A stretch of 64,000 nucleotides of DNA from Pirellulales bacterium (lineage in GTDB: Bacteria > Planctomycetota > Planctomycetia > Pirellulales > UBA1268). Positions 1-64,000 of the stretch are shown piece after piece; positions within the stretch are counted from its first letter, which is position 1; each line of letters starts with the position of its first letter. Position numbers and translations under genes: made by a program. The notes beneath the pieces are model-generated. The model was given only the letters and a program-made list of their open reading frames with translations. It did not search any database and was not told the origin of the DNA. Where the stretch lies: NCBI GenBank assembly GCA_044369655.1, contig JBILWX010000004.1, forward strand, positions 7,448 through 71,447. The letters run 5' to 3'.

Positions 1-1
1 G

Positions 2-538
<537 letters not shown>

Positions 539-557
539 GCCGAAAGGCCCAGCCATC

Positions 558-1229
558 ATGACCGACAGTCCCGGCCAGCCCATCCCGCTGGCGAGAAAAA
601 TGGCCGCCGAGTTCTTCGGCACGTTCTGTCTCGTGCTGGTCGGCACCGGGGCGATCGTCGTCAATGACGTGTCCGGAGGCGGCGTGACGCCCGTGGGCGT
701 GGCGCTCTGCTTCGGACTCGCGGTGCTGGCGATGATCCTGTCCGTCGGCGACGTCTCCGGATCACACATCAATCCGGCGGTGACCTGCGGCTTGTGCGCG
801 GCGGGATGGTTTCCCGCCGCGCACGTGATCCCCTACGTCGTCAGCCAATGCGTCGGGGCGATCGCGGCGAGCGGCCTGCTCCGGCTGCTCTTTCCACAGC
901 ACGCCACACTTGGCGCTACGCTGCCGTCGGGGTCGGAGCCGCAGGCGTTTTGTGTCGAGGTCCTGCTGACGGCGATCCTGATGTTCACGATCCTCAACGT
1001 GTCGGCCCGGCCGCTGGTGCGCCTGCTCACGGTCGCCAGCGCCGTGGGCGCGGTGATCGCCATGGCGGCCCTCTGGGCCGGACCGGTCTGCGGCGCCTCG
1101 CTGAATCCGGCCCGCTCCCTCGCTCCCGCCCTGCTGACGGGCACCTATACTTCCTTGTGGATCTATCTCGTCGCGCCGCTGTGCGGCGCCGTGGTGGGTG
1201 TCGTCGCCTGGCGGGCCGTGCGGGGCTGA
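558..1229 (+). CDS. MIP/aquaporin-family channel protein
   Basis: Two NPA boxes (SHINPAVT and ASLNPARS) and about six hydrophobic segments. The ATG at 558 was chosen because ORF part 303-557 overlaps eno and is Arg/Pro/Ala junk. Confidence 0.9.
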   Translation: MTDSPGQPIPLARKMAAEFFGTFCLVLVGTGAIVVNDVSGGGVTPVGVALCFGLAVLAMILSVGDVSGSHINPAVTCGLCAAGWFPAAHVIPYVVSQCVGAIAASGLLRLLFPQHATLGATLPSGSEPQAFCVEVLLTAILMFTILNVSARPLVRLLTVASAVGAVIAMAALWAGPVCGASLNPARSLAPALLTGTYTSLWIYLVAPLCGAVVGVVAWRAVRG

Positions 1230-1250
1230 GCCGGCTGAAGGAGGCGTTTC

Positions 1251-1592
1251 ATGGAGAGCGGCCAACCGCCGTTTCGCGTCGTGGACAGCCCGTGGTTCTG
1301 GGGGCTGGCGTTCTCCCTCATGGCGTTGGTCGGCATGGGGCTGATCGCGCGGAAGTTCGACGTGCGTCAGCGGCAGATCGAGGGGCGGTTCCTGGGGCGG
1401 CAGCAGGCGGCGACCGAGCGGTCGCGGCGGGCCGCCGGCCTGCCGCCGGTCGATCTGGCGGAGGAGGCACGCGACCGGGAGCTCGCGCAGCCCGGCCGGA
1501 TCGTGCCGCTCTGGACGCTCGCCACCGCGGCCGGACTGGCCGCGATCGGCTCAGGCATCATGCTCTCCCGCGAATGGCGGGCTACCCGATGA
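1251..1592 (+). CDS. small hypothetical membrane protein (two predicted TM segments)
   Basis: Strong SD (GAAGGAGG) 6 nt upstream of the ATG. Third codon positions are G/C-rich. Hydrophobic segments are WFWGLAFSLMALVGMGLIA and LWTLATAAGLAAIGSGIML. No recognisable domain. Confidence 0.6.
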   Translation: MESGQPPFRVVDSPWFWGLAFSLMALVGMGLIARKFDVRQRQIEGRFLGRQQAATERSRRAAGLPPVDLAEEARDRELAQPGRIVPLWTLATAAGLAAIGSGIMLSREWRATR

Positions 1593-3300
1593 TGCTGCGG
1601 CGGCGGGAGACGTAGTCCCAGACCACGAAGCGGTCGAGTTCCTTGCCGGCCGTGAAAAACACCCGGCCCTTGGCCGTCTCGGCGAGCCGGTAGGCAAACT
1701 GGATGTCTTCCCGCGACTGCGACCAGCCCGACAGCAGGAACACGTTGAGGGTGATTCCCTCGCGCCGGCAGGCCTGGGCCTCGCGGATCGTCGCCTCCTC
1801 CGTCCGCCGATGCGGCGGATAGAGCAGAAAGAGCTGGCTCCCCTCGAAGTGGGCCGTCGGCAGGCCGTCGGTGATGATGATCACCTGCCGGTTGGGCGTG
1901 TCCTGTCGCGCCAGGTGCTGCCGCGAGAGCTGGAGGGCATGCTGGATATTGGTGAAGTGGGGAGGGATGTCGGTCTCCGCGATCTGCGGGTCGCTCATGT
2001 CGGCCCGCAGCCGGACCACCGAGTCGAAGATCGTGACCGGCTTCGGCATGAGCTTCACGATCTCGCCCGCGGGCCGCGGCTTGGCGAAGGAATACATCTC
2101 GATGAACTGCAGGAAGTCGCCCGGATACTCCCGCTGCACGAGCCCCTGCAGGGCCAGCGCCATCCGCTTCACGTTCACGTGCAGGCCGCCGTAGCGCATC
2201 GAACCGCTCATGTCGAGCACGACGGTGGTGGCGCACTTGGGGGAATTGCGGGTGCGGTGCACCTCGATGTCGCGGGGGGAGAGCGACAGTCGCCCGGCGG
2301 GAGCGGCAGGGGATTCACCGGCCTGCCGGAGCATGGCGTTGACCAGCGACCCGGGGATGTCCATGTGGGCCACGGAGTCGCCGAACTCGTAGGGCCGCGT
2401 CGGCACCAGTTCCACCGCGCCGTCGCCCACGATCGCCCCCTGATGCCGGCCGGTCCGCGAGGGGTCGAGTGCGGAGAAGATCTGCTCGAGCAGCTTGCCC
2501 TGGAAGGTCCGCAGCGCCTTGGGCGTCAGTTCGTAGCCCCGCTTCGTCCGTTCGAGTCCCTGCTGGGCCGCCGCCTGCTCCACCAGTTCCTGAACCTGAC
2601 GGCGCAGCATGTCGAGTTCGTCGAGTCGACCCTGCTCGAGGAATTGCCCCAGTGCCTCCATGTCGATCAGGCCAACGCGGGCGTTTTTCTTCGCCTCCTC
2701 GAGCTGCCGCAGCAGTTCGTCGATCGTTTCCAACTGCTCCTTCACCTCGAGCGCCTCGGGCACCGACAGCTTTTCCCGTCCGGTGAATGTCCACTTCGCC
2801 GCCAGTTCGGCGACCTGATACGCCTCGCCGAGCCGGTCGATGAGGCCGACGAGCTGCATGCCGAACCGGCTCTGGTCGTCGTCCTGTGCATACCAGAGCC
2901 GTTCGATCTGCCGAATCTGCTCGTCACGGACGGCCCGCTGGAACGCGTCGCGATGCTTCGCCGGCGGCTGTACCTGCTGCGCGGCCGCATGGAAAGCCTT
3001 CCGCGCCTTTTTGTGTACCGTGTCAGCCTCGTACCGTTCGAGGATTTGACGCTTGCGGGCCTCCAGTTCCTCGATCATCCGGGTGAGCGACGGCCCCAAC
3101 CCCGTGATCTGCTCCGGGTCGAGCATCACGGCCTCGGCCAGCTGTTCTTCGGTGAGCTCGTCGATGTCGCCGAATTCGAGCATGTGCTCCATGGCGGGCG
3201 TGACCAGGTCGACCTGGGGCGGCCGCGGCGGCGGAATCCGTGCGGGGTCGTACCGCTGGTAGCTGTGGACGATTCCGCCGAGCGTGTCACGGTTGGGCAT
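1582..3300 (-). CDS. VWA domain-containing protein (partner of the upstream ChlI-like AAA+ ATPase)
   Basis: MIDAS motif VVLDMSGSMRYGG, followed by a IIITDGLPT-type VWA core. Start set at the ATG at 3300 (MPNRDTLGG). The longer ORF up to 3462 runs through the repeat element. Confidence 0.8.
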   Translation of the reverse strand: MPNRDTLGGIVHSYQRYDPARIPPPRPPQVDLVTPAMEHMLEFGDIDELTEEQLAEAVMLDPEQITGLGPSLTRMIEELEARKRQILERYEADTVHKKARKAFHAAAQQVQPPAKHRDAFQRAVRDEQIRQIERLWYAQDDDQSRFGMQLVGLIDRLGEAYQVAELAAKWTFTGREKLSVPEALEVKEQLETIDELLRQLEEAKKNARVGLIDMEALGQFLEQGRLDELDMLRRQVQELVEQAAAQQGLERTKRGYELTPKALRTFQGKLLEQIFSALDPSRTGRHQGAIVGDGAVELVPTRPYEFGDSVAHMDIPGSLVNAMLRQAGESPAAPAGRLSLSPRDIEVHRTRNSPKCATTVVLDMSGSMRYGGLHVNVKRMALALQGLVQREYPGDFLQFIEMYSFAKPRPAGEIVKLMPKPVTIFDSVVRLRADMSDPQIAETDIPPHFTNIQHALQLSRQHLARQDTPNRQVIIITDGLPTAHFEGSQLFLLYPPHRRTEEATIREAQACRREGITLNVFLLSGWSQSREDIQFAYRLAETAKGRVFFTAGKELDRFVVWDYVSRRRSIIG

Positions 3301-3360
3301 GGGACGAGTGCTTTCGGGCGGGGACTTGAGGAAACAGCCTCTCATTTGGGCGACGGTTCG

Positions 3361-3503
3361 GGGCTGGCCACGCCCCGTCGCCGGACGTTCGCTCCGGGCA
3401 TCCTGCCCTTCGCTCACTCGATGCTGACTGCGCTCCGGCATCCTGCCTGCGCTGGTCAGCAACGCCGGCTCTCAGGGCGTGGCCAGCCCCGCACGGAATC
3501 CGC
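3361..3503. repeat. palindromic intergenic repeat, copy A
   Basis: Aligns end to end with 5207-5352. A perfect 15-bp terminal stem forms between 3361-3375 (GGGCTGGCCACGCCC) and 3475-3489 (GGGCGTGGCCAGCCC). Confidence 0.9.
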
Positions 3504-3566
3504 GGGGGGCATCCGAACGCCGAACGGTTCAAGAGCGGGCGATGTGCAAATGCTGAAGGAAAAACC

Positions 3567-4994
3567 TTACCGAAACCCTCCCGTGTCGTAGATCGTGCGG
3601 CCGTGGGACTGGAGCCGTGAGATGCGTTCCGTGGCGTAGAGGCCGGCGAGGACGAACTCGATGCAGCTGGCCCGCACGGCCGGGTCGGCCGAGGCGTTGA
3701 CCTCGAAGGCCTTCTCCCAGACCGCCGGCACCTCGCCCACGATCTGCTCGTAGGTCGCCGACGGCACCATGTCGCCCACCTCGATCTTCACACCCTGAGC
3801 GAAGACCTTCGCGATCTCGTCGAGACCGTGCTTCTCCACGTATTCCTCGAAGACCGTCGCGATCGCCTCGGCGACCACGCTGTCGAGCACCTGACGTTCG
3901 GTCATCTGATGGCTCCCCATCAGGTCGAGCTCCAGCTTGCCGAGGCTCGACGCATAGAGGTGCCCCAGGTCGCTGATCCTGGGCACGGCCGGCCGCTCGC
4001 CCAGCCGCACGGCCCGCTGCCGGGCGCTGGCGATCACCGTCTCGTAGTTGGCGATCGAGAAGCGGGCGCTCACGCCCGATTGCTGGTCGATGAACTTGCT
4101 CTTCCGCGCGGCGATCGTGATCTGCTCGAGGATCTCCTTGAGAAAATAGGGCACGGCGACTGGCCACTCGCCCGCCAGATCGACGCCGGCCTCCTGCTCC
4201 GCCACGCGGATGCCGAGATCGCGGTCCCGCGGGTAGTGCGTGTGGATCACGGTACCGATGCGGTCCTTGAGCTGCGGAATGACCTTCCCGGAGCGATTGT
4301 AGGTGGACGGATTCGCCGAGAAGAGCAGCAGGCAATCGATGTCGAACTTCACGGGATAGCCACGAATCTGCACGTCGCGCTCCTCGAGGATGTTGAACAT
4401 CCCCACCTGCACCAGTTCGTCGAGTTCGGGGAGTTCGTTCATGGCAAAGATGCCGCGGTGCATCCGCGGGATGAGTCCGAGGTGCAACGCCTCCTCGCTG
4501 GCCATGCTCGTTCCGCCGGCGAGTTTGGCCGGATCGATCTCGCCGATGATGTCGGCGAACTTCGTCCCCGGTGCCAGCCGCTCGGCGTAGCGATCGTTGC
4601 GATGCCACCAGGCGATCGGCACGTCCCTCGGCTCACGTTCGGCCACCAGCCTCCGGCCGGCGGACGTAATCGGCGCATAGGGATCGTCGTGGAGCGGAAT
4701 CGATGGATCGTCGAGATAGGGGAGATGCTCGTCCAAAAACCGTGCCAGCAGCCGCATCAGCCGGCTCTTCGCCTGCCCCTTCTCGCCGAGGAAGAGCATG
4801 TCGTGGCCGGCGAGCAGGGCGATGTTGATCTCGGGGATCACGGTGTCGTCGTAGCCGACGATGCCGGGAAAGAGTTCCTCGCCGTCGCGAAGACACCGCG
4901 TGAAGTTGGCCCGCAGTTCATCCTTCACGGAACGGCTCTTCCAGCCGCTCACGCGGAGTTCTGCGAGATTTTTGGGAAGATGTGGCTGCGTCAT
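3567..4994 (-). CDS. ChlI/BchI-like (Mg-chelatase subunit I family) AAA+ ATPase
   Basis: Contains [34 protein letters not shown] (Walker A), [34 protein letters not shown] and LLLFSANP. Start set at the ATG at 4994 (MTQPHLPK). The upstream ORF part is repeat-derived. Confidence 0.85.
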
Positions 4995-5206
4995 CGGGCG
5001 GGTGTCCTCGTGAGGTTCGCCCTGATTGTAGGCGCGTCGACGCGAGTGACGCATGCAATGGGTGGCATTGGTTGCGAAAGCGTAGCTCCACGGACAGCGG
5101 AAAGGTACATGCCGCCGGTGGGCGGCAGAAGTACTCGTCGCGTGGGCAGGATAGCCCAAAGCTCCTCGAGCTTCCGCCGACCCACCGGCTCCCCGAGCGT
5201 GCCGCC

Positions 5207-5352
5207 GGGGCCGCCCACGCCCCGTCGCCGGACGTTCGCGAAGGACATCCTGTCCTTCGCTCACTCGGATGCTGACGGCGCTTCGCCCTCCAGGCTTCGC
5301 TTGTCATCATACGCCGGCTCTCGGGGCGTGGGCGGCCCCTCACGGATTCCGC
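5207..5352. repeat. palindromic intergenic repeat, copy B
   Basis: Homologous to 3361-3503. A perfect 17-bp terminal stem forms between 5207-5223 (GGGGCCGCCCACGCCCC) and 5323-5339 (GGGGCGTGGGCGGCCCC). Confidence 0.9.
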
Positions 5353-5420
5353 AAGGCACATAGCGCTAGGCCCGGAGGGCCGGGTTAGCACCAGCCGACG
5401 GAGGTCGGCCAAGCGAAAAT

Positions 5421-5465
5421 GGCAGGATGCCATGTTTGGCGTGAACACGGGGCGTGGGCGGCCCC
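5421..5465. repeat. half copy of the same repeat
   Basis: GGCAGGATGCC...GGGGCGTGGGCGGCCCC repeats the arm of copy B. 5449-5465 is identical to 5323-5339. Confidence 0.7.
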
Positions 5466-5473
5466 GGCCCAGC

Positions 5474-6379
5474 CTAGGACGTCGGCTGTTTCTGCACCGG
5501 CAGGCGGATCGTGATCGCCGTGCCCTTGCCGGGTGCGCTTTCCACGCGGATCCTGCCGCGGTGGGCGTCCACGATCTCCTTGCAGGCCGACAGGCCGAGG
5601 CCCGTGCCCCCCTTGCCGGTCTCGTCCGGACCCGACTTCGTGGAAAATCGCGGCTCGAAAATCCGCCGCATCACGTCGGGCGTCATGCCGCAGCCCGTGT
5701 CCCGGACCATCAGGTCGACCAGGCCGGAGGCGTCGTCGTGCGACAGCCGCAGGATCAGCCGGCCGCCCCCGGCCATGGCCTGCCTGGCATTCACGAGCAG
5801 GTTCAGGAGCACCTGCTGGATCTGCCCCGGGTTGGCCGCCACTTTCGGCACGGGGGCAAATTCCCGCTCGACCTGCACGCGGTATTTCATCAGTTCCCGT
5901 TCGAGCAGCACGAGCACGTCCTCGATCACCAGGTGGAGATTCACCGGCTCGAACCGGGCGGAGCCCGAACGCGACATGCCGAGCACGCTGGCGGTGATCT
6001 TCGCGGCCCGGGTGCCTGCCGACAGGATGCGTTCGAGCGCCTTGTCGCGGGTCGGCTGGTCTCGATGCCGCAGCCCCAGCTTGGCGTAATTGAGGATCGT
6101 CGTGAGGGCGTTATTGAACTCGTGGGTCGTGGTGCCGAGAAGTTCGCCCAGCCCTGCCAGTTTGCGGGCCTCGAGCACCTGGCGACGCAGATCGGCCACC
6201 TCGGCGGCATGCCGCAGGCGGGCAATCTCCAACTGACGGTGCAACGCGGTGGCCTCATCGATGCGACCGGCGGCGACCACGCCCCCTCCGGCAGCACCGC
6301 CGTGCGCGGGCGGCGACGCCGTTCCTGCAGATGGCTGCACGACGCCCCCGGCTCCAGAGGATTGGTCTGTCAGGTGCAC
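5474..6379 (-). CDS. soluble histidine kinase (HisKA + HATPase_c, no sensor domain)
   Basis: H-box LGTTTHEFNNALTTI, N-box QQVLLNLLVNARQA, and G-boxes VRDTGCGM and GTGLGLSACKEIV. GTG start with SD GGGAGGA just upstream. No TM segment. Confidence 0.85.
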   Translation of the reverse strand: MHLTDQSSGAGGVVQPSAGTASPPAHGGAAGGGVVAAGRIDEATALHRQLEIARLRHAAEVADLRRQVLEARKLAGLGELLGTTTHEFNNALTTILNYAKLGLRHRDQPTRDKALERILSAGTRAAKITASVLGMSRSGSARFEPVNLHLVIEDVLVLLERELMKYRVQVEREFAPVPKVAANPGQIQQVLLNLLVNARQAMAGGGRLILRLSHDDASGLVDLMVRDTGCGMTPDVMRRIFEPRFSTKSGPDETGKGGTGLGLSACKEIVDAHRGRIRVESAPGKGTAITIRLPVQKQPTS

Positions 6380-6677
6380 GATTCCTCCCTGTCACCGGCC
6401 CCGGCCGCCTTTGCCCTTCCGATAGCGGCTGCCCCAGCGGCAGTCCCTGCCCAACAGGCAGGGGTTTGGCAATCGGGGCTGTTTGCCCTGCCGCTCAGCC
6501 CAACCTCTTTCCAGTCAAGCACTTATGGCTCCTCGTGGCGTATCGACCTTCTGGCGGCAGCAAGGCTACAATTGCCGGACCGCACCTTTGGGATCACTCG
6601 ACCGTTCAAGTTTCGGTTAGTCGATCGATCTTTCGCACCTTCCCTCCGCCAGCGTCTTCGGGCGGTTTGGAGCTCTC

Positions 6678-7475
6678 ATGTCGAGGCGATACCAACGCTC
6701 CGTCGGCCCAAGGATCGCCCTTCTCGGTCGGCGCGGCATGACATTGGTGGAACTGCTGGTGGTGATCGCCATCATCGGCATGCTGGTGGGCCTGCTGCTG
6801 CCCGCGGTGCAGTCGGCCCGTGAGGCGGCGAGGCGGATGGCCTGCAAGTCGAATCTCAAGCAAATCGGGATCGCCTTCAACGTCTACCTCGACCGGATGA
6901 AGACCGCGAAGTTTCCGGTGGCGGCGCAGGTGCCGAGCATGGAGCCGGCACTGTATGCCCGCTCGGCCGATCCAGCCCTGGATCGCCCCATGTTTCCGAG
7001 CATAGCGACGGCATTGGGCGACTACACCGAAGGAAATCGCGAGGTGTTTCGTTGTCCCTCCGACAGCAGCTACTTTTCCCGCGATCGAACCTCGGCCTAC
7101 ATGCAGGACAAACTGACGAAGCTCAGCGCCATTACGGCAAGTGCGCCCCAGGACGTGCTCGAGGAGTATAAGAATCCTGCCTTTGAAGGCACGAGCTACG
7201 AGTACCCGCAGCGGCGGCTGACCATCTCCGATGCGGTCTCAGGCAAACTGCGAGGCCGAACCCGCGAGGAGGCGGGGCAGAGCCGAAACGGGCAGGCGGT
7301 TTCGACCTCGAAGCTCTGGGTGCTGTACGAATTCCAGCCGTTTCACGCGACCGGTTGGTCGGCGTTTTTCAATGGCGGTGAGACGGAGGCGAACGATACC
7401 GGCGAGAGCGGCTGGCAGCCGCCCGAAGGCGCCCGGAATTTTCTCTACTTCGACGGTCATGTCGACAACCTGTGA
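6678..7475 (+). CDS. DUF1559 / H-X9-DG prepilin-type N-terminal cleavage-methylation domain protein
   Basis: N-terminus [47 protein letters not shown] and C-terminal [11 protein letters not shown]. This is the typical planctomycete family signature. Confidence 0.9.
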
Positions 7476-7518
7476 TGCCGCCCACAGACCATTGCGGCTT
7501 TTTGCCTGAGGGACTTCC

Positions 7519-8343
7519 ATGAGCACCGCCTCGATGCGATCGAACGCTTTTCCGTCGGACGAAGAGAGGTCGCCCGCTGGAAAGGCGATCCGCTGGCTGC
7601 TCATCCTGCTGGCCCTGGGTTTTCTCGGTTTCCTGGTCGCCTGGCTGCTCGGCTATGTGCGACTGATGACCGATCCCCGCGTCGTCGAGATCCGCAAACT
7701 TCAGACTGAAGCACAGCAGAATTTCCTGGCGAACGGCGGCCCTCAGACACTTGACGAAGCCAAGGCGGCTGTCGCAGCCATGGGCCAGATCCGAGAGAAG
7801 ATCGAGTCCCTGCCCGAATCGATGCGTTCCGAGGTCGGCAGGCGCGGCGGCAACATCTTCCGCGGCACGATGCAGACCCGCATCAACGCCTACTTCTCGT
7901 TGCCGCCCGAACAGCGGCAGGCGGAACTCGACCGACAGATCAAGCAGGAGGAACTCTTTCGGAAGGCGTGGGAAGCCTCGCGTCCGGCTGGTCGCCCGGG
8001 GGGTGTCGCGGCCAACGGTGGGCCAGGTGGCGGTGGAAGGGGTGGAGCAGGCGGCGAAACCGGTGGCGGAGGCGGCCCCGGCGGAGCGGGGCCAGGCCCA
8101 GGTGGTGGCGGTGCTGGACCGGGTGGTCCAGGATCCGGTGGTCCAGGATCCGGCGGTCCAGGATCCGGCGGTCCAGGATCCGGCGGTCCACCCCGCAATG
8201 GCTCGGAGGAAGAACGCAACCGCTGGCGGAAAAATATGATCGACAACACCTCTCCCGAAGAGCGGGCGCGGTATGTCGAATACCGGCGGGCGATGGAGGC
8301 TCGGCGGACGCAACTCGGGATGGCGCCGGGCCGCGGTCGCTGA
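7519..8343 (+). CDS. hypothetical signal-anchored protein with Gly/Pro-rich repeat region
   Basis: SD-like GAGGGA upstream. TM segment IRWLLILLALGFLGFLVAWLL. Coding-type codon bias. Low-complexity run GGPGSGGPGSGGPGSGGPGSGGP. No recognisable domain. Confidence 0.65.
   Translation: MSTASMRSNAFPSDEERSPAGKAIRWLLILLALGFLGFLVAWLLGYVRLMTDPRVVEIRKLQTEAQQNFLANGGPQTLDEAKAAVAAMGQIREKIESLPESMRSEVGRRGGNIFRGTMQTRINAYFSLPPEQRQAELDRQIKQEELFRKAWEASRPAGRPGGVAANGGPGGGGRGGAGGETGGGGGPGGAGPGPGGGGAGPGGPGSGGPGSGGPGSGGPGSGGPPRNGSEEERNRWRKNMIDNTSPEERARYVEYRRAMEARRTQLGMAPGRGR
8125..8190 (+). repeat. in-frame 15-bp tandem repeat (GGTCCAGGATCCGGN x4 plus a partial unit), encoding (GPGSG)n
   Basis: Read directly from the sequence. 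It lies inside CDS 7519-8343. Confidence 0.9.
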
Positions 8344-8389
8344 CGCCCGCGTGACGCTTCACGCCCCGCCACGAGGCTGCGACTCAATC

Positions 8390-8650
8390 ATGGACGACAC
8401 ACTCGGTCTGCTCGAGGAAGCGTTGCAGTTGGCTCGTGACGTCGGCCACCACGTCCGCGAGGAGCCGCTGGGTGACATGCCCGGCGGCCCTTGTGTCGTC
8501 GGCGGCAGGCGGACCATCCTGTTGAATCTGGAGCGTCCCGCCGCGGAGCGGCTCTCCGTGCTACTCGGCGTTTTGGCCCGCGATCCTGCCGTCGCGCAAC
8601 AGCCCGTCAGCCGCCTGCTCGCGGCGCGGCTCACGTCGGCAGTCGGCTAG
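8390..8650 (+). CDS. small hypothetical protein (86 aa)
   Basis: ATG at 8390 with coding-like third-position bias. No recognisable domain. Its 3' end overlaps the convergent hydrolase gene by 4 nt. It may not be real. Confidence 0.4.
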   Translation: MDDTLGLLEEALQLARDVGHHVREEPLGDMPGGPCVVGGRRTILLNLERPAAERLSVLLGVLARDPAVAQQPVSRLLAARLTSAVG

Positions 8651-9888
8651 TCTGGCACCGCGGTGCCGTACAGGGCCGCGATCAGCTTTCGGGTGCGGGG
8701 CCCGGGAAGGGCGCCGGCATGCATCGCGTTGGGGATGAAGGCGAATCCCAGCCCCGATTCCGGATCGGCAAACGCGATCGCGCCGCCCGCCCCGGGGTGG
8801 CCAAAGGCCGTTCTGGAGGGTCCGTAGACGCCGTGCTCGTTGGTCATGAAGCCGGCGGCGAACGACGTCTGTTCGAGGAGGACGCGGTCGAGGCCGCTGC
8901 TCAGGGTGGTCCGCATCGCGGCGAGGGTGTTCTCACGGAAGAACGGCGAACAGCCAGCGTGCAGGATCGAGTAGAACCGGGCGAGTGCATCGGCCGTGGC
9001 GATCGCGCCGAGCGAGGGGAGCGACGCGCCGCGCAGGGCGGGCGTGTTCATGACCGCCGGGGTGAGCACCCCGCCCGGTTCGCTGAGCGCCCGGCGGGTG
9101 AGGGAGGAGGCATCGGCAAAGGCCTTCGAAAACGGGCCCGGGGACGGCGGAACCTTGGGAGCGATGACGGCGGCCGCGGTGTCGATCAGGTCACCGGGCA
9201 GCCCAAACCAGAGATCGAGGCCGAGCGGGCCGCGGAAGATATGCTCCCAGGAGGAGGCCAGCGTTTCGCCCGCCACCCGCCGAACGATCTCGTCGAGCAG
9301 GAAGCCGAAGGTGCGGGCGCCGTAGCCATGACTGCCATCGACGGGCCAGTTCGGCGGCTGCGCCGCCAGGGCGGTGGCCACCGCCTCGTGATCGGTGATT
9401 GCCAGCCCCTTGCAATCGATCGCGGCGAGGCCTGCGCGGTGCGAAAGAAGTTCCGCAAGGCTGATCCGCTCCTTGCCCGCCGCTGCGAATTCGGGCCAGA
9501 GGGCCGCCACCGGTGTCTCCAGCGAAATGTTCTGCTCGTGCAGCACGTGCAGCGTGCAGGCGGCGGCGATCCCCTTGCTGGCCGACCAGATGAGGCAGGG
9601 TGTCGATGCCGTCCATGGTCTCCCGGCCGCGGCCTCGCCGCCGTGAATGGAGAGGAGTGGTCTGCCCCGCTGCCACAGGGCGAGCGCGGCTCCCCCGCCA
9701 CCAGCGGCGCGGGAGCATTCGCCGAGCATTTCTCCGCAGGCGTGCCGGAGGCGATCGACGGCTGCGGCCGGATCGAGGCGGCCGTCGCTCGCCGCGATGG
9801 TGACCGATCGCTTCGCCTGAGGCGTCGCGGCCGACGGTGTCTCCGAATCGCTCATCGAGGAACTCCTCAGGCGGGACGTGTCGCTCAT
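8647..9888 (-). CDS. beta-lactamase-fold serine hydrolase (class C / esterase-like)
   Basis: SxxK motif in IWSASKGIAAACTLHVL. Overall layout is beta-lactamase-family-like (HRAGL, GYG, HPGAGG). The ATG at 9888 overlaps the upstream stop (ATGA). An alternative ATG at 9855 has SD GAGGAG. Confidence 0.8.
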   Translation of the reverse strand: MSDTSRLRSSSMSDSETPSAATPQAKRSVTIAASDGRLDPAAAVDRLRHACGEMLGECSRAAGGGGAALALWQRGRPLLSIHGGEAAAGRPWTASTPCLIWSASKGIAAACTLHVLHEQNISLETPVAALWPEFAAAGKERISLAELLSHRAGLAAIDCKGLAITDHEAVATALAAQPPNWPVDGSHGYGARTFGFLLDEIVRRVAGETLASSWEHIFRGPLGLDLWFGLPGDLIDTAAAVIAPKVPPSPGPFSKAFADASSLTRRALSEPGGVLTPAVMNTPALRGASLPSLGAIATADALARFYSILHAGCSPFFRENTLAAMRTTLSSGLDRVLLEQTSFAAGFMTNEHGVYGPSRTAFGHPGAGGAIAFADPESGLGFAFIPNAMHAGALPGPRTRKLIAALYGTAVPD

Positions 9889-11711
9889 GCGGAGGCGGGC
9901 AGTTTCAAGGCGTCGAGCACGCAGGCGAGTCCGACGAGCAGGCGGATCGCGCCCCCTTGGTTCACGGGATTGGCGAACCGCGTGCGGACAGCGGGCCGCG
10001 GCAGCACGCCCGCAAGAACCCGCGGATCAAGGTGCTCGTGCAGCAACGGTCGCAGGTGTTCAATCTGGCGACGGGTTGCCAGCCAGCGCGGATGATCCAC
10101 GTTGAAGAGCCGCTCGTAGCGACGCGGGTCGTGGCCGCGCAGCCTCATCCAATAGAAGCGGCGGAGCCTGCTTCGGGCCGACTGCAGGAGTTTTTCGGTA
10201 TACGTGCGGCTGCCGTTCGGGGGCTCGAACCTGAAGGAGTTGGTGTCGAGCGGCACCTCGCAGAGTTCAGGGCGAACCTCGCGGAGCGTCGCCATCTCGA
10301 GAACGCGATCCTCGTAACGCTCGACCGGGAGGCCGACGATCGCCTGATACAGTCTGCGATCGGTCGCGGGCATCAGCGGCCAGGCGTGGAATGTCGTGCG
10401 GTGAGCGGCCATGCCGACGTGGTTGCGGAGCCGCTGATCCCAGCGTATCCCGGAGGCCTCGAGTTCGGGTGGGGCCGGCCCGCGGAGGCACGAGGCACGT
10501 ACCTCCTCGATCAGGTCATGGCAGAGAGCCGGCCCGTCGTCTCCCAGCAGCGCCGGCAGAACCGCCACCGGCACTCCCCAGCGGTTCATGTATGCGATCA
10601 TGCCTTCGAGGGCCCAACGGCCGGTTTTCCGGTCGCGGCCCTCGGCGTACGACACCGGCTCGAAGATCCAGTCGAAAGCGAGACCCGACCACAGGTATCT
10701 GCCCGGGGATGCCGACAGCGCCAGCCCTTCGGCGAAATCGTCGCCGCCCGGTGCCGCCGTGAGGTGGCTATACCGAGCGGCTCGGCATGCCCGCGCCGGA
10801 AAGCCGTCGTCAACGGCCTCGGTTGATACCACCTCCATCGGCATCCCGAGTTGCCGCGCCACGGCGGCCCCCGCCAGCACCTCGAAGTCGTCTGGCCGGC
10901 CAAGGATCAGGGCTTGCGTGGCGATGCCTTCGGCCACCAGGCAGGCCGCGACCAGGCGGGAGTCGAGGCCGCCGGAGAGCAGGATCGAGGTGTCACCCTC
11001 CGGCGGACGGTGCCGGCGCAGCGTGGCCACATAGAGATCGGCGATCCGTCGCTGCGCCTGCGCCGGCGTTTCGCCCGCCGGGGGCGGTGTTCCCTCGAGA
11101 CGACAGATTTCCTGTTCCGAGACGCGACCGGCGGGTAAGCACCGCAGCAGATGCCCCCGCGGCATCCGCCGCGTGTCGGCGAGCAGCGGCCGGTTGAGGA
11201 GCGGTCCGTGCACTAGCAGGATGCCGGCGAGCGCCCGGCGATCGATCCGCGGGACGACCAGCGGATGGCAGCTGAGGGCCTCGGGCGTCGTCGCGGCAAT
11301 GAGCGGCAGACGGTCCCCTGTCCCGGGCGTCGTGTACTGGAAAGGGAAGAGTCCGAACGGATCGACCCCCGCCGCGAGCCCCCTCTGCGCATGCCAGGCG
11401 ACGGCGACATGGTAGCCGTCGTGCATGCGGGGGGCGCTCGAGGGGGAATGCCAGCCCGTGAGGATGTCTGCCGCGGCCACGTGACGGCCGTCGTCATCGA
11501 TCGCGTAGCCGACGAGCAGCGAGAACCCGTCGGCGTCGCGGTGCAGGCTCACCGGCGCCCTCGGGCCGACGACCCAGATGCAGGCGAAGTGGCCCTGCCT
11601 CGCCTCGCCGACCGAGGTGTCGGGAAACGCCGTGAACAAGCGGCGGACGTTCGCCAGAAACCGCTCGCGGCGATCCGGATCTTCGTCCACGACGAATGCA
11701 AGGTGGGCCAT
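9885..11711 (-). CDS. asparagine synthetase B-family protein lacking the N-terminal Cys nucleophile
   Basis: PP-loop SILLSGGLDSRLVA in the synthetase domain. The N-terminus is MAHLAFVVDE instead of the M-C-G expected of class II amidotransferases. Confidence 0.8.
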   Translation of the reverse strand: MAHLAFVVDEDPDRRERFLANVRRLFTAFPDTSVGEARQGHFACIWVVGPRAPVSLHRDADGFSLLVGYAIDDDGRHVAAADILTGWHSPSSAPRMHDGYHVAVAWHAQRGLAAGVDPFGLFPFQYTTPGTGDRLPLIAATTPEALSCHPLVVPRIDRRALAGILLVHGPLLNRPLLADTRRMPRGHLLRCLPAGRVSEQEICRLEGTPPPAGETPAQAQRRIADLYVATLRRHRPPEGDTSILLSGGLDSRLVAACLVAEGIATQALILGRPDDFEVLAGAAVARQLGMPMEVVSTEAVDDGFPARACRAARYSHLTAAPGGDDFAEGLALSASPGRYLWSGLAFDWIFEPVSYAEGRDRKTGRWALEGMIAYMNRWGVPVAVLPALLGDDGPALCHDLIEEVRASCLRGPAPPELEASGIRWDQRLRNHVGMAAHRTTFHAWPLMPATDRRLYQAIVGLPVERYEDRVLEMATLREVRPELCEVPLDTNSFRFEPPNGSRTYTEKLLQSARSRLRRFYWMRLRGHDPRRYERLFNVDHPRWLATRRQIEHLRPLLHEHLDPRVLAGVLPRPAVRTRFANPVNQGGAIRLLVGLACVLDALKLPASA

Positions 11712-11729
11712 GCGGCGGAATGCTCCGGC

Positions 11730-13673
11730 TCACGCTGCGCGGCGTTCGCGCCCGAGTGCCTCTGCAGGTGAGGCGGCGAACCGGCAGCCGAGATCCGCCA
11801 GCCAAGTCTCGTGCATGGAGCGGTTTTTGTGGTAGTCGTTCGCCACGAGCGTCACCTGCCGGCCGGCGTGGAGACCGGCCACCGCGAAATGGAGCCGGTC
11901 GGTGATGATGCGGCGGAAGCGGGCGGCGAAGGCGAGGTAGGCCGCGGCTGTCCGCGCCAGCCGGACGGGATCGCGGGCGAGCAGCGGTTTGCGGCCGCCG
12001 CGCTCCTGGTCGCGGCGGAGATAAACGCCCAGTTCCTGGCGGGGGCGGGCGGGGGCGGTCCATTCGAGGCCGAGTGCCAGGTCTGGAGCGAGGATGCCGT
12101 CCGGCCGCAGTGCCAGGCTCGCGCGTTCGCGGACGTACACCCGGTGGAACGGCCGATCTTCGGGAGACGTGAAGGACTGCGGCAGGATCACGAGCGGCAG
12201 CCCCGTGGCGAGCGCCCGGCTGCGGAGGTCGTGGTTGCCGGTGTAACGCGTTCCCATGTTGCCGCCGCCCCCGAAGACGAGCACGTCATGGCCATCGAGA
12301 GATCGCGACCCCGCGTGGCACGACACCAGAGACCAGCGGATGCCGTAGCAAGCGAAGAGCTGTGCCATCGCGAGTTCGATGAGTTGGTCGCCGACGTTGC
12401 CCTCCGGCCGCACGTAGCCGACCCGCTTGCCCACGAGCGGCCTGCAGACATCCGCAAACATGTCCGGTCCCAGCAGTCGGTGCCGTGACGATCGCGTGGG
12501 ATGCGGAGCAGGCTTGGGCTGGGGAACGGATCTGGCCCGCGTTGCCGGCGGCTGGCCGGCAACGGCGGGCGTCAGCATCTCGGCCTCGTCGGTGCCACTG
12601 CGGGCCAACAGCCGCCGGACGCCGGCGGCCGCGGCGCCCGTGAGGCCGCAGGCGAGCAGGTCTGCGTAGAACGGTGTCACGATCCCGTCGACCGCCGGCA
12701 GCGCGTCGATCGCGGCGATCAGGCCACGGCCGTGGTCGAAACCGGGAAATCTGCCCAGTGCACCGCAGGTGTCGAGTGACAGCATCGTGCGGACGCACTT
12801 CTCGCAGCGGCCGCAGTTGAGGCGGTCCGCGACGTTTTGCCAACAGACGCGAAGATTTCGTTGCACGAGTGGTTCCCTCGCGATGCGGCGGATTTTTTCC
12901 AGCCGCGTCACGGTCGGCGCCGTGTGCTCGATCACGACCGCCGCCGAGCCGTGCAGGTGGTCCATGCCGGCCCGCGATCCCACCTCGGGATGCTCGAAAC
13001 CGAGACCGTCTCCCGAGATCAGCAGCTGTCCCACGCTTCCGGCCAGCAAATGCGCGACTGCCGCCAGCGCTCCGCCGAATGACCGTACCCATGGCGTCGC
13101 CCTCATGAGCGGATGCCGCCGCAGGTTCGTGCGAATGACGATGCCGCGAGCGGCTGTTTCCGAGGCGATCGCCCGGATCATCCGGGATACCTCGGTGGCC
13201 CGCCGCCGCTGCCGGAGCTTGACGTCATAGCCCACCACGTAGGCGAGCTGGTCGATGCGTTCATGGCTTTCGAGGTAGGTATAGAACGCGTCCACGCCGC
13301 CGGTGAAGCAGAGCGCGGTGGAGCATGACGGGCTGTCGTCCCGCCGTTCGGGGACGGCGTGGGGGCGGGGTGCGTCCGGATACCAGAGTCCGCGGACGGC
13401 GTCGGCGAGCGGCCGCAGATTGGCAGTCCACGTCGCGCAGGCCGTGCCCTCGAGATGCAGCGACCGGCCTGCATGCATGGCTGGCACGAGCAACGACGAA
13501 CCATACACCTCCGGAGCGGCGTTCAGCGTCACGTCGGTCGAATCAAACCAGATCCGGCGGCCGTCGACCCACGTGGTCACGCGGCTGCGGCGGCCCCTGC
13601 GGAATGCGCGCGGCTGACCGATCGCGATGACCGCTGCATCACCGCGACAGGCTGAAGGGAAAGGCCACATCAT
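11730..13673 (-). CDS. fusion protein: N-terminal PP-loop-like/CxxCxxC domain + C-terminal polysaccharide pyruvyl transferase domain
   Basis: C-terminal half has GNVGDQLIELA, VLVFGGGGNMG, LVILPQSF and ITDRLHFAVAG, which are pyruvyl-transferase family hallmarks. N-terminal half has CFTGGVDAFYT and NCGRCEKCVRTMLS. Start is uncertain: ATG at 13673 or 13670, or TTG at 13685. Confidence 0.75.
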   Translation of the reverse strand: MMWPFPSACRGDAAVIAIGQPRAFRRGRRSRVTTWVDGRRIWFDSTDVTLNAAPEVYGSSLLVPAMHAGRSLHLEGTACATWTANLRPLADAVRGLWYPDAPRPHAVPERRDDSPSCSTALCFTGGVDAFYTYLESHERIDQLAYVVGYDVKLRQRRRATEVSRMIRAIASETAARGIVIRTNLRRHPLMRATPWVRSFGGALAAVAHLLAGSVGQLLISGDGLGFEHPEVGSRAGMDHLHGSAAVVIEHTAPTVTRLEKIRRIAREPLVQRNLRVCWQNVADRLNCGRCEKCVRTMLSLDTCGALGRFPGFDHGRGLIAAIDALPAVDGIVTPFYADLLACGLTGAAAAGVRRLLARSGTDEAEMLTPAVAGQPPATRARSVPQPKPAPHPTRSSRHRLLGPDMFADVCRPLVGKRVGYVRPEGNVGDQLIELAMAQLFACYGIRWSLVSCHAGSRSLDGHDVLVFGGGGNMGTRYTGNHDLRSRALATGLPLVILPQSFTSPEDRPFHRVYVRERASLALRPDGILAPDLALGLEWTAPARPRQELGVYLRRDQERGGRKPLLARDPVRLARTAAAYLAFAARFRRIITDRLHFAVAGLHAGRQVTLVANDYHKNRSMHETWLADLGCRFAASPAEALGRERRAA

Positions 13674-13695
13674 GGTGCGGAGCAAGCAGAAGCGT

Positions 13696-14565
13696 TCAGG
13701 CGGCGGCGCGATGCGCGGCGGCAGGGCATACCGGGATCGTGACGATCCTTGCCGGCGGCTCGTCCGTCTTCACCAATCCGTCGCTGCAGAATGTGGGGCG
13801 GTCGCCGAGCGACCGGAAATAGTCGAAGTTCGGCGTGCCGGCGCCGTTGCGGGTGAAGCTCGGTGCGGGGGCGTGCCAGAGGTGGGCGGGGGCCGTTCGG
13901 AGAAGAATCGATCGCACCCGCAGCCCGATCCGTTCGAGACGTTGTTGGAGATCGCGGTCCTCCAGCCCCCAGCCGACGAACCGCTCGTCGAAACCGTTGA
14001 TCCGCTCATAGTCGGCCCGCCACAACGCGATATTGTTTCCGGACAGCCGTGGCCTCATCGACACGCGGAGCAGTTGGTAGGCCTGGGCCCGCAGTGCCTT
14101 GATCCACATTCTGCGGACTTCGCTGCGGGGCACGAGCGCCGTCACGTCGCCGTGACCGATCAGGTCCGGGGTGATCCGTTCCGACGTGGGCTGGTCGAGC
14201 CGCAGGCAGTCGCCCCCGACGACCCACCCCGGCCGTCGCTCTTCGAGATGGATCCGGAGATGATCCCGCGGCAGAACGCAATCGCCATCGGTGAAGAGGA
14301 TGTAGGGCGCGGTCGATGCGGCCACACCCTCGTTCCGGCACCGCGCGAGGCGGAAGCCTTCGTGCACGTGCGTGGTGAATGTCAATGGGAAGTCCACGCA
14401 CCGCGAGAGGTCCGTGACCATCCGGAGCGTCTCGTCCCGCGAGCCGTCGTCGGTGACCACGACCTCGAACCGACCATCAACCCCCTGCTGTGCCTCCAAC
14501 GAGGCCAGGCAACGCCGAAGGTGCCAAGGCCGCTCAAAAGTGGAGATCACGACCGCGATGTCCAT
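13696..14565 (-). CDS. family 2 glycosyltransferase
   Basis: MDIAVVISTFERPWHLRRCLASL, VVVTDDGSRDET, ILFTDGDC, and the C-terminal NIALWRADYERINGFDERFVGWGLEDRDL. The ATG at 14565 is preceded by AAGGGGG. Confidence 0.85.
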   Translation of the reverse strand: MDIAVVISTFERPWHLRRCLASLEAQQGVDGRFEVVVTDDGSRDETLRMVTDLSRCVDFPLTFTTHVHEGFRLARCRNEGVAASTAPYILFTDGDCVLPRDHLRIHLEERRPGWVVGGDCLRLDQPTSERITPDLIGHGDVTALVPRSEVRRMWIKALRAQAYQLLRVSMRPRLSGNNIALWRADYERINGFDERFVGWGLEDRDLQQRLERIGLRVRSILLRTAPAHLWHAPAPSFTRNGAGTPNFDYFRSLGDRPTFCSDGLVKTDEPPARIVTIPVCPAAAHRAAA

Positions 14566-14922
14566 CCCGCCCCCTTTTCGTACCCGTGCCTCGAGAGGCT
14601 GTCTGTCGCCGTGCCGGGGAAATCGACCCGCAGCCGGTGTGGAATCAAACGGCCGCCTTTTCCGGTGGCTGGGCGGGTGGGCAAAGAGGGGGGGGCGGGC
14701 GAGTACAGAGGGGACCATGTCGATTCGGTGGACTGCACCGCCGCCGTCGTGATGCCGCATGGCTTCCCGATCCGGGATCGCGTGCCTGACGGCCGGCGAC
14801 AACGGGTCGTTGAATGGGGCCGACCAGGTTGCCTGGTCAGCCTGGGCAAGAGGGGGGTTGCTCTGGTGTACGGGAGCCTACGCGGCTATTTCTTCCGTCC
14901 CCTCCGCGGACCATTGCTCTCC

Positions 14923-15930
14923 ATGACAGCAACGTCATCCCGTTCCCCCGCCGCGCGGTTTGCCTGTCGCCCAGCTGCGACCGTTTTCACGTGCGCCTGG
15001 ATCGTGACGGGCTGGCTGTGGGCGACATCGATAGCATCCGGACAAATGGTCGGCAGCAGGACGGCCAGAGACGAAATGCCCGTACGGGTTTCCACGCCAC
15101 CGCCCCGCTTCGGCTACTACAGCACCCAGTGGCGACGGTGGCCAGACGCGGTGGCAACGGCCGGTTCGAACTCGAAGACAGCGACGCCTGCCGCGCCGGC
15201 GCAGCTGGAGATTCCCGGTGTACAGGATGAGTCGCCGCCGGGGGCGGTGGAGGCATTGCCGCAGCCGGACCGCGCGCAACCCCGTCCTCAGTTTCCTGCC
15301 GCTGCCAAGCGGCCGCCGACCGTGCGGCCAGGTCAGGATCGCGCCGTCACCACCGGAATGAGCGGCGACGGCCTGACGCTTGCCCAGCGCTCGGAGCGTC
15401 TTGCCAGGCAGGCCGCCGCCGCGAAGGCCGGCACCCGCGAGCAACAGTCGCAGTTCACCCGGCAACTGGTCGCCGAGATCCTTGCCGCGCACGATCCCGC
15501 GTTGCGCAGCACGATCGTGGCGACAGCGGCGGAGTTCGACACGCCCGACGCCAATGCGATCTGCACGGGCGCTCTGCAAGACCCGAGTGACCGGGTGCGC
15601 ATGGCAGCCTGCGCGGCGTGGGGCCGACGGGGCGGTCCCACCGCGGTGCAATTGCTTGCTACACGGTATGAGACCGATGCGGAACTTGGCGTGCGGCTCC
15701 GTGCCCTCAGCGCCTTGGCCGAACTCGACGACGGGGAAGCAGTTGCGGCCATTGCCAGGGCCCTCGACGACTCCGATCCAGTCATCCGGAACCGCGCCAT
15801 GAACGCCCTCAGGCAGGCGAGCGGCCGGGATTTTGGCAATGACGTGGACGCGTGGCGAAGCTGGGCCGCCGACCCCGACGCCCCTGCGGCCCGCTGGTCG
15901 TGGATGGAATCGATTCGGAAGCTTTTCTGA
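14923..15930 (+). CDS. HEAT-repeat protein with N-terminal signal/anchor
   Basis: C-terminal repeats have the HEAT/PBS-lyase pattern: DPSDRVRMAACAAWGRRGG, DAELGVRLRALSALAELDD and DSDPVIRNRAMNALRQ. ORF part 13627-14922 is antisense to the GT2 gene and was discarded. Confidence 0.7.
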   Translation: MTATSSRSPAARFACRPAATVFTCAWIVTGWLWATSIASGQMVGSRTARDEMPVRVSTPPPRFGYYSTQWRRWPDAVATAGSNSKTATPAAPAQLEIPGVQDESPPGAVEALPQPDRAQPRPQFPAAAKRPPTVRPGQDRAVTTGMSGDGLTLAQRSERLARQAAAAKAGTREQQSQFTRQLVAEILAAHDPALRSTIVATAAEFDTPDANAICTGALQDPSDRVRMAACAAWGRRGGPTAVQLLATRYETDAELGVRLRALSALAELDDGEAVAAIARALDDSDPVIRNRAMNALRQASGRDFGNDVDAWRSWAADPDAPAARWSWMESIRKLF

Positions 15931-15944
15931 GTCCGCCAACAAGA

Positions 15945-15973
15945 ACGGGCGGTGCCACAAAGGCACCGCCCGT
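15945..15973. terminator. hairpin between convergent genes (possible bidirectional terminator)
   Basis: ACGGGCGGTGCC-acaaa-GGCACCGCCCGT is a perfect 12-bp stem. There is no clean U-tract on the plus strand. On the minus strand it is followed by TCTTGTT. Confidence 0.55.
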
Positions 15974-16034
15974 CGACTTGCTTGTGCGGCATGGTGCCGC
16001 CGAACCGGTGACCCACACGTGGATCACGGCCGGA

Positions 16035-16361
16035 TCAGCTGACCATCGCCTTCAGGTTCTTGAGCGCACGCACACGAACCTTCACGCTGGCCGGCTTCGC
16101 GGGCCGGTCCTGCAATTCGCCCGTGAAGGGGTTCTTGACACCCTTCTGAGCCGGGCGGGCCGGCACCTTGCGGCGTTCGATCTTCACCAGGCCGGGGATC
16201 GAAAACACCCCAATGCCCTGACCCTTGAGGGCCTTTTGGATTTCGTCCGTCAGAGCCTCCATCACCGCCACCACGTCCTTCTTCTGCAGACCGGTCGTCT
16301 CCGAGATGCTCCGCATGATCTCGGTCTTCGTCATGGGCTTGCTTCCCGACTTCTTCGCCAT
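16035..16361 (-). CDS. HU-family (histone-like) DNA-binding protein
   Basis: MTKTEIMRSISETTGLQKKDVVAVMEALTDEI, then GVFSIPGLVKIERRKVPARPAQKGVKNPFTGE (beta-arm). SD GGAGG lies upstream of the ATG at 16361. Confidence 0.9.
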   Translation of the reverse strand: MAKKSGSKPMTKTEIMRSISETTGLQKKDVVAVMEALTDEIQKALKGQGIGVFSIPGLVKIERRKVPARPAQKGVKNPFTGELQDRPAKPASVKVRVRALKNLKAMVS

Positions 16362-16743
16362 CGCCAATACCTCCAAGGATTCAAAAATTGTGTGCGGTAG
16401 TTCCCCACCGCGTACCGGAGCTCGGCACCGGGTGCCGAAAGCGAGGCCGATTAGAGACTCTGGGAATGAAAATGCAACCCAAAAATATCGGTTTCAGCCC
16501 ACGAAAATCGTCGTTTTGGCAGAATTCCGGGAGGAAAGTGCGGTTTTTTCGGGTTTTTTGCCCTCGGGGGTGATTTCGCCGACGAATTCTCGGCCTGTGA
16601 TACGATGCCGGAAGACACCGAACCCGGCCTCTTTCTGGCGGAAAGGGCCCGCGGCCATCTGCCGGGAGTCGTGCCGGGGCGAGGTGTCGTCGGTGGATTT
16701 CTGGGGCCGCAATCATCTGGGCACCCTCATCTGGACACCATCT

Positions 16744-19700
16744 ATGCAGCCGAAACTGTTGCGCGGGGTCTGGTCGGCGGTTGAGTGCCCGTGGGTTCAT
16801 GCCGTGCTGGTCTGCACGCTCATCGGGGTGCTCTCGATCCCCGGCGGAAGCGACCTCACCGCCAAGGGGAAAGCGTGTGCAGACGAAACTGTCGATGTCG
16901 ATCCAGCGACAGAAGAACCGGCGGGTGATGAAGCGGAAACCGATGACGGGGACGGGGGCATCGGATTTCCGAATGACCGGCTGCGCGAACGGCAACTCGA
17001 TCGCGGGCGGCGGCTCGTCGCCGATCAGCGGTGGAGCGACGCCGCAGCATTGTTCGACGAAATCCTGGCCGCAGATCGTGATTCTTTCTTTCGCGTGAAC
17101 CGGCAGCAACGGACCTGGCAGAGCATCAAGTCGGAGACGAATCGGGTGGTCGGTTCGCTCGAGAAGCCGGGCCGCGAAGCCTACGAACTTCAGTTCCGGG
17201 CCCGAGCCGAGCGGATGCTCGAGCAGGCCGTTGCGGCGAATGACGGGCCCGGCATCGTGGCGGTGGCCAGACGGTGGTTTCATACCCCGGCGGGATACAG
17301 GGCGACGCTGCTGGCCGCGATCGAGGCGCTCGAAGCGAATCAGCCGTTGGCGGCGGCGGCCTGGCTTGAACGGCTGTCGGCGGTCGATGGTGCTGCTGCC
17401 TTCGAGCCCACGCTGTCGATCATGCGGGCAGTTGCCTGGCTGCGGGCGGGCGACCGGACGGCCGCGGCCGCGATTCTGGAGCAGGCACGCGCCAGCGGCA
17501 GGAACGTGGTTCGCATCGCCGGCAAGGATGTCACGGTGTCGTTTCCCGCCGGCGGCGGTCTGGCATGGCTCACGGCTCTGGTCGGTGAGCCGAAGAGCCG
17601 GACGGGCCATCACGGCGGTGACTGGGTGATGCACCGCGGCGATGCTGCCCGCAATGGCGTCGCAACGGCGTCGCGTCCGCTCCTCGCGGCCCGGTATCGG
17701 GTGCCGCTTGCCCGCCATCCGGAGGAATCCCGGCTCCTCCACGCGCAGCGACGACTCCATGACGATCAGGAACTCGCCGTCTTGCCGGCCGGCACACCGT
17801 TGGCCGTGGACGGAACGATCCTGGTGCACACGACCATGGGGCTGCTGGCGGTGGACTTCGAAACCGGCAAGCGAGTCTGGTTGCAGCCCGGCGGCGGTGG
17901 CGCGGCGCCGCTGCATGCCGCGTTGGGCGAAGAAGACGGCGTGGGGGATGCAGATGCGACCAGTTCGTTCAACAGCGTGTTCGAGGACGCGACGAGCGGC
18001 ACCCTGGCCAGCGACGGCCGGCTCGTGTTCGTGGTCGAAAGCCACCCCGATGCGGTATCGCCGCAGCAGGCCGGCGGAATGAACTTCCGCCCCGCGATGC
18101 CGGCGGCGGGCCGAGCCGGGCTGCAGGCCGGCGGTTGGAAGGGGGGCAACACGCTGTCCGCCTACGATGTCGCCGACCGCGGTGCGCTTCGCTGGCGGCT
18201 TCCTGCCCGGGCCGGACTCATCGGCGACGAGGCCGGGCAGCCGGCATCTGGCACCGCGTGGTATCTCGGCGCACCGTTGCCGGCCGGCAAACAACTCCTC
18301 GTCCTCGTGGAAGAGAAGGGGGAGGTCCGGCTCGACGTGATCGATGCCGACACCGGCCGACTCGAGTGGTCGCAGCCGTTCGCCGAGGTCGACGAACGCT
18401 GGGCGATCGACAATCGCGACAGTCACACGCGTCGGCTCGCCGGTCTCTCGCCCGCGCTTGCCGAAGGCGTGCTCGTCTGCCCGACTGGTGCCGGGGCGGT
18501 GGTGGCCATCGACCTTGCCACCCGCACCCTGCTGTGGGCGCATGAGTATCCACGGCCGCGCGAGGTCGCGGCGAACGGTTTCGCCAACGGCGGCCTCGCG
18601 CGGCCGCGGGCTGACGGGGCCCGGGAGCCACGGCCGGGCCGGTGGCTTGACTCCGCGCCGGTCCTGGCCGGCGGCCGCGTGCTGCTGGCTGCGGGAGATT
18701 CGCAGGAACTGCTCTGTCTCGACCTCCGGCGAGGCGAGGTGGTGTGGCGGCTGCCCCGCAAGGATCGGCTCTATGTCGCCGGAGTCGTCGAAGGGCGGGC
18801 GATCGTCGTGGGACGACGCGGCGTGGAAGCGATCGACCCGGCGAATGGCCGCGTGGTTTGGCAACGGCCGTTCGGTGCCGAGCAGGGCAGCACGAGTGGT
18901 CGCGGCATCCTCACCGAGCAGCGGTTTTTTCTGCCGCTCGACACGCCCGAGGTGGTGGAGATCGATCTGGCCGATGGCCGCATCGTCGGTCGTTCGGCAG
19001 CCCGCGGTGATGCGATTCCGGGCAACCTGCTGGCGTATCGTGGCGAAGTGATTTCCCAGGGGGCCGACGCGCTCGAGGTCTTCCATCAGTCGGCCGCTTT
19101 GGAACTGCGGATCGAGACGGCGCTCAAGGCCGATCCGCAGGATGCCTGGGCGATCCTCTGGCGTGGACAACTCGATCTCGACCGAGGCAATGTCGCCGGG
19201 GGCATCGCGGCCGTCCGGGCAGCCCATGCGTTGCAGCCGACACGCGTGCCGGCGAACGTCGTGGCAGGCGCCCTGCTATTCGCGTTGCAGCGTGACTTCC
19301 CCCAGGCGTCGCCTTTGTGGCGCGAAGCCGTGGCGCTGAGCGGATCGCCGTCGACCGCGATCGTCGCCCTGCGGGTCACCGTCGACGGATTTCTCCGAAC
19401 GGGCGATTTTCCGCAGGCCTGGGAGGCCGCTCGGCAACTGCTGGCCTCCGACGAATCAGCGGAGGCGGAGAAGATCCTCGAGAACGGCCTCGTCTCGGCG
19501 GCCATCACCGACGCTGCGGGACTGATCGCCGACGGGGCCGATCCCCTGCTGTCCGTGACTCCGGCCCGGTGGATTCAGGGGCGATTTGCCGCGCTTTTTG
19601 CCAAGGCTCCGCCGTCGCTGCGCGGGGAGATGGATGCCTTCATGGCGAACGAGTCTGCCGCTGCAGTCGGTGCAACCGACCGCGTGGCGGGGCTCCGCCG

Positions 19701-21741
19701 CTTTGTCGAGCGGTTCGGACGGCACGAGCGGTCGCTCGCCGTCCGGCGACAGTTGGCCGAAGCCCTGGACGAGGCGATCGAAGCGGGCGCGTCTGGCGAG
19801 GAGCGTCGAGGGCTCGTCGTGGAGCGGGATTTCGTGCTGCTGGATATGGCTCGTGTCGGCATGCCTGCCGATCGGGCGCATGCCGAGGCGTCGCTGGCGC
19901 GGATCCGTCACGAGATCAGCGGCATCCCCGCTGCCCACGCCATCATGAACCCATCGGAGCGGCGGGCTGGGCAGACCGGCGGCCAGGCCGAGGCCTGGCC
20001 GATCGGCAGGATCGTGCCGCGGCGGGCGGGGAGGGACGGCCGAACGGGTGGCCTGCGGCGCGAAACGGACGAAGTGCGATTCATGCGGTCGCGGTTGATG
20101 AACATCCCGGTGGTGAGCGGGACCGATTCTTTTCTGCCCGGCCTCGAACTCGCGTTCGATCTGCATCAGCAGTCAGGCATCATCGCCACCGACGGGTACG
20201 GCAGGCAGATCGGCGACCCCTTCGGGCTCAAGTCCCGGTCCGACGCCGCGCGGCTCATGCCGCTGTTTCAGCCGGGCGGGATGGACGAGGCGTTCGTGGT
20301 CGGTCGCCTCGTGTTCATTCGGGCTGGTGCGAGCATCGCAGCATTCGAGATGGCCGGCGCCGGTGGAGCGGGGCAGGGGAAAGGCGGGCATCGTCCGCTG
20401 TGGATGGTTACGGACACATCGGATCCCACCGGTGAAGCGAGGGCAGCCGGATTTGTCATGAACATCGGCGGGAGGGCCGCCCGCCAGGGCAACATTCCCT
20501 TGGGGGCAAAGGTTTCCGAGCCGCGTCCCGGAGACGAGGTCGGCCGCCGGGGGAGTGCTTTGGCGGGGACCGCGCGGCGTACCGGCGTGGCCATCTTGGT
20601 CGACAGGTCGCTGAAGGTCTACGATCCCCTCTCCGGTCGGCCGCTCTGGGAGCGCCAGCGGCTTCCCCCTGCGAGTGAACTGATCGGTGACGACGACTAC
20701 CTCTGCGTCTGTCCGCCTGACGGCCGGGCCGCGGTCGTGCTCGCCATGGCCGATGGTCGGATCGTGCGGACGGTCGATCTGCCCGCCAGCGAACGGCGGT
20801 TGATCACCAGCGGCCGCTCGATCTTGTCGGTTCAGCCCATGGCCGCAGAACACGACCAAGGGTCGGCGTCAGCCGCTGGTGCAACCAGTGCCGATGCAGC
20901 GGACACCGCTTGGGCGCGACGGGTGCGGCTCGACGTGTTCGATCCCGTGGATGGCCAGAGCCGTCCGCTCGGCGACTACCCGGGCGAGTCTAGGGCGTCG
21001 GCCGCCGGCGACGGTCGGCTGGCGGTGGTGGATCCATCCGGCAATCTGAGTCTGCTCGACATCGACGCCGCGCGGGTCGTGTTTCGCACCCGGTTGCCCG
21101 ACATGCCGGCGGGGTTGGAACAGCTGCAGGTGCTGCCGTGGGTGGATCGCTATCTCGTGCTCGTAGGTCGCGCCGAAACGGCAGAGGAACAGCGGCAGCT
21201 CAACAGAATAGGTGCTATTGCGCCGCTCTCAGGCATGCAGGGCCGGCACATGTCTCATCTCGTCACGGGCTCCTTGTGGGCGGTCGATGGCTCCAGCGGC
21301 GACATGCTCTGGCCGGTGCCGGCGACGATCCTGAGGCACGCGGTCCAGAGCCACAACGGCTCGCAGTTGCCGGTGCTTCTGTTTGCCCGCTCGATCCAGC
21401 CCGAACGCGAACCGGACCGCCAGCAACTCAGCGTCCTCTGTCTCGACAAGCGCACCGGTCAGGCCGTCTACGTCGACGACCGCTTCAACGGCCGGGCAGC
21501 GGCCAGGCCTGATGGCGGGGCGGGTGGCTGTGCGATCAGCGGCGACCCCGCCACCCATACGATCGCGCTCTCGCAGGGGAGACGCGACACCCCCGACGTG
21601 CAGCTCGATTTTTCCGGGGCCCCGACGGCGCCCCGCCCGCCATTCCAAGCCGGCGCGGCGCGTTCCGCAGGCCCGGTCGATCCCCTTGTCGAAATCGAAT
21701 ACTGGATCAAGAAGGCACTGGCGATCCCGCTCCCCTTCTGA
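16744..21741 (+). CDS. giant secreted PQQ-like beta-propeller repeat protein (1665 aa)
   Basis: Signal-like N-terminus. More than 10 copies of the propeller blade pattern: LLAVDFETGKRVW, VVAIDLATRTLLW, LLCLDLRRGEVVW, VEAIDPANGRVVW, LKVYDPLSGRPLW and LWAVDGSSGDMLW. The central region is helical. Confidence 0.8.
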   Translation: MQPKLLRGVWSAVECPWVHAVLVCTLIGVLSIPGGSDLTAKGKACADETVDVDPATEEPAGDEAETDDGDGGIGFPNDRLRERQLDRGRRLVADQRWSDAAALFDEILAADRDSFFRVNRQQRTWQSIKSETNRVVGSLEKPGREAYELQFRARAERMLEQAVAANDGPGIVAVARRWFHTPAGYRATLLAAIEALEANQPLAAAAWLERLSAVDGAAAFEPTLSIMRAVAWLRAGDRTAAAAILEQARASGRNVVRIAGKDVTVSFPAGGGLAWLTALVGEPKSRTGHHGGDWVMHRGDAARNGVATASRPLLAARYRVPLARHPEESRLLHAQRRLHDDQELAVLPAGTPLAVDGTILVHTTMGLLAVDFETGKRVWLQPGGGGAAPLHAALGEEDGVGDADATSSFNSVFEDATSGTLASDGRLVFVVESHPDAVSPQQAGGMNFRPAMPAAGRAGLQAGGWKGGNTLSAYDVADRGALRWRLPARAGLIGDEAGQPASGTAWYLGAPLPAGKQLLVLVEEKGEVRLDVIDADTGRLEWSQPFAEVDERWAIDNRDSHTRRLAGLSPALAEGVLVCPTGAGAVVAIDLATRTLLWAHEYPRPREVAANGFANGGLARPRADGAREPRPGRWLDSAPVLAGGRVLLAAGDSQELLCLDLRRGEVVWRLPRKDRLYVAGVVEGRAIVVGRRGVEAIDPANGRVVWQRPFGAEQGSTSGRGILTEQRFFLPLDTPEVVEIDLADGRIVGRSAARGDAIPGNLLAYRGEVISQGADALEVFHQSAALELRIETALKADPQDAWAILWRGQLDLDRGNVAGGIAAVRAAHALQPTRVPANVVAGALLFALQRDFPQASPLWREAVALSGSPSTAIVALRVTVDGFLRTGDFPQAWEAARQLLASDESAEAEKILENGLVSAAITDAAGLIADGADPLLSVTPARWIQGRFAALFAKAPPSLRGEMDAFMANESAAAVGATDRVAGLRRFVERFGRHERSLAVRRQLAEALDEAIEAGASGEERRGLVVERDFVLLDMARVGMPADRAHAEASLARIRHEISGIPAAHAIMNPSERRAGQTGGQAEAWPIGRIVPRRAGRDGRTGGLRRETDEVRFMRSRLMNIPVVSGTDSFLPGLELAFDLHQQSGIIATDGYGRQIGDPFGLKSRSDAARLMPLFQPGGMDEAFVVGRLVFIRAGASIAAFEMAGAGGAGQGKGGHRPLWMVTDTSDPTGEARAAGFVMNIGGRAARQGNIPLGAKVSEPRPGDEVGRRGSALAGTARRTGVAILVDRSLKVYDPLSGRPLWERQRLPPASELIGDDDYLCVCPPDGRAAVVLAMADGRIVRTVDLPASERRLITSGRSILSVQPMAAEHDQGSASAAGATSADAADTAWARRVRLDVFDPVDGQSRPLGDYPGESRASAAGDGRLAVVDPSGNLSLLDIDAARVVFRTRLPDMPAGLEQLQVLPWVDRYLVLVGRAETAEEQRQLNRIGAIAPLSGMQGRHMSHLVTGSLWAVDGSSGDMLWPVPATILRHAVQSHNGSQLPVLLFARSIQPEREPDRQQLSVLCLDKRTGQAVYVDDRFNGRAAARPDGGAGGCAISGDPATHTIALSQGRRDTPDVQLDFSGAPTAPRPPFQAGAARSAGPVDPLVEIEYWIKKALAIPLPF

Positions 21742-21821
21742 TTCGTGCGGCTCATTCCCGGTATCCTGTTCTTGAGAGAACCTTGGTCCCGATGATGGTC
21801 TCACAGATGACGGTCTCACAG

Positions 21822-22862
21822 ATGCAACGCATGATCCGCACGTGTACCGCCATCCTCTCGACGCTGGCCGTCGTGCTCCCGGTCGTGCCAGTGGCGGCGG
21901 CTCCGACGGAAGAGAAGGTCGAGCTCGTCGTCTCCAAGGGCCTCGACTGGCTGGTCCGCAGGCAGTCGAGGCGGGGCAGTTGGGTGGCGAATGAAAACCG
22001 CTACCCGACGGCGATGACGGCGCTGGCGGGCACGGCGCTTTTGATGGAGGGCTCGACCACCACGCAGGGCAAGTATGCCGAGTCGATCCGACAGGCCGTC
22101 GACTACCTCGTGAGCCGCTCCCGGCCCAACGGCTTGATCGGTGATCCGAAGAACGACGATCGCTACACCTACGGCCACGGCTTCTCGATGCTCTTCCTGT
22201 CCCAGGTGCTCGGCGAGGAGGAAGACGAGCGCCGCCGCGAGGAGCTCGTGCGCGTGCTCGACAAGGCGGTGGAGTTTTCCGGTCGCGCCCAGACGTCGGA
22301 CGGCGGCTGGGGCTACGTGAGCGCAAAAGACGGCAACAATTTTGACGAAGGTTCGACCACGATCACGCAGGTGCAGGGATTGCGTGGCTGTCGCAACGCG
22401 GGCATCACGGTGCCACGGGAGATCATCGACAAGGCGATCGCCTACATTCACAAGTGCACGATGCCCGATGGCGGCGTGCAGTACAGCTCCAAGGGCGGCG
22501 GCGGCCGTCCGGCCATCTCCGCGGCGGCCATCGCCTGCCTGTTCAACGCCGGGGAATACGATGACAACCACGTGCCGCGGATGCTCGACTACGCGGAGAA
22601 GCATCTCGGCAACATCGCCAACAACGGCTTCGGCCACTGGCACTATGCCCACTTCTATTACGCGCAGGTGATGTATCGCGAGGGGGGCAAGAAGTGGTCG
22701 GCGTACAGGAAGCAGATCGAGGAACGGCTCGTGTCGGAGGCGCAAAACGACCGCGACGGGCTCTCCTGGCCGCAGGGTTATATCGGTCCTGTTTACACGA
22801 CGGCCACGAACCTCACCATTCTGCAGCTTGACCGGGGCACGCTCCCGATCTACCAACGCTGA
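21822..22862 (+). CDS. secreted prenyltransferase/squalene-cyclase-repeat (alpha/alpha-toroid) protein
   Basis: Signal peptide MQRMIRTCTAILSTLAVVLPVVPVAAA. Repeats are of the QW type: WLVRRQSRRGSW, RAQTSDGGWGYV and MPDGGVQYS. Alternative starts at 21783 (TTG) or 21792 (ATG). Confidence 0.7.
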   Translation: MQRMIRTCTAILSTLAVVLPVVPVAAAPTEEKVELVVSKGLDWLVRRQSRRGSWVANENRYPTAMTALAGTALLMEGSTTTQGKYAESIRQAVDYLVSRSRPNGLIGDPKNDDRYTYGHGFSMLFLSQVLGEEEDERRREELVRVLDKAVEFSGRAQTSDGGWGYVSAKDGNNFDEGSTTITQVQGLRGCRNAGITVPREIIDKAIAYIHKCTMPDGGVQYSSKGGGGRPAISAAAIACLFNAGEYDDNHVPRMLDYAEKHLGNIANNGFGHWHYAHFYYAQVMYREGGKKWSAYRKQIEERLVSEAQNDRDGLSWPQGYIGPVYTTATNLTILQLDRGTLPIYQR

Positions 22863-22934
22863 CACGCTTTTCCTTTCCGACCGCAGACGTATCATCCCGC
22901 AGGCATGCCCCGCCGTTTTCGCCCGGAGATAACC

Positions 22935-23981
22935 ATGACGCAGACGTCCCTCGACCCAACCGCCATCGACCGCCTGCACGAGGCGCACGATCGCATCCTT
23001 GCGCAGCTCTCGCGGGTGATCGTCGGGCAGAGTCAGGTGATCGAGGAACTGTTGATCTGCCTGTTCAGCCGCGGCCATTGCCTGCTGGAGGGCGTGCCGG
23101 GCCTTGCCAAGACGCTGCTGGTCAGCACGCTGGCCAAGAGTCTCGACCTCTCCTTCAGCCGGATCCAATTCACCCCCGACCTGATGCCTGCCGACATCAT
23201 CGGCACCGACGTGCTCGAGGAGGACAAGGCGACGGGGTCACGGCAACTGCGGTTTCTCGAAGGGCCGCTGTTCGCCAACGTGGTGCTGGCCGACGAGATC
23301 AATCGCACGCCGCCGAAGACGCAGGCGGCGCTGCTCGAAGCGATGCAGGAGCGGCAGGTCAGCGTCGGGCGGGTGCGGCACCGGCTGGTCGATCCATTCT
23401 TCGTGCTGGCCACGCAGAATCCGATCGAACAGGAGGGCACCTATCCGTTGCCCGAGGCCCAGCAGGACCGGTTCATGTTCAAGGTGTTCGTCCGCTACCC
23501 GACGTTCCAGGAGGAATTCGAGATTGCCCGGCGGACCACGGGCCTGCCGGCGGAAGATGCGCAGCCCGTCCTGTCGGCGGCCGACATCCTCGGCCTGCAG
23601 CAGGCCGTCCGTGGTGTGCCGGTGAGCGACCATCTCGTGCGGTATGCGCTGGCGATCGTCCGGCAGACCCGGGCGGGAGAGAAGGGCACGCCCGACTTCG
23701 TGAGTGACCAGCTCTCCTGGGGTGCCGGACCGCGGGCCGTGCAGTTCCTGATCATCGGCGCCAAGGCCCGGGCAATCCTGCAGGGACGCAGCCACGTGGC
23801 GGTCGAAGACATCCAGGCGCTCGCCAGCCCCGTGTTGCGGCATCGGATCGTCGTCGGCTTCGCCGCCGAGAGCGAGGGCATCACGCCCGACGCGATCATC
23901 CAACGCATCATCGAAACGACTCCGGCCAGAGAGGACGAGCTGACCCGTGACGCCCGGTTCCAGACGATATTTGCATCCTGA
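22935..23981 (+). CDS. moxR: MoxR-family AAA+ ATPase
   Basis: [33 protein letters not shown] (Walker A), [24 protein letters not shown] (Walker B/sensor) and [32 protein letters not shown] lies before the ATG at 22935. Confidence 0.9.
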
Positions 23982-24846
23982 GGCGATCGCCCGCATCGCC
24001 CGGCTCGAGCTGCGCGCCCGAGCCGTCGTCGAGGGGGTGCTGGCCGGTCTTCACAAGAGCCCCTACAAGGGGCAGTCGGTGGAGTTTCTCCAGCACCGCG
24101 AGTACGTCCGGGGCGACGACCTGCGCCGCGTCGACTGGAAAGTGTGGGGGCGTCAGGACCGGCTCTACGTCAAGGAATTCGAAGAAGAGACGAACCTGCG
24201 GGTGACGTTGCTGGTGGACGGATCGGCCAGCATGAACTACGCGTCGGGACCGCTCGGCAAATACGATTATGCCGCCACGCTCGCCGCCAGCCTCGCCTGG
24301 CTGGCGCTCTCGCATGGCGATGCCGTTGGCTGCTGCGTGTTCGACGACAAGGTCAGGGCGACCGTGCCGCCGCGGACGAAACGTTCGCATCTGGCGAGCG
24401 TGGTGGAGGTGCTCGAGACGCCACGGTCGGGTCGCCCCACCGCCTTCCTGCCGGTGCTCAGGGCCCTCGCCGAAACGTTGCCCCGGCGGGGCCTCGTGAT
24501 CGTGATGTCGGATCTGCTCGGCGACCGCGACGGCGTGTTTCAGGGGCTGCAGTTGTTGCGGAAACGCGGACACGACTTGGTGCTGCTCCACGTGATGGAC
24601 GACGACGAACTCGATTTCCCCTTCGAGGGCCCGACTCGTTTCGAGGGACTGGAATTGCCCGACTCCCTCGCGTGCAATCCACGGAGCCTCCGGGCCGGCT
24701 ACCTGGCGGCCGTGGAGGCATTTCTCACCGACGTCCGCACGCGGGCCGCGGGTGCGCGGTGCGACTATTCGCTGATCCGCACCGGTGAACCGGTCGATGC
24801 GGCGCTCGTGAAGTTTCTCTCCCGCCGCGCCAGCATGGCCGTGTAG
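23947..24846 (+). CDS. DUF58 family protein (VWA-like, MoxR partner)
   Basis: [32 protein letters not shown], then [11 protein letters not shown]. The GTG start overlaps the moxR end. An alternative TTG lies at 23971. Confidence 0.85.
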
Positions 24847-24861
24847 AAGGGAACCCACGCC

Positions 24862-27186
24862 ATGCCGACGTTCGATTTCCTGCCGCTGCTCTGGTGGGGG
24901 CTGCCCTTGGCGGCGGCCCCGATCATCATCCATCTGATCAATCTCTTGCGGCATCGCCGGGTGCCGTGGGCGGCCATGGAGTTCCTGCTGGCCAGCCAGA
25001 AGAAGTATCGCACCCGGGTGCTGCTCAAGCAGTTGCTGCTGTTGCTCTTGCGGGTGGCTGCCGTGCTGGGGATCGTGCTGAGCCTGGCGCAGCCCCGCTG
25101 GAAGACCGCGCTTGGCCGGATGCTTGGCGGCGCACGGGCGGCCCATGTCGTGCTGCTCGACGACAGTTATTCGATGGGCGACCTGTCGGCGGACGGCCGC
25201 ATCGGAGATGCCAGTTGCTTCGACCGCGGCCGGCTGGTTGTGGAGCGGATCTGTGCTGAACTGGCCGCCGCCGCGGGGCAGCAGGAATTGGCCATCGGCC
25301 GCTTTTCCGCGTTTGACAGGCAGCAGTCACACGAATCACCGCGTGGCCGGAACGAATCGAGCGGGGAACGGCGGCCCGCTGCAGAACCGAGTCCGTCTTC
25401 GGAGGCATTCGACATCCGCCTGCAGACCGTGACGCCACGACTGGTGCAGGAGGTTCGTGACGAACTGGCCGACCAAACTCCCTCCGCGGCGGCCGCCGGA
25501 CCGCGGGCGGCGGTGGCCGCAGCGGCCGCTCTGCTCGGCGGCGGCACGGGCGCCGCCAACGTCATCTGGCTGGTCAGCGACTTTCGCGCCAAGGACTGGA
25601 AGGCTGACGACGAAACGACCGGCCTGTTGCGGCAACTCTCCGACGCCGGCTGCGAACTGCGGCTGGTCGACTGTGCCGACGACGCGGGGGATGGAAGACA
25701 GCCCGGCAATCTGACCGTGGAGCGGCTGGAGATCGCCGGAGGCGTGCCCGCCACCGGCGTGCTCGTGCCTCTCGAAGTGGCGGTCCGCAACGACTCCGAC
25801 CGGCCGGTCCGTGACGTGGCCGTCGACCTGCGCGAGGACGGCCTCGGGCGGCCGGGTGTGCGGATCGCCGAGATCCCGGCCGGCGGGGTGGGCACGCAGC
25901 GGTTCGACGCCCGCTTTACCAAAGCCGGGACACACCTGCTCGAAGCGAATCTTGCCGCCGACGCGGTGGCGGCGGACAACCGGCGCGCGTTGGCGATCGA
26001 CGTAGTCGACCGGGTGGACGTGCTGCTCATCGACGGCGATCCCACGGGCGGAACCCGTGCCGGCGACGCCTTCTACGTGGCCACCGCACTCGCCCCCGGG
26101 GCGGGCGCGCCCACGGGATTGCGGCCCCGCATCGAGCCGCCGCGGAGCCTGGCCACGCTCGACCTGACGCCGTTCGCCTGCATCTGGCTCCTCGACGTCG
26201 AGCGGCTCGACACGCCCGAGGTCGCGGCGCTCGAGGCCTTTGCCCGGGCCGGCGGGGGCGTCGTGTTCTTCACCGGTCCGCGGACGAAGGCCGACGTCAG
26301 CAACCGCACGCTCTACCGCGGCGGCGAGGGGCTCTTTCCGGTGCCGCTGGCCGGACCGGTCGACCTGCTGGCCGATGGCGGTGCCGCCGCCGCCCCCGAC
26401 GTGGTCGTCGAGGAACACCCGGTCGTCGCCGTGCTCTCAGGCCAGCGCAATCCGTTGCTCGACGCCGTGCGGATCGAGCGTTCGATGGCGGTGGAACGCG
26501 GCTTCGAGCCCGTGGCCACCAGCGGCCTTCGCCGGCTGCTCTCGCTCCGCACCGGCGGGCCGCTCGTCGTCGAACGGCCGTACGGCGACGGCATGGTCGT
26601 GGCGGTGCTGACGACGGCCTCGCCGACCTGGAACAATTGGGCCCGCGGCAATCCCAGTTGGGTGGTCGTGATGCTGGAGTTGGAGAGCCATCTGGCCCGC
26701 AGCCGGCGCCGGGCGGAATCGCTCGAGGTGGGCGATCCCGTCGTGGTGCGGCTCGATCCCGGCGTCGACGAGATCGAGGTCGACGTGGCCGTCCCCCCCG
26801 ACGGCACTCTGGTGCACCAGACGGCGGTGGCGTCGTCGTCGGGAATGCTGGAAGCCACGCTTCGTGACACGGCTGCCGCGGGCGGCTACACGGCCCGCTG
26901 GCGGCGGCTTGACGGTACCGAACGTGAACGCATCTTCGCCGTGAACGTGAAAGCCGACGAGGGCCAAATGGAGCGGATCGGGCGCGCACGGCTCGACCGT
27001 GCGCTCGCCGGCATAGCCTTCAAGTACGACCGTGCCGAATCGCTTCAGCCCGACACCACGACGCTGGCCGGCGTGCCCCTGATGAAGCCGCTCCTGCACC
27101 TGCTCGCGGCGGTGCTGATCATCGAACAACTGGTGGCGTTTTCAGCCAGCTACCATGCTGCGGTTCGGGGAAAATCCGCCGCCTGA
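24862..27186 (+). CDS. BatA-N (aerotolerance regulator N-terminal double-TM) domain protein with VWA-like region
   Basis: N-terminus MPTFDFLPLLWWGLPLAAAPIIIHLINLLRHRRVPWAAMEFL, VLLDDSYSMGD, and a C-terminal TM LLHLLAAVLIIEQLVAF. Confidence 0.8.
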   Translation: MPTFDFLPLLWWGLPLAAAPIIIHLINLLRHRRVPWAAMEFLLASQKKYRTRVLLKQLLLLLLRVAAVLGIVLSLAQPRWKTALGRMLGGARAAHVVLLDDSYSMGDLSADGRIGDASCFDRGRLVVERICAELAAAAGQQELAIGRFSAFDRQQSHESPRGRNESSGERRPAAEPSPSSEAFDIRLQTVTPRLVQEVRDELADQTPSAAAAGPRAAVAAAAALLGGGTGAANVIWLVSDFRAKDWKADDETTGLLRQLSDAGCELRLVDCADDAGDGRQPGNLTVERLEIAGGVPATGVLVPLEVAVRNDSDRPVRDVAVDLREDGLGRPGVRIAEIPAGGVGTQRFDARFTKAGTHLLEANLAADAVAADNRRALAIDVVDRVDVLLIDGDPTGGTRAGDAFYVATALAPGAGAPTGLRPRIEPPRSLATLDLTPFACIWLLDVERLDTPEVAALEAFARAGGGVVFFTGPRTKADVSNRTLYRGGEGLFPVPLAGPVDLLADGGAAAAPDVVVEEHPVVAVLSGQRNPLLDAVRIERSMAVERGFEPVATSGLRRLLSLRTGGPLVVERPYGDGMVVAVLTTASPTWNNWARGNPSWVVVMLELESHLARSRRRAESLEVGDPVVVRLDPGVDEIEVDVAVPPDGTLVHQTAVASSSGMLEATLRDTAAAGGYTARWRRLDGTERERIFAVNVKADEGQMERIGRARLDRALAGIAFKYDRAESLQPDTTTLAGVPLMKPLLHLLAAVLIIEQLVAFSASYHAAVRGKSAA

Positions 27187-27206
27187 CCAGTCCTCACCCA
27201 TCCCTC

Positions 27207-29768
27207 ATGCCAGCACTCACTCCCGCACCGTTGCCGCCGCTGCCGTGGCCGCTGTTGCCTTCGGCAGCAGCCTCGCCGTGGTGCCTGCTCGCGTCGTCAG
27301 AGCGGGTGCAGCACCGCATCACCAGCGGGCTGATCGACGGGTTCTCGCAGTGGTGGCAGATGCCGGCGCTTGTGCTGGCGTTCGCGGCGATCGCTGCCTT
27401 CGTGCTCTGGATGTACCGTCGCGACGCAGCCGAATTGCCGCGTGGAGTGGGGATCGCGCTCGCGGCCCTGCGACTGGGGGCGGTGGCGGCGGTCGCGGCC
27501 GCCTACCTCGATTTCGAACGCACGGCGGAGCATGAGATCGTCTTTCCGTCGCGGGTGGCCGTGCTCGTCGATTCCAGCGCCAGCATGACATTGCGAGACG
27601 AACCCGCCGGCGATCACGAGGCCGCGTCCGCAGATGACCAGCAGGCGGGCACGCGGTCGACACGCGCGGTCGACGTGCTCCGCGAGGGCGGCCTGCTCGC
27701 GGCGCTCGCCCCGCGGCACGAGGTGTCGGTGTGGCGGTTCGATGCCGACGCCGAGCCCTTGGCGATCCTGCCGACGGCGGCTACGGCCACCCCGGACGAG
27801 CCTGCCGGCGAATCCCCGGCGGTGGCCACCACGCCGGCCTCGCCACCGCCGGCAGAGGGCTGGCCAGAATTGCTCACCGCACGCGGCTACGAGACCCGGC
27901 TGGGGGAGGCGCTCGCCCGGGTGCTCGACCAGGAACCGGCCGGCGCGCTGGCCGGCGTGATCGTACTGACCGACGGCGCCTCGAACGCCGGCATCGATCC
28001 TGCGGCGGCCGTGGCGGCGCTTGCCAAGGCCGGCGTTCCCGTGCATGCGCTGGGCATCGGGTCCGACCGGCTGCCGACCAACGTGCGCGTCGCCGACGTG
28101 CTGGTACCGGCCCGCGTGTTTCCGGGCGATCGCTTCGCCGTCACCGCCTACCTGCAGGCGCAGGGGCTGGCGGGGCAGACGGTCCGCGTCGAGCTGGCCG
28201 AACTCGCCACCGACTCGAGCGGTGGCGATCCGCAGGCCACCGCCGCGGCGGGCCGCGTGATCGACACCGCGGAGGTCATGCTCGGAGCGGGGGGCGAACT
28301 CGTCGCCGTGCGGTTCGACGTTCCGGGGCTGGAGGCGCCGGGACGCCGCGATCTGGCCGTCCGCGTGATCCCTCCCGCCGTCGACCGCACGCCCGCCGAC
28401 GACCGCCAAGTGGCCGAAGTGGAGGTGGTCGATCGGGTGACGCAGGTGCTGCTCATGGCTGGCGGCCCGAGTCGCGAATACCAGTTCATGCGAAACGTTC
28501 TCGAACGCGACAAGAGCGTCGCCGTGGATGTCGTGCTGGGGACCGCCGGCAAGGGTGGATCCCAGGATGCCCGCCGGATTCTGCCGGCCTTTCCGGCGAC
28601 GGCCGAGGAATTGGCGGAGTATGACGTCGTCGTCGCCTTTGACTATGACTGGCGGCTGCTTGATGCCGCGGCGCAGGCCCGCCTCGAACGCTGGGTGTCG
28701 CGAGAGTCGGGCGGCCTGGTGCTGGTGGCCGGCTCCATTTTCATGGACGCGTGGATCGCCGATTCCCAGACCGCGGTGATTCGCAACCTCCATCCCGTGG
28801 AGTTGCGGCGGGCCGGCCGCTTGACAGGCGACGATACCGCGGCACTCGAGACGCCGATGCCGCTCGTCTTCTCACGCGACGGGCTCGACGCCGAGTTTCT
28901 CTGGCTCGCCTCGAGCCGCATCGCCAGCCAGACCGTCTGGAGCGAGTTCGCGGGCGTGTTTTCCTGTTTCGACTCGACAGGTTCCAAGCCGGGTGCCACG
29001 GTCTACGCGCGGGCCGCCCGCCCCGGCGCGGCAGGATCACCGGAATCCAATCCCATCTACTTTGCCGGCCAGTTCTACGGCTCCGGCAACGTCTTCTTCA
29101 TGGGAAGTGGCGAGATGTGGCGGCTGCGAGCACTTGACGACAGCCTGCACGAGCGGTTTGCCACGCAACTGGTTCGCCATGTGTCGCAGGGACGGCTGCT
29201 GCGCGGATCGCGGCGGGCCCGACTGCTCGTCGACCGGGATCGGTTTGCCGTGGGGTCCAACGTGGTGGTGAGACTGGTCGTGCCCGAAGGGGAGACGGCC
29301 GTGCCTGCGGACTGTCGGGTGGTGGGGCCCGATGGCACGGTGTTGCGGGTGCCACTCGTGGCCGAACGGGACCGGAGCGGCGTGCTGCAAGGCACGTTCG
29401 TGGCCGCCCGCGATGGTTCATGGCGGATCGACGTGGATCTGCCCGGCGGCAGCGGCGAGAAGGTGTCACGCCGCATCCAGGCGCGGCTGCCGGACCGTGA
29501 ACTGGAGCGGCCGCGGCTGGATCGTGGCGTGCTCGAACAGATCGCCGCGCTCTCCGGTGGCACCGCCCGTTTTCTCGGGACGGATCCCTGGACGGGGGAC
29601 GATTCACGGCGGCTCGCCGGTGGCATCCAGGATCGCTCGCGGCGCGAATACGAAACCGGCACGCCGGACGGGGCATTCAAGCGACGACTCAACGGCATCC
29701 TGCTGGCGCTTGCCACAGGACTCCTGTGCAGTGAATGGATTCTCCGACGGCTCGTCAAGCTCGCCTGA
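27207..29768 (+). CDS. membrane-anchored VWA domain protein (BatB-like)
   Basis: Two N-terminal TM segments. MIDAS motif VAVLVDSSASMTL, then VIVLTDGASNAG. C-terminal TM ILLALATGLLCSEWIL. Alternative start at ATG 27360. Confidence 0.75.
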   Translation: MPALTPAPLPPLPWPLLPSAAASPWCLLASSERVQHRITSGLIDGFSQWWQMPALVLAFAAIAAFVLWMYRRDAAELPRGVGIALAALRLGAVAAVAAAYLDFERTAEHEIVFPSRVAVLVDSSASMTLRDEPAGDHEAASADDQQAGTRSTRAVDVLREGGLLAALAPRHEVSVWRFDADAEPLAILPTAATATPDEPAGESPAVATTPASPPPAEGWPELLTARGYETRLGEALARVLDQEPAGALAGVIVLTDGASNAGIDPAAAVAALAKAGVPVHALGIGSDRLPTNVRVADVLVPARVFPGDRFAVTAYLQAQGLAGQTVRVELAELATDSSGGDPQATAAAGRVIDTAEVMLGAGGELVAVRFDVPGLEAPGRRDLAVRVIPPAVDRTPADDRQVAEVEVVDRVTQVLLMAGGPSREYQFMRNVLERDKSVAVDVVLGTAGKGGSQDARRILPAFPATAEELAEYDVVVAFDYDWRLLDAAAQARLERWVSRESGGLVLVAGSIFMDAWIADSQTAVIRNLHPVELRRAGRLTGDDTAALETPMPLVFSRDGLDAEFLWLASSRIASQTVWSEFAGVFSCFDSTGSKPGATVYARAARPGAAGSPESNPIYFAGQFYGSGNVFFMGSGEMWRLRALDDSLHERFATQLVRHVSQGRLLRGSRRARLLVDRDRFAVGSNVVVRLVVPEGETAVPADCRVVGPDGTVLRVPLVAERDRSGVLQGTFVAARDGSWRIDVDLPGGSGEKVSRRIQARLPDRELERPRLDRGVLEQIAALSGGTARFLGTDPWTGDDSRRLAGGIQDRSRREYETGTPDGAFKRRLNGILLALATGLLCSEWILRRLVKLA

Positions 29769-29834
29769 AGGGCAGTCCCGATGTGCAGTTTCCGCCATGT
29801 CATCCCGTTGTTCCGCACCACCTGAGGCCACCCC

Positions 29835-32114
29835 GTGACGACTGTCATCGATCCGCCGTCGCCGGCACCCGCCTTCACGGCGCGGCCCGACGCCAGTCTC
29901 GACGTGGCCGCCCTGCAGGCGCTGCTCACGCGGCTCAGACGGCAGACTCGCGGCTGGATCTGGGTGGAGTCGTTGGCCTGGGTTGGGCTTGCGGCGGCGG
30001 CATTCTTCTGGGGATCGCTCGCGATCGACTGGTGCGTGGAGCCTCCGCGGTGGGCGCGGGCCGGACTGCTGGCGGTGGCGGCCGTCGGCCTGGCAATCCT
30101 CGTGGCGCGAAAGCTCGTTGGTCGGCTGTCCGCAGATCTCGGCGATCGGCACCTGGCAGTCGTCGTGGAACGGACGCATCCGTCGTTCCGCGACAGCCTG
30201 TCGACCACGATCGAACTGGCGGCCGGTCCGGCTGCCGACGTGAACCCCGCGCTGCTGGCCCGCACGGCCGCCGAAGCCAGGGCCCACCTCGGGCAGGTGC
30301 GGATGGAGCGGATTTTCCGCCGCCGGCAACTGGCGATGCTGGCCTTCGCGGCGGTCGCCGCCCTGGCGAGCGTCGCCGTGCTCGCGCTGGCCCAGCCCGC
30401 CGTTGCCGGTCTGTGGGTGCGCCGGTTGCCGCTGCTTGGCGACGAACTCTGGCCGCGGCGGGTGCGGCTGGTGATCGAGGATTTTCCCGCGGGCGTGCGA
30501 AAGGTCGCGCGGGGTAGCGACGTCGACGTGATCGTGCGCGCGCAGGCCGAGCGGATGCCGGAACTGGTCGACCTCCGCTGGCGGGTGGCCGCGGCCGAAG
30601 GGGTGGGCCTCGCGGCAGTCAGAGAACCGCGGGGCAACTGGCACACCGACCGCATGGGGGCGCGGGGCGGTGCCACGGCCGACGGCCAGACCTTCGGGCA
30701 CGTGCTGAAGGCGGTCAACGAGACTCTCGATCTGGAGATTCGGGGTGGAGATGCCCGGTTGCGACAGCTGCGGCTGCAGGTGCTCGAACCACCCGCATTG
30801 GAAACGCTCCGCATCACGGCGACACCACCCGCCTATCTGGGAAACGCGCCGCGGGAGATGCCCCCGGCGCGGATCGTGCAGATTCCTCGCGGCTCGGCGG
30901 TGGAGATCGCCTGCACCTGCACGAAGCCGCTCTCTGCCGCGACGATGGTGGCGGTCGCCGGTGGCGGTGGGGCATCGTCCACGGAGACGGTGTTGGCCAC
31001 ACTGCCGGCCGCCGACGCAACCGATGGCTCCGGGCAGCAGGCGGCAGCGGCCCGGACGATCACGGGCCGAATCGCCGAACTCGATGCCGATCGCTCCATC
31101 GTCGTGCGGTTCACCGACACCGACGGGCTCGCGCATCGCGAGCCCGTGACGTTCACGCTCGCCGCCCTTCCGGACGAGCCGCCCCAGGTGGCCATGCGGC
31201 TTCGTGGCATTTCGACTGCCGTCACGCCGCGGGCGCGGGTGCCACTGGTGGGCACGATCTCCGACGACCATGGTTTGGAGGGAGCGGCCGTCCGGCTGAA
31301 GCTGGCGGATGCCGCCGAGACATCCCTGCCGCTGGCCCGCGTGCGCAAGGGGGATGCGGTCGTGGAACTGCCCGCCGAGGCGGCGGAGCTTTTGTCACTC
31401 GAACCGCTCGGCCTTCCGGTCGGCCGCACGGTGGAACTGACTGTGACCGCCACCGACACCTGTACGCTCGCCGGCGGTCCCAACACCGGCACAAGCGATG
31501 TCTGGTCGCTGGCTGTGGTCACGCCGGAGGCACTCGTGGCGATGCTCGAAGCCCGCGAGATCATCCTCCGCCGGCGGTATGAAAGCTGCGTGGCCGATCT
31601 CACGCAGGCCCGCGACGGGTTTGCCGCGCCGCGACGCGTCGGCGGGGCCGAAGACGCGGAGGAGGGTGGGGCGGGTGGCGACCGTGCCGCCGAGGCCGCC
31701 GGTCTTGCCGCCGGTCTGGGTGAGGCCACCTCCCGGGCCATGGGCGAGACCAAGGAGCTTGCCGAAGCCTTCCGGGGCATCCGCCTTGAGTTTGACAACA
31801 ATCAGCTGCTCACGCCGGAGCTCGAGGCCCGGCTCATCGCGCAGATCGCCGATCCTCTCGCGGCGCTGGCCGCGCAGGATCTCCCCGCACTGGCGGCGGC
31901 ATGCCGGGCGGGGCAGAGCCGTGAGGAACTGCTGCGGCGAGCCGACCTGGTGCTGGCCCGGATGCGGGCGGTGCTCGATAAGATGATGGAGCTGGAGTCG
32001 TTCAACGAGGTGCTGGAGCTCCTGCGGGGCATGATCCGCACGCAGGAGCAGATCCGCGCCGAAACGCTCGAGCAACAGAAGCGACGGGCCAGGGAAGCGT
32101 TGGAGCGACCATGA
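29835..32114 (+). CDS. hypothetical double-TM membrane protein of the Bat-like operon
   Basis: GTG start. TM pair WVESLAWVGLAAAAFFWGSLAI and AGLLAVAAVGLAILVA. Coding bias is present. The stop overlaps the next start (ATGA at 32111-32114). Confidence 0.65.
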   Translation: MTTVIDPPSPAPAFTARPDASLDVAALQALLTRLRRQTRGWIWVESLAWVGLAAAAFFWGSLAIDWCVEPPRWARAGLLAVAAVGLAILVARKLVGRLSADLGDRHLAVVVERTHPSFRDSLSTTIELAAGPAADVNPALLARTAAEARAHLGQVRMERIFRRRQLAMLAFAAVAALASVAVLALAQPAVAGLWVRRLPLLGDELWPRRVRLVIEDFPAGVRKVARGSDVDVIVRAQAERMPELVDLRWRVAAAEGVGLAAVREPRGNWHTDRMGARGGATADGQTFGHVLKAVNETLDLEIRGGDARLRQLRLQVLEPPALETLRITATPPAYLGNAPREMPPARIVQIPRGSAVEIACTCTKPLSAATMVAVAGGGGASSTETVLATLPAADATDGSGQQAAAARTITGRIAELDADRSIVVRFTDTDGLAHREPVTFTLAALPDEPPQVAMRLRGISTAVTPRARVPLVGTISDDHGLEGAAVRLKLADAAETSLPLARVRKGDAVVELPAEAAELLSLEPLGLPVGRTVELTVTATDTCTLAGGPNTGTSDVWSLAVVTPEALVAMLEAREIILRRRYESCVADLTQARDGFAAPRRVGGAEDAEEGGAGGDRAAEAAGLAAGLGEATSRAMGETKELAEAFRGIRLEFDNNQLLTPELEARLIAQIADPLAALAAQDLPALAAACRAGQSREELLRRADLVLARMRAVLDKMMELESFNEVLELLRGMIRTQEQIRAETLEQQKRRAREALERP

Positions 32115-33838
32115 GACAGATCCTTCGACCGACCGCCTTCGTGCTCGCGGCGGCGACGTGCCTCGTGTTTCAGGCTCCGCCGCGTGGCACGGCTCGCGCC
32201 GCGGAGGAACCGGCCGCCAAGCCGGTGGTGGACGCTGCGCCGTCGGGGGGCAGTTTGGCCAGCCGTGAGCAGGAGCTCGCACAGCAGTTTCGTGATCTCG
32301 AGAAGACGTTTCTCCGACTGGCCGACCTGCTGGCCCCCAGCGATCCGCGGCGGGCCGCGGTGCTGCGGAGCGTGTTCGAGCAGGCGCGAACCGGGGAGGT
32401 GAGCGGCCGCCTCGACACGATCGTGCAATTGCTGGAGAAGGGGCAGCTTCTCAAGGCGGGTACGAGCCAGGGCAACGCACTCGACAAACTCCGCGAGTTG
32501 CTCGCGCTGCTGGAATCGGGGGATACCGACAAGCGGTTGGCCAGCGAAAAGGAAGAGGTGCGGCAGTTCCTGGGGCGGGTGTCAAAGCTGATCGCCCGAC
32601 AGCGCGACGTGGAGGGATCGACCGAGGCGGGGGCCAAGGAGGCTCAGCTTGCCGAACGCCAGGCGGCGCTTGCCGGGGAGGCAAACGGCCTCGCCGGCGA
32701 CATCGGCAGGTTTGCCAAGCGGATGGAACCAAAGGACGACACCGGCCAGTCGCCGCAAACGGCAGAACAGGAAAACAAATCGGCCACTGAATCGGAGTCG
32801 GGCAAGGAGTCGGGCAAGGAGTCGGGCAAGGAGTCGGGCAAGGAGTCGGGCAAGGAGTCGGGCAAGGAGTCGGGCAAGGAGTCGGGCAAGGAGTCGGGCA
32901 AGGAGTCGGGAAGCGGTGCGGAGCAGGATCAGTCGGCGGAAGACGCCCTGCCACCGGAGGCACTCGATGAACCAGAGAAGGCCCGTGCGCAGGAGGGCGA
33001 CGACGAGGCTTCGCGGGCCCGGCGGACCATGAAACGCCTCGCTGCCGCCGAGCAGCGGATGAGGAAGGCGCAGGAGAAGCTCGACCAAGCCAAGCGGCGC
33101 GATGCCAGGGAGGAACAGGAAAAAGCGATCGAGGAACTGGAAACGGCCCGGGCAGAACTGGAAGAAATCCTCCGTCAGATGCGGGAACAGGAGGTGGAGC
33201 GGCTCCTCGTGCAGTTGGAAACGAGGTTGCGGACCATGCTTCGCGCCCAACGGGCCGTGCTCGCCGGGGTTGAGAAACTGGCCGCCGAGGCACAGTCGCA
33301 GGCGGATCGGGAGCGGCAACTCGAGGCGGTGCGGCTGTCACGGGAGCAGAATGTCATCGGGAGCGATGCGGCCAAGGCGCTGACTCTGGTGCGGGACGAT
33401 GGCTCGGCGGTGGCGATTCCCGAGGCGCTCGAACAGGTCCGCGACGATTCGGGGCAGGCGGCTGTCCGGCTTGCCCGGGGGGACGTGGGCGGCACGACCC
33501 GTGGCATCCTGCAGGATCTGGTCACCAGCCTCGAGGAAATGATCGCTGCGCTGGAGAAGGCGCAGCGGGAGCAACAGGCGCGGCAGCAGGGGAATCAGGG
33601 CGGGCGTCCGGCCGAACCCGGCGAGCAACCGCTGGTCGACAAGCTGGCCGAGCTCAAGATGATCCGCTCGTTGCAGATGCGGGTGAACTCCCGCACGAAG
33701 CGGTTTTCCAAGCTGCTGGTCGACGGTGCGGAACAGGCGGAGGAGCCGGAGCTGCTCGACGCGCTGGAGCGGCTGGCGGAACGCCAGCGAAAAATCGAGC
33801 GGGCGGCCCACGACATCGTCACCGGCCGCACGGAGTGA
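32111..33838 (+). CDS. secreted acidic coiled-coil protein with (ESGK)n repeat
   Basis: Signal-like N-terminus MRQILRPTAFVLAAATCLVFQA. Long E/R/Q/A-rich heptad-like stretches. ESGK x9. No recognisable domain. Confidence 0.65.
   Translation: MRQILRPTAFVLAAATCLVFQAPPRGTARAAEEPAAKPVVDAAPSGGSLASREQELAQQFRDLEKTFLRLADLLAPSDPRRAAVLRSVFEQARTGEVSGRLDTIVQLLEKGQLLKAGTSQGNALDKLRELLALLESGDTDKRLASEKEEVRQFLGRVSKLIARQRDVEGSTEAGAKEAQLAERQAALAGEANGLAGDIGRFAKRMEPKDDTGQSPQTAEQENKSATESESGKESGKESGKESGKESGKESGKESGKESGKESGKESGSGAEQDQSAEDALPPEALDEPEKARAQEGDDEASRARRTMKRLAAAEQRMRKAQEKLDQAKRRDAREEQEKAIEELETARAELEEILRQMREQEVERLLVQLETRLRTMLRAQRAVLAGVEKLAAEAQSQADRERQLEAVRLSREQNVIGSDAAKALTLVRDDGSAVAIPEALEQVRDDSGQAAVRLARGDVGGTTRGILQDLVTSLEEMIAALEKAQREQQARQQGNQGGRPAEPGEQPLVDKLAELKMIRSLQMRVNSRTKRFSKLLVDGAEQAEEPELLDALERLAERQRKIERAAHDIVTGRTE
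32795..32910 (+). repeat. in-frame 12-bp tandem repeat GAGTCGGGCAAG, 9 perfect units plus 1 partial
   Basis: Read directly from the sequence. It encodes ESGKESGK... inside CDS 32111-33838. Confidence 0.95.
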
Positions 33839-33856
33839 GGCCGGCAGCGGCTCGAA

Positions 33857-33892
33857 CAGCAGCTCTGGCAACAGCTCTGGCAACAGCTCTGG
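33857..33892 (+). repeat. intergenic 12-bp tandem repeat (CAGCAGCTCTGG, then CAACAGCTCTGG x2)
   Basis: Read directly from the sequence. It lies in the 180-nt gap between CDS 32111-33838 and 34019-35146. Confidence 0.85.
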
Positions 33893-34018
33893 GAGCGGCT
33901 GTCATAGCTCCTTCAGCCCTTTTTTCGCTCGGTCGGCAGCGTGCGGATATGATGGAGGGATATGATCCACGTCGTTCGTATCGCCGGCACGTCGACAGCC
34001 TTTGGAGGCCAGATTCGC

Positions 34019-35146
34019 ATGAAGTCGAGCCTGATTCCGCTGGCAGTGGTGGCCCTGCTGGTCGCCTGCGGTCAGGGCGTGATGGCCGCGCCGCTGCGAG
34101 AGCAGACGAACGTTGCCGGAGGGGATCAGGACCGGCAGCCGTCCGATTTGGACCGGCCGCCATCCTGGTCGATTCCTTCCCGCGCCGACCTGCGCCGCCG
34201 GATGATCGACTGGCTCGATAGAGTTGCTGCGTCCGGCACGTCGGCGGAGGCCGCCATCAGCTCGGCGCGGGAAGATTGGCCCGAGCAAGAGCCGGCCGAG
34301 TCCGCGGCTGATCTGCTCGATCACGTGATGGACTCCTTCTCGCGGGTCGATCCCCGCTGCGCCGCGCTGCAGCGCGGCGTCGTCGCGGAACGGGGGGCGG
34401 CCGGAGCGGCCCCGGTCGACGTGGGCTGGCTGACGGACACCTCCCTCGCCGCGTTCCAGCGGGATGCCGTCCGGTTGTGGCTGGGGCGGGAACGGGTCCG
34501 TCGTGACCGTTTCGACGAGGGGCTCGCCCTGCTGGCCGATCTCGACCCCGCCACGGCGGTCGATCCCGCCGCACTCCTTTTCCACCGCGCCGCCTGTCAG
34601 CACTGGCTGCTCGAGTCGGATCTCGCCGTCGAGACGCTCGACCGATTGCTGGAACGTTCCGGCGAGATTCCGGTGCGATACGAGCGGGTGGCGCGGCTGT
34701 TGCGCGCCGATATCGCGGCGCTCGAGGACGAATCGCTGGATCACATCGCGAGACGGATGCGCGACATCACCCGTCGCCTCGATCTCGGCCGTGCCGGCCC
34801 GAAGACGTTGGCGGTGCAGGATGGCGTGATCGAATCGCTCGACAAGATGATCAAGGCGATCGAGCAACAACAACAGCAGCAACAGAGCCAGTCGGCGAGC
34901 GGCGGCGCCGGCGGCGGCGGCCGCGGTGGCAACGGCACGCCGATGGACGACAGCCGGATCGCGGGTGGCAAGGGGCCGGGCGAGGTCACGAAGCGTGACA
35001 TTGGCGAGTCTGACGGTTGGGGCAAACTGCCGCCTCACAAACGCGAGGAGGCGCTGCAGCAGATCGGCCGGGAGTTTCCGGCCCACTACCGTGAGGCGAT
35101 CGAACAGTATTTCAAACGGCTGGCCTCCGGCGAGGAGAAACGGTAG
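34019..35146 (+). CDS. hypothetical secreted protein (poly-Gln/Gly linker)
   Basis: Signal peptide MKSSLIPLAVVALLVACGQGVMA. EQQQQQQQSQSASGGAGGGGRGG linker. Tail is GWGKLPPHKREEALQQIGREFPAHYREAIEQYFKRLA. Confidence 0.6.
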   Translation: MKSSLIPLAVVALLVACGQGVMAAPLREQTNVAGGDQDRQPSDLDRPPSWSIPSRADLRRRMIDWLDRVAASGTSAEAAISSAREDWPEQEPAESAADLLDHVMDSFSRVDPRCAALQRGVVAERGAAGAAPVDVGWLTDTSLAAFQRDAVRLWLGRERVRRDRFDEGLALLADLDPATAVDPAALLFHRAACQHWLLESDLAVETLDRLLERSGEIPVRYERVARLLRADIAALEDESLDHIARRMRDITRRLDLGRAGPKTLAVQDGVIESLDKMIKAIEQQQQQQQSQSASGGAGGGGRGGNGTPMDDSRIAGGKGPGEVTKRDIGESDGWGKLPPHKREEALQQIGREFPAHYREAIEQYFKRLASGEEKR

Positions 35147-36438
35147 TGCGGATCACGCTGTGTGTCACGCTGTCGATCGCTGCCATGCTTCCGGCTCGCG
35201 CCGGTGAAACCCAGCCGCCCGCTCCCATGCTCGTGGAAGTGGAACAGGGGGACGGCAGTCGCATGACGGGCCGGCTCGAGCAGATCGACGCGGCGGCGGT
35301 GCGCCTGGTCGACGACGCCGCTGGTGGCGGAACCCCGGTGTCGCTTGCGGGCGACCGAGTGCGGGCCGTGCAGCGGACCAATCGGGTGCAGGATGGCCCG
35401 CAGAAACTCGTGCTCACGCTCCTCGACGGGTCGTCCCTCGCGGGCGACGACTTTGCCTGGGATGGCGAACAGGCGGCGGTGCTCGTGCGGCCGGAGGGGC
35501 GGGTCGAACTGCCCATCGGCCGCGTCCGGTCGATCGCGTGGCGGCGCGAGGCCGCGACAGGCGACGCACCACCGGCTTGGCTGGGCACCCTGCCGGAGGG
35601 CACGGAGAGCGACCTGGTCGTGGTCGGAACCGACGAGAACCCCGAGTTCGTGGAGTGTGCCATCACGGGCGTGTCGGCCGAGAACGTGACGGTGGTGCTC
35701 GACGAGGAAACGATTCCTGTCAAGCGATCCAAGGTGATCGGCTTGCAGTGGCTGCGAGGTGAGCCGACCGCCGCCGAAGGCAAGACGGGGCGAACGCTCG
35801 TGGCCGTGACCGGGGGCGGGCTGCGGGCCAGCCGCGTGGACTGGTCGCCTGCCGGTCTCGTCGTCGATGGCGAGATCCGTCTGCCGGCCGGCATGTTGCT
35901 CGGCGTCGACTATGCCTCGGGCAGAACCGTGGGGCTCGCCAGTCTCAAGGCGGACACGGTGGTGGTGGAGCCGTGGTTTGGCGGGCTGGTCCGCACCGTC
36001 GGCGGCGCCGGCGGGCTGGCGACGTTTTTTGCACCGCGGTCGCTCGATCCCAAACCAGAAGCGGAGGCCCCGGCAGCGGGCGGCCGGGCGACGACCGCCG
36101 CCACGACCACGCCGGGCATCATCATGCGGCCACGGACCGTGGCTGTCTGGCGCTTGCCCGCCGACAGTCGGCGGTTTCGCACGGTCGTCGCGGCAGCGGC
36201 CGGACCGCAGGCCGCCGACCCCGTGGTGGTCGCCGTGGCGGTCGATGACCGCGAACTGTTCCGACGACAGCTCGGCGGCGCGGAGGGCTCTGCCGGCGGT
36301 CCGGAGCCGGATGGCGAGGGCATCCCGATCGATGTCGACCTGACGTCGGCACGGCGTCTGACCGTGACGGTTGATTTTGTGCCGGGCAACGGCGTGGGAG
36401 GAGCAGTACGGTTCACGAGCCCGGTTATCGAACGCTAG
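35146..36438 (+). CDS. hypothetical secreted protein, possible NPCBM-like C-terminal beta-sandwich
   Basis: The GTG start overlaps the previous stop (TAGTG). Signal-like N-terminus MRITLCVTLSIAAMLPARA. C-terminus has VVVAVAVDDRELF...IDVDLTSARRLTVTVDF...GGAVRFTSPVI. The domain call is tentative. Confidence 0.55.
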   Translation: MRITLCVTLSIAAMLPARAGETQPPAPMLVEVEQGDGSRMTGRLEQIDAAAVRLVDDAAGGGTPVSLAGDRVRAVQRTNRVQDGPQKLVLTLLDGSSLAGDDFAWDGEQAAVLVRPEGRVELPIGRVRSIAWRREAATGDAPPAWLGTLPEGTESDLVVVGTDENPEFVECAITGVSAENVTVVLDEETIPVKRSKVIGLQWLRGEPTAAEGKTGRTLVAVTGGGLRASRVDWSPAGLVVDGEIRLPAGMLLGVDYASGRTVGLASLKADTVVVEPWFGGLVRTVGGAGGLATFFAPRSLDPKPEAEAPAAGGRATTAATTTPGIIMRPRTVAVWRLPADSRRFRTVVAAAAGPQAADPVVVAVAVDDRELFRRQLGGAEGSAGGPEPDGEGIPIDVDLTSARRLTVTVDFVPGNGVGGAVRFTSPVIER

Positions 36439-36457
36439 AGGGCAGAGGGCAGCTTTC

Positions 36458-38425
36458 ATGAACGGCATGAACCAGCCACCGACTTCCCGACGTATCGACT
36501 CAGCGTCGCGGCCACGTCGGCTGTCCGCTGCCGCAGCCTGCTGGGTGTGCCTGATAGCAGTTGCCACCTCGACGGCCATGGCGGTCGAGGTCGCGCCGGC
36601 GGTGCTCGATGCGCAGCAGCGGCGGATCGACGTCATGCAGCGGGCCGCGGCCACGGCGGTGGCGATCTTTGCAGGAGAGGCCGGAGGCGGTTCGGGCGTG
36701 CTCATCAGTCCCGACGGGTACGCCCTCACCAATTTCCACGTCGTGCAACCGGCCGGCGTGGCCATGAAGTGCGGACTGGCCGACGGTCGGCTCTATGACG
36801 CGGTGCTCGTCGGCCTCGATCCGACCGGGGACGTCGCGCTTGTCAAGCTCTTGGGACGCGACGATTTTCCCTCCGCCGAACTGGCCGACAGCGACGAGGT
36901 CGAGGTCGGTGACTTCTGCTTCGCTGCCGGCAACCCCTTTCTGCTCGCGACCGATTTCCAGCCGTCGATCAGCGCCGGCATCGTGTCGGGCACGAGACGC
37001 TACCAGTTTCCGGCCGGCACGATCCTCGAATACGCCGACTGCCTGCAGGTCGATGCGGCGATCAACCCGGGCAACTCCGGGGGCGGTTTGTTCGATGCGC
37101 GGGGCAGGATCATTGGCGTCAACGGCAGGGCATCGTTCGAGAAACGTGGTCGCGTCAACGTCGGCGTGGGCTACGCGATTTCAGCCAACCAACTGCGGAA
37201 CTTTCTCGGCCTGCTCAAGGGGGGGCGGCTCGTCGACCACGCCACGCTCGGCGCCACGGTCGCCACCAGCGCCGATGGTCGCGTGGTCGTGTCGGACATC
37301 CTCGAATCGTCGGACGCCTGGAAACGTGGGCTGCGGTATGACGACGAAATCGTGTCGCTGGCGGGACGCAGTGTTCGCACCGTCAACGCCTTCAAGAACG
37401 TCCTGGGCACGCTGCCTGCCGGCTGGCGGGTGCCGCTGGTGTATCGCCGCGGCGGCCGCCGCGAGGAGATTCTGGTCCGGCTGGCGGGGGTGCACACGGC
37501 CGCGGAACTGGCGAACATCGTCGCCGGAAAGCCGCAGAAGCCGACGGGCCAGCTGCCGGAGGAGGGGCCCGCCCCGGGCGACGGTGGCGGCCCCGACAAA
37601 GGCGATCGCCCCGCTCGGCCGCCGGAAACGCCCGCAGACGCACCACTGCCCGCTGCCGTCCGGCCGCTGTACGAGGCCAGACGAGGCTTCACGAACCACC
37701 ACTTCAACATCGTGGAACGTGACCGCGTGGCCCGGTTGATCGCCGCCGACGGCCGCGCTGCGTCGTTGCAGGGCCGTTGGATCATGACGGGCCGGTTGGC
37801 GACGGGCGAAGCATTTCGCATCGAACTCTCCGACAGCGAGGGGGTGATCGATCTTCCGACCGGAACGACCCGGGTCGATGCCACGGGCGAACTGGATGCG
37901 AATCCGAACCCTCCCGGCAGTGGCGGCATGCTGGCGGCACTGTTGCTGTGGAGACGGCTGGTGCGGGAGGGACCGGAGTCTCTGGGCCGCACGACCTACT
38001 GGGGTACGGTGCCGCTCGACCCACGCTCGCTCGGTGAGGCGGGTGGGCCACGACTCGTGGACATGCTCGAAACATCGGTCGCAGGCGTCGAGGCTCGCTT
38101 TGCCGTGGAGGCCGACGGGAGCGTGGCGGGTGTCGAACTGTGGACCGCCCCCGATGCCGACCCCTGCGAGGTCCGCTTTCGCGCAGCGCCGGCGGATCGG
38201 CCCGAGACTCGGCGCCAAACTCGGCCTCAGGATCTGCCCCGGAATGCACCGCAGGGCATGCCCGCCTCGATCGAAGTGCGGCATGGCAACGACGTCTTCG
38301 GGGTGTTCAACGTGGAGGGTGTGGTGTTGGATCGGGACGGAGATGACGCAGGCGGCGACGCTGCCAAGGCGCGGGCAGTGGCTCCCGAAACGGAGGCCGG
38401 GACATTGCCAGGAGGCGCTCCATGA
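36458..38425 (+). CDS. HtrA/DegP-like trypsin-fold serine protease with PDZ domain (catalytic triad intact)
   Basis: His in LTNFHVV, Asp in GDVALVKL, and Ser in NPGNSGGGLFD (Ser codon TCC at 37076-37078). A PDZ-like VVSDILESSDAWKRGLRYDDEIVSLAG follows, then an extra C-terminal region of about 270 aa. Confidence 0.85.
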   Translation: MNGMNQPPTSRRIDSASRPRRLSAAAACWVCLIAVATSTAMAVEVAPAVLDAQQRRIDVMQRAAATAVAIFAGEAGGGSGVLISPDGYALTNFHVVQPAGVAMKCGLADGRLYDAVLVGLDPTGDVALVKLLGRDDFPSAELADSDEVEVGDFCFAAGNPFLLATDFQPSISAGIVSGTRRYQFPAGTILEYADCLQVDAAINPGNSGGGLFDARGRIIGVNGRASFEKRGRVNVGVGYAISANQLRNFLGLLKGGRLVDHATLGATVATSADGRVVVSDILESSDAWKRGLRYDDEIVSLAGRSVRTVNAFKNVLGTLPAGWRVPLVYRRGGRREEILVRLAGVHTAAELANIVAGKPQKPTGQLPEEGPAPGDGGGPDKGDRPARPPETPADAPLPAAVRPLYEARRGFTNHHFNIVERDRVARLIAADGRAASLQGRWIMTGRLATGEAFRIELSDSEGVIDLPTGTTRVDATGELDANPNPPGSGGMLAALLLWRRLVREGPESLGRTTYWGTVPLDPRSLGEAGGPRLVDMLETSVAGVEARFAVEADGSVAGVELWTAPDADPCEVRFRAAPADRPETRRQTRPQDLPRNAPQGMPASIEVRHGNDVFGVFNVEGVVLDRDGDDAGGDAAKARAVAPETEAGTLPGGAP

Positions 38426-39456
38426 TCCGACATGCTGTTGCCATGGTGGCGATCGGCTTCGCCGTCAGCGGCTGGTTCACCGGCGGTGCAGGGCAGGTGG
38501 AAGCCGCAACGCCGCAGGAAACGATCGCGGGAGCGGCGCGGAAGATGGTCAAGATCCACGGCGCCGGCGGGGTGCGCGGTCTCGAGGCCTACCAGACCGG
38601 CATGCTCGTGTCTCCGGCAGGCCATATCGTCACCGTGATGAGCACCGTCCTCGATGCCGACGAACTCGATTGTGTGCTCGATGACGGTCGGCGGTATCGC
38701 GCCACGATGGTCGGTGCGGATCCGCGTCGCGCATTGGCCGTGCTCTCGATCGAGGGGGAGGAGTTGCCGGCGTTCACGCTCGCCGCCGGTGAGCCCGTGC
38801 CGGTCGGAACGAGGATCTTCGCCCTCTCGAATCTGTTCGGCGTCGCGGTGGGAGATGAGCGGGTCAGCGCCCAGCATGGTGTGGTGTCCGCGATGGTGCC
38901 GCTCGAGGCCCGCAGGGGCAGCTACGAGGTGCCCTATCGCGGCGACGTCTACATCCTCGACTGCACGACCAACAATCCAGGGGCGCCCGGAGGGGCGGTC
39001 GTCGACTGGCGGGGCCGCCTCGTCGGCATGCTCGGCAAGGAACTGCGGGCGTCCGAGAGCGGCATCTGGCTCAACTACGCCATTCCCGTGGAGGCGCTGG
39101 CCGCCGGCTACGCCGAGATCATCGCGGGTAAGGCGACTGCCGACGCCAGCCCGCAGCCGCCGGGTGCGGGCTTCGATCCGGCGGCGCTCGGCATGGTGCT
39201 GGTGCCCGATCTGCTCGATCGCACACCTCCCTTCATCGAGACGGTCGCCGCCGACTCGCCGGCGGCGCGGGCCGGCCTGCGGCCCGACGATCTCGTGATT
39301 GCCGTGGGGGGGAGGTCGGTGGCCTCGCGAGCGGCCGTGCAGCAGGCGCTCTCGGCACTCGCCGCGGGGGATTTGGTGCGGCTTTCGATCGTCCGCGATG
39401 GGGCGATCATGGAATGCGAACTCGGGCCGCGGCCCGAGGCGGGGAGGAAGCGATGA
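38422..39456 (+). CDS. HtrA-like pseudoprotease with PDZ domain (all three triad residues substituted)
   Basis: Same fold pattern, but VTVMSTV replaces the His box, RALAVLSI the Asp box, and NPGAPGGAVVD the Ser box (CCC Pro at 38986-38988). PDZ-like FIETVAADSPAARAGLRPDDLVIAVGG. ATGA overlap with the upstream gene. Confidence 0.75.
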   Translation: MIRHAVAMVAIGFAVSGWFTGGAGQVEAATPQETIAGAARKMVKIHGAGGVRGLEAYQTGMLVSPAGHIVTVMSTVLDADELDCVLDDGRRYRATMVGADPRRALAVLSIEGEELPAFTLAAGEPVPVGTRIFALSNLFGVAVGDERVSAQHGVVSAMVPLEARRGSYEVPYRGDVYILDCTTNNPGAPGGAVVDWRGRLVGMLGKELRASESGIWLNYAIPVEALAAGYAEIIAGKATADASPQPPGAGFDPAALGMVLVPDLLDRTPPFIETVAADSPAARAGLRPDDLVIAVGGRSVASRAAVQQALSALAAGDLVRLSIVRDGAIMECELGPRPEAGRKR

Positions 39457-41654
39457 CGCACCGGTTTATGATGGCGGCCGTGTGCCTCGCGATCGTGCAT
39501 GCCGTCGCACGCTTCGCGGCCGCCACCGATGACGTGCCGTTCGAGGAGGAGGCTGCGATCCGCGCGGCAGTGGAGCGGGTGGCGCCGTCTGTGGTGCGCA
39601 TCGAAGCGGCTGGTGTCTCGGCGGCGGCGCTCGCCGCGTCTGCGGAGGCCAGTCCTGCCAGCGGTCCCTCGACCGGCCTCGTCGTGGAGAAGGGGGGGTG
39701 GGTGCTCGCCACTTCGTTTGCCGTGCCACTGGATGCCGATGAGGCAATCGTCGTGCTGCCGTCTCCGGGCGTGGCCGACAAGGCAGTCGATTCCGCTCCC
39801 GATGATCCCGCCCTGAACGCTGCCGCAGGGCCGGATCGGGGGGCCGAAACCGGGCGGGCGCCAGGTGGCCGGCGGCGGGTGGCACGCGTGGTGGGCCGCG
39901 ATCTGGCCAGGTCGCTCGTGCTGTTGCGGATCGACGAGCCCGGCCTGCCGGCGGTGGCCGAATGGGCTCCGCGGGCGGAACTGGCGGTCGGCCAGTGGAC
40001 GATTGCCGTGGGCCGTGCCTGGCACCCCGACATTCCCAGCGTTGCCGTCGGCATCCTCTCGGCCACGAACCGTTCATGGGGCCGTTCCGTGCAGACCGAT
40101 GCCTCGATTTCGCCGGCGAACTACGGCGGACCGCTCATCGACATCAAGGGCCGTGTGATCGGCATCCTGGCGCCGTTGCCGGCGGACACAGCCGGGATGA
40201 ACCTGGGCACGGAACTCTACGACTCGGGCATCGGCTTTGCGGTGCCCCTGGAAGACATGCTCAGCGTGCTGCCGCGGCTCAAGAACGGAGAGACGCTGGC
40301 TCCCGGCGTGCTCGGCATCGGGTACCGGTCGCGTGATCCGTTCACGGGGGAGGCGCGGATAGCGACCTGCCGGCCAGGCTCCCCGGCGGCAAATGCCGGG
40401 CTGCGGCCGGGCGACCTGATCGTCGCCGCCGATGGCCGGCCGGTGACGCGGATCGCGGAACTCCGACATGTTCTCGCTCCGCACTATGCCGGCGACACCG
40501 TGAGCCTGACCATCGAACGCGGGGCCGGCTCGGCCGAACAGACTGCCGACGCGCCGGCCATCGAGGACCAACGGGAACGGCCGGCCCCCCCGGCCCGCAT
40601 CGAGGTGCGCGTCGAACTCGCCAGGTCGCTGCCACCATGGCGCAAGCCGATGCTGGGCATCGTGCCGGCACGTTCGGCTGGCCGGGATGCGCAACCGGCC
40701 GCCGTGCAGGTGGCATGGGTCTGGGCCGGGAGTCCGGCCGCGAAGGCCGGCATCGTGGCCGGTGACACGATCACTGCGGTTGTGCCGCCGGTGCCTGCCG
40801 GAGAGACGACCAACGAGGCCGACGCCGTGCCCGTCGAATCAGCCGCCGCACTCGCCGGCATCGTCGCCGGCACGGAGGTGGGCGGGCGGTTGGGACTCGT
40901 CGTTTCCCGCGCCGGCGCGAGGCAGACCATTTCGGTCGAGGCTGCCCCGATGCCGGTCGAACTGCCGGCGAATCTGGCGGACCAGCTCCCCGTCATCACC
41001 GGGAAGCAAGCCGCGCCCATGCCCGCGGGCGACGCCGCGACGGTCGAACGCCTGGAAGCCGCGGAAGTGGCCAAGCCGCCGCTGGCCGTGCTTCCGGTCT
41101 TGCCGCCCCGGGAACCGCTGGCAGTGATCATCTACCTCGACGTGCCGCGGGGCACGGTCGAAGAGGGGCAGGCCGCAGTCTGGAAGGCCGCTGCGGCCCG
41201 ACATGGCGTGGCGGTGATCCTGCCCGGCTCGTCCGATCCGCAGCGGTGGGGACGCGAGGATATTGCCGGCATCAAGCGGGCGGTGGCCACACTCGCCGCC
41301 AAGCGAACCATCGATCCAACGCGAATCGCCGTTGCCGGCCGCGGGGCAGGGGGGGCATTTGCGTGGTTGGTGGCCGAAGCGCTCGGTCCCGCCGTGCGGG
41401 GCGTGGCCCTCATCGACGCCACGCTCCCCCGGCAGGCTGCGATCGAGCCCGCCGAGCCCGGCCGATCGCGCTGGGTGTTGCTCGGGAGTGGGGCTGACGC
41501 CGCCGGAGTGGTGCAGTTGTCGCCCCGCGTGGAGGCCGACCGCCGCCGACTGGAGGAGGCCGGCTACCCGACGGCCACGCTGGCGGTAGAGCAGGGGGGC
41601 GGCGTGCCGGCAGCCCTGCTGGCCGCGTGGGTCGAGGCGTTGGGGCTGCTGTGA
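39453..41654 (+). CDS. HtrA-like pseudoprotease with two PDZ domains and a C-terminal esterase-like domain lacking the nucleophile
   Basis: LATSFAV replaces the His box, RSLVLLRI the Asp box, and SPANYGGPLID the Ser box (TAC Tyr at 40122-40124). PDZ-like segments are CRPGSPAANAGLRPGDLIVAADG and VWAGSPAAKAGIVAGDTITAV. The C-terminal IAVAGRGAGGAFAW occupies the place of a G-x-S-x-G elbow. Confidence 0.75.
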   Translation: MTHRFMMAAVCLAIVHAVARFAAATDDVPFEEEAAIRAAVERVAPSVVRIEAAGVSAAALAASAEASPASGPSTGLVVEKGGWVLATSFAVPLDADEAIVVLPSPGVADKAVDSAPDDPALNAAAGPDRGAETGRAPGGRRRVARVVGRDLARSLVLLRIDEPGLPAVAEWAPRAELAVGQWTIAVGRAWHPDIPSVAVGILSATNRSWGRSVQTDASISPANYGGPLIDIKGRVIGILAPLPADTAGMNLGTELYDSGIGFAVPLEDMLSVLPRLKNGETLAPGVLGIGYRSRDPFTGEARIATCRPGSPAANAGLRPGDLIVAADGRPVTRIAELRHVLAPHYAGDTVSLTIERGAGSAEQTADAPAIEDQRERPAPPARIEVRVELARSLPPWRKPMLGIVPARSAGRDAQPAAVQVAWVWAGSPAAKAGIVAGDTITAVVPPVPAGETTNEADAVPVESAAALAGIVAGTEVGGRLGLVVSRAGARQTISVEAAPMPVELPANLADQLPVITGKQAAPMPAGDAATVERLEAAEVAKPPLAVLPVLPPREPLAVIIYLDVPRGTVEEGQAAVWKAAAARHGVAVILPGSSDPQRWGREDIAGIKRAVATLAAKRTIDPTRIAVAGRGAGGAFAWLVAEALGPAVRGVALIDATLPRQAAIEPAEPGRSRWVLLGSGADAAGVVQLSPRVEADRRRLEEAGYPTATLAVEQGGGVPAALLAAWVEALGLL

Positions 41655-42409
41655 CACCGCCGCCATGGAGTCCAGGCGATCCGGCAGATCCCTGGCCAGT
41701 GGCGCATGGGGCGGATGACGAGTCTGCGGGAGCGCCGGCGGGCGACGGTCGCATCCGCATCGTGTACGCCGATGCCGATCTGGTCGTGGTGGACAAGCCT
41801 GCGGGAATGCCGAGCGTGCCGGCGCGAACGCCACTCGATCCACCCTGTGTCGCGGCGCACCTGCGTGCTGCATTCGGAGCCATCGAGGCGGTGCATCGGC
41901 TCGACCGCGACACGTCGGGCCTGCTCGTGCTCGCGCGGACGAGCCCGGCCCGGGCCGCGTTGGGCCGGGCGTTCGAGGCCCGGGCGGTGCGGAAACGATA
42001 CCAGGCGATCGTGCACGGCGGTCCGGACCGTGATGAGGGAATCGTGCACCTGCCGCTGGCGTCGGACCCGCTGCGGCCGCCTCGATCTCGCGTCGATCCG
42101 ATCCTGGGGCGGCCCGCCACGACACGCTGGCGGCTGCTCCGTGCCTCTTCCGGCGACGATGGAGGGTGGTCGCTGTTGGAACTGGAGCCGGTGACGGGCC
42201 GATCCCATCAACTCCGCGTGCATCTGGCCTGGCTCGGCATGCCGATCATGGGCGACCGGCTCTACGGGCCGGTGCACGCCGGGCAGGGGCCGCCGCCCGT
42301 TCGGCTCGGGCTCCATGCCACGTGGCTTGCGTTTCCTCATCCCGTCGACGGTCGATCGATCGAGGTGCGATCCCAGCCGCCCCGATGGTTCGCAGAGCAG
42401 GAACGCTGA
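41627..42409 (+). CDS. RluA-family pseudouridine synthase
   Basis: VVVDKPAGMPSVP, HRLDRDTSGLLVLART, YQAIVHG and HQLRVHLAWLGMPIMGDRLYG. Start is uncertain: GTG at 41627, or GTG at 41651 overlapping the upstream stop. Confidence 0.85.
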   Translation: MGRGVGAAVTPPPWSPGDPADPWPVAHGADDESAGAPAGDGRIRIVYADADLVVVDKPAGMPSVPARTPLDPPCVAAHLRAAFGAIEAVHRLDRDTSGLLVLARTSPARAALGRAFEARAVRKRYQAIVHGGPDRDEGIVHLPLASDPLRPPRSRVDPILGRPATTRWRLLRASSGDDGGWSLLELEPVTGRSHQLRVHLAWLGMPIMGDRLYGPVHAGQGPPPVRLGLHATWLAFPHPVDGRSIEVRSQPPRWFAEQER

Positions 42410-42415
42410 CTCCTC

Positions 42416-43753
42416 TCAGGCCGCAGGAGTCGGCTTCATCGCCGAGGGGCCTGCCTGCTGCCAATACCGGGAGAATCTGCCGAGATCCCTCACTCCCGAG
42501 CGATCGCAGAACCGCGGCCATGGCAGGAACGTTACCGGCAGCGGTGGTGCCGTGCCGGTATCAGTCGCCTGCACGGCGATGGCGGCGCGGCGTATGCGTG
42601 GGCAGGGCGTCTCGGCGAGCACGAGCCCATCGCAGCCGTGGGCCCGGGCCCGGGCCGGCAGGATTTCGAGAGGGTCGCCCAGCAGCACCTCGATCCCCGG
42701 CACGTCGGCCAGACAGTCGACGAGAAAGAGCAGCCGGTTCAGTGCGGGCCGTTCGTCTGCAATCCACTCCGGGTCGATGACAAAGAGCCTCGGCGCCTGG
42801 GGATAGGCCAGCACCGCCGGGCTCGTGGCGGCGGCCGAGTCGAGCGTGAGCCACACGAGTGGCCGGCTGAGCGCAGCGGCACGACCAGCACCGACGGCGG
42901 TGGGCTGCGGCCTGATCCGCAACGGCTCCCGTGGCGGCGGTTCGTCCGCGGCAAAACAGCGGGCCGCGAGTGCTTCATAGGAATCATCGAGAGGGCAGTT
43001 GCCACGCAGCCCACACGGCAGGCAGTGCAAGCCGTTGGTGAACGTTTCCAGATTTTCGCGGTTGAAGAGATACGGCTTGGCCGAGAAGGTGCCGGCCACC
43101 CACTGCCACGAGAGGTGGTTGCTGGCTGGATCTCCATCGAGCAGGTGGGAGAGAAACCAGTCGGCCCCCGCCTGCCACCGCACGCCGCGGACGTGCACCA
43201 GCCAGGACGCGAGCCACATCCGCTCGTGGTTGTGCAGCCAGCCGGTGCGGTGGAGTTTCTGCACGAACGCATCGATGCACGCCAGGCCGGTCTGTGCCGC
43301 GAGCACGTCCCGCGGCACGTGTTCGAGCCGAGGGGCACGGGGCGCTCGAGCGGGAGGTTCGAGCGGCTCGCGAATCCGGCTGCCCACGGCGGCGTATACC
43401 TGCTGCCAGTAGTCGCGCCAGCCGAGTTCCGAAATCAGTTTGGCGGCATCCTCGGGCCGTTCCACCCGTGCCAGGGCGGCGTCTCGGACCTCCGCCAGCG
43501 ACAGCACGCCGTGCCGAAGCCAGGGGGAGAGCTGCGTGACGGCTCCGTCCACATGGTTTCTCGTGCGTGCATAGGCTGCCGGATCGATCGCCGCCAGCCG
43601 CTCGAGGGCCGCGGCGCGACCGCCTGCCGCCCAGAGCGTCGCGGAGGCGTCGGTGCCGGTGCCGACCGTGACGCCACAGTCCGGAACGTCGCGGGCCAGG
43701 GCCGCCGCACGGTGTGACCGCGGCAGGCCAAGAATGCCGGTGAGATCGAGCAT
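42416..43753 (-). CDS. photolyase/cryptochrome-family FAD-binding domain protein with atypical domain order
   Basis: TQLSPWLRHGVLS, LGWRDYWQ, TGWLHNHERMWLASWLV and DGDPASNHLSWQWVAGTFS all start within about 45 aa of the N-terminus. A Cys cluster HCLPCGLRGNC follows. The ATG at 43753 has SD AAGGAG. Confidence 0.8.
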   Translation of the reverse strand: MLDLTGILGLPRSHRAAALARDVPDCGVTVGTGTDASATLWAAGGRAAALERLAAIDPAAYARTRNHVDGAVTQLSPWLRHGVLSLAEVRDAALARVERPEDAAKLISELGWRDYWQQVYAAVGSRIREPLEPPARAPRAPRLEHVPRDVLAAQTGLACIDAFVQKLHRTGWLHNHERMWLASWLVHVRGVRWQAGADWFLSHLLDGDPASNHLSWQWVAGTFSAKPYLFNRENLETFTNGLHCLPCGLRGNCPLDDSYEALAARCFAADEPPPREPLRIRPQPTAVGAGRAAALSRPLVWLTLDSAAATSPAVLAYPQAPRLFVIDPEWIADERPALNRLLFLVDCLADVPGIEVLLGDPLEILPARARAHGCDGLVLAETPCPRIRRAAIAVQATDTGTAPPLPVTFLPWPRFCDRSGVRDLGRFSRYWQQAGPSAMKPTPAA

Positions 43754-44084
43754 GGATCGACTCCTTTGGGGCGGGGGGAAAATCGTTCCCGCCGGCATCC
43801 ATTCTCCCGGACCGGCGGGAAAGCAAAAACTACACGCCGACCAGAACGCATCACCGCCTGGCCACGCTCTGGTTGTCGCAGCGATTTGCCGCTGCGCGTT
43901 TCGTGTGCAGGCAGCTGCGCGAAAACGGTGCGGCCAGCGCCGATTTCCCGGCTGCGGGTCTGCGGAGGAAAAAAATCTGATCGTAGAAAGTGTCCGTGTG
44001 ACGTCAAAAAAGCATTGAAAAAACAGTCTTTTCGTGTTTCGCCGGGGCGTGGTGTCGGCTGTGCAGGAATGAGCAGCCGGTCTT

Positions 44085-44100
44085 TGGCACGCCAGTTGCA
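44085..44100 (+). promoter_or_regulatory. sigma-54 (-24/-12) promoter upstream of amt-glnK
   Basis: TGGCACGCCAGTTGCA matches the consensus TGGCACG-N4-TTGCW exactly. It lies about 105 nt upstream of the amt start candidate at 44208, with an A/T-rich tract (about 43960-44040) upstream. Confidence 0.7.
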
Positions 44101-44207
44101 ACGCTAGCAGATCGTCATTGAAACGGTGCTCAGGGTGTGGCCTGGCGCCCGGCGAGGTGCGCGCTGCGGAGGCGCCCCTCGGCGGATTTCGTTCCTTCTG
44201 GAGTCGC

Positions 44208-45830
44208 ATGATGCGGTCTGTTCTTTCCTCCCAGTTCAGGGAGTTCGTGGCTGGTTGTCGTTGGCTGGCCGGCGGGTGGGGGCTTCAGTGCTCCGGTGTG
44301 CCGGTTCGATCACGGTCGGCAGGGCGGAGTTTCGTAACGGCGATGGCAGGGCTTGCCATCGTGATGTCGCTGGTGGCTCTGATGCCCCAGGTAGCATTGA
44401 CCGCTGAGGAAGCGGTCGCCGAACCGGCTGTCGCCGCGGCAGCCGATGCAGCGGCACCGGCCATGTCGACGGCCGACATGGTCAAGAACCTGTGGCTCGC
44501 CGCCGACACCGTCTGGGTGCTGGTGTGCGGCATGCTCGTGTTCTTCATGAATCTTGGATTCGGATGCGTCGAGTCCGGGTTCGCCAGAGCGAAGAACTGC
44601 GTCAACATCCTGTCCAAAAACTTCGTGGTGTTCGCGGCCACTGCGATCGGTTTCTGGCTGATCGGCTGGGATCTGATGTTTGGCAACGATGCCGGGGGGT
44701 GGATCGGTAACTCCGGCGCATTCATGGTCGGCGCGGCCGACAACAGTCCGGCCATCGGCGACCAGTATCAGGGCAGCTACGGTCCGATCAGTTGGACCAG
44801 CGTTCCGCTCTGGGCAAAGTTCTTCTTTCAGCTCGTCTTCGCCGGGACGGCCGCGACGATCGTATCGGGAGCGGTCGCCGAGCGGATCAAGTACCACTCT
44901 TTCATCATCTTCAGCTTTCTGATGGCGCTGGTGATCTACCCGGTCACCGGCCACTGGGTCTGGGGCGGCGGATTCCTCGGCCAGAAGGGATTCTGGGACT
45001 TCGCGGGCTGCACTGCCGTTCATTCGGTCGGCGGGTGGGCTGCCCTCACCGGCGCGCTCATTCTCGGCCCTCGGATCGGCAAGTATGCATCCGATGGCCG
45101 CGTCCAGGCGATCCCCGGCCACAACATGACAGCCGCCTTTATCGGCTGTCTCGTGCTGTGGTTTGGCTGGTTCGGCTTCAACCCGGGCAGCACGATGGGC
45201 GTGGCCGGCGACGGTGGTGCCTTGGCCGCTCAGGTGGCCGTGAACACCAACTCCGCCGCGGCGGCCGCGACCCTGACCGCCACGCTCGTCGCTTGGCTGC
45301 TGCTCGGCAAGCCTGATATCGGCATGACGCTCAACGGCTGCCTCGCGGGCCTCGTGGGCATCACGGCGAGTGCGGCGTACGTGACCGTGCCGGCCTCGCT
45401 CCTCATCGGAGCGATTGCGGGCGTGCTCGTGGTGTTCTCGGTCTTGTTCTTCGACAAGATTCGCGTCGACGATCCGGTCGGGGCGACCAGTGTGCACCTC
45501 GTCTGCGGCATCTTCGGCACGCTCTGCGTGGGCCTCTTCACGGCGACGGACCTCTCCGCCTCGAAGGCGATCGGGCCCTTCGGCGTCGCGGCGGTCGGCG
45601 GTCCGAAGGCCGGTCTGTTCTACGGCGGTGGCTTCGAGCAGCTGTGGATCCAGCTGCTCGGTGTGCTCGCCGTCGGTGCCTACGTGGTACCCGTGTCGGC
45701 GATCGCATGGCTCATCATCAAGGCGGTGGTCGGCCTCCGGGTCTCGCCGCAGGAGGAGATCGAGGGCCTCGACATCGGCGAGCATGGCAACGAGGCCTAC
45801 CACGGCTTCGTGATGGTTCGCAGCGAGTAA
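44208..45830 (+). CDS. amt: ammonium transporter (Amt family)
   Basis: DTVWVLVCGMLVFFMNLGFGCVESGF, AGTAATIVSGAVAERIK, FAGCTAVHSVGGWAALTGALILGPRIGKY and DDPVGATSVHLVCGIFGTL. Start is uncertain: 44208 has a GGAG SD. Alternative 44343 gives a signal-peptide-like N-terminus. Confidence 0.9.
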   Translation: MMRSVLSSQFREFVAGCRWLAGGWGLQCSGVPVRSRSAGRSFVTAMAGLAIVMSLVALMPQVALTAEEAVAEPAVAAAADAAAPAMSTADMVKNLWLAADTVWVLVCGMLVFFMNLGFGCVESGFARAKNCVNILSKNFVVFAATAIGFWLIGWDLMFGNDAGGWIGNSGAFMVGAADNSPAIGDQYQGSYGPISWTSVPLWAKFFFQLVFAGTAATIVSGAVAERIKYHSFIIFSFLMALVIYPVTGHWVWGGGFLGQKGFWDFAGCTAVHSVGGWAALTGALILGPRIGKYASDGRVQAIPGHNMTAAFIGCLVLWFGWFGFNPGSTMGVAGDGGALAAQVAVNTNSAAAAATLTATLVAWLLLGKPDIGMTLNGCLAGLVGITASAAYVTVPASLLIGAIAGVLVVFSVLFFDKIRVDDPVGATSVHLVCGIFGTLCVGLFTATDLSASKAIGPFGVAAVGGPKAGLFYGGGFEQLWIQLLGVLAVGAYVVPVSAIAWLIIKAVVGLRVSPQEEIEGLDIGEHGNEAYHGFVMVRSE

Positions 45831-45940
45831 CGTCCAGAAGGATGCCCCAACGGCTTGGGTGGGCACTCCGCCTAGCTCACCCAGGCCGGGGCATTCTGGC
45901 TTCACGCCCGCCGTGCCATCCATGGCCCGGCGGGCTTGGG

Positions 45941-45973
45941 CCGTCGAGGCAAAGGCGAAGGGTGCCTCGACGG
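45941..45973 (+). other. perfect 11-bp-stem hairpin in the amt-glnK spacer
   Basis: CCGTCGAGGCA-aaggcgaaggg-TGCCTCGACGG, with no U-tract after it. Confidence 0.5.
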
Positions 45974-46100
45974 CGGGCGGCCGGCATCCAGTCGGCCGAT
46001 GGGGAGGCGATCGCGTCTGGTATCGCGACTGTCGGACTCGAGCCTGTTCGATGTCCGCTCTTCGGATACCATGACGGTTCCCCAAGGCGGAGCGCATTTC

Positions 46101-46448
46101 ATGAAACTCATCATCGCGATCATCCAGCCGAATAAGCTGGAGAGCGTGAAGCAGGCACTGTCGGAGGTCGAGGTGTTTCGCCTGACCGTCCTCGACGTGC
46201 AAGGCTTCGGTCGGCAACGGGGCCATGCCGAAACCTACCGGGGCCATGAAATCGCGGTGAACTTGCTCCGCAAGGTCCAGTTGCAGATCGCCGTGAACGA
46301 CACCTTCGTGGAGCCCACCATCGCCGCGATCGTGAAGGGAGGCCGCTCGGGTGAACGCGGCGAAATCGGTGACGGCAAGATCTTCGTGTTGCCGATGGAC
46401 GAGTGCGTCCGGATCCGCACCGGAGAACGCGGCGGCGAGGCGATCTGA
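46101..46448 (+). CDS. glnK: P-II nitrogen regulatory protein
   Basis: MKLIIAIIQPNKLESVKQAL, T-loop GFGRQRGHAETYRGHE, and GDGKIFVLPMDECVRIRTGERG. It is adjacent to amt. An SD lies upstream of the ATG at 46101. Confidence 0.9.
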   Translation: MKLIIAIIQPNKLESVKQALSEVEVFRLTVLDVQGFGRQRGHAETYRGHEIAVNLLRKVQLQIAVNDTFVEPTIAAIVKGGRSGERGEIGDGKIFVLPMDECVRIRTGERGGEAI

Positions 46449-46481
46449 CCGCCCTCCGGGGCGACGCGGCGTTGGGCGCGA

Positions 46482-48041
46482 TCAGGCTCGTTGCGGGTGG
46501 ATGCGGGGCTGGGAGCCGATTGCCACGCGATTGATCGCGGCCAGAAAGGCCTTTGCCGAGGCTTCCAGGGAGTCGGTCGACACCCCGCGGCCACGGTGCA
46601 CCTGCCTGCTGCTGTCGCTGCCGGGTGCTTCCAGTTCCACCGTCACCTCCGCCTGCGCGTCCTTGCCCACCGTCACTGCCTGCACGCGGAAGTCCCGGCA
46701 GACCGTATGAATGCCGGTGAGCTTCTCGATCGCCAGGAAAATCCCGTCGATCGGGCCGTCGCCGGCCGTCACCGACACCGATCGCGGCTCGCCGTTTTGC
46801 AGCACGCGCAACTCGACCGTGGGAGCCGATCCACTGACCGAAGTGAGCGAATACCCCTCGAAGGTGAACTGTTCCGGCAGCGCCGAGAACTGCTGCTCGC
46901 AGAGCGCGGCGATGTCGCCGTCATAGATCTCCTTCTTGCGGTCCGCCAGTATCTTGAACCGCTCGAACACCGTCTGCAGTTGCTCCGGCGTGAGCTGGTA
47001 GCCGAGGGCCAACGCGCGGTCGGCCAGGGCCGCGCGGCCGCTGTGCTTGCCGAGCACGAGGTCGGTCCGCTCGAGGCCCACGTCCTCGGGCCGCATGATC
47101 TCGTAGGTCCGCCGCTCCTTGAGCATGCCGTCCTGGTGGATTCCCGCCTCGTGGGCAAAGGCATTGCGGCCGACGATCGCCTTGTTGCGCGGCACCTGGA
47201 TGCCGGTGATGTTCGCCACCAACCGGCTCGTCGGCACGAGCCGCTGCGTGACGACGCCGGTGTCGACGGCGTAGTGATCGCGACGCGTCTTGAGCGCCAT
47301 CACGACCTCCTCCAGCGAGCAATTGCCCGCCCGTTCGCCGATGCCGTTGATCGTGCACTCGACCTGGCCGGCGCCCGCCTCCACCGCGGCCAGGCTGTTG
47401 GCCACCGCGAGGCCGAGGTCGTCGTGGCAGTGCACGCTGATCACCGCGCGGTCGATGTTGGGGACGCGTTCCCGCAGGCTCTTGATCACGTGATGCATTT
47501 GCGAGGGCGTGGCATAGCCGACCGTGTCGGGGATGTTGACGGTGGTCGCGCCGGCGTCGATCACGGCCTCCACGACGCGACAGAGAAAGTCGATCTCCGT
47601 CCGCGCGGCGTCCTCGGGGGAGAATTCGACGTCGTCGCAGCAGTTTCGCGCCCGGCGCACGCCGGCCACGGCCCGCGCGAGCACCTCGTCCTCGTTCATC
47701 CGCAGCTTGAACTCCCGGTGGATCGAACTGGTCGCCAGGAAGACATGGATCCGCGGCCGGGCGGCATGCCTGAGCGCCTCCCACGCCCGGTCGATGTCGG
47801 CGTCGTTGCACCGCGCCAGCCCGCAGACCGTGGCCGCCGACACCGCCCGGGCAATGTCGCTGACACTGGCAAAGTCACCCGGCGAGGCGATCGGGAAACC
47901 GGCCTCGATGATGTCGACTCCCAACTGCACGAGCGCCTGGGCGATTTCCAGTTTCTCGGTGAGGTTCATGCTCGCACCGGGCGACTGTTCGCCGTCGCGA
48001 AGCGTGGTGTCGAAGATGCGGATCGTGCGTGCTGCAGTCAT
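46482..48041 (-). CDS. leuA: 2-isopropylmalate synthase
   Basis: IRIFDTTLRDGEQSPGASM, VHCHDDLGLAVANSLAAVEAGA and GIGERAGNCSLEEVV, plus the LeuA C-terminal regulatory domain. Start at the ATG at 48041 (MTAARTIRIF). Confidence 0.95.
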   Translation of the reverse strand: MTAARTIRIFDTTLRDGEQSPGASMNLTEKLEIAQALVQLGVDIIEAGFPIASPGDFASVSDIARAVSAATVCGLARCNDADIDRAWEALRHAARPRIHVFLATSSIHREFKLRMNEDEVLARAVAGVRRARNCCDDVEFSPEDAARTEIDFLCRVVEAVIDAGATTVNIPDTVGYATPSQMHHVIKSLRERVPNIDRAVISVHCHDDLGLAVANSLAAVEAGAGQVECTINGIGERAGNCSLEEVVMALKTRRDHYAVDTGVVTQRLVPTSRLVANITGIQVPRNKAIVGRNAFAHEAGIHQDGMLKERRTYEIMRPEDVGLERTDLVLGKHSGRAALADRALALGYQLTPEQLQTVFERFKILADRKKEIYDGDIAALCEQQFSALPEQFTFEGYSLTSVSGSAPTVELRVLQNGEPRSVSVTAGDGPIDGIFLAIEKLTGIHTVCRDFRVQAVTVGKDAQAEVTVELEAPGSDSSRQVHRGRGVSTDSLEASAKAFLAAINRVAIGSQPRIHPQRA

Positions 48042-48222
48042 GGGGATGGTCTGAATGCGGGACAAAACGGAACGAAACCGGCCCAGCGGCCGCGGTCCTC
48101 GCGGCCTGGCAAGATCCCATCCTAACCGTTCTGCAAGCGATGCGCTCGGCAGGCGGGGAGGAGAGAGTGTAGAATTCGCGGTGTTGGGCACAGCCCCTCG
48201 CCCTCCGTCTCCGGTGCCCGTC

Positions 48223-49830
48223 ATGTCGTCGATCGCCTCTTCCGAATCCCGGTTGCCCACCGACCCCCAGCCCCCCGTCGGGCGGAAACAGGGATCCAAA
48301 CTGGGCCATGAATCAACCGGGGGAAGTCGCTCGGCCGGAGGGCTGCTCCGCCGGTTTTCCGGGCTGGTTTTTCTGGCCCTCGGTGCCGCGGCCTGGTGGT
48401 GGCTCGCCACCCATCATTTCGGCGGTGTCGCCGATCACGGCGGCGATCCCGCCGCTCCCACGGCCGGCGGTACGACGAGGGCCGTGGCCGTGGTGCCAAC
48501 GCTGGTCACCCTGCCGGCATCGGCCCAGAAAGCTGCGGAGATCGATCTCTGCACCGTGGAAATGCGGCCGCTCCGCGAACACCTCACCGTGCCCGGACGC
48601 ATCGACTACGACGCCCGACACCGGCTCGATTACGCCTCGCCCGTCGACGGGATCGTGTCGCGGGTGTTCGTGCAGGTGCGGCAGCGGGTAACGAAGGGGG
48701 ATGCGCTGGCGGAACTCTCGAGCCCGGACGTCGGGGCCGCCCGCGACGAGGTCCGCCGGCGGGAAGACAACCGGCAGATCGAGAAAAAAGCCGCTGACTG
48801 GGCGACGGCCATCGGCGACAATGTCGACGCCCTCCTCGACGCCCTCGCCAGCCGTCCGCCGTTGGCCGACATCGAAAGGCAATTCCAGGACCGGGTGCTC
48901 GGATCCTATCGGGAGAAGATCCTCGGCAGCTATTCGCGGCTGATCTACGTGGAAAAGGTCAGCGCCGGCACCAAGTCGCTGGGCGAAGGGGGCGTGCTCT
49001 CGGGTCGGATCATCGAGGAGCGGGCCAGCAATCTCGAGGTGGCCAAGGCGAATTTTGCCGCCGCCTGCGAGGAGGCCCGGTTTCTCACGCGGCAGGACCG
49101 CGATCGGGCCCGCGCGGCGCTCGAACAGGCTGATCGGCTGGTGCAGATTTCACGGGAGAATCTCCGCACGCTCGTGGGCAGCCGGCTGGAGGCCGATCCA
49201 GCGGGTGAGGATGCGGGCGAAAGCCCCGGCGAGACCGGCTCGCTCAGCGCCCTGGTGCTGCGGACGCCGTTCGACGGCCTGGTGGAGGATGTCTTCATCG
49301 CGCGGGGCGAGCGGGCCCGCGTCGGCGACCGGTTGTTCGTCGTGGCCGACACGAGCATGCTCTGGGTGCGGGCCCAGATTCACGAACGGCAGTGGACGGC
49401 GGTGGAGGTGTCGGAAGGGCAGAAGGTGCGGGTCGTCGTGCCCGGCGCCGACGTGCACGAAGCGACCGCCGTCGTCAACCACGTGGGGGCGACGGTCGAG
49501 GCCGAATCGCGAAGCGTGCCGATGGTGGCGGAACTGCCCAACAACGATGCCCACTACAAGCCCGGCATGTTCGTCTGGGTCGACCTGCCGCAGGGAGAGA
49601 TGCGCGAGGCGGTGGCGGTGCCGACGTCGGCGGTGATGCGGCACGAAGGGAAATCCTTCGTGTTCGTGCCGGACGGGCCGGAGCGGTTCCGACGCGTGAC
49701 CGTGAAAATCGGTATCGAAAGCGGCAACTTCGTCGAGATCACCGGCGGCCTGGAGGTTGGCCAACAGGTGGTGTCGCGCGGGGCGTTCGTGCTCAAGAGC
49801 GAACTGCTGCTCGAAAAGGAAGCGGAATGA
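48223..49830 (+). CDS. efflux RND periplasmic adaptor (membrane fusion protein, CzcB/CusB-like)
   Basis: N-terminal TM. VPGRIDYDARHRL...ASPVDGIVSRVFV..GD.LAEL and LRTPFDGLVEDVFIARGERA give the lipoyl/beta-barrel pattern. It lies directly upstream of the RND pump. Confidence 0.85.
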   Translation: MSSIASSESRLPTDPQPPVGRKQGSKLGHESTGGSRSAGGLLRRFSGLVFLALGAAAWWWLATHHFGGVADHGGDPAAPTAGGTTRAVAVVPTLVTLPASAQKAAEIDLCTVEMRPLREHLTVPGRIDYDARHRLDYASPVDGIVSRVFVQVRQRVTKGDALAELSSPDVGAARDEVRRREDNRQIEKKAADWATAIGDNVDALLDALASRPPLADIERQFQDRVLGSYREKILGSYSRLIYVEKVSAGTKSLGEGGVLSGRIIEERASNLEVAKANFAAACEEARFLTRQDRDRARAALEQADRLVQISRENLRTLVGSRLEADPAGEDAGESPGETGSLSALVLRTPFDGLVEDVFIARGERARVGDRLFVVADTSMLWVRAQIHERQWTAVEVSEGQKVRVVVPGADVHEATAVVNHVGATVEAESRSVPMVAELPNNDAHYKPGMFVWVDLPQGEMREAVAVPTSAVMRHEGKSFVFVPDGPERFRRVTVKIGIESGNFVEITGGLEVGQQVVSRGAFVLKSELLLEKEAE

Positions 49831-49866
49831 CGGGCCTGGCGGCCGTCTTCGCCCGAGGGGGGGCTG

Positions 49867-52800
49867 ATGCTGTCGGGGCTCATTGAGTGGTCGCTCGCCA
49901 ACCGGGCGCTGGTGATCGCGATGTTCGTGCTGATGAGCCTGGGCGGACTCTACGCCGCCACCCATATTCCCGTGGATGCGGTTCCCGATCTCGTCAACAT
50001 CCAGGTGCAGGTGGTGACGGAGGCCGGCACGCTGCCGCCCCTCGAGGTGGAACGATCGATCACGTATCCCGTGGAATTGGCCGTGAGCGGACTGCCCAAT
50101 GTCGAGGAAATCCGCAGCATTTCCCGGCTCGGGATCTCGCTGGTAACGATCGTCTTTCGGGAGGGTACCGACATCTTTCTGGCCCGGCAGCTCGTGGCGG
50201 AGCGGTTGCCGGAGGCGAAGGGCCGGATCACGCTGCCCGACGCCGACCCGAAGCTGGGCACGCTGAGCACGGCGCTCGGTGAGATTCTCCAATTCGAGCT
50301 GAAGGGCCAGGGGCACAACCTGATGGACCTCCGCAGCCTGCTCGAATGGGAGATCGCGCCGGCGATGCGCGAGGTGGCGGGGGTGACCGACATCAACAGC
50401 CACGGCGGCTACGCGAAGAGCTACGAGGTCCGCGTCGACCCCGACCGAATGGCATCGCAGGGGATCACGCTCGGAGAGGTCCTCTCGGCGCTCGAGCGGA
50501 ACAACGTCAGCACGGGCGGCGGTTACATCGTCAAGAACGGTGAGCAGCGGTTCATCCGCGGCCAGGCGCTGCTGGCGGATGCCGACGCGATCGAGCAGGT
50601 GGTGGTGCGGAGTCCGCCGGGGGGGGTGCCGGTGCTCGTCCGCAACATCGGCGACGTCACGATCGCGCCACTGGTCCGGCAGGGGGCCGCCACGCGGGAC
50701 GGCCGCGGCGAGGTGGTCACCGGCATGGTGATGATGGTCCGCGGCGAAAACAGCCGGCGGGTGGTGACGGCGGCGACGGAGCGGCTGAACGCGATCCGTG
50801 CAGCCCTTCCCGCCGGGGTCGAAATCGACGTCATTTATGACCGGTCTGACCTGATCGCCCGGACGCTCGACACCGTGCTCCACAATCTGGCCGAGGGCGG
50901 TCTGCTCGTGATCGGCGTGCTGCTCATGCTGCTCGGGAATGTCCGGGCCGGGCTGATCGTGTCGCTGGCGATTCCGCTGTCGATGCTGTTCGCCGCGAAC
51001 CTGATGTGGGCCACCGGCATCTCGGCGAGCCTGATGAGCCTGGGAGCGATCGATTTTGGTCTCGTCGTCGACAGTTCGGTGATCATGGTGGAGAACTGCG
51101 TGCGGCGTCTCGGCCTGGCTGCGCCGACGGAATCCAAGCTGGCGATCGTGCGCGACGCGGCGATCGAGGTCCGCGGGCCGACGATGTTCGGTGAGCTGAT
51201 CATCGCGATCGTCTACCTGCCGATCCTCTTCCTGGAAGGAACGGAGGGAAAGCTGTTTCGGCCGATGGCCCTCACGGTGCTTTTCGCCCTCGCGGGCTCG
51301 CTGGTCATCTCGCTCACGCTCATGCCCGTGCTGGCGGCCACGGTGCTCTCCCGCGAGGAGGAGCACGAACCGTTGCTGATGCGGCTGTTCCACCGGGTCT
51401 ACCACCCGCTGGCCAAGCTGGCGGTCTACCATCCCGTGGCGGTGTCGCTGGTGGCCGCGGGCCTCGTGGCGGCCAGCGTGCCGGTGGCGGCGAATCTCGG
51501 CGCCGAGTTCATGCCCCGGCTCGACGAGGGAGATCTGCTCATCGAGGTCACCCGCCTGCCGAGCGCCACGCTCGAGGATTCCGTGCCGATCACGACGCGG
51601 ATCGAGAAGACGCTCGGCGACTATCCGGAAGTGCGGACGGTGTTCTGCAAGACCGGTCGGCCCGAGATCGCCAACGACATCATGGGCGTGCAGCAGACCG
51701 ACGTCTGGGTGATGCTCGAGCCGCGTGCCGCATGGCCGGCGGGCATGACACGGGATCAACTGGTCGACCGGATGTCGGCGTCGCTGGCCGCCGCGGTGCC
51801 AGGCGCCACCTTCGGCTTCAGCCAGCCGATCGAGATGCGAGTCGACGAACTGGTGGCCGGCGTGAAGGCGGACGTGGCGGTGCTGATCTATGGCGACGAT
51901 CTCGACACGCTGGGGAACCTCGGCAAGCAGATCGAGGGCGTGCTGCGGGGAATCCGCGGGGCGGCCGACGTGCGGGCCGACTGGCAGGCCAACGTGCCGA
52001 CGATGCAGATCGACGCCCGGCCCGATCAGCTGGCCCGGCACGCCATCGACGGCATCGAGGTGATGCGGACCGTGTCGGCCATGGGCGGCATCCAAACCGG
52101 CGTCATCTACGAGGGACGGCCACGCTATCCGTTGGTGGTGAAGTTTCCGCCCGAGTGGCGGGAGGATCCCGAGCGGCTGCCGCAGATCCCGGTCGGCGCG
52201 ACGGGCGGACGGCCCGTGCCGCTGGGAGAGCTGGCCGACATCCGCACGGCCGAGAGCCCGCCGTCGGTCGAGCACGAGAACTCGCGACGCCGCACGTTCG
52301 TGTCGGCGAATGTCCGCGGCAGCGACGTGGCCACTTTCGTGCAGGAGGCGCAGCGGGCGATCGCAGCGCAGGTCCAGCTGCCCGCCGGCTACACGCTGCG
52401 GTGGGGGGGTGACTTCGAGAACCTGCTGTCGGCCAGCCGGCGGCTGATGCTGATCACGCCGGTCGTGCTGGGGCTGATCGCTCTTCTGCTCTACACGAGC
52501 TTCAAGTCGCTTCGGCTGGCGTCACTGATCTTCTTCGCGGTGCCGGTGGCTGCGTCTGGAGGCATCGCGGCGCTGGCGATGCGCGGCATGCCGTTCTCGA
52601 TTGCCGCCGGAGTGGGCTTCGTGGCGCTGTTTGGCGTGGCGGTGCTCAACGGGCTGGTGTGGGTGGCTGGCGCCGAACATGCCCGGCAGGGAGGACTCTC
52701 GCCTCGCGAGGCGGCCATCGCCACCGCCGAGGTCCGTATCCGGCCGGTGCTGATGACGGCCCTGGTGGCCAGCCTCGGCTTCCTGCCCATGGCGCTGGCC

Positions 52801-52950
52801 ACGAGTGCCGGTGCGGAAATTCAGCGCCCCCTGGCCACCGTCGTGATCGGTGGCATCGTCACCTCGACGCTGCTGACTGCCTTCGTGGTGCCGGCGATCT
52901 ATCCCTGGTTTGTGCCGCGGTCGCGGGTTTGGCACACTTCGGAGGCCTGA
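49867..52950 (+). CDS. CusA/CzcA-family heavy-metal efflux RND transporter
   Basis: 1027 aa. MLSGLIEWSLANRALVIAMFVLMSLGG...IPVDAVPDLVNIQVQVVTEA, SLGAIDFGLVVDSSVIMVEN, and the typical 12-TM, two-large-loop layout. Confidence 0.95.
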   Translation: MLSGLIEWSLANRALVIAMFVLMSLGGLYAATHIPVDAVPDLVNIQVQVVTEAGTLPPLEVERSITYPVELAVSGLPNVEEIRSISRLGISLVTIVFREGTDIFLARQLVAERLPEAKGRITLPDADPKLGTLSTALGEILQFELKGQGHNLMDLRSLLEWEIAPAMREVAGVTDINSHGGYAKSYEVRVDPDRMASQGITLGEVLSALERNNVSTGGGYIVKNGEQRFIRGQALLADADAIEQVVVRSPPGGVPVLVRNIGDVTIAPLVRQGAATRDGRGEVVTGMVMMVRGENSRRVVTAATERLNAIRAALPAGVEIDVIYDRSDLIARTLDTVLHNLAEGGLLVIGVLLMLLGNVRAGLIVSLAIPLSMLFAANLMWATGISASLMSLGAIDFGLVVDSSVIMVENCVRRLGLAAPTESKLAIVRDAAIEVRGPTMFGELIIAIVYLPILFLEGTEGKLFRPMALTVLFALAGSLVISLTLMPVLAATVLSREEEHEPLLMRLFHRVYHPLAKLAVYHPVAVSLVAAGLVAASVPVAANLGAEFMPRLDEGDLLIEVTRLPSATLEDSVPITTRIEKTLGDYPEVRTVFCKTGRPEIANDIMGVQQTDVWVMLEPRAAWPAGMTRDQLVDRMSASLAAAVPGATFGFSQPIEMRVDELVAGVKADVAVLIYGDDLDTLGNLGKQIEGVLRGIRGAADVRADWQANVPTMQIDARPDQLARHAIDGIEVMRTVSAMGGIQTGVIYEGRPRYPLVVKFPPEWREDPERLPQIPVGATGGRPVPLGELADIRTAESPPSVEHENSRRRTFVSANVRGSDVATFVQEAQRAIAAQVQLPAGYTLRWGGDFENLLSASRRLMLITPVVLGLIALLLYTSFKSLRLASLIFFAVPVAASGGIAALAMRGMPFSIAAGVGFVALFGVAVLNGLVWVAGAEHARQGGLSPREAAIATAEVRIRPVLMTALVASLGFLPMALATSAGAEIQRPLATVVIGGIVTSTLLTAFVVPAIYPWFVPRSRVWHTSEA

Positions 52951-53004
52951 TCGCCTCCGCTTCACCTGATCGCCTCCGCTTCACCTGATCGCCTCCGCTT
53001 CACC
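52948..53004 (+). repeat. three perfect tandem copies of the 19-mer TGATCGCCTCCGCTTCACC
   Basis: Read directly from the sequence. The first unit starts with the RND pump stop codon. Confidence 0.95.
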
Positions 53005-53019
53005 CCGAGCTTCCGCCCC

Positions 53020-53319
53020 ATGACGCTTCGAGACTTTCAGCAACTGATTCGCGGCATGTATCATGACAAGGACGCCGCGCGGGGCGTGGAGGGAACCTTC
53101 ATGTGGCTCACCGAGGAAATCGGAGAATTGGCGACAGCGCTCCGCAGCGGCACCCACGACGAACAGTCGCTGGAATTTGCCGACGTGCTGGCTTGGCTGG
53201 CCACGATTGCCAACGTGGTCGGCGTCGATCTGGAGGCGGCCGTGGCACGGAAGTATGGAACGGGCTGCCCCGGTTGCGGCCACTTGGCATGCACCTGCCC
53301 GGACGCGGAGAAGCCATGA
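53020..53319 (+). CDS. small MazG-like nucleotide pyrophosphohydrolase domain protein
   Basis: FQQLIRGMYHDKDAARGVEGTFMWLTEEIGELATALR...EFADVLAWLATIANVVGVDLEAAV, with a C-terminal Cys knuckle GCPGCGHLACTC. Confidence 0.85.
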   Translation: MTLRDFQQLIRGMYHDKDAARGVEGTFMWLTEEIGELATALRSGTHDEQSLEFADVLAWLATIANVVGVDLEAAVARKYGTGCPGCGHLACTCPDAEKP

Positions 53320-55619
53320 TCGGGTTCATCGTCGCACTCGCGTGCCTGCTCACGGCGACTGCCGGCGCGGCGGAGGTGCCGGAGTTGCGGGTGGGTTTCG
53401 ACGGCGTCTATCGAACCGGGGCATGGACGCCGCTGACCATCGAGTTTCCGGCGGTGCGGCCGGCGGCGGGCGGTTTGGCCCAGCCCGTTCCGCGGGCGGT
53501 GCATGCGTGGGTGGAGGATCCCGACGGGCAGTATGTACGGTCGCCGGCGGCGCCGGTGGAGATCGACGCCGATGGCAGGGGGGTGGCCAGACTGACGGTC
53601 CGCTTCGGCCGCCCCTCCGCCCGCGTGCGCGTGGAACCGGCGGTGGACGCCGGAGCCAACGCGGCATCCTCGCCGTTGGGCGGAGGTCCAGAAGGCCTCG
53701 ATCGGCCGGCCGGCACACGGTACTCACTGCCGGCGCCGATCCCGGCGACCGAGACAGTCATGCTCGTGCTGGGCGATCTGCCGGCCGCTGAACGAGCCTC
53801 GCGGCTGCTGGCTCGCGACGACGGCACGCGGCCGCGGGTCGTACCGATCAAAAGCCCGGTGTCTGGCGCCGGGGCAGGGGGGGATGCCGGGTTGGGCCGG
53901 ACGGCCCGAGACTTCGACGGGGCCGATTCGATCATCGTCTGCGGCCGCGCCGTCGCGGGATTCGATGCCGCCGTGCTCCGCGGCATCGACGCCTGGGTGC
54001 GTGAGGGGGGGCAGCTGCTATTCGCCGCAGGAACGACCGCGGCCGACATCGACCGCTCGGGTGGTCCGGCCGCCGCGTGGCTGCCGGGGCCGGTTGCGAA
54101 GCTGGTGCCGCTGCGCCGCGGTAACGCGATTGAAACGTATGCACGAGCCAGCCGCCCGCTCGACAAGGGGGCGTTCACGGGACTGGAGGTGCCGCTCTTC
54201 AAGAATCCGCAGGCGATCGAGGGCAGTGTCGAAGCCTTCGAGGGGCGTGGCCCGGCCGATCTCCCGCTGGTCGTGCGACGTGCGCACGGCCTGGGCACGG
54301 TCGTGTGGGCCGGCGTCGACATCGACCAGCCCCCGTTTCGCGACTGGTCGGGGAGCGATTCCATGCTCGTGGAAATGTTGAGGGGCCGCCGCGCGACACA
54401 GGATGCGGGCCGTGCCGGGGAGGCCCTCCGTGGCTCACTTGACCTGGCGGGCCAGCTCCGGCAGGCGATCGACCGGTTTCCAGGCGTTGCACCGATCCCG
54501 TTCGAGGTGATTGCCGGGCTGGGCATGCTCTACGTGGCCTGTCTTTATCCACTCGACTGGTGGCTGGTCTCGGCCCGCCGCCGCACCGGTGCTGGTGGAC
54601 CCGCGCGGTCGCCGTGGTTGGCCTGGCTATCGCTTCCGCTGGTGGTCGCTGCGGCGAGCGGGTTGGCATGGTCGGCGGGCCAGCGTTGGAAAGGCACGAG
54701 TTGGCAGAACTCCGGCGCTGAGTTGGTCGACCTCGATGTCGGGAGCGGACTGGTGCGAGCCGCGTCGTTCGCGGGCATCTGGTCTCCCGTGAATGCCGGG
54801 ATCGACCTGACGGTCGGCCCCCGCTCGAGCTTCCTGCCGATCGACTCGGACGACGTCGCGCGGCAGTCAAGGAGCGACGTGAGCTGGTTTGCGACCTGCG
54901 GCAGGGGAATCGGCGGCACCGATGCCGCCTCGCCGCATCCGTCGTTGGCGGCGGCCGACTATCGGTATGGCGGCTCGACCGCCGCCCTCGACGGCATTCC
55001 AATCGCAGCCTCGTCCAGCCGGCTGTTCGAGGCTTTCACCACGGTCTACGCGGCGGCGCTGCCGGTGGAGTCGACGCTCGCGAGGGAAGGGCAGGGCACC
55101 CTGCGGGGCGATGTCACCAGCCGGCTGCCGTTTGCCCTCGAAGAGTGCGTGCTCGCGCACGCGGGCTGGCTCTACGAGGTCGGCACGCTGCAGCCCGGTC
55201 AAACCTTCGCGGCCGGGCTGAGCCGAGGCCCGCGGTCGCTGGCGGGTGCCTTGACCCATCGCACCGTGAACAAGGATCGTGACGTCGCCGTGCGGTGGAA
55301 TGTCGCCGAAGCCGATCCGCTCCGGATCCTGGAGATCGCTGGATTTCATGCGGCCGCCGGAGGCAGCGGCTACACGTCGTTGGAAGCAGGGCGGCTCGCC
55401 CGCTTCGACCTCTCGCCGCTCCTGCCTCTCGACCGGGCCGTGCTGGTGGGCCGAGGGCCCGCCTTCGTCGCCTGGCAGTGCCGACAGCAGGCGTCCGCCG
55501 AAGCCGACGCCTCCGGCGACGTTCCCCCGTTCCCAGGGCAGGCCACCCTGTGGCGGATCGTGATTCCGCTCGTGCGGACGGCCTCCGCAGCGTCCGCCGC
55601 CGATTCCCCCTCGAACTGA
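53316..55619 (+). CDS. hypothetical signal-peptide/2-TM membrane protein (767 aa)
   Basis: ATGA overlap with the mazG-like gene. Signal peptide MIGFIVALACLLTATAGAA. Internal TMs VIAGLGMLYVACLYPLDWWLV and WLAWLSLPLVVAAASGLAW. No recognisable domain. Confidence 0.6.
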   Translation: MIGFIVALACLLTATAGAAEVPELRVGFDGVYRTGAWTPLTIEFPAVRPAAGGLAQPVPRAVHAWVEDPDGQYVRSPAAPVEIDADGRGVARLTVRFGRPSARVRVEPAVDAGANAASSPLGGGPEGLDRPAGTRYSLPAPIPATETVMLVLGDLPAAERASRLLARDDGTRPRVVPIKSPVSGAGAGGDAGLGRTARDFDGADSIIVCGRAVAGFDAAVLRGIDAWVREGGQLLFAAGTTAADIDRSGGPAAAWLPGPVAKLVPLRRGNAIETYARASRPLDKGAFTGLEVPLFKNPQAIEGSVEAFEGRGPADLPLVVRRAHGLGTVVWAGVDIDQPPFRDWSGSDSMLVEMLRGRRATQDAGRAGEALRGSLDLAGQLRQAIDRFPGVAPIPFEVIAGLGMLYVACLYPLDWWLVSARRRTGAGGPARSPWLAWLSLPLVVAAASGLAWSAGQRWKGTSWQNSGAELVDLDVGSGLVRAASFAGIWSPVNAGIDLTVGPRSSFLPIDSDDVARQSRSDVSWFATCGRGIGGTDAASPHPSLAAADYRYGGSTAALDGIPIAASSSRLFEAFTTVYAAALPVESTLAREGQGTLRGDVTSRLPFALEECVLAHAGWLYEVGTLQPGQTFAAGLSRGPRSLAGALTHRTVNKDRDVAVRWNVAEADPLRILEIAGFHAAAGGSGYTSLEAGRLARFDLSPLLPLDRAVLVGRGPAFVAWQCRQQASAEADASGDVPPFPGQATLWRIVIPLVRTASAASAADSPSN

Positions 55620-55627
55620 AACGCTCC

Positions 55628-56584
55628 ATGATTGAAACGATCGACCTGACTAAGAAATACGGCGACTTCTACGCCCTCGAGTCGCTCGACCTCAAGCTCG
55701 AAAAGGGGGACCTCTTCGGGTTCATCGGGCCGAACGGCGCCGGCAAGACGACCACCATCCGCATCCTCTCCACCCTCCTGGCGCCGACCTGGGGCGAGGC
55801 CTATGTCTGCGGCTATTCGATCTACACCCATCCGCGGGAGATCCGCCGCGCGATCGGCTACATGCCCGACATCTTCGGCGTCTATGACGACATGCGGGTG
55901 ATCGAATATCTCGAGTTTTTCGCGGCCGCCTATCGGATCGACGGATCCGAGCGGCGGCGGGTGGCCGAACGGTCGCTGGAACTGGTCGACCTCGCCTTCA
56001 AGCGAGACGAACTCGTCACCAGCCTTTCCCGAGGCATGACGCAGCGGCTGGGGCTGGCCCGCGTGCTCCTCCACGACCCGCAGGTGCTGCTGCTCGACGA
56101 ACCGGCAAGCGGCCTCGATCCGCGGGCACGGATCGAGATGCGCGGGCTCCTGAAACGCCTGCAGGGGCTCGGCAAGACGATCCTCGTCTCCAGCCACATC
56201 CTTCCGGAGTTGGCTGACATCTGCAATCGCGTCGGCATCATCGAATATGGCCGCCTGTTGGCCTGCGGCAACGTGCAGGACCTCCTGATGCAGGTCCGCG
56301 GGCGGCCGGTGATCCGCTTCCGTCTGGCCGGTGCTCCCGAGAAGGCTGCCCGGCTGCTCGAGTCATCCCCCGAGGCGGCGGGCGTGGCGGTTCGCGACGG
56401 TGAAATTCTGGTGACCCTTGCCGACGGCGTGGACGACCCTTCGCCGCTGGCGGCGAAGCTCGTTGCCGACGGGTATCGCCTGGTTTCGATGCGCGAGCAG
56501 GAGGTCAATCTGGAGACCGCGTTCCTCGAACTCACGAAGGGGGCGCTCGGCCGCCCCGGCCGACAGGCGGCCACGGAATCCTGA
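55628..56584 (+). CDS. ABC transporter ATP-binding protein (ABC-2/CcmA-type with C-terminal extension)
   Basis: Walker A GPNGAGKTTT, signature LSRGMTQRLGLA, Walker B LLLDEPASGLD, and H-loop SSHIL. Confidence 0.9.
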   Translation: MIETIDLTKKYGDFYALESLDLKLEKGDLFGFIGPNGAGKTTTIRILSTLLAPTWGEAYVCGYSIYTHPREIRRAIGYMPDIFGVYDDMRVIEYLEFFAAAYRIDGSERRRVAERSLELVDLAFKRDELVTSLSRGMTQRLGLARVLLHDPQVLLLDEPASGLDPRARIEMRGLLKRLQGLGKTILVSSHILPELADICNRVGIIEYGRLLACGNVQDLLMQVRGRPVIRFRLAGAPEKAARLLESSPEAAGVAVRDGEILVTLADGVDDPSPLAAKLVADGYRLVSMREQEVNLETAFLELTKGALGRPGRQAATES

Positions 56585-56617
56585 CAAGGCGGTTGGGCAG
56601 CAGCAAAGGAGTGCAGC

Positions 56618-57409
56618 ATGAAGCGGCGATTCGGAAACGTCTGCGTGTGGTTTGGCGGTCTGCTCATGGCCGCCGGTGTCGGGGGGCGGCCGCTGGCGGC
56701 GCAACAACCGCCGAGTGAACTGCCAGCCGCGAGTCCTGCTGCGGGCAGGACGGCTGCGGAGGGCCTCGGCACGCCCGCCGCGACCCTGGGGTATGCGCTC
56801 GGCCTGCGGATTGGGAGCAGAATCGCCGCCGACTTCAAGGGGCAGGAACCGGCCGTCGATGCCGCGGCGCTCGCCCGCGGCCTGTCGGATGCGCTGCTCG
56901 AGGAACGTCCACGGCTCAGCGAGCAGCAGATCCGGCAGACGCTCGAGGCTTTCGACGCCCGCATGCAGGAACGGGAGAAAGAGTTTGGCAGGCGGATGCT
57001 CGAGGCCGCCAAGGTCAACCTGGCCAAGGCCACCGAGTTTGCCCAGGCCAATGGTCGGAAGCAGGGGGTCGTCACCCGGCCGAGCGGACTGCAGTATGAG
57101 GTGATTCGCGCCGGCGCGGGCCAAAGCCCCACGCTCGACGACGCCGTGTCCGCACACTACCGGGGCACGCACATCGACGGCCGCGAGTTCGACGGCACCG
57201 ATCCCAAGGGCGAGCCGGCCGTGTTCCCGCTCCGCGGAGTCGTGGCTGGCTGGCAGGAGGCGCTTCCGCTCATGAAGACAGGCGCGAAATGGCGGATCTA
57301 CGTGCCGCCCCAGTTGGCGTATGGCGAGGAAGGATCGCCGCCGGTTATCGAGCCGAACGAACTGCTGGTCTTCGAGATCGAGTTGGTGAACATCCTGCCT
57401 TCCAAGTGA
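56618..57409 (+). CDS. FKBP-type peptidyl-prolyl isomerase (Mip/FkpA-like, secreted)
   Basis: SD AAAGGAG and a signal peptide. SGLQYEVIRAGAG...HYRGTHIDGREFD...FPLRGVVAGWQEALPLMKTGAKWRIYVPPQLAYGE. Confidence 0.9.
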   Translation: MKRRFGNVCVWFGGLLMAAGVGGRPLAAQQPPSELPAASPAAGRTAAEGLGTPAATLGYALGLRIGSRIAADFKGQEPAVDAAALARGLSDALLEERPRLSEQQIRQTLEAFDARMQEREKEFGRRMLEAAKVNLAKATEFAQANGRKQGVVTRPSGLQYEVIRAGAGQSPTLDDAVSAHYRGTHIDGREFDGTDPKGEPAVFPLRGVVAGWQEALPLMKTGAKWRIYVPPQLAYGEEGSPPVIEPNELLVFEIELVNILPSK

Positions 57410-57419
57410 GACAGCGGCC

Positions 57420-58670
57420 ATGGGGAACGCCGGCAAGGCGATCGTGCACGGAGGCGTGTTGTTGGCGGCCGGTGGGCTGGCGTCGCTGGCGTTCATGGCG
57501 GCGGCCATCGCCGTGCCGCCGGCGGTCGACCGGTTTGCCGAGGCCCGCGAACAGATGGTCCGTGACGACATCGCCGGCGGCGGGGTGACCGATCCTCGCG
57601 TGCTCGAAAGCATGCGGCTCGTCCCCCGGCACGAATTCGTGGGGGGGCCGCAGCGACCCTACGCCTACTACGACATGGCCCTTCCGATCGGCGCGTCGCA
57701 GACCATTTCGGGCCCCTTCGTCGTGGCGTACATGACGGAAAAGCTGGAGCCGAAGCCCACCGATCGCGTGCTCGAGATCGGGACGGGCAGCGGGTATCAG
57801 GCGGCCGTGCTTTCGCCGCTGGTGGGCATGGTCTATTCCATCGAGATCAGCCGCATGCTCGGCGAGAAGGCCGCGCGGACGCTGACGCGGCTGGGCTACC
57901 GTAATGTCGTCACGAAGATCGGAGACGGCTTTCAGGGCTGGCCGGAACACGCGCCGTTCGACAAGATCATCGTCACGTGCTCCCCGGAAAATATTCCGCA
58001 GCCGCTCGTCGAGCAGCTCGCCGAAGGCGGACGCATGATCATCCCGGTCGGCGAACGGTATGAACAGACGCTCGTGCTGTTGTCGAAGCGGAATGGGGTG
58101 ATGGAGCAGGAGTCGCTCGTGCCGAGCCTGTTCGTTCCGATGACTGGCGTCGCGGAGCAGGGCAGGAGAGTGCAGCCCGACGGCACCAAGCCGGCCCTCA
58201 GCAATGGCGGATTCGAGGAGGTGCTAGCCGATTCTGATGTGCCTGCCGCCTGGTACTACGGCCGGCAGATCGCGCTCGTCGCGGGCGAGGACGCGCCGGA
58301 AGGCCGCCAGTATCTTCGACTGGAAAATGCCCAGCCGGGCAGGCCTGCCCAACTCTTTCAGGGCTTTCCGGTCGACGGCCGGACCGTAGGCCGGGTGACC
58401 TTTTCGCTGTCGGTTCGGGGGGACGGTATCGGAATGGGGCCGGGGCCGGACGATTTTCCGGGCCTCGTCGTGCGGTTTTTTAACGAGGAACGCAGCCGCT
58501 CGCTGAACGGCCAGGTGGGGCCATGGAAGGGCAGTGGTCCATGGCGGCAGATTGAAGGCACGGTCACCGTTCCCGGCTGGGCCAGGGAGGCGATCGTGCA
58601 AATTGGTCTGCAGGGGGCCACCGGGCGGCTTGACGTCGATGACGTGCGGGTGGTGGGATCGCCCCGCTGA
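57420..58670 (+). CDS. pcm: protein-L-isoaspartate O-methyltransferase with N-terminal anchor and extra C-terminal domain
   Basis: VPRHEFV, ALPIGASQTISGPFVVAYM, VLEIGTGSGYQAAVLS and IIVTCSPENIPQPLVEQLAEGGRMIIPVG, plus about 170 further residues with no recognisable motif. Confidence 0.85.
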   Translation: MGNAGKAIVHGGVLLAAGGLASLAFMAAAIAVPPAVDRFAEAREQMVRDDIAGGGVTDPRVLESMRLVPRHEFVGGPQRPYAYYDMALPIGASQTISGPFVVAYMTEKLEPKPTDRVLEIGTGSGYQAAVLSPLVGMVYSIEISRMLGEKAARTLTRLGYRNVVTKIGDGFQGWPEHAPFDKIIVTCSPENIPQPLVEQLAEGGRMIIPVGERYEQTLVLLSKRNGVMEQESLVPSLFVPMTGVAEQGRRVQPDGTKPALSNGGFEEVLADSDVPAAWYYGRQIALVAGEDAPEGRQYLRLENAQPGRPAQLFQGFPVDGRTVGRVTFSLSVRGDGIGMGPGPDDFPGLVVRFFNEERSRSLNGQVGPWKGSGPWRQIEGTVTVPGWAREAIVQIGLQGATGRLDVDDVRVVGSPR

Positions 58671-58920
58671 CTGTGCCGAATTATCCGGTTTTTCCGGCCG
58701 ATCCGCTGGCCGTCCAGCCGTGAGCCAACCCGCCAGGGCGGCGAAAGCCTCCGCCTGAAGGCTCCCAAAAGGATAACGAATGGATGGCCATATATATTCC
58801 CCAGCCTCCTTGATTTACCAAATCGGCAAACTATTCTTGCCCCATGCCGGCAGTTTTTAGCGTCCGAGCTGCGTGCGGCTGAAATCGGGCGATCCACACT
58901 TTCCAAGGGAGCGAGTTCAG

Positions 58921-60099
58921 ATGTTGGTCCATCGTCGGTGGTTGCGGGTGGCTGGAGTTGTCACTTTTGTCGCGGTCGCAGCGACGGCCTGCGACGCTGA
59001 TGCTGGCTGGCATCATCGTTATCGCGGCTACGGTTCCTCGGGTGGCAGTTCGGGCGGTAGTTCTGGCGGCTCGTCCGGCGGCAGTTCGGGTGGCTCGTCC
59101 GGTGGCAGTTCGGGTGGCTCGTCCGGTGGCAGTTCGGGTGGCTCGTCCGGTGGCTCGAGCTCGTACGGCTCGTCGGGCGGTAGCTATGGATCGCACGGTT
59201 CGTATGGATCGCACGGGAGCTGGGGCTCGCATCACGCCGCGAAGATGGCGCGACGAGCCTACCGGCATTCGATGCACGGTTCGTCCGGTGGCAGTTCGGG
59301 CGGCAGCTCGGGCGGCAGCTCGGGCGGCTCGTATTCCTCATATTCCTATGGCGGCTCCTCCGGTGGTTCGTCGGGTGGCGGCTCGTCCGGTTCGTACGGC
59401 GGCGGCTCCTACGGCGGCTACTCCGTGCCGGCGACCACCTACTCGAGCGGCTACGGCGAATCGGTCGAGTCGTATCGCGTGATCAGCGAGACGCCGTCGG
59501 TCAGCGGCGGCGAGATCATCGAAACGCCGCGGTCGGTCAATCCGATCTCGAATGACTCCACGACGAGCCTGGTGCCTGCCGATGCGGCGCTCCTGTCCGT
59601 CGAGGTTCCTGCCGGCGCGAAGATCTTCGTCAACGGCGCCAAGACGGCCGCCACGGGCACCGTTCGGCAGTTCGTGTCGCGTGGTCTTGCCCAGGGCAAG
59701 CGGTATGAGTTCACGGTGCGGATGACCGTCGATCGCGACGGTCAGAGCAGCGAAGAGACCAAGGTCGTGTCGCTGTCCGCTGGCGGCCGCGCGAACCTGT
59801 CCTTCACGGAGGCCTCGGCCCCGAAGACGAGCCTGACGCTGCACGTGCCGGCCGACGCAAAGGTCTGGCTGGCCGGCAACGTCACTTCGTCTGCCGGTGC
59901 CACTCGGCAGTTCCAGACCACGACGTTGGCTCCGGGCCAGTCGTGGAAGAACTACGAGATCCGGGTCGCGACCGTCGTCGACGGACGCGAGCAGGTCGTG
60001 TCGAAGGTGATCGACCTGGCCGCGGGCCAGACGGTCGAACTGTCGCTCGATCCCGCCCAACGGACGGCCGCGGCCGACACGACCGCGTCGATTCGCTAG
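58921..60099 (+). CDS. TIGR03000-type (planctomycete-specific) domain protein with Ser/Gly repeats
   Basis: Signal-like N-terminus and an (SSGG)n run. Two C-terminal copies of the pattern LSVEVPAGAKIFVNGAKTAATGTVRQF...GKRYEF and LTLHVPADAKVWLAGNVTSSAGATRQF....WKNYEI. Confidence 0.75.
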   Translation: MLVHRRWLRVAGVVTFVAVAATACDADAGWHHRYRGYGSSGGSSGGSSGGSSGGSSGGSSGGSSGGSSGGSSGGSSGGSSSYGSSGGSYGSHGSYGSHGSWGSHHAAKMARRAYRHSMHGSSGGSSGGSSGGSSGGSYSSYSYGGSSGGSSGGGSSGSYGGGSYGGYSVPATTYSSGYGESVESYRVISETPSVSGGEIIETPRSVNPISNDSTTSLVPADAALLSVEVPAGAKIFVNGAKTAATGTVRQFVSRGLAQGKRYEFTVRMTVDRDGQSSEETKVVSLSAGGRANLSFTEASAPKTSLTLHVPADAKVWLAGNVTSSAGATRQFQTTTLAPGQSWKNYEIRVATVVDGREQVVSKVIDLAAGQTVELSLDPAQRTAAADTTASIR

Positions 60100-60146
60100 T
60101 TCACCACGAAAAAAGCCGTTCCCGGCCTTTTTCAGGCAGTCCTTCA

Positions 60147-60182
60147 CTCCCGCGCGGCCGCGTGCCGCGCGGGAGTTTTTTT
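60147..60182 (+). terminator. Rho-independent terminator
   Basis: CTCCCGCGCGG-ccgcgtg-CCGCGCGGGAG is a perfect 11-bp GC stem followed by TTTTTTT. It lies 48 nt after the stop at 60099. Confidence 0.8.
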
Positions 60183-60358
60183 GCGCCCCGACTGGATCGC
60201 GCCGCCAGGACGGCAGAAGTCTCGTCGCGAGGGCGAGGATACGCCCTATGCTCCTCGAACTTCCGCCGATCCCGGCTTTCCTGCTTTCCGATCTTGCCCA
60301 GGCTGACGTCTTGCGGCCGGGTCGTGGAAGGCGGTTGGATCGCGTCGAAGACAGCTTT

Positions 60359-60970
60359 ATGACGCTGGCCATCCGCCGCACCAACCGACGCTTTTCCTGG
60401 CCGCCCGCCGTTCGCACCGCGGTTTCCGCGGGAATTGTGGCCTATTTTGCAGCCGTGATCGTGCCGCCCCTGGCCGGGCCGCCACCGGCAAGCGAACTTG
60501 CCGTGGCCGCGCTGCAGCCCTTGCGGCCGCTCGTCGGCGGCCTGTTTCTGGGGCATGGCTATCGGTTTTTCGCCCCCAATCCTGGTCCTGGCCACTCGAT
60601 CCAGTGGACGATGCGGATGCCCGATGGATCGACCCGTCAGGGCTCGATCCCCGACCGTGATGCCGATTGGCCGCGCCTTCTCTATCACCGCCGCTTCATG
60701 ATCAGCGAAAAGATCGCGGCGTTCGTGCCGCCGCCCGACGCCCCCGCGGACGTGCGGCAGCAGAGCAGGGGGGAGTGGCAGCCGCTCGTGAAGGACGTCG
60801 CCGGCCAACTCCTGCATCGGCATGGCGGCAGCCAGGTGACGCTGCAGATGACGGAGCACTATCTGCCGACGCCGGACGAGGTGATCCGGTCGGAGCAGGG
60901 GGGGGATGTGGTCACGCCGCTGGGCACCTATGCGCTGGCTGGAGCTTCCAGGGGGATGGTGAACCGATGA
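60359..60970 (+). CDS. hypothetical membrane-anchored protein (partner of the HTTM protein)
   Basis: TM VSAGIVAYFAAVIVPPLAG and coding bias. The stop overlaps the next start (ATGA). No recognisable domain. Confidence 0.5.
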   Translation: MTLAIRRTNRRFSWPPAVRTAVSAGIVAYFAAVIVPPLAGPPPASELAVAALQPLRPLVGGLFLGHGYRFFAPNPGPGHSIQWTMRMPDGSTRQGSIPDRDADWPRLLYHRRFMISEKIAAFVPPPDAPADVRQQSRGEWQPLVKDVAGQLLHRHGGSQVTLQMTEHYLPTPDEVIRSEQGGDVVTPLGTYALAGASRGMVNR

Positions 60971-61932
60971 ATGTCGCCATGCCGACCGATGAACCACCGC
61001 ACCGTGGCACCTGGCTGGGAGACTGGCTCGATGCCTGGAATAGGTTCTGGTTCGCGCCGGCCGATCCGCTGCCGTTGGCAGTGGTGCGGATCGCCGTCGG
61101 GGCACTGCTGGCATGGGCGAGCTTCGTCTGGCTGCTCGACGCGGAGGCCTTCTTTGGCGATGCCGGCTGGCAGCGGCCCGAGCACGTCTGGCGGATGAAC
61201 GATCAGCCGTGGCAGTGGAGTTGGTACTTCGTCGCGGGGGAAGCGGGCATGCCCCGGATGCTCACGCTCGTCACGCTCGCGGCGGCCGTGATGCTCACGC
61301 TCGGCATCGCCACGCCCCTGTCGGCGATCGTGTCGTTGACAGGTTTCATCAGCGCCGTCAACCGGGCGCCACTGAATGTCTTCGGGTTCGACGACACGCT
61401 CGGGATGCTCCTGATCGCGGTGGCAGTCGGACCCGCGGGAGCGGTGCTCTCCGTCGACCGATGGCTGGCGCCGGATCATGCTGCGGGGCGGCCGTCCGTG
61501 CGGGCGAATCTCGCGCTGCGGCTGATCCAAGTGCACCTCTGCGTGGTCTATCTCTTCTCCGGCTGTGGGAAGCTGTTGGGAGCCAGTTGGTGGGAGGGAA
61601 CGGCCCTCTGGGGGGCCGCCGCCAACGTTCAGTACCGCACGCTCGACCTCACCTGGCTGGCCAGCCATCCGTGGCTCGTCAACGCCCTGACGCTTGCCAC
61701 GCTCTGGTGGGAAATTTCCTACGCCGCCCTGGTCTGGCCCCGGCTCACCCGCCGGCTGGTGCTCGCGATGGCGGTGCCGGTGCACTTGGGGATCGGCCTT
61801 GCGATGGGCATGATGGAGTTCGGGCTGGCCATGCTGACCGCGAACGTGGCGTTCGTGCCGGCGGCTGTCCTGCGACTGGCCCTCCGGCCCTTCCTGCATC
61901 CCTCCTCCGGCCCCGTGTCGCATCGCGCATGA
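60967..61932 (+). CDS. HTTM (vitamin-K-dependent gamma-carboxylase-like) domain membrane protein
   Basis: WNRFWFAPADPLPLAVVRIAVGALLAW and LIQVHLCVVYLFSGCGKLLGASWWEGTALW match the HTTM pattern. Multiple TM segments are present. Confidence 0.65.
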   Translation: MNVAMPTDEPPHRGTWLGDWLDAWNRFWFAPADPLPLAVVRIAVGALLAWASFVWLLDAEAFFGDAGWQRPEHVWRMNDQPWQWSWYFVAGEAGMPRMLTLVTLAAAVMLTLGIATPLSAIVSLTGFISAVNRAPLNVFGFDDTLGMLLIAVAVGPAGAVLSVDRWLAPDHAAGRPSVRANLALRLIQVHLCVVYLFSGCGKLLGASWWEGTALWGAAANVQYRTLDLTWLASHPWLVNALTLATLWWEISYAALVWPRLTRRLVLAMAVPVHLGIGLAMGMMEFGLAMLTANVAFVPAAVLRLALRPFLHPSSGPVSHRA

Positions 61933-62777
61933 CAGAGATCGCCGGCATCATCGGCTCGCCACGCACGATCCGCCTGACGCTGGCCTACGAGGGCACACGG
62001 TATTCGGGCTGGCAGGCGCAGCCCGGCCGGACGACGGTGCAGGGGACTTTGGCAGAAGCGATCCGGGGCGTCACGGGGGAGGTGATCGTGCCGCGGGGCG
62101 CCAGTCGCACCGACGCCGGCGTGCACGCGCTGGGGCAGGTGGTGGCCTTTACGACCACCAGCAGCCTCGAGCCGGGCGTGTGGGTCCGGGCACTCAATGC
62201 GAAACTCCCTTCCGACATCACCGTGCTGGCGGGATTTTCGGCTCCGGACGGCTTTGATCCGGTGTCTGCCGCCGTGCGGAAGCGTTACCGGTATCGGATC
62301 CACGATGCGCCATGGCGTCCGGTGCTCCAACGACACCTGGTCTGGCGGTGGAAATCCCGCCTCGATGTGCTCGCCATGCAGGCTGCCGCGAACGAACTCG
62401 TCGGTGAGCACGATTTCACCAGCTTCGAAACCACCCCCTCCACAAGGCGTTCAAAAGTTCGCACAATCCTCACCGCCGACGTATTTCGCCATTCGGGGTA
62501 CGACGACGCGGCCGATGCCGAGGTCTGGATCGAGGTCGTCGGCAACGGGTTCCTTTACAACATGGTGCGGATCATCACCGGTTCGCTCGTGATGGTCGGC
62601 TCCGGCAAGCGGAAGCCGGAGTGGGTTCGCGAGGTGATCGCAGCCCGCAGCCGGCCGGCCGCAGGCCCGACGGCGCCGCCGCAGGGCCTCGTGCTCGTGT
62701 CGATAGAACTCGGCCCCGGACCGTCGGGGAATGCAGGATCGTCATGGCCAGACTCCCCGAACAACTTGGACCGCTGA
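61929..62777 (+). CDS. truA: tRNA pseudouridine(38-40) synthase
   Basis: IRLTLAYEGTRYSGWQAQPG, GASRTDAGVHALGQVV, RYRYRI and GNGFLYNMVRIITGSLV. ATGA overlap with the upstream gene. Confidence 0.9.
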   Translation: MTEIAGIIGSPRTIRLTLAYEGTRYSGWQAQPGRTTVQGTLAEAIRGVTGEVIVPRGASRTDAGVHALGQVVAFTTTSSLEPGVWVRALNAKLPSDITVLAGFSAPDGFDPVSAAVRKRYRYRIHDAPWRPVLQRHLVWRWKSRLDVLAMQAAANELVGEHDFTSFETTPSTRRSKVRTILTADVFRHSGYDDAADAEVWIEVVGNGFLYNMVRIITGSLVMVGSGKRKPEWVREVIAARSRPAAGPTAPPQGLVLVSIELGPGPSGNAGSSWPDSPNNLDR

Positions 62778-63589
62778 CCCTCATCCGACAGCTCGGCCTG
62801 GGCCGTCACTGCCAGGTCTGGGAGGCTCTCGACAGGTCGTCCGGGCAGCGGGTGGCGGTGAAGGCCGTCGTGCCGGAGATGGCCAAAGATTCGGGGCAGC
62901 GGCGGCTGCTCCGGCACGAGTTCGAAGTGGCCCGTGGGCTCGACCATCCTGCCGTCATCCGCATCGACCGATTCTCCGAGGCGGGCGGCCTGCCGCATCT
63001 CGTGATGGAACTCTATCCGCACGCCAATCTCAAAAAGCAGATCGCGGCCGGCACCGAGGAGATCATGCCCCGGCTGCACCGCATCGTCACGCAGCTGGCC
63101 TGGGCGCTCGATCACATGCACGGACGGGGCTGGGTGCATCGCGACGTGAAACCTGAAAACGTGCTCGCGTCGGCCGACGGCGACGTGAAGCTGATCGACT
63201 TGGCCATCGCGGCGAGAAAATCGGGGATGCTGCGGCGATTCTTCGGTGGCAAAAGCCAGGCGCAAGGGTCGCCCAGCTACATCGCGCCGGAGCAGATCCG
63301 CGGCCTGCCTGTCGATCCTCAGGCAGACATGTACGCCCTCGGCTGCCTGCTGTTCGAACTGTTGGCGGGGATGCCGCCGTATACGGCTTCCACCACCGAA
63401 GAACTGCTGCACAAACACCTGTCGGCGACGCCGCCATCGGTGGAGGCTTTCAACCGCAACGCCACGGCAAGCGTCTCGAAGCTGATCCGGCAGATGCTCG
63501 CCAAGAAACCTGCCGACCGACCCGCTTCGATGCGGGCCGTCGTCCAGCAGATCGGGGCGATCAAGTTCCTGAACCGGGTGAGCGGCTGA
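62744..63589 (+). CDS. Ser/Thr protein kinase, kinase domain only (281 aa)
   Basis: LGLGRHCQVW, VAVK, HRDVKPENVL, SPSYIAPEQ and DMYALGCLLFELLAG. DLA stands in place of DFG. The start overlaps the truA end by 34 nt. Confidence 0.85.
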   Translation: MARLPEQLGPLTLIRQLGLGRHCQVWEALDRSSGQRVAVKAVVPEMAKDSGQRRLLRHEFEVARGLDHPAVIRIDRFSEAGGLPHLVMELYPHANLKKQIAAGTEEIMPRLHRIVTQLAWALDHMHGRGWVHRDVKPENVLASADGDVKLIDLAIAARKSGMLRRFFGGKSQAQGSPSYIAPEQIRGLPVDPQADMYALGCLLFELLAGMPPYTASTTEELLHKHLSATPPSVEAFNRNATASVSKLIRQMLAKKPADRPASMRAVVQQIGAIKFLNRVSG

Positions 63590-63754
63590 GCGGCAGTCGG
63601 CCCCGAACCGGCTCGCGATCGTCGCTCCGCGGTCATCCAAGCCCGCGGATTTCGCCGATCCCGGATTTCCGATTCGGGAGTGAAGCCAGAATTGACGTGG
63701 GGTTCGGCCAGCGGCGACAATCTCGGGCTCATCCCGTTCCCGTGAGGTCACCTG

Positions 63755-64000
63755 ATGTCGTCCGCGTTGCATCGACTGCCGCTCGAAAAACCCATCTACG
63801 AGATCGAAGATCGGATTTCGCACCTGGAGACCGCTCCGGTCGGCGGTCAGGAGCAGGAAGAGTTGCGGCGGCTGAAGCGCGAACTCGTCGAGGTGCAAAA
63901 GACCGTGTTCGGGAGCCTCGATCCCTGGCAGACGGTCGAGGTGGCCCGCCATCCGAATCGCCCGAAGACGAGCGACTATCTCTCGCTGGTGTTCGACGAG
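63755..64000 (+). CDS. accA: acetyl-CoA carboxylase carboxyltransferase alpha subunit, N-terminal part; 3' end outside window
   Basis: LPLEKPIYEIEDRISHLE...LDPWQTVEVARHPNRPKTSDYLSLVFDE matches the AccA N-terminus. The frame is open to the right edge. Confidence 0.85.
   Translation, partial: MSSALHRLPLEKPIYEIEDRISHLETAPVGGQEQEELRRLKRELVEVQKTVFGSLDPWQTVEVARHPNRPKTSDYLSLVFDE

Follow-up and report, generated by a model that had tools for sequence, protein, structure and literature searches.

A probable modular envelope system of Planctomycetes on a widespread MoxR/DUF58/BatA/VWA/DUF4175 core

The locus analyzed here raises the question of whether a long run of same-strand genes, built around a Bat-like MoxR/DUF58/BatA/VWA core and closed by three HtrA-type genes, forms one envelope machine, and whether it is expressed as a unit. 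An earlier note described it as one translationally coupled super-operon running from the toroid gene to the last HtrA gene, whose stop the RluA gene overlaps. We find that a conserved, functionally linked, envelope-directed cluster on this core is supported, and on balance we favour one functionally linked modular envelope system over one strictly coupled operon. The genes, labeled A to N, are located in the window (the whole 64-kb stretch of DNA analyzed) as follows:

A, 16744..21741, + strand: secreted or anchored giant of ~1665 aa with BamB/PQQ-like beta-propellers, opening the block in this lineage
B, 21783..22862, + strand: periplasmic single alpha/alpha-toroid protein of the squalene-hopene-cyclase C-domain type
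C, 22905..23981, + strand: MoxR-type AAA+ ATPase, cytoplasmic
D, 23947..24846, + strand: DUF58 protein, cytoplasmic VWA-like adaptor with a MIDAS motif
E, 24862..27186, + strand: BatA-type inner-membrane protein
F, 27207..29768, + strand: second membrane-anchored VWA/MIDAS protein, BatB-like
G, 29835..32114, + strand: N-terminal part of a putative split DUF4175-like protein
H, 32111..33838, + strand: secreted acidic coiled-coil protein, middle part of the putative split protein
-10-like hexamer pair in the H-I spacer, 33948..33966, + strand: candidate internal promoter for I-M
I, 34019..35146, + strand: TPR-like lipoprotein with an LVAC lipobox
J, 35146..36438, + strand: secreted protein with an NPCBM/CBM51-type carbohydrate-binding domain
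K, 36458..38425, + strand: membrane-anchored HtrA/DegP-type serine protease, active as read from its conserved triad
L, 38422..39456, + strand: secreted HtrA-like pseudo-protease with one PDZ domain
M, 39453..41654, + strand: secreted pseudo-protease of HtrA type, with PDZ domains and, at the C-terminus, a degenerate domain resembling alpha/beta-hydrolases
N, 41627..42409, + strand: RluA-type pseudouridine synthase

Every junction that the earlier note listed is found in the sequence where it was placed. D starts at GTG 23947 inside the end of the moxR gene C (a 35-nt overlap with the stop at 23981), and is followed by gaps of 15 nt to E (24846 to 24862), 20 nt between E and F (27186 to 27207) and 66 nt between F and G (29768 to 29835). 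ATGA overlaps join G to H (32111-32114), K to L (38422-38425) and L to M (39453-39456), a TAGTG overlap joins I to J (35144-35148), J and K are 19 nt apart (36438 to 36458), and N starts at GTG 41627 or 41651, overlapping the M stop at 41654. The minimal spacing claimed for the run holds at these junctions but not between H and I, which lie 123 nt apart counting to ATG 33962, or 180 nt counting to the signal-peptide start at 34019. B and C are separated by 42 nt.

The limits of the block have to be redrawn at both ends, since A belongs to it in this lineage and the RluA gene falls outside the system. A (1665 aa; PQQ_2 5.6e-24) starts at MQPKLL after a 370-nt divergent intergenic region and stops 41 nt before B. 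In 37 loci A precedes B in synteny (median gap 25 nt), and its orthologue in L081, also syntenic, shows faint TPR matches; no copy stands before MoxR in L087 or, judging by annotation, in Planctopirus limnophila. At the other end, N (PseudoU_synth_2 1.2e-29) follows M in 26 loci, and was rejected as a system member because unrelated genes take its place elsewhere, namely in L081, L083, L084 and L087; in P. limnophila the position is held by Plim_1812, an oxidoreductase. Judging from this distribution, N is a presumed co-transcribed passenger in this sub-lineage.

Gene order is kept far beyond close relatives, where a break in synteny had been named beforehand as a possible refutation. The order A-M is found in ~85 related loci with G identity down to ~30%: it is present in every sufficiently long locus of 80 Pirellulales-type genomes (G identity 38-81%), and three further loci with G about 30-36% identical keep it. 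A Pirellulaceae-type genome (L087), in which M is missing, retains the order C-L; A, B and M are not universal members across the related loci. Ten to thirteen genes thus stand in one order across deep divergence within the class Planctomycetia. Median gaps in ~80 related loci are -35 nt for C/D, -4 for K/L, 1 for G/H, 4 for J/K, 18 for E/F and 20 for D/E, the 35-nt C/D overlap being the median across 46 loci, and this conserved spacing is more than chance.

The same C-M order is seen, by annotation and order rather than by sequence, in the eleven genes Plim_1801-1811 of P. limnophila, so that a cultured and genetically tractable organism carries the matched system. Tn-seq tables show all eleven to be non-essential in the laboratory (insertion index 0.076-0.106), and the homologue table of the same study records 15-30 of 45 Planctomycetes, vs 0-2 of 4655 prokaryotic species, for each of the types G, H, I, J, K and M, whose counts resemble one another (PMC10632474, which makes no comment on Plim_1801-1811 as a cluster). 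The earlier note knew of no described system with this composition, and the literature searched likewise yielded no description of MoxR-VWA combined with an HtrA triad. The core is known but poorly understood; the HtrA/NPCBM extension appears to be undescribed.

Concerning the individual proteins, the domain calls made earlier hold by Pfam (toroid, MoxR, DUF58, BatA, VWA, three Trypsin_2 plus PDZ, PseudoU_synth_2). C matches AAA_3 (4e-63) and AAA_lid_2 (1.9e-17), with a Walker B motif VVLADE conserved across 46 orthologues. D matches DUF58 (7.4e-47) and VWA_2 (3.7e-06), and the D, S and S of its DxSxS motif (residues 91-95) are 100% conserved in 49 orthologues. E (Pfam BatA 1e-11, TIGR02226 4e-15) comprises an N-terminal double-TM domain, a predicted periplasmic VWA/MIDAS domain with a conserved DDSYS at residues 100-104, and a C-terminal TM helix; its Gemmatirosa counterpart reads BatA+VWA_2+GATase1_like. 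F matches VWA (2.1e-05) and, weakly, DUF4350, is anchored by a pair of TM helices at the N-terminus and a single one at the C-terminus, and carries a DSSAS at residues 122-126 conserved in 62 orthologues. BatD (PF13584) has no match in any block protein or orthologue set scanned.

Positive-inside topology, read for E from its TM helices and basic loop, predicts that the VWA domains of E and F lie in the periplasm, the same orientation as that mapped experimentally for the VWA domain of the Borrelia homologue BB0173 (PMC5700661). MoxR therefore cannot work directly on the MIDAS of E or F, and the action on MIDAS-containing membrane proteins that had been proposed is not supported in that form. 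C and D are the only cytoplasmic parts of the system, DUF58 offering its only cytoplasmic MIDAS; E, F and G are inner-membrane proteins with their large domains toward the periplasm, and B, H, I, J, K, L and M carry export signals.

Some of the proteins previously left as unknown can now be placed. G, earlier called a double-TM protein, is predicted to have three TM helices. It exposes a conserved helical loop of 65 aa to the cytoplasm and three to four beta-sandwich domains to the periplasm, and has a helical bundle at the C-terminus; its AF2 model (pLDDT 89) gives generic Ig/FnIII/macroglobulin Foldseek matches only. The G family contains 6937 representatives at E<=1e-3, and 4 of 62 members match PF13779 (best 1.2e-8). 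The G of the window has no Pfam or NCBIfam match, so it is linked to DUF4175 through matches that are transitive and close to threshold. Its profile hits, at 4e-39, a Gemmatirosa protein of 1298 aa whose gene adjoins MoxR-DUF58-BatA and which spans a G-like N-terminal part, an H-like low-complexity coiled coil and the I C-terminal motif. H has a signal peptide, is 19% acidic and contains a perfect 12-nt x 9.8 tandem repeat (32794-32910) encoding (ESGK)n. Two natural fusions of G with H, P0153 and P0188, lack the H signal peptide and score 1e-123 and 1e-132 on the H profile; P0516 (1341 aa) is, by its length, likely a third. I (AF2 model with pLDDT 75) combines a TPR-like helical domain (TPR matches weak, E at least 0.06) with a disordered linker rich in Gln and Gly and, at the C-terminus, a conserved helical hairpin. 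Its C-terminal motif EFPAHYREAIEQYFKRLASG aligns with EVPPGYRALVDEYFKALARG, the C-terminus of the Gemmatirosa G-like protein, in a short match of 7.6 bits, a score reached by 1 of 2000 shuffles; the hairpin thus probably corresponds to the C-terminus of DUF4175-like proteins. Taken together, G, H and I resemble the pieces of a DUF4175-like protein that is one polypeptide elsewhere, and since G would hold its N-terminal part and I its C-terminal module, the H|I boundary appears to cut one ancestral protein.

The downstream genes include the HtrA triad, whose reading as one active and two inactive paralogues proves correct by triad residues. K (Trypsin_2 7.4e-31, PDZ_2; degP_htrA_DO 7e-60) has one PDZ domain, a ~300-aa C-terminal extension and a triad H94/D125/S207 that is invariant in 42 of 42 orthologues; the corresponding residues are S/A/P in L and A/S/Y in M. 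In L (Trypsin_2 5.9e-19, PDZ_6) all 42 of 42 orthologues have Ser in place of the His, and P, A, Q or T stands where the nucleophile would be. M (Trypsin_2 1.3e-18, PDZ_2 8e-20, Abhydrolase_3 0.0029) shows Tyr at the nucleophile position in all 38 orthologues and A, N or G for His, and its hydrolase-like domain lacks a GxSxG elbow. As judged from these residues, the protease module is one active HtrA with two pseudo-proteases fixed in ancient times. J has an SH3-like small beta-barrel in its N-terminal part and an NPCBM match in 13 of 28 orthologues (best 1.2e-28); its profile finds PDB 7js4 at 1.3e-8 and the CBM51 entries 2vmg and 2vmh, and in P. limnophila the corresponding gene bears the annotation 'GH98 putative carbohydrate binding module'. 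B, the most conserved protein of the block (75-95% identity across loci), has a signal peptide, scores 35.2 bits on SQHop_cyclase_C (9e-09, cut-off 26.1) and has PDB relatives 7xq4 and 8zg5 at ~1e-9; no DxDD motif is seen in its sequence. A polysaccharide pyruvyl transferase gene lies nearby at 11730-13685(-).

The claim of one translationally coupled super-operon is too strong in view of the H-I spacer and of insertions elsewhere. The spacer contains two tandem -10-like hexamers, GGATATGAT ... GGATATGAT (33948..33966), and TAT[GA]AT occurs in 38 of 46 H-I spacers vs 0.48 expected (consensus cGG[GA]TATGAT), with none in other junction spacers save 2 at F-G. The motif occurs only 6 times in the whole window, and one of these sites, at 5311(-), directly precedes another gene. 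Shortly before the pair comes a T6 run (~33917-33922), itself preceded by a hairpin whose z is -0.45 in the window, where it is weak, and -5.4 in L006, where it is strong. The hexamers are hence a candidate internal promoter for I-M. Insertions of 1-6 kb at F|G and H|I are found in some genomes, insertion or separation being seen in L060, L062, L071 and L075, and in L071 A-F are absent upstream of G. Because of the element and the insertions the block is best described as modular, A-F / G-H / I-M, and each module can therefore be expressed, and may function, on its own.

There is, in our estimate, somewhat better than an even chance that these genes form a planctomycete-specific modular envelope system on a widespread MoxR/DUF58/BatA/VWA/DUF4175 core. 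For its mechanism we infer that the MoxR hexamer would grip, via the DUF58 MIDAS, a conserved acidic loop in the cytoplasm, for which that of G (ERxHPxFRDSLSTxIEL) is the best candidate. ATP hydrolysis would then assemble or remodel a periplasmic scaffold made of the E/F VWA/MIDAS domains and a G-H-I stalk of beta-sandwich domains, coiled coil and lipid-anchored TPR protein. With the glycan-binding J, this scaffold would position and regulate a K-L-M HtrA hetero-oligomer that may process or quality-control envelope proteins. A and B could be extra periplasmic partners in this lineage, and the I-M module may additionally be driven by its own promoter. Against one such system weigh the dispensability of all eleven P. 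limnophila genes in the laboratory, the -10-like element before I with the insertions or separations at F|G and H|I, and the fact that A, B and M are not universal.

An unlikely but real possibility is that two or three separate envelope operons, a Bat-like MoxR/VWA/DUF4175 one (A/C-H) and a protease/quality-control one (I-M), are adjacent through selection for co-regulation or simple inertia. The promoter-like -10 in 38/46 loci, the T-runs after H, the insertions, the L071 arrangement and the Gemmatirosa core, next to which HtrA and NPCBM genes are absent, all fit separate operons; yet H|I would split one ancestral protein and not two systems, the genes H and I of distant loci overlap or come close to touching, I-M stays beside C-H from Pirellulales to Planctomycetales, and the phyletic counts are alike for the types G, H, I, J, K and M. 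We consider it improbable that the cluster is simply the planctomycete Bat operon, protecting against oxygen or oxidative stress, although MoxR, DUF58, the BatA N-terminal domain and a second VWA protein stand in Bat order, I (TPR-like) and J (SH3-like) loosely parallel BatC and BatE, and Borrelia bat-like genes respond to oxygen (PMC5700661). BatD is unmatched, the HtrA triad, NPCBM, toroid and propeller giant are left unexplained, and the hosts, aerobic freshwater planctomycetes, should have no special need of aerotolerance. To our knowledge the aerotolerance role of Bat genes is not settled in other phyla either, which also counts against it.

The NPCBM/CBM51 domain of J, the toroid fold of B (common to glycan- and isoprenoid-binding proteins), the restriction to Planctomycetes and the nearby pyruvyl transferase gene could instead point to a machine that builds or anchors a surface structure or glycan layer (holdfast, fibres, crateriform structures), with the glycan-binding parts as business end and the proteases as maturases. 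The cluster, however, has no glycosyltransferase, flippase, secretin or pilin, and A and B are not universally linked to it, which makes this decidedly improbable. Scarcely credible is a role in defence or resistance to antagonism, like Arc PA4317-23 of Pseudomonas aeruginosa, which has MoxR and a VWA protein and protects against interbacterial antagonism (PMC8926400), or like MoxR-vWA-propeller conflict systems: C does match PF20030 bpMoxR (7e-11) and A has beta-propellers, but AAA_3 at 211 bits far exceeds bpMoxR at 42 bits, PADLOC gives no match for A-J, and the cluster is compositionally uniform, vertically stable in its synteny and free of island features. 

Among known systems, the preferred modular envelope system resembles the BatI operon of B. 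fragilis, Borrelia bb0170-bb0176 and the Leptospira bat genes in its MoxR AAA_3 and DUF58 proteins, its BatA-type protein (double-TM domain at the N-terminus, VWA/MIDAS domain in the periplasm), second membrane VWA protein and accessory TPR- and SH3-type periplasmic proteins. It differs from them in the lack of a detected BatD domain, in a third membrane protein that is DUF4175-like and split into G/H/I, and in the added NPCBM protein and HtrA triad with two pseudo-proteases, to which this lineage also adds the toroid protein and the propeller giant. Plim_1801-1811 comes closest by annotation (AAA_3, DUF58, five hypotheticals, GH98-type CBM, peptidase S1, two PDZ proteins), but has Hsp90 upstream in place of A and B and no RluA downstream.

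MoxR-DUF58-BatA-DUF4175 clusters outside Planctomycetes are found in the Gemmatirosa kalamazoonensis plasmid locus (L089), in Rhizobium leguminosarum RL3499-RL3502 and with alphaproteobacterial TIGR02302. The Gemmatirosa type shares MoxR at 55% and DUF58 at 40% identity, BatA+VWA+GATase1-like and a VWA membrane protein. The DUF4175-like protein of these clusters shows, like G-H-I, N-terminal TM helices, beta-sandwich domains and Gln/Gly-rich low complexity, and ends in ...YxxxxxxYFKxLA as here. An envelope role of such relatives is favoured by the title of a work cited in PMC5700661, which gives RL3499-3502 an envelope-integrity phenotype, and by the CenR targets, which include a TIGR02302 protein and MoxR (PMC9275681). 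Unlike the planctomycete loci, these clusters keep the DUF4175-like protein as one polypeptide and have no lipoprotein/TPR part, NPCBM protein or HtrA genes downstream.

In magnetotactic bacteria, MamE and MamO pair an active HtrA protease with a degenerate HtrA paralogue, and here too an active HtrA gene lies beside catalytically dead paralogues kept by selection. There is no orthology (K scores 6e-34 and 1.2e-14 on the MamE and MamO models, far below their cut-offs) and no magnetosome context, and the pseudo-proteases are two, with fixed replacements, His->Ser in L and Ser->Tyr in M. Finally, the mechanistic template for C and D is given by the MoxR-VWA remodelling pairs RavA-ViaA, CbbQ-CbbO, NorQ-NorD and BchI-BchD, in which an AAA+ ring and a VWA/MIDAS adaptor grip an acidic residue of the client (PMC3893208, PMC6987120; Tsai 2020, as cited in PMC8926400, also backs this template). 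In contrast to those pairs, the putative clients here are membrane proteins with periplasmic bulk, and any action of C and D must therefore cross the membrane.

The block comprises fourteen consecutive same-strand genes, A to N, spanning 16.7 kb to 42.4 kb of a window with uniformly high GC (64-72%). The earlier note had read, from the sequence alone, one translationally coupled Bat-like super-operon at 21783-41654, and the junctions on which it relied are all present: C (MoxR) and D (DUF58) overlap by 35 nt, gaps of 15, 20 and 66 nt follow D, E (BatA-type) and F (a second VWA membrane protein), ATGA overlaps occur at G/H, K/L and L/M and a TAGTG overlap at I/J, J (NPCBM-type) and K (active HtrA) are 19 nt apart, and the RluA gene N overlaps the stop of M. 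A Pfam scan of the window proteins likewise recovered the domains it named. Left out of that reading were the H-I gap, at 123-180 nt the longest in the block; gene A (16744-21741), which encodes a 1665-aa beta-propeller protein and ends 41 nt before the toroid gene B; and the downstream end of the block, which is convergent with a photolyase-like gene. Upstream of A lies a 370-nt divergent intergenic region and then an HU-like gene on the opposite strand, hence the block starts at A; since a long TTG-started ORF (16225-21741) overlaps the HU-like gene, the real start of A is 16744. An Rfam scan of the whole window gave no match. Features noted around the block are listed here.

1582-3471, minus strand: VWA_2 protein of a second AAA+/VWA gene pair
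3567-5303, minus strand: Mg_chelatase-like ATPase of the same pair
11730-13685, minus strand: polysaccharide pyruvyl transferase, upstream of the block
13627-15930: HEAT-repeat protein, upstream of the block
about 15945-15975: perfect hairpin after the HEAT-repeat gene
16035-16361, minus strand: small HU/IHF-like DNA-binding protein, divergent from A (family by reading of the sequence, not by a scan)
41946-42031: tRNA-Arg call by ARAGORN, probably false, inside the GC-rich RluA coding gene
45146-45239: tRNA-SeC call by ARAGORN, probably false, inside a GC-rich ammonium-transporter coding gene

The cluster is conserved and restricted to the phylum. Searching species-level genomes with a profile of G, the unknown protein at the centre of the block, yielded 80 loci, all of them in MAGs of uncultured Pirellulales or Planctomycetia. 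When the fourteen proteins were run against these loci by tblastn, gene order was identical in every one, up to contig ends. For several loci with the Pirellulales-type cluster (L002, L004, L007, L028, L033, L054 and others) the MAG record bears the title 'Candidatus Kuenenia stuttgartiensis', 'Chitinophagaceae' or 'Chitinophaga', and these records look like mislabelled bins.

Best-segment identity to the window protein (tblastn over the 80 loci)
A, propeller giant: 26-74%
B, toroid: 75-95%
C, MoxR: 77-98%
D, DUF58: 66-95%
E, BatA-type: 48-88%
F, second VWA membrane protein: 50-87%
G, part of a candidate split DUF4175-like protein: 38-81%
H, part of the same candidate: 49-87%
I, part of the same candidate: 46-78%
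J, NPCBM-type: 28-65%
K, active HtrA: 56-87%
L, HtrA pseudo-protease: 59-83%
M, HtrA pseudo-protease: 40-74%

An exhaustive profile search puts the size of the G family, which is large and unannotated, at 6937 representatives for E<=1e-3 and 1271 for E<=1e-30. In three loci whose G is about 30-36% identical, the genes run from propeller giant and toroid through MoxR, DUF58, BatA, VWA, G, H and I to an NPCBM protein and three Trypsin_2/PDZ proteins, with no RluA after them; a Pirellulaceae-type genome holds C to L only, without A, B or M. The break in synteny outside close relatives that the earlier note named as counting against its reading was not seen, the order persisting in distant loci. 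In Planctopirus limnophila, of another order, the Tn-seq tables give Plim_1801-1811 as AAA_3, DUF58, five hypotheticals and then four annotated genes: 'GH98 putative carbohydrate binding module', peptidase S1/S6, PDZ and PDZ; our pairing of these with the window genes uses annotation and gene order rather than sequence. All eleven are non-essential in the laboratory (PMC10632474). Of 45 Planctomycetes, 15-30 have homologues of types G, H, I, J, K and M, against 0-2 of 4655 prokaryotic species (PMC10632474).

The C-F core has the Bat-type MoxR-DUF58 pairing, C matching AAA_3 at 4e-63 and D, across the 35-nt overlap, DUF58 at 7.4e-47. E matches PF07584 (BatA) at 1e-11 and TIGR02226 at 4e-15, F matches VWA at 2e-5, and both combine the double-TM domain with the VWA/MIDAS that mark BatA/BatB. 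The DxSxS MIDAS is fully conserved in D, E and F, and Walker B is conserved in C. C and D are predicted to be cytoplasmic, whereas E and F have two predicted N-terminal TM helices with a basic loop between them and one C-terminal TM helix, a layout that places their large VWA-bearing domains in the periplasm; for the homologue BB0173 a periplasmic VWA domain has been demonstrated experimentally (PMC5700661). The earlier proposal of a AAA+ chaperone that would act on MIDAS-containing membrane proteins cannot be taken literally for the MIDAS domains themselves: the MIDAS of E and F lie across the membrane, and direct MoxR action on them is therefore rejected.

G, H and I look like one split DUF4175-like protein. 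TIGR02302-type proteins have N-terminal TM helices, a long extracytoplasmic region and Gln/Gly-rich low complexity and adjoin MoxR-DUF58-BatA, an architecture that is found only in G, H and I taken together. In the G model (pLDDT 89) there are three TM helices, a cytoplasmic helical loop of 65 aa that contains invariant acidic residues, three to four periplasmic beta-sandwich domains and a four-helix bundle; Foldseek of this model against the PDB returned generic tandem Ig/FnIII/macroglobulin folds and no specific homologue. Window G, H and I gave no PF13779 (DUF4175) or TIGR02302 match, and neither did ten long G-family variants match TIGR02302 in NCBIfam; PF13779 was matched by 4 of 62 distant G-family members (best 1.2e-8) and by one of 28 H orthologues (2e-4). 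G-H fusion is confirmed for two metagenomic proteins, whose H portion starts after the H signal peptide; P0516, judged by its length, is probably a third.

A further link comes from a Gemmatirosa kalamazoonensis (Gemmatimonadota) megaplasmid (NZ_CP007129.1, 403-15534; a PLSDB record without annotation), which encodes a MoxR (55% identity), a DUF58 protein, a BatA+VWA+GATase1-like protein and then one 1298-aa protein. The G profile matches the N-terminus of this protein (4e-39), the middle resembles H in being a Gly/Gln-rich coiled coil, and the final 20 residues, EVPPGYRALVDEYFKALARG, match the invariant motif at the C-terminus of I, EFPAHYREAIEQYFKRLASG, with a score reached by 1 of 2000 shuffles; its DUF4175 score, 26.1 bits, falls below the cut-off of 27.3. 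The same locus also encodes a 1172-aa TPR + Peptidase_MA_2 protein followed by three MacB/FtsX-type permeases. It is from the DUF4175 matches, the G-H fusions and this 1298-aa protein that the three genes are read as one split protein, with a lipobox and a TPR-like domain as extra acquisitions of I (model pLDDT 75; Foldseek against the PDB gave weak TPR matches and no specific homologue). H contains a perfect 12-nt tandem repeat (9.8 copies, 100% identity, 32794-32910) encoding (ESGK)n; conservation within H is lowest in this region, and the perfection of the repeat suggests recent expansion or length variation.

Downstream, K, L and M each carry Trypsin_2 followed by one or more PDZ domains, and the HtrA alignment agrees with the earlier reading of one active and two inactive paralogues. 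K retains H94/D125/S207, and its triad is intact in 42 of 42 orthologues. L has Ser/Glu-or-Ala/Pro-or-Ala at the triad positions, with Ser for the catalytic His in all orthologues and no catalytic Ser, while M has Ala/Gly/Tyr, with Tyr for the catalytic Ser in all orthologues. As no orthologue of either has a triad, L and M are pseudo-proteases and not enzymes of the HtrA/DegP family; the tail of M is degenerate and hydrolase-like. Judged from its family, J probably has an NPCBM/CBM51-type domain: 13 of 28 orthologues match NPCBM (PF08305; best 1.2e-28), window J itself does not, and the family profile matches CBM51-type PDB chains. B scores 35.2 bits for SQHop_cyclase_C (cut-off 26.1), with squalene-hopene cyclase chains among its PDB search matches, and is a single 359-aa domain with a signal peptide and no D-x-D-D. 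Class II terpene cyclases have, by contrast, two domains, a catalytic DxDD motif and a cytoplasmic or membrane location. A terpene cyclase is rejected, the motif being absent and the protein secreted; as far as its sequence tells, B is a secreted single alpha/alpha toroid with the fold of a cyclase without being one.

Cross-locus comparison, and this comparison only, brought out a motif in the H-I spacer, cGG[GA]TATGAT, with TATAAT instead at two loci. It was found in 38 of 46 spacers, where 0.48 would be expected, and lies a median 57 nt before the I start. TAT[GA]AT occurs in none of the other junction spacers except twice at F-G. The window spacer holds two tandem copies (33948 and 33961), and the whole 64 kb six occurrences, of which one, at 5311 on the minus strand, lies directly upstream of the minus-strand AAA+/VWA pair (1582-5303). 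We read the spacer motif as a candidate -10 promoter element for I-M; terminator and promoter scans found no convincing intergenic terminator and no consensus sigma-70 promoter. The motif is preceded by a T-run, at which the hairpin is weak in the window (RNA fold z = -0.45 and -1.18), where folding of the spacer gave no convincing terminator, and strong in locus L006 (z = -5.4). Short direct repeats, CAGCTCTGGCAA x 2.8, lie at 33843-33900, just past the end of H and ahead of the T-run and hexamers. Since H and I are overlapping or almost contiguous in the distant loci, the putative promoter would have been added within one lineage to a pair that was coupled ancestrally. One sub-lineage, with G 46-48% identical, carries 1-6 kb of extra DNA at F|G and H|I.

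Extra DNA at F|G and H|I
L060: 4129-10000 and 13828-14922
L075: 8065-10000 and 13843-16282

A further locus, L071 (1-10000), has no A-F homologue within 10 kb upstream of G. The spacer motif and the insertions or separation at F|G and H|I thus indicate a modular block: A-F, G-H and I-M. Of the single coupled unit, the conserved clustering and tight junctions stand, but the promoter-like motif and the insertions speak against its being undivided. Carried to its end, this would make the block a set of adjacent but independent operons, a rival reading favoured by the Gemmatirosa locus, where no HtrA or NPCBM genes follow the core.

We think it somewhat more likely that the block is one system. 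The locations of its parts, the conserved MIDAS and ATPase motifs, the fusions linking G, H and I and the fixed pattern of one active and two pseudo-proteases allow its most likely mechanism to be put forward, which as a whole we infer. On the model of RavA-ViaA, CbbQ-CbbO and comparable pairs, the MoxR with the DUF58 MIDAS would grip an acidic cytoplasmic segment, the best candidate being the conserved G loop; ATP would then be spent assembling or remodelling a periplasmic scaffold in which the VWA domains of E and F are combined with a G-H-I stalk, and this scaffold would hold and regulate an HtrA complex of K, L and M together with J, the putative glycan binder. A bolder version, which we regard as unlikely, makes the block a trans-membrane energy-coupling device: MoxR/DUF58 would pull the G loop, the G-H-I stalk would switch on or off a K-L-M hetero-oligomer in which one catalytic subunit is joined by two regulatory pseudo-proteases, and cytoplasmic ATP hydrolysis would control proteolysis in the ATP-free periplasm. 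Were it true, the MoxR/DUF58/BatA/DUF4175 clusters of many phyla would be membrane-spanning mechanical transducers.

The scaffold mechanism has further rivals. A plain aerotolerance operon would account for the core, but BatD gave no match in the window proteins, in 62 G-family members or in 28 orthologues each of H, I and J; as to BatC/BatE, the I model is TPR-like but with Foldseek E of at least 0.06, and J orthologues give sporadic SH3-like matches. A surface-structure machine is another rival, and an unlikely one. A defence cluster or conflict system is a weak reading, since PADLOC on A-J gave no defence families.

MoxR-DUF58-BatA/VWA clusters are found in many phyla, and to their core the planctomycete version adds recognisable output parts, namely an active HtrA, two conserved pseudo-proteases and a putative sugar-binding module, so that concrete hypotheses can be framed. 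They are testable, as the cluster, matched by annotation and order, is present in the genetically tractable P. limnophila with Tn-seq data (Plim_1801-1811). The three-gene DUF4175-like split and its natural fusions would give a place to three 'hypothetical' families and thousands of unannotated proteins. Because the planctomycete envelope is unusual and poorly understood, a conserved, phylum-restricted envelope system is a useful entry point.

Within the literature searched, Plim_1801-1810 are named nowhere and Planctomycetes are nowhere linked with MoxR, DUF58 and BatA. Not found described in the same literature, with description elsewhere possible, are the lipoprotein/TPR-NPCBM-HtrA extension with its triad of two fixed pseudo-proteases and one active HtrA, the split of the DUF4175-like protein, and the additions A and B. 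The C-F core, in turn, is of the known Bat / RL3499-3502 / bb0170-0176 type, and the DUF4175 link ties the planctomycete cluster to clusters in other phyla. Related proteins with envelope or division roles include AdvA in Acinetobacter (PMC7481262), CenR targets in Rhodobacter (PMC9275681) and the Arc cluster PA4317-23 (PMC8926400).

Follow-up and report, generated by a model that had tools for sequence, protein, structure and literature searches.

An active HtrA-like protease and two conserved paralogues with replaced catalytic triads, encoded side by side in Planctomycetota

Background

Chloroplast Deg5-Deg8 and cyanobacterial HhoA/HhoB/HtrA are natural hetero-oligomers of different HtrA paralogues, and in HtrA trimers the subunits are known to communicate through their PDZ domains and loops. 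Structures have been described for Deg5 and Deg8 (PMC3640471), and engineered HtrA2 heterotrimers display PDZ-protease crosstalk in trans between their subunits (bioRxiv 10.1101/2021.10.04.462974). In magnetotactic bacteria, HtrA paralogues have repeatedly undergone duplication followed by catalytic loss, and the dead paralogue MamO is needed in a non-catalytic manner for proteolysis by MamE, with no physical contact being detected between both proteins (PMC4794232). In plant DEG7, a fused degenerate protease domain serves homotrimerisation and not the formation of a pseudo-trimer (PMC3194040).

Here we analyse three adjacent HtrA-like genes, called P1, P2 and P3, in a stretch of 64,000 nucleotides from a Pirellulales bacterium (the window), in which all the features discussed lie on the + strand. 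An earlier note on this DNA had proposed that one active protease is produced together with two paralogues having all three catalytic residues replaced.

Catalytic residues of the three paralogues

The three proteins are HtrA-like, each combining a Trypsin_2 domain with PDZ domains (PDZ_2, PDZ_6 and PDZ matches in Pfam), as the earlier note had said of the PDZ domains, and all of them begin with an N-terminus that, judged by eye from the sequence, resembles a signal peptide. The NCBIfam model of the Do/DegP subfamily gave 203 bits for P1, 115 for P2 and 146 for P3, all below its cut-off of 416, and the equivalog models for DegP, DegQ, DegS, HhoA/HhoB/HtrA and MamE left the three proteins far under their cut-offs.

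The open reading frames of all three agree with the coordinates given in the earlier note. P1 (655 aa; 36458..38425) presents a protease domain at about nt 36665-37222 (Trypsin_2, E = 7e-31) and a PDZ domain at about nt 37223-37492 (PDZ_2). Alignment to solved DegP and DegQ chains with phmmer (E = 3e-38, 30-35% identity) placed its His, Asp and Ser in register within the boxes TNFHVV (His94), GDVALV (Asp125) and GNSGG (Ser207). The triad, with codons spanning 36737..37078 (CAC 36737-36739, GAC 36830-36832 and TCC 37076-37078), is complete, as had been claimed and with the serine codon exact, and it is retained in 64/64 P1 orthologues. Beyond the PDZ domain, residues about 400-625 (37655..38332) form an extension with no match in the Pfam search, which AlphaFold2 predicts as a folded alpha+beta domain (pLDDT mostly >90; pTM of 0.85 for the whole of P1).

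P2 (344 aa; 38422..39456) comprises a protease domain at about nt 38539-39111 (Trypsin_2, E = 6e-19) and a single PDZ domain at about nt 39169-39441 (PDZ_6, E = 6e-12). In the phmmer alignment to solved DegP and DegQ chains (E = 4e-25) the His-Asp-Ser triad is absent, its positions being occupied by Ser74 (AGC 38641-38643), Ala104 (GCA 38731-38733) and Pro189 (CCC 38986-38988). The His column holds Ser in 121/121 orthologues and, in the comparison of syntenic loci, in 75/75, and among 150 sequences representing P2-family clusters at 50% identity none has His at this position. The variation seen at the level of the family remains non-catalytic, the His column taking S/T/N/G/A and the Ser column P/A/Q/K/E, and 56 diverse sequences of the family offered no invariant or nearly invariant His or Ser column from which an alternative triad could be built. 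The glycine-rich L1 loop is kept as NPG-x-x-GG.

P3 (733 aa; 39453..41654, with an alternative in-frame ATG at 39414) contains a protease domain at about nt 39555-40292 (Trypsin_2, E = 1e-18), a first PDZ domain at about nt 40293-40532 (PDZ_2, E = 8e-20) and a second PDZ-like region at about nt 40635-40952 (a PDZ_6 stretch). The same phmmer comparison (E = 2e-23) revealed no His-Asp-Ser triad but Phe89 (TTT 39717-39719), Ser154 (TCG 39912-39914) and Tyr224 (TAC 40122-40124). Phe at the His column and Tyr at the Ser column are each present in 121/121 orthologues and in 68/68 of those compared in the syntenic loci, the pair being also retained in Phycisphaerae and in fusion proteins, and the 127 P3-family sequences share no conserved His. 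The motif SPANYGGPL is nearly invariant, and the L1 loop is kept here as SPANYGG. The replacement of every triad position in P2 and P3 was thus borne out by the DegP/DegQ alignments, with the CCC and TAC codons exactly where they had been placed, and careful alignment of 56 P2-family and 127 P3-family sequences, the check that the earlier note had asked for, found no intact triad elsewhere in either protein. From their sequences, P2 and P3 are best described as HtrA-family homologues and not as peptidases.

The C-terminal part of P3 (41085..41651) resembles an alpha/beta-hydrolase, a domain that had gone without mention in the earlier note (NCBIfam PHA-depolymerase-type esterase, E = 3e-7; Pfam Abhydrolase_3, E = 0.003; weak PDB alignments). 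Because its nucleophile elbow reads G-R-G-A-G (nt 41337-41351) in place of G-x-S-x-G, P3 probably has in this tail a second hydrolase domain that is dead. According to the weak PDB alignments a Gly stands at the position of the nucleophilic Ser, and this Gly is kept in 118/121 orthologues; no conserved His was found in residues 545-733 among the 121 orthologues.

Conservation and selective constraints

We examined 80 related Planctomycetota loci, drawn from at least 572 genome stretches that matched, and the order P1-P2-P3 was identical in all of them wherever the contig permits it to be read. Neighbouring genes of the trio overlap by ATGA, the P1 stop with the P2 start at 38422..38425 and the P2 stop with the P3 start at 39453..39456, as previously reported. 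An overlap of this 4-nt type is possible at 55/74 P1-to-P2 and at 52/74 P2-to-P3 junctions of the related loci, which supports the co-production that had been deduced from the overlaps of this window.

Analysis of 29 close pairs of sequences yielded dN/dS values of 0.107 for P1 (0.042 in the protease domain and 0.154 in the C-terminal extension), 0.123 for P2 (0.080 in the protease domain alone) and 0.177 for P3 (0.134 in the dead protease domain alone), the neighbouring RluA gene giving 0.208 for comparison. Purifying selection on the dead copies is as strong as on the active P1, and no frameshift was found in P2 or P3 in the 80 syntenic loci, which answers the question about selection on the dead copies raised in the earlier note. 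The pattern of catalytic replacements is far beyond chance: identical replacements recur in hundreds of orthologues.

The trio is conserved in two classes of one phylum, Planctomycetia and Phycisphaerae, a spread that the earlier note did not contain. Phycisphaerae possess P1 and P2 as a single polypeptide together with a short P3, and each of these units has its own Pirellulales paralogue as best match, so that the duplications giving rise to P1, P2 and P3 are older than the split between the classes. P2 and P3 are true pseudoproteases that retain the HtrA fold, and both the catalytic His and the nucleophile were lost from them before Planctomycetia and Phycisphaerae separated.

Natural fusions of the paralogues

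Among 104 classified relatives of the triple fusion described below, 99 proteins join an intact P1 to a dead P2 in Phycisphaerae, and the triad of the P1 unit is kept in 103/104 of the fusion proteins. The long P1-P2 fusions carry the C-terminal domain of P1, which the short ones lack. One P2-P3 fusion was also found, and three proteins (P0288, P0393 and P0410) unite the three units in the order active-dead-dead; they show 37-43% mutual identity, originate from separate samples, each with its own sequencing run, and are each encoded by a single open reading frame. A physical hetero-complex, for which the earlier note had suggested a cage or a substrate-delivery scaffold, is the most economical reading of such recurrent natural fusions.

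The 1071-aa triple fusion was modelled as a single chain with AlphaFold2 (pLDDT 83.6, pTM 0.81), from an alignment in which only three sequences covered the third domain. Such a pTM points to all six domains being held in one confident predicted arrangement and not as beads on a string, and it does not prove a trimer-like packing. In Foldseek all units of the model superpose on DegP, DegQ and Rv0983 (TM up to 0.83, target-normalised), and only single HtrA units were recovered.

Genomic context of the trio

The trio closes a conserved module made of U1, U2, U3, P1, P2 and P3, usually located after a MoxR/DUF58/BatA/VWA operon; this larger module did not figure in the earlier note. U3 (430 aa; 35146..36438) is an exported protein found directly upstream of P1 wherever the locus extends that far. 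Its C-terminal domain is NPCBM-like and divergent, with a weak match (E = 0.069, residues 324-413), and the Phycisphaerae gene at the same position matches NPCBM with E = 1.4e-27. U2 (394 aa; 33962..35146), identified by synteny, has a lipoprotein-like N-terminus (LLVAC), matches its counterparts in the loci L082 and L083 by blastp (E = 1e-17) and shows a dN/dS of 0.18; its Phycisphaerae counterpart is TPR-like, with a TPR_16 match on that of L082. U1 (575 aa; 32111..33838), an exported, acidic coiled-coil protein with an (SGKE)n tandem repeat at 32794-32910, is syntenic and orthologous to genes of L082 and L083 (dN/dS = 0.13).

Further upstream, co-oriented Bat-like genes extend over 22905..32114. 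A MoxR AAA+ protein (22905-23981; AAA_3, E = 4e-63), a DUF58 protein (23947-24846; E = 7e-47), a protein with a BatA N-terminal domain (24862-27186; E = 1e-11) and a VWA protein (27207-29768; E = 2e-5), all recognised with Pfam, make up one co-oriented cluster of the Bat/MoxR-VWA kind at 22905-29768, which is followed by U0 (29835-32114). Wherever a Pirellulales locus reaches far enough, U1 is preceded by the VWA gene and U0, as it is in L082, and the comparison of loci found no MoxR/VWA linkage to the trio in L083 and L084.

A probable mixed complex with a single cutting subunit

Taking these results together, we consider it likely that P1, P2 and P3 work together in a single complex, with P1 as the only subunit able to cut, and the literature searched contains no description of the trio as a mixed periplasmic protease complex. 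As ancient paralogues descended from one HtrA (S1C) protease, the three would be made in a fixed proportion from their translationally coupled genes and exported to the periplasm. The geometry that we favour is a 1:1:1 hetero-trimer, in keeping with the trimer as the basic unit of HtrAs; it would be built from three different protease domains and would therefore have a single active site. P2 and P3 may contribute trimer interfaces, peptide-binding clefts and PDZ sensors, and could capture substrates or pass activation on to the P1 site through PDZ/loop crosstalk between subunits; the crosstalk in trans of the engineered HtrA2 heterotrimers (bioRxiv 10.1101/2021.10.04.462974) supports such a geometry. 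The trio would be the terminal part of an envelope module that also comprises the coiled-coil U1, the TPR-like lipoprotein U2 and the NPCBM-like U3, and, to judge by the gene neighbourhood, it probably has as substrate one of the components or clients of the MoxR/DUF58/BatA/VWA system.

The same partners might be arranged differently, with three homotrimer rings associated or stacked and the fused chain forming (P1P2P3)3, with 3 active and 6 dead sites. We regard this geometry as rather unlikely, albeit deserving serious attention: the homotrimer is typical of HtrAs, the fusions set the stoichiometry and not the geometry, and DEG7 trimerises via its degenerated protease domains (PMC3194040). 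Two observations speak for the hetero-trimer instead, neither of them decisive, namely that AlphaFold2 packs the three units of the single chain (the pTM given above) without partner chains, and that three, and only three, paralogues at 1:1:1 correspond to the three positions of an HtrA trimer.

We find it improbable that P2 and P3 stay unbound to P1 as independent protease-dead holdase chaperones or PDZ adaptors of the same pathway, operon linkage then reflecting a shared process only. Protease-dead DegP (S210A) does keep its chaperone activity. MamE, moreover, is activated by MamO in the absence of a detected interaction (PMC4794232). However, such independence makes it hard to explain why P1-P2 and all three units have been fused repeatedly in independent lineages, and the strict gene order and the conserved overlaps argue against it as well.

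The recruitment of P2 and/or P3 to a non-protein ligand, either a glycan or, following the example of MamO, a metal, with no role in proteolysis, seems very improbable: although the dead protease domain of MamO binds transition metals (PMC4794232) and the NPCBM-like, putatively carbohydrate-binding protein is always adjacent, the P2 and P3 families have no conserved His pair, no TauE domain is present, P2 obtains 37 bits from the NCBIfam MamO model, whose cut-off is 800, and conservation is among the highest in the glycine-rich L1 loop and in the PDZ domains. Decay into pseudogenes, for which the missing triad and nothing more would speak, is refuted by dN/dS values of 0.12-0.18, by intact frames in all 80 loci and by invariant replacements, and cryptic catalysis through other residues is hardly more credible, given that only structural polar residues are widely conserved and that the family variation at the His and Ser columns is non-catalytic.

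Comparison with known HtrA systems

The arrangement had been called unusual for bacterial HtrAs, a fair judgement, with precedents nevertheless in MamO (PMC4794232) and in the degenerate domain that plant DEG7 carries (PMC3194040). MamE/MamO and DEG7 are the nearest precedents of the trio. Like the trio, MamE and MamO are bacterial HtrA paralogues of one gene cluster with one active member and a retained member whose triad is degenerate, and the PDB alignments identify such a degenerate triad within the HtrA-derived domains of both P2 and P3. MamO differs from P2 and P3 in its TauE transporter domain, its surface di-histidine metal site and its link to magnetite nucleation, whereas Pfam detected no TauE domain in P1-P3 and a conserved His is absent from the P2 and P3 families. 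Contact was not detected between MamE and MamO, whereas the partners of the trio are repeatedly fused; the trio also has two distinct dead paralogues, occurs in two classes (Planctomycetia and Phycisphaerae) and stands in a MoxR/VWA context.

DEG7 and yeast Nma111p resemble the P1-P2 fusions of Phycisphaerae, where an active and a degenerate HtrA domain with PDZ domains belong to one polypeptide. This feature is present in the 99 Phycisphaerae fusions and absent from the window, which has separate genes; because its genes are separate, though fused in Phycisphaerae, the trio is better seen as an analogue than as a member of the DEG7/Nma111-type tandem HtrAs. DEG7 and Nma111p work inside eukaryotic cells and have only one dead domain, used for homotrimerisation, whereas the trio consists of separate, translationally coupled genes, always includes a third, differently degenerated paralogue and is known in triple fusions. 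No partner of Deg5-Deg8 and HhoA/HhoB/HtrA is known to lack the triad, in contrast to two of three being dead here. With the canonical DegP, DegQ and DegS the trio shares the fold, the PDZ domains and a presumed periplasmic location, P1 having in addition the complete triad; P1 departs from them by an extra domain of roughly 230 aa, P2 and P3 by the absence of the triad, and P3 also by the addition of a PDZ-like region and an alpha/beta-hydrolase-like tail.

Catalytic state of the three HtrA-like proteins

Within the window (G+C content 65-72%), three ORFs on the forward strand encode HtrA-like proteins, namely the active protease P1 (36458-38425, 655 aa) and its neighbouring paralogues P2 (38422-39456, 344 aa) and P3 (39453-41654, 733 aa), both junctions reading ATGA with the stop of the upstream gene overlapping the start of the downstream one. 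The Pfam Trypsin_2 and PDZ families match all three proteins, as does the NCBIfam Do/DegP subfamily model, far under its cut-off, and all three score under the cut-off of every NCBIfam equivalog. Alignment by phmmer to solved DegP and DegQ structures (E = 3e-38 for P1, 4e-25 for P2 and 2e-23 for P3) placed the catalytic triad at His94, Asp125 and Ser207 in P1, the corresponding residues being Ser74, Ala104 and Pro189 in P2 and Phe89, Ser154 and Tyr224 in P3. The motif boxes that an earlier note had picked out by reading the sequence take the same placement in these alignments, and the codons it had quoted for the nucleophile position were found where it had put them (TCC at 37076-37078 in P1, CCC at 38986-38988 in P2 and TAC at 40122-40124 in P3). 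P1 is the only active member of the trio, the HtrA paralogues P2 and P3 being catalytically dead. The genes carry the database annotation 'serine protease Do' or 'S1C family serine protease', a label that is incorrect for P2 and P3. Scanning for promoters and terminators gave chance-level matches only, within coding regions.

Residues ~400-625 of P1 (37655-38332) form a well-folded predicted alpha+beta C-terminal domain (pLDDT above 90) without a Pfam or family match, which is present in long P1-P2 fusions (~870-990 aa) and missing in short ones (~700 aa); the AlphaFold2 model of the window P1 reached a pLDDT of 85.9 and a pTM of 0.85. In P3, residues ~545-733 (41085-41651) are alpha/beta-hydrolase-like, of the esterase or PHA-depolymerase type, with weak matches (E = 3e-7 and 0.003), and the elbow of this domain (41337-41351) reads G-R-G-A-G, not G-x-S-x-G. 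Because the elbow Ser is replaced by a Gly, kept in 118 of 121 orthologues, and no His is conserved in the domain, P3 could be a pseudoenzyme twice over. The P3 proteins of Phycisphaerae are without the hydrolase-like domain.

Selective constraints on the dead copies

The triad columns of P2 were examined in its 120 best homologues from a collection of 5.8 billion proteins (64-99% identical), and those of P3 in its own 120 best homologues (51-99% identical). The His column of P2 was Ser in 121 of 121 sequences, the Asp column was Glu in 112 of the best homologues, the Ala of the window being a rare variant, and the Ser column was Pro in 101 and Ala in 18. For P3, the His and Ser columns were Phe and Tyr, respectively, in 121 of 121 sequences, the Asp column was Gly in 118 of the best homologues, and the SPANYGGPL motif was nearly invariant among them. 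A HMMER pass for the P2 family over 1.84 billion cluster representatives yielded 291 proteins at E <= 1e-30, and none of the best 150 of these has a His at the triad position. Neither a conserved His nor a conserved Ser column was found across 56 diverse P2-family members, nor a conserved His across 127 P3-family members, so that the triad has not been relocated; an intact triad elsewhere in P2 or P3, which the earlier note had named as one way in which its reading could fail, was thus looked for in both sets and none is conserved. Most P2 orthologues read NPG-S-P-GG in the Ser box (window 38974-38994), which puts a Ser directly ahead of the canonical nucleophile position. We rejected this shifted Ser as the nucleophile of P2, since the window has GAPGG there and the His is absent throughout; the NPG-A-P-GG of the window P2 shows that the shifted Ser is dispensable and no hidden nucleophile.

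Values of dN/dS were estimated by the Nei-Gojobori method from 29 close orthologue pairs drawn from 80 genome loci, with P2 dS values between 0.05 and 0.5, leaving out pairs with dS ~1 because these are saturated and their ω is inflated. Whole genes gave dN/dS values of 0.107 for P1, 0.123 for P2 and 0.177 for P3, with 0.208 for the neighbouring housekeeping gene RluA, and the protease domains gave 0.042 in P1, 0.080 in the dead domain of P2 and 0.134 in that of P3. All three genes are under strong constraint. Decay of P2 and P3 into pseudogenes, the other outcome against which the earlier note had warned, is rejected by these low ratios and by replacement residues that are invariant or nearly so.

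Distribution and gene neighbourhood

Searching one genome per GTDB species with a 12-sequence P2 alignment identified at least 572 genome stretches that encode a P2 relative, and the best 80 of these are all Planctomycetota MAGs, mostly of Pirellulales or Planctomycetia, a few bearing implausible labels. Ten contigs (L003, L004, L021, L026, L027, L034, L049, L057, L061 and L062) come from MAGs labelled 'Candidatus Kuenenia stuttgartiensis' or 'Chitinophagaceae' and carry a Pirellulales-type operon at 60-83% protein identity; they are probably mis-binned or mislabelled. Thermoguttaceae (Planctomycetota) was the sole organism name obtained among divergent family members.

When the window proteins were used as tblastn queries, VWA, U0 (the gene between VWA and U1), the three conserved genes directly upstream of P1 (U1, U2 and U3), P1, P2 and P3 were co-linear in every sufficiently long locus, often with RluA 3' of P3. 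P1 kept its H/D/S triad in 64 of 64 loci, and a 4-nt start/stop overlap was available at 55 of 74 P1-to-P2 junctions and at 52 of 74 P2-to-P3 junctions, the gene order being fixed and the trio translationally coupled. Upstream in the window lie genes for MoxR (AAA_3), DUF58, a BatA-N-terminal-domain protein and a VWA protein, which makes the trio the end of a long Bat-like operon. The conserved core module is U1, U2, U3 (NPCBM-like), P1, P2 and P3. Another lineage has the U1-to-P3 module without Bat genes, and a 4.85-Mb Phycisphaerae contig carries BatA, VWA, U0, U1, U2 (TPR-like), an NPCBM protein, a P1P2 fusion and a short P3 of 365 aa in which the Phe and Tyr are still present. Each Phycisphaerae domain has its own Pirellulales paralogue as best match, and therefore both duplications and the loss of catalysis are older than the split between Planctomycetia and Phycisphaerae.

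Several features of the neighbouring genes were also observed. U1 (32111-33838), an acidic coiled-coil periplasmic protein and conserved member of the module, contains a perfect 12-nt tandem repeat (32794-32910, 9.8 copies) encoding (SGKE)n. U3 (35146-36438), just 5' of P1, is NPCBM-like and putatively carbohydrate-binding; the NPCBM match at this position is strong in Phycisphaerae, with E = 1.4e-27, and at the edge of detection in the window, with E = 0.069. The corresponding gene occupies 8518-9714 in locus L082 and 500-1681 in locus L086. A module with such a neighbour may be concerned with a glycan-bearing component of the envelope. MoxR (22905-23981), which also matches the 'bpMoxR' model (7e-11), is preceded by a PQQ beta-propeller protein of 1838 aa (16225-21741) and, directly upstream, by a prenyltransferase/terpene-cyclase-like protein (21783-22862), and the layout of 16225-23981 recalls MoxR-vWA-beta-propeller ternary systems. 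The 3' neighbours of the trio (41627-45830) encode an RluA-type pseudouridine synthase, a photolyase-like protein (minus strand) and an ammonium transporter; on the contig of a 92%-identical relative (P0002) they occur in the same order, with P-II after them. RluA commonly adjoins the trio in Pirellulales and does not do so in Phycisphaerae. The RluA ORF as listed starts with GTG at 41627, overlapping P3 by 28 nt; orthologue alignments start near residue 40, and the true start is hence probably further downstream.

Natural fusions and structure prediction

About 40 cluster representatives of 680-1080 aa have a P1-like domain that retains the triad and, C-terminal to it, a P2-like domain that is dead; the representatives also include one P2-P3 fusion and one P1-P2-P3 fusion (P0288, 1071 aa). 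Classification of P0288 together with 103 relatives newly found by searching with it showed the P1-P2 architecture in 99 of the 104 proteins, with H/D/S in the P1 part of 103 and never a His in the P2 part. That search added two triple fusions, P0393 (1227 aa, 43% identical) and P0410 (1203 aa, 37% identical); the three come from three different sequencing runs and each is a single uninterrupted ORF. Named sources are Phycisphaerae, the gene 5' of P0410 matches NPCBM and the fragment 5' of P0288 ends NPCBM-like. Covalent fusion has been repeated, with the domain order the same.

AlphaFold2 modelled the triple fusion with a mean pLDDT of 83.6 and a pTM of 0.81, with disorder in the linkers only, from an alignment of 52 sequences that held fusion proteins only and covered the third domain by three. 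Such a pTM on a six-domain chain of 1071 residues points to three protease-PDZ units in one confident mutual arrangement. Each unit resembles a normal HtrA protomer in Foldseek comparisons with PDB chains (TM up to 0.83), the matches of the models being to single-unit HtrA or trypsin-like proteins only, which bear neither on inter-domain geometry nor on the fold of the P1 C-terminal domain. The prediction is consistent with an intramolecular pseudo-trimer but is no proof of one.

A possible asymmetric hetero-trimer

We propose, tentatively and with somewhat less than even confidence, a naturally asymmetric HtrA hetero-trimer in which one catalytic and two different, permanently dead subunits would surround a pseudo-threefold axis, fixed before the Planctomycetia/Phycisphaerae split and occasionally present as a single chain, the dead subunits being substrate-capture or allosteric-sensor modules and the whole being the proteolytic end of an envelope machine that is linked to MoxR/VWA and conserved in both classes. 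P1, P2 and P3 probably form one periplasmic complex at 1:1:1 stoichiometry and, HtrAs being built from trimers of protease domains, its simplest architecture would be a hetero-trimer with one active site. We know of no natural HtrA with exactly one active site per basic trimer. In the dead subunits, sequence conservation remains highest in the glycine-rich L1 loop, in the cleft around it and in the PDZ domains, a pattern suggesting that these subunits may have retained peptide binding. Their role could be to hold substrates or to present them, and they could also relay an activation signal to P1 through trans PDZ/loop crosstalk of the kind shown in engineered HtrA2 heterotrimers (bioRxiv 10.1101/2021.10.04.462974). 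The constant neighbours, coiled-coil U1, TPR-like lipoprotein U2 and NPCBM-like U3, usually with MoxR/DUF58/BatA/VWA, would indicate an envelope-associated process.

HtrA proteases are textbook homo-oligomers regulated via communication between identical subunits, and dissecting this communication has needed engineered heterotrimers. If the hetero-trimer is true, this natural, ancient and strictly conserved trio, live in one subunit and dead in two, would be a ready-made system for the non-catalytic contribution of a neighbouring subunit, its usefulness increased by the natural two- and three-domain fusions, and a clear bacterial addition to the growing list of pseudoenzymes regulating active paralogues. 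The six-gene periplasmic module, which occurs in two Planctomycetota classes and in most cases adjoins the poorly understood MoxR/BatA/VWA operon, is a defined target for genetics, and the trio should interest protease and pseudoenzyme specialists, its physical model being directly testable.

Comparison with known systems

Full-text literature searches returned no account of the trio, nor any of the MoxR/BatA module of Planctomycetota, MamO, DEG7 and engineered HtrA2 being the only precedents found. Stacked homotrimers in a DEG7-like assembly are the main rival to the hetero-trimer. In plant DEG7 an active protease domain shares its chain with a degenerated one, which mediates trimerisation (PMC3194040), and this protein, with yeast Nma111p, is the closest architectural precedent; both are eukaryotic and have one dead domain, whereas the trio has two dead paralogues. 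For proteins co-linear with P1 and repeatedly fused to it, independent chaperone or adaptor roles seem less likely. Among bacterial systems MamE/MamO comes closest: MamO, an HtrA-derived pseudoprotease, is required in a non-catalytic way for proteolysis that depends on MamE, and pseudoproteases of this sort have evolved repeatedly (PMC4794232). Unlike MamO, P2 and P3 have neither the TauE domain nor the di-His site and they fail the MamO model, so that a MamO-like metal site was rejected and a ligand-binding role of that kind is at best improbable. An active protease with pseudoprotease paralogues is thus known already; the trio is set apart by its two distinct dead paralogues, by its conservation in two Planctomycetota classes (Planctomycetia and Phycisphaerae), and by natural fusions, both double and triple, that fit the three places in an HtrA trimer.
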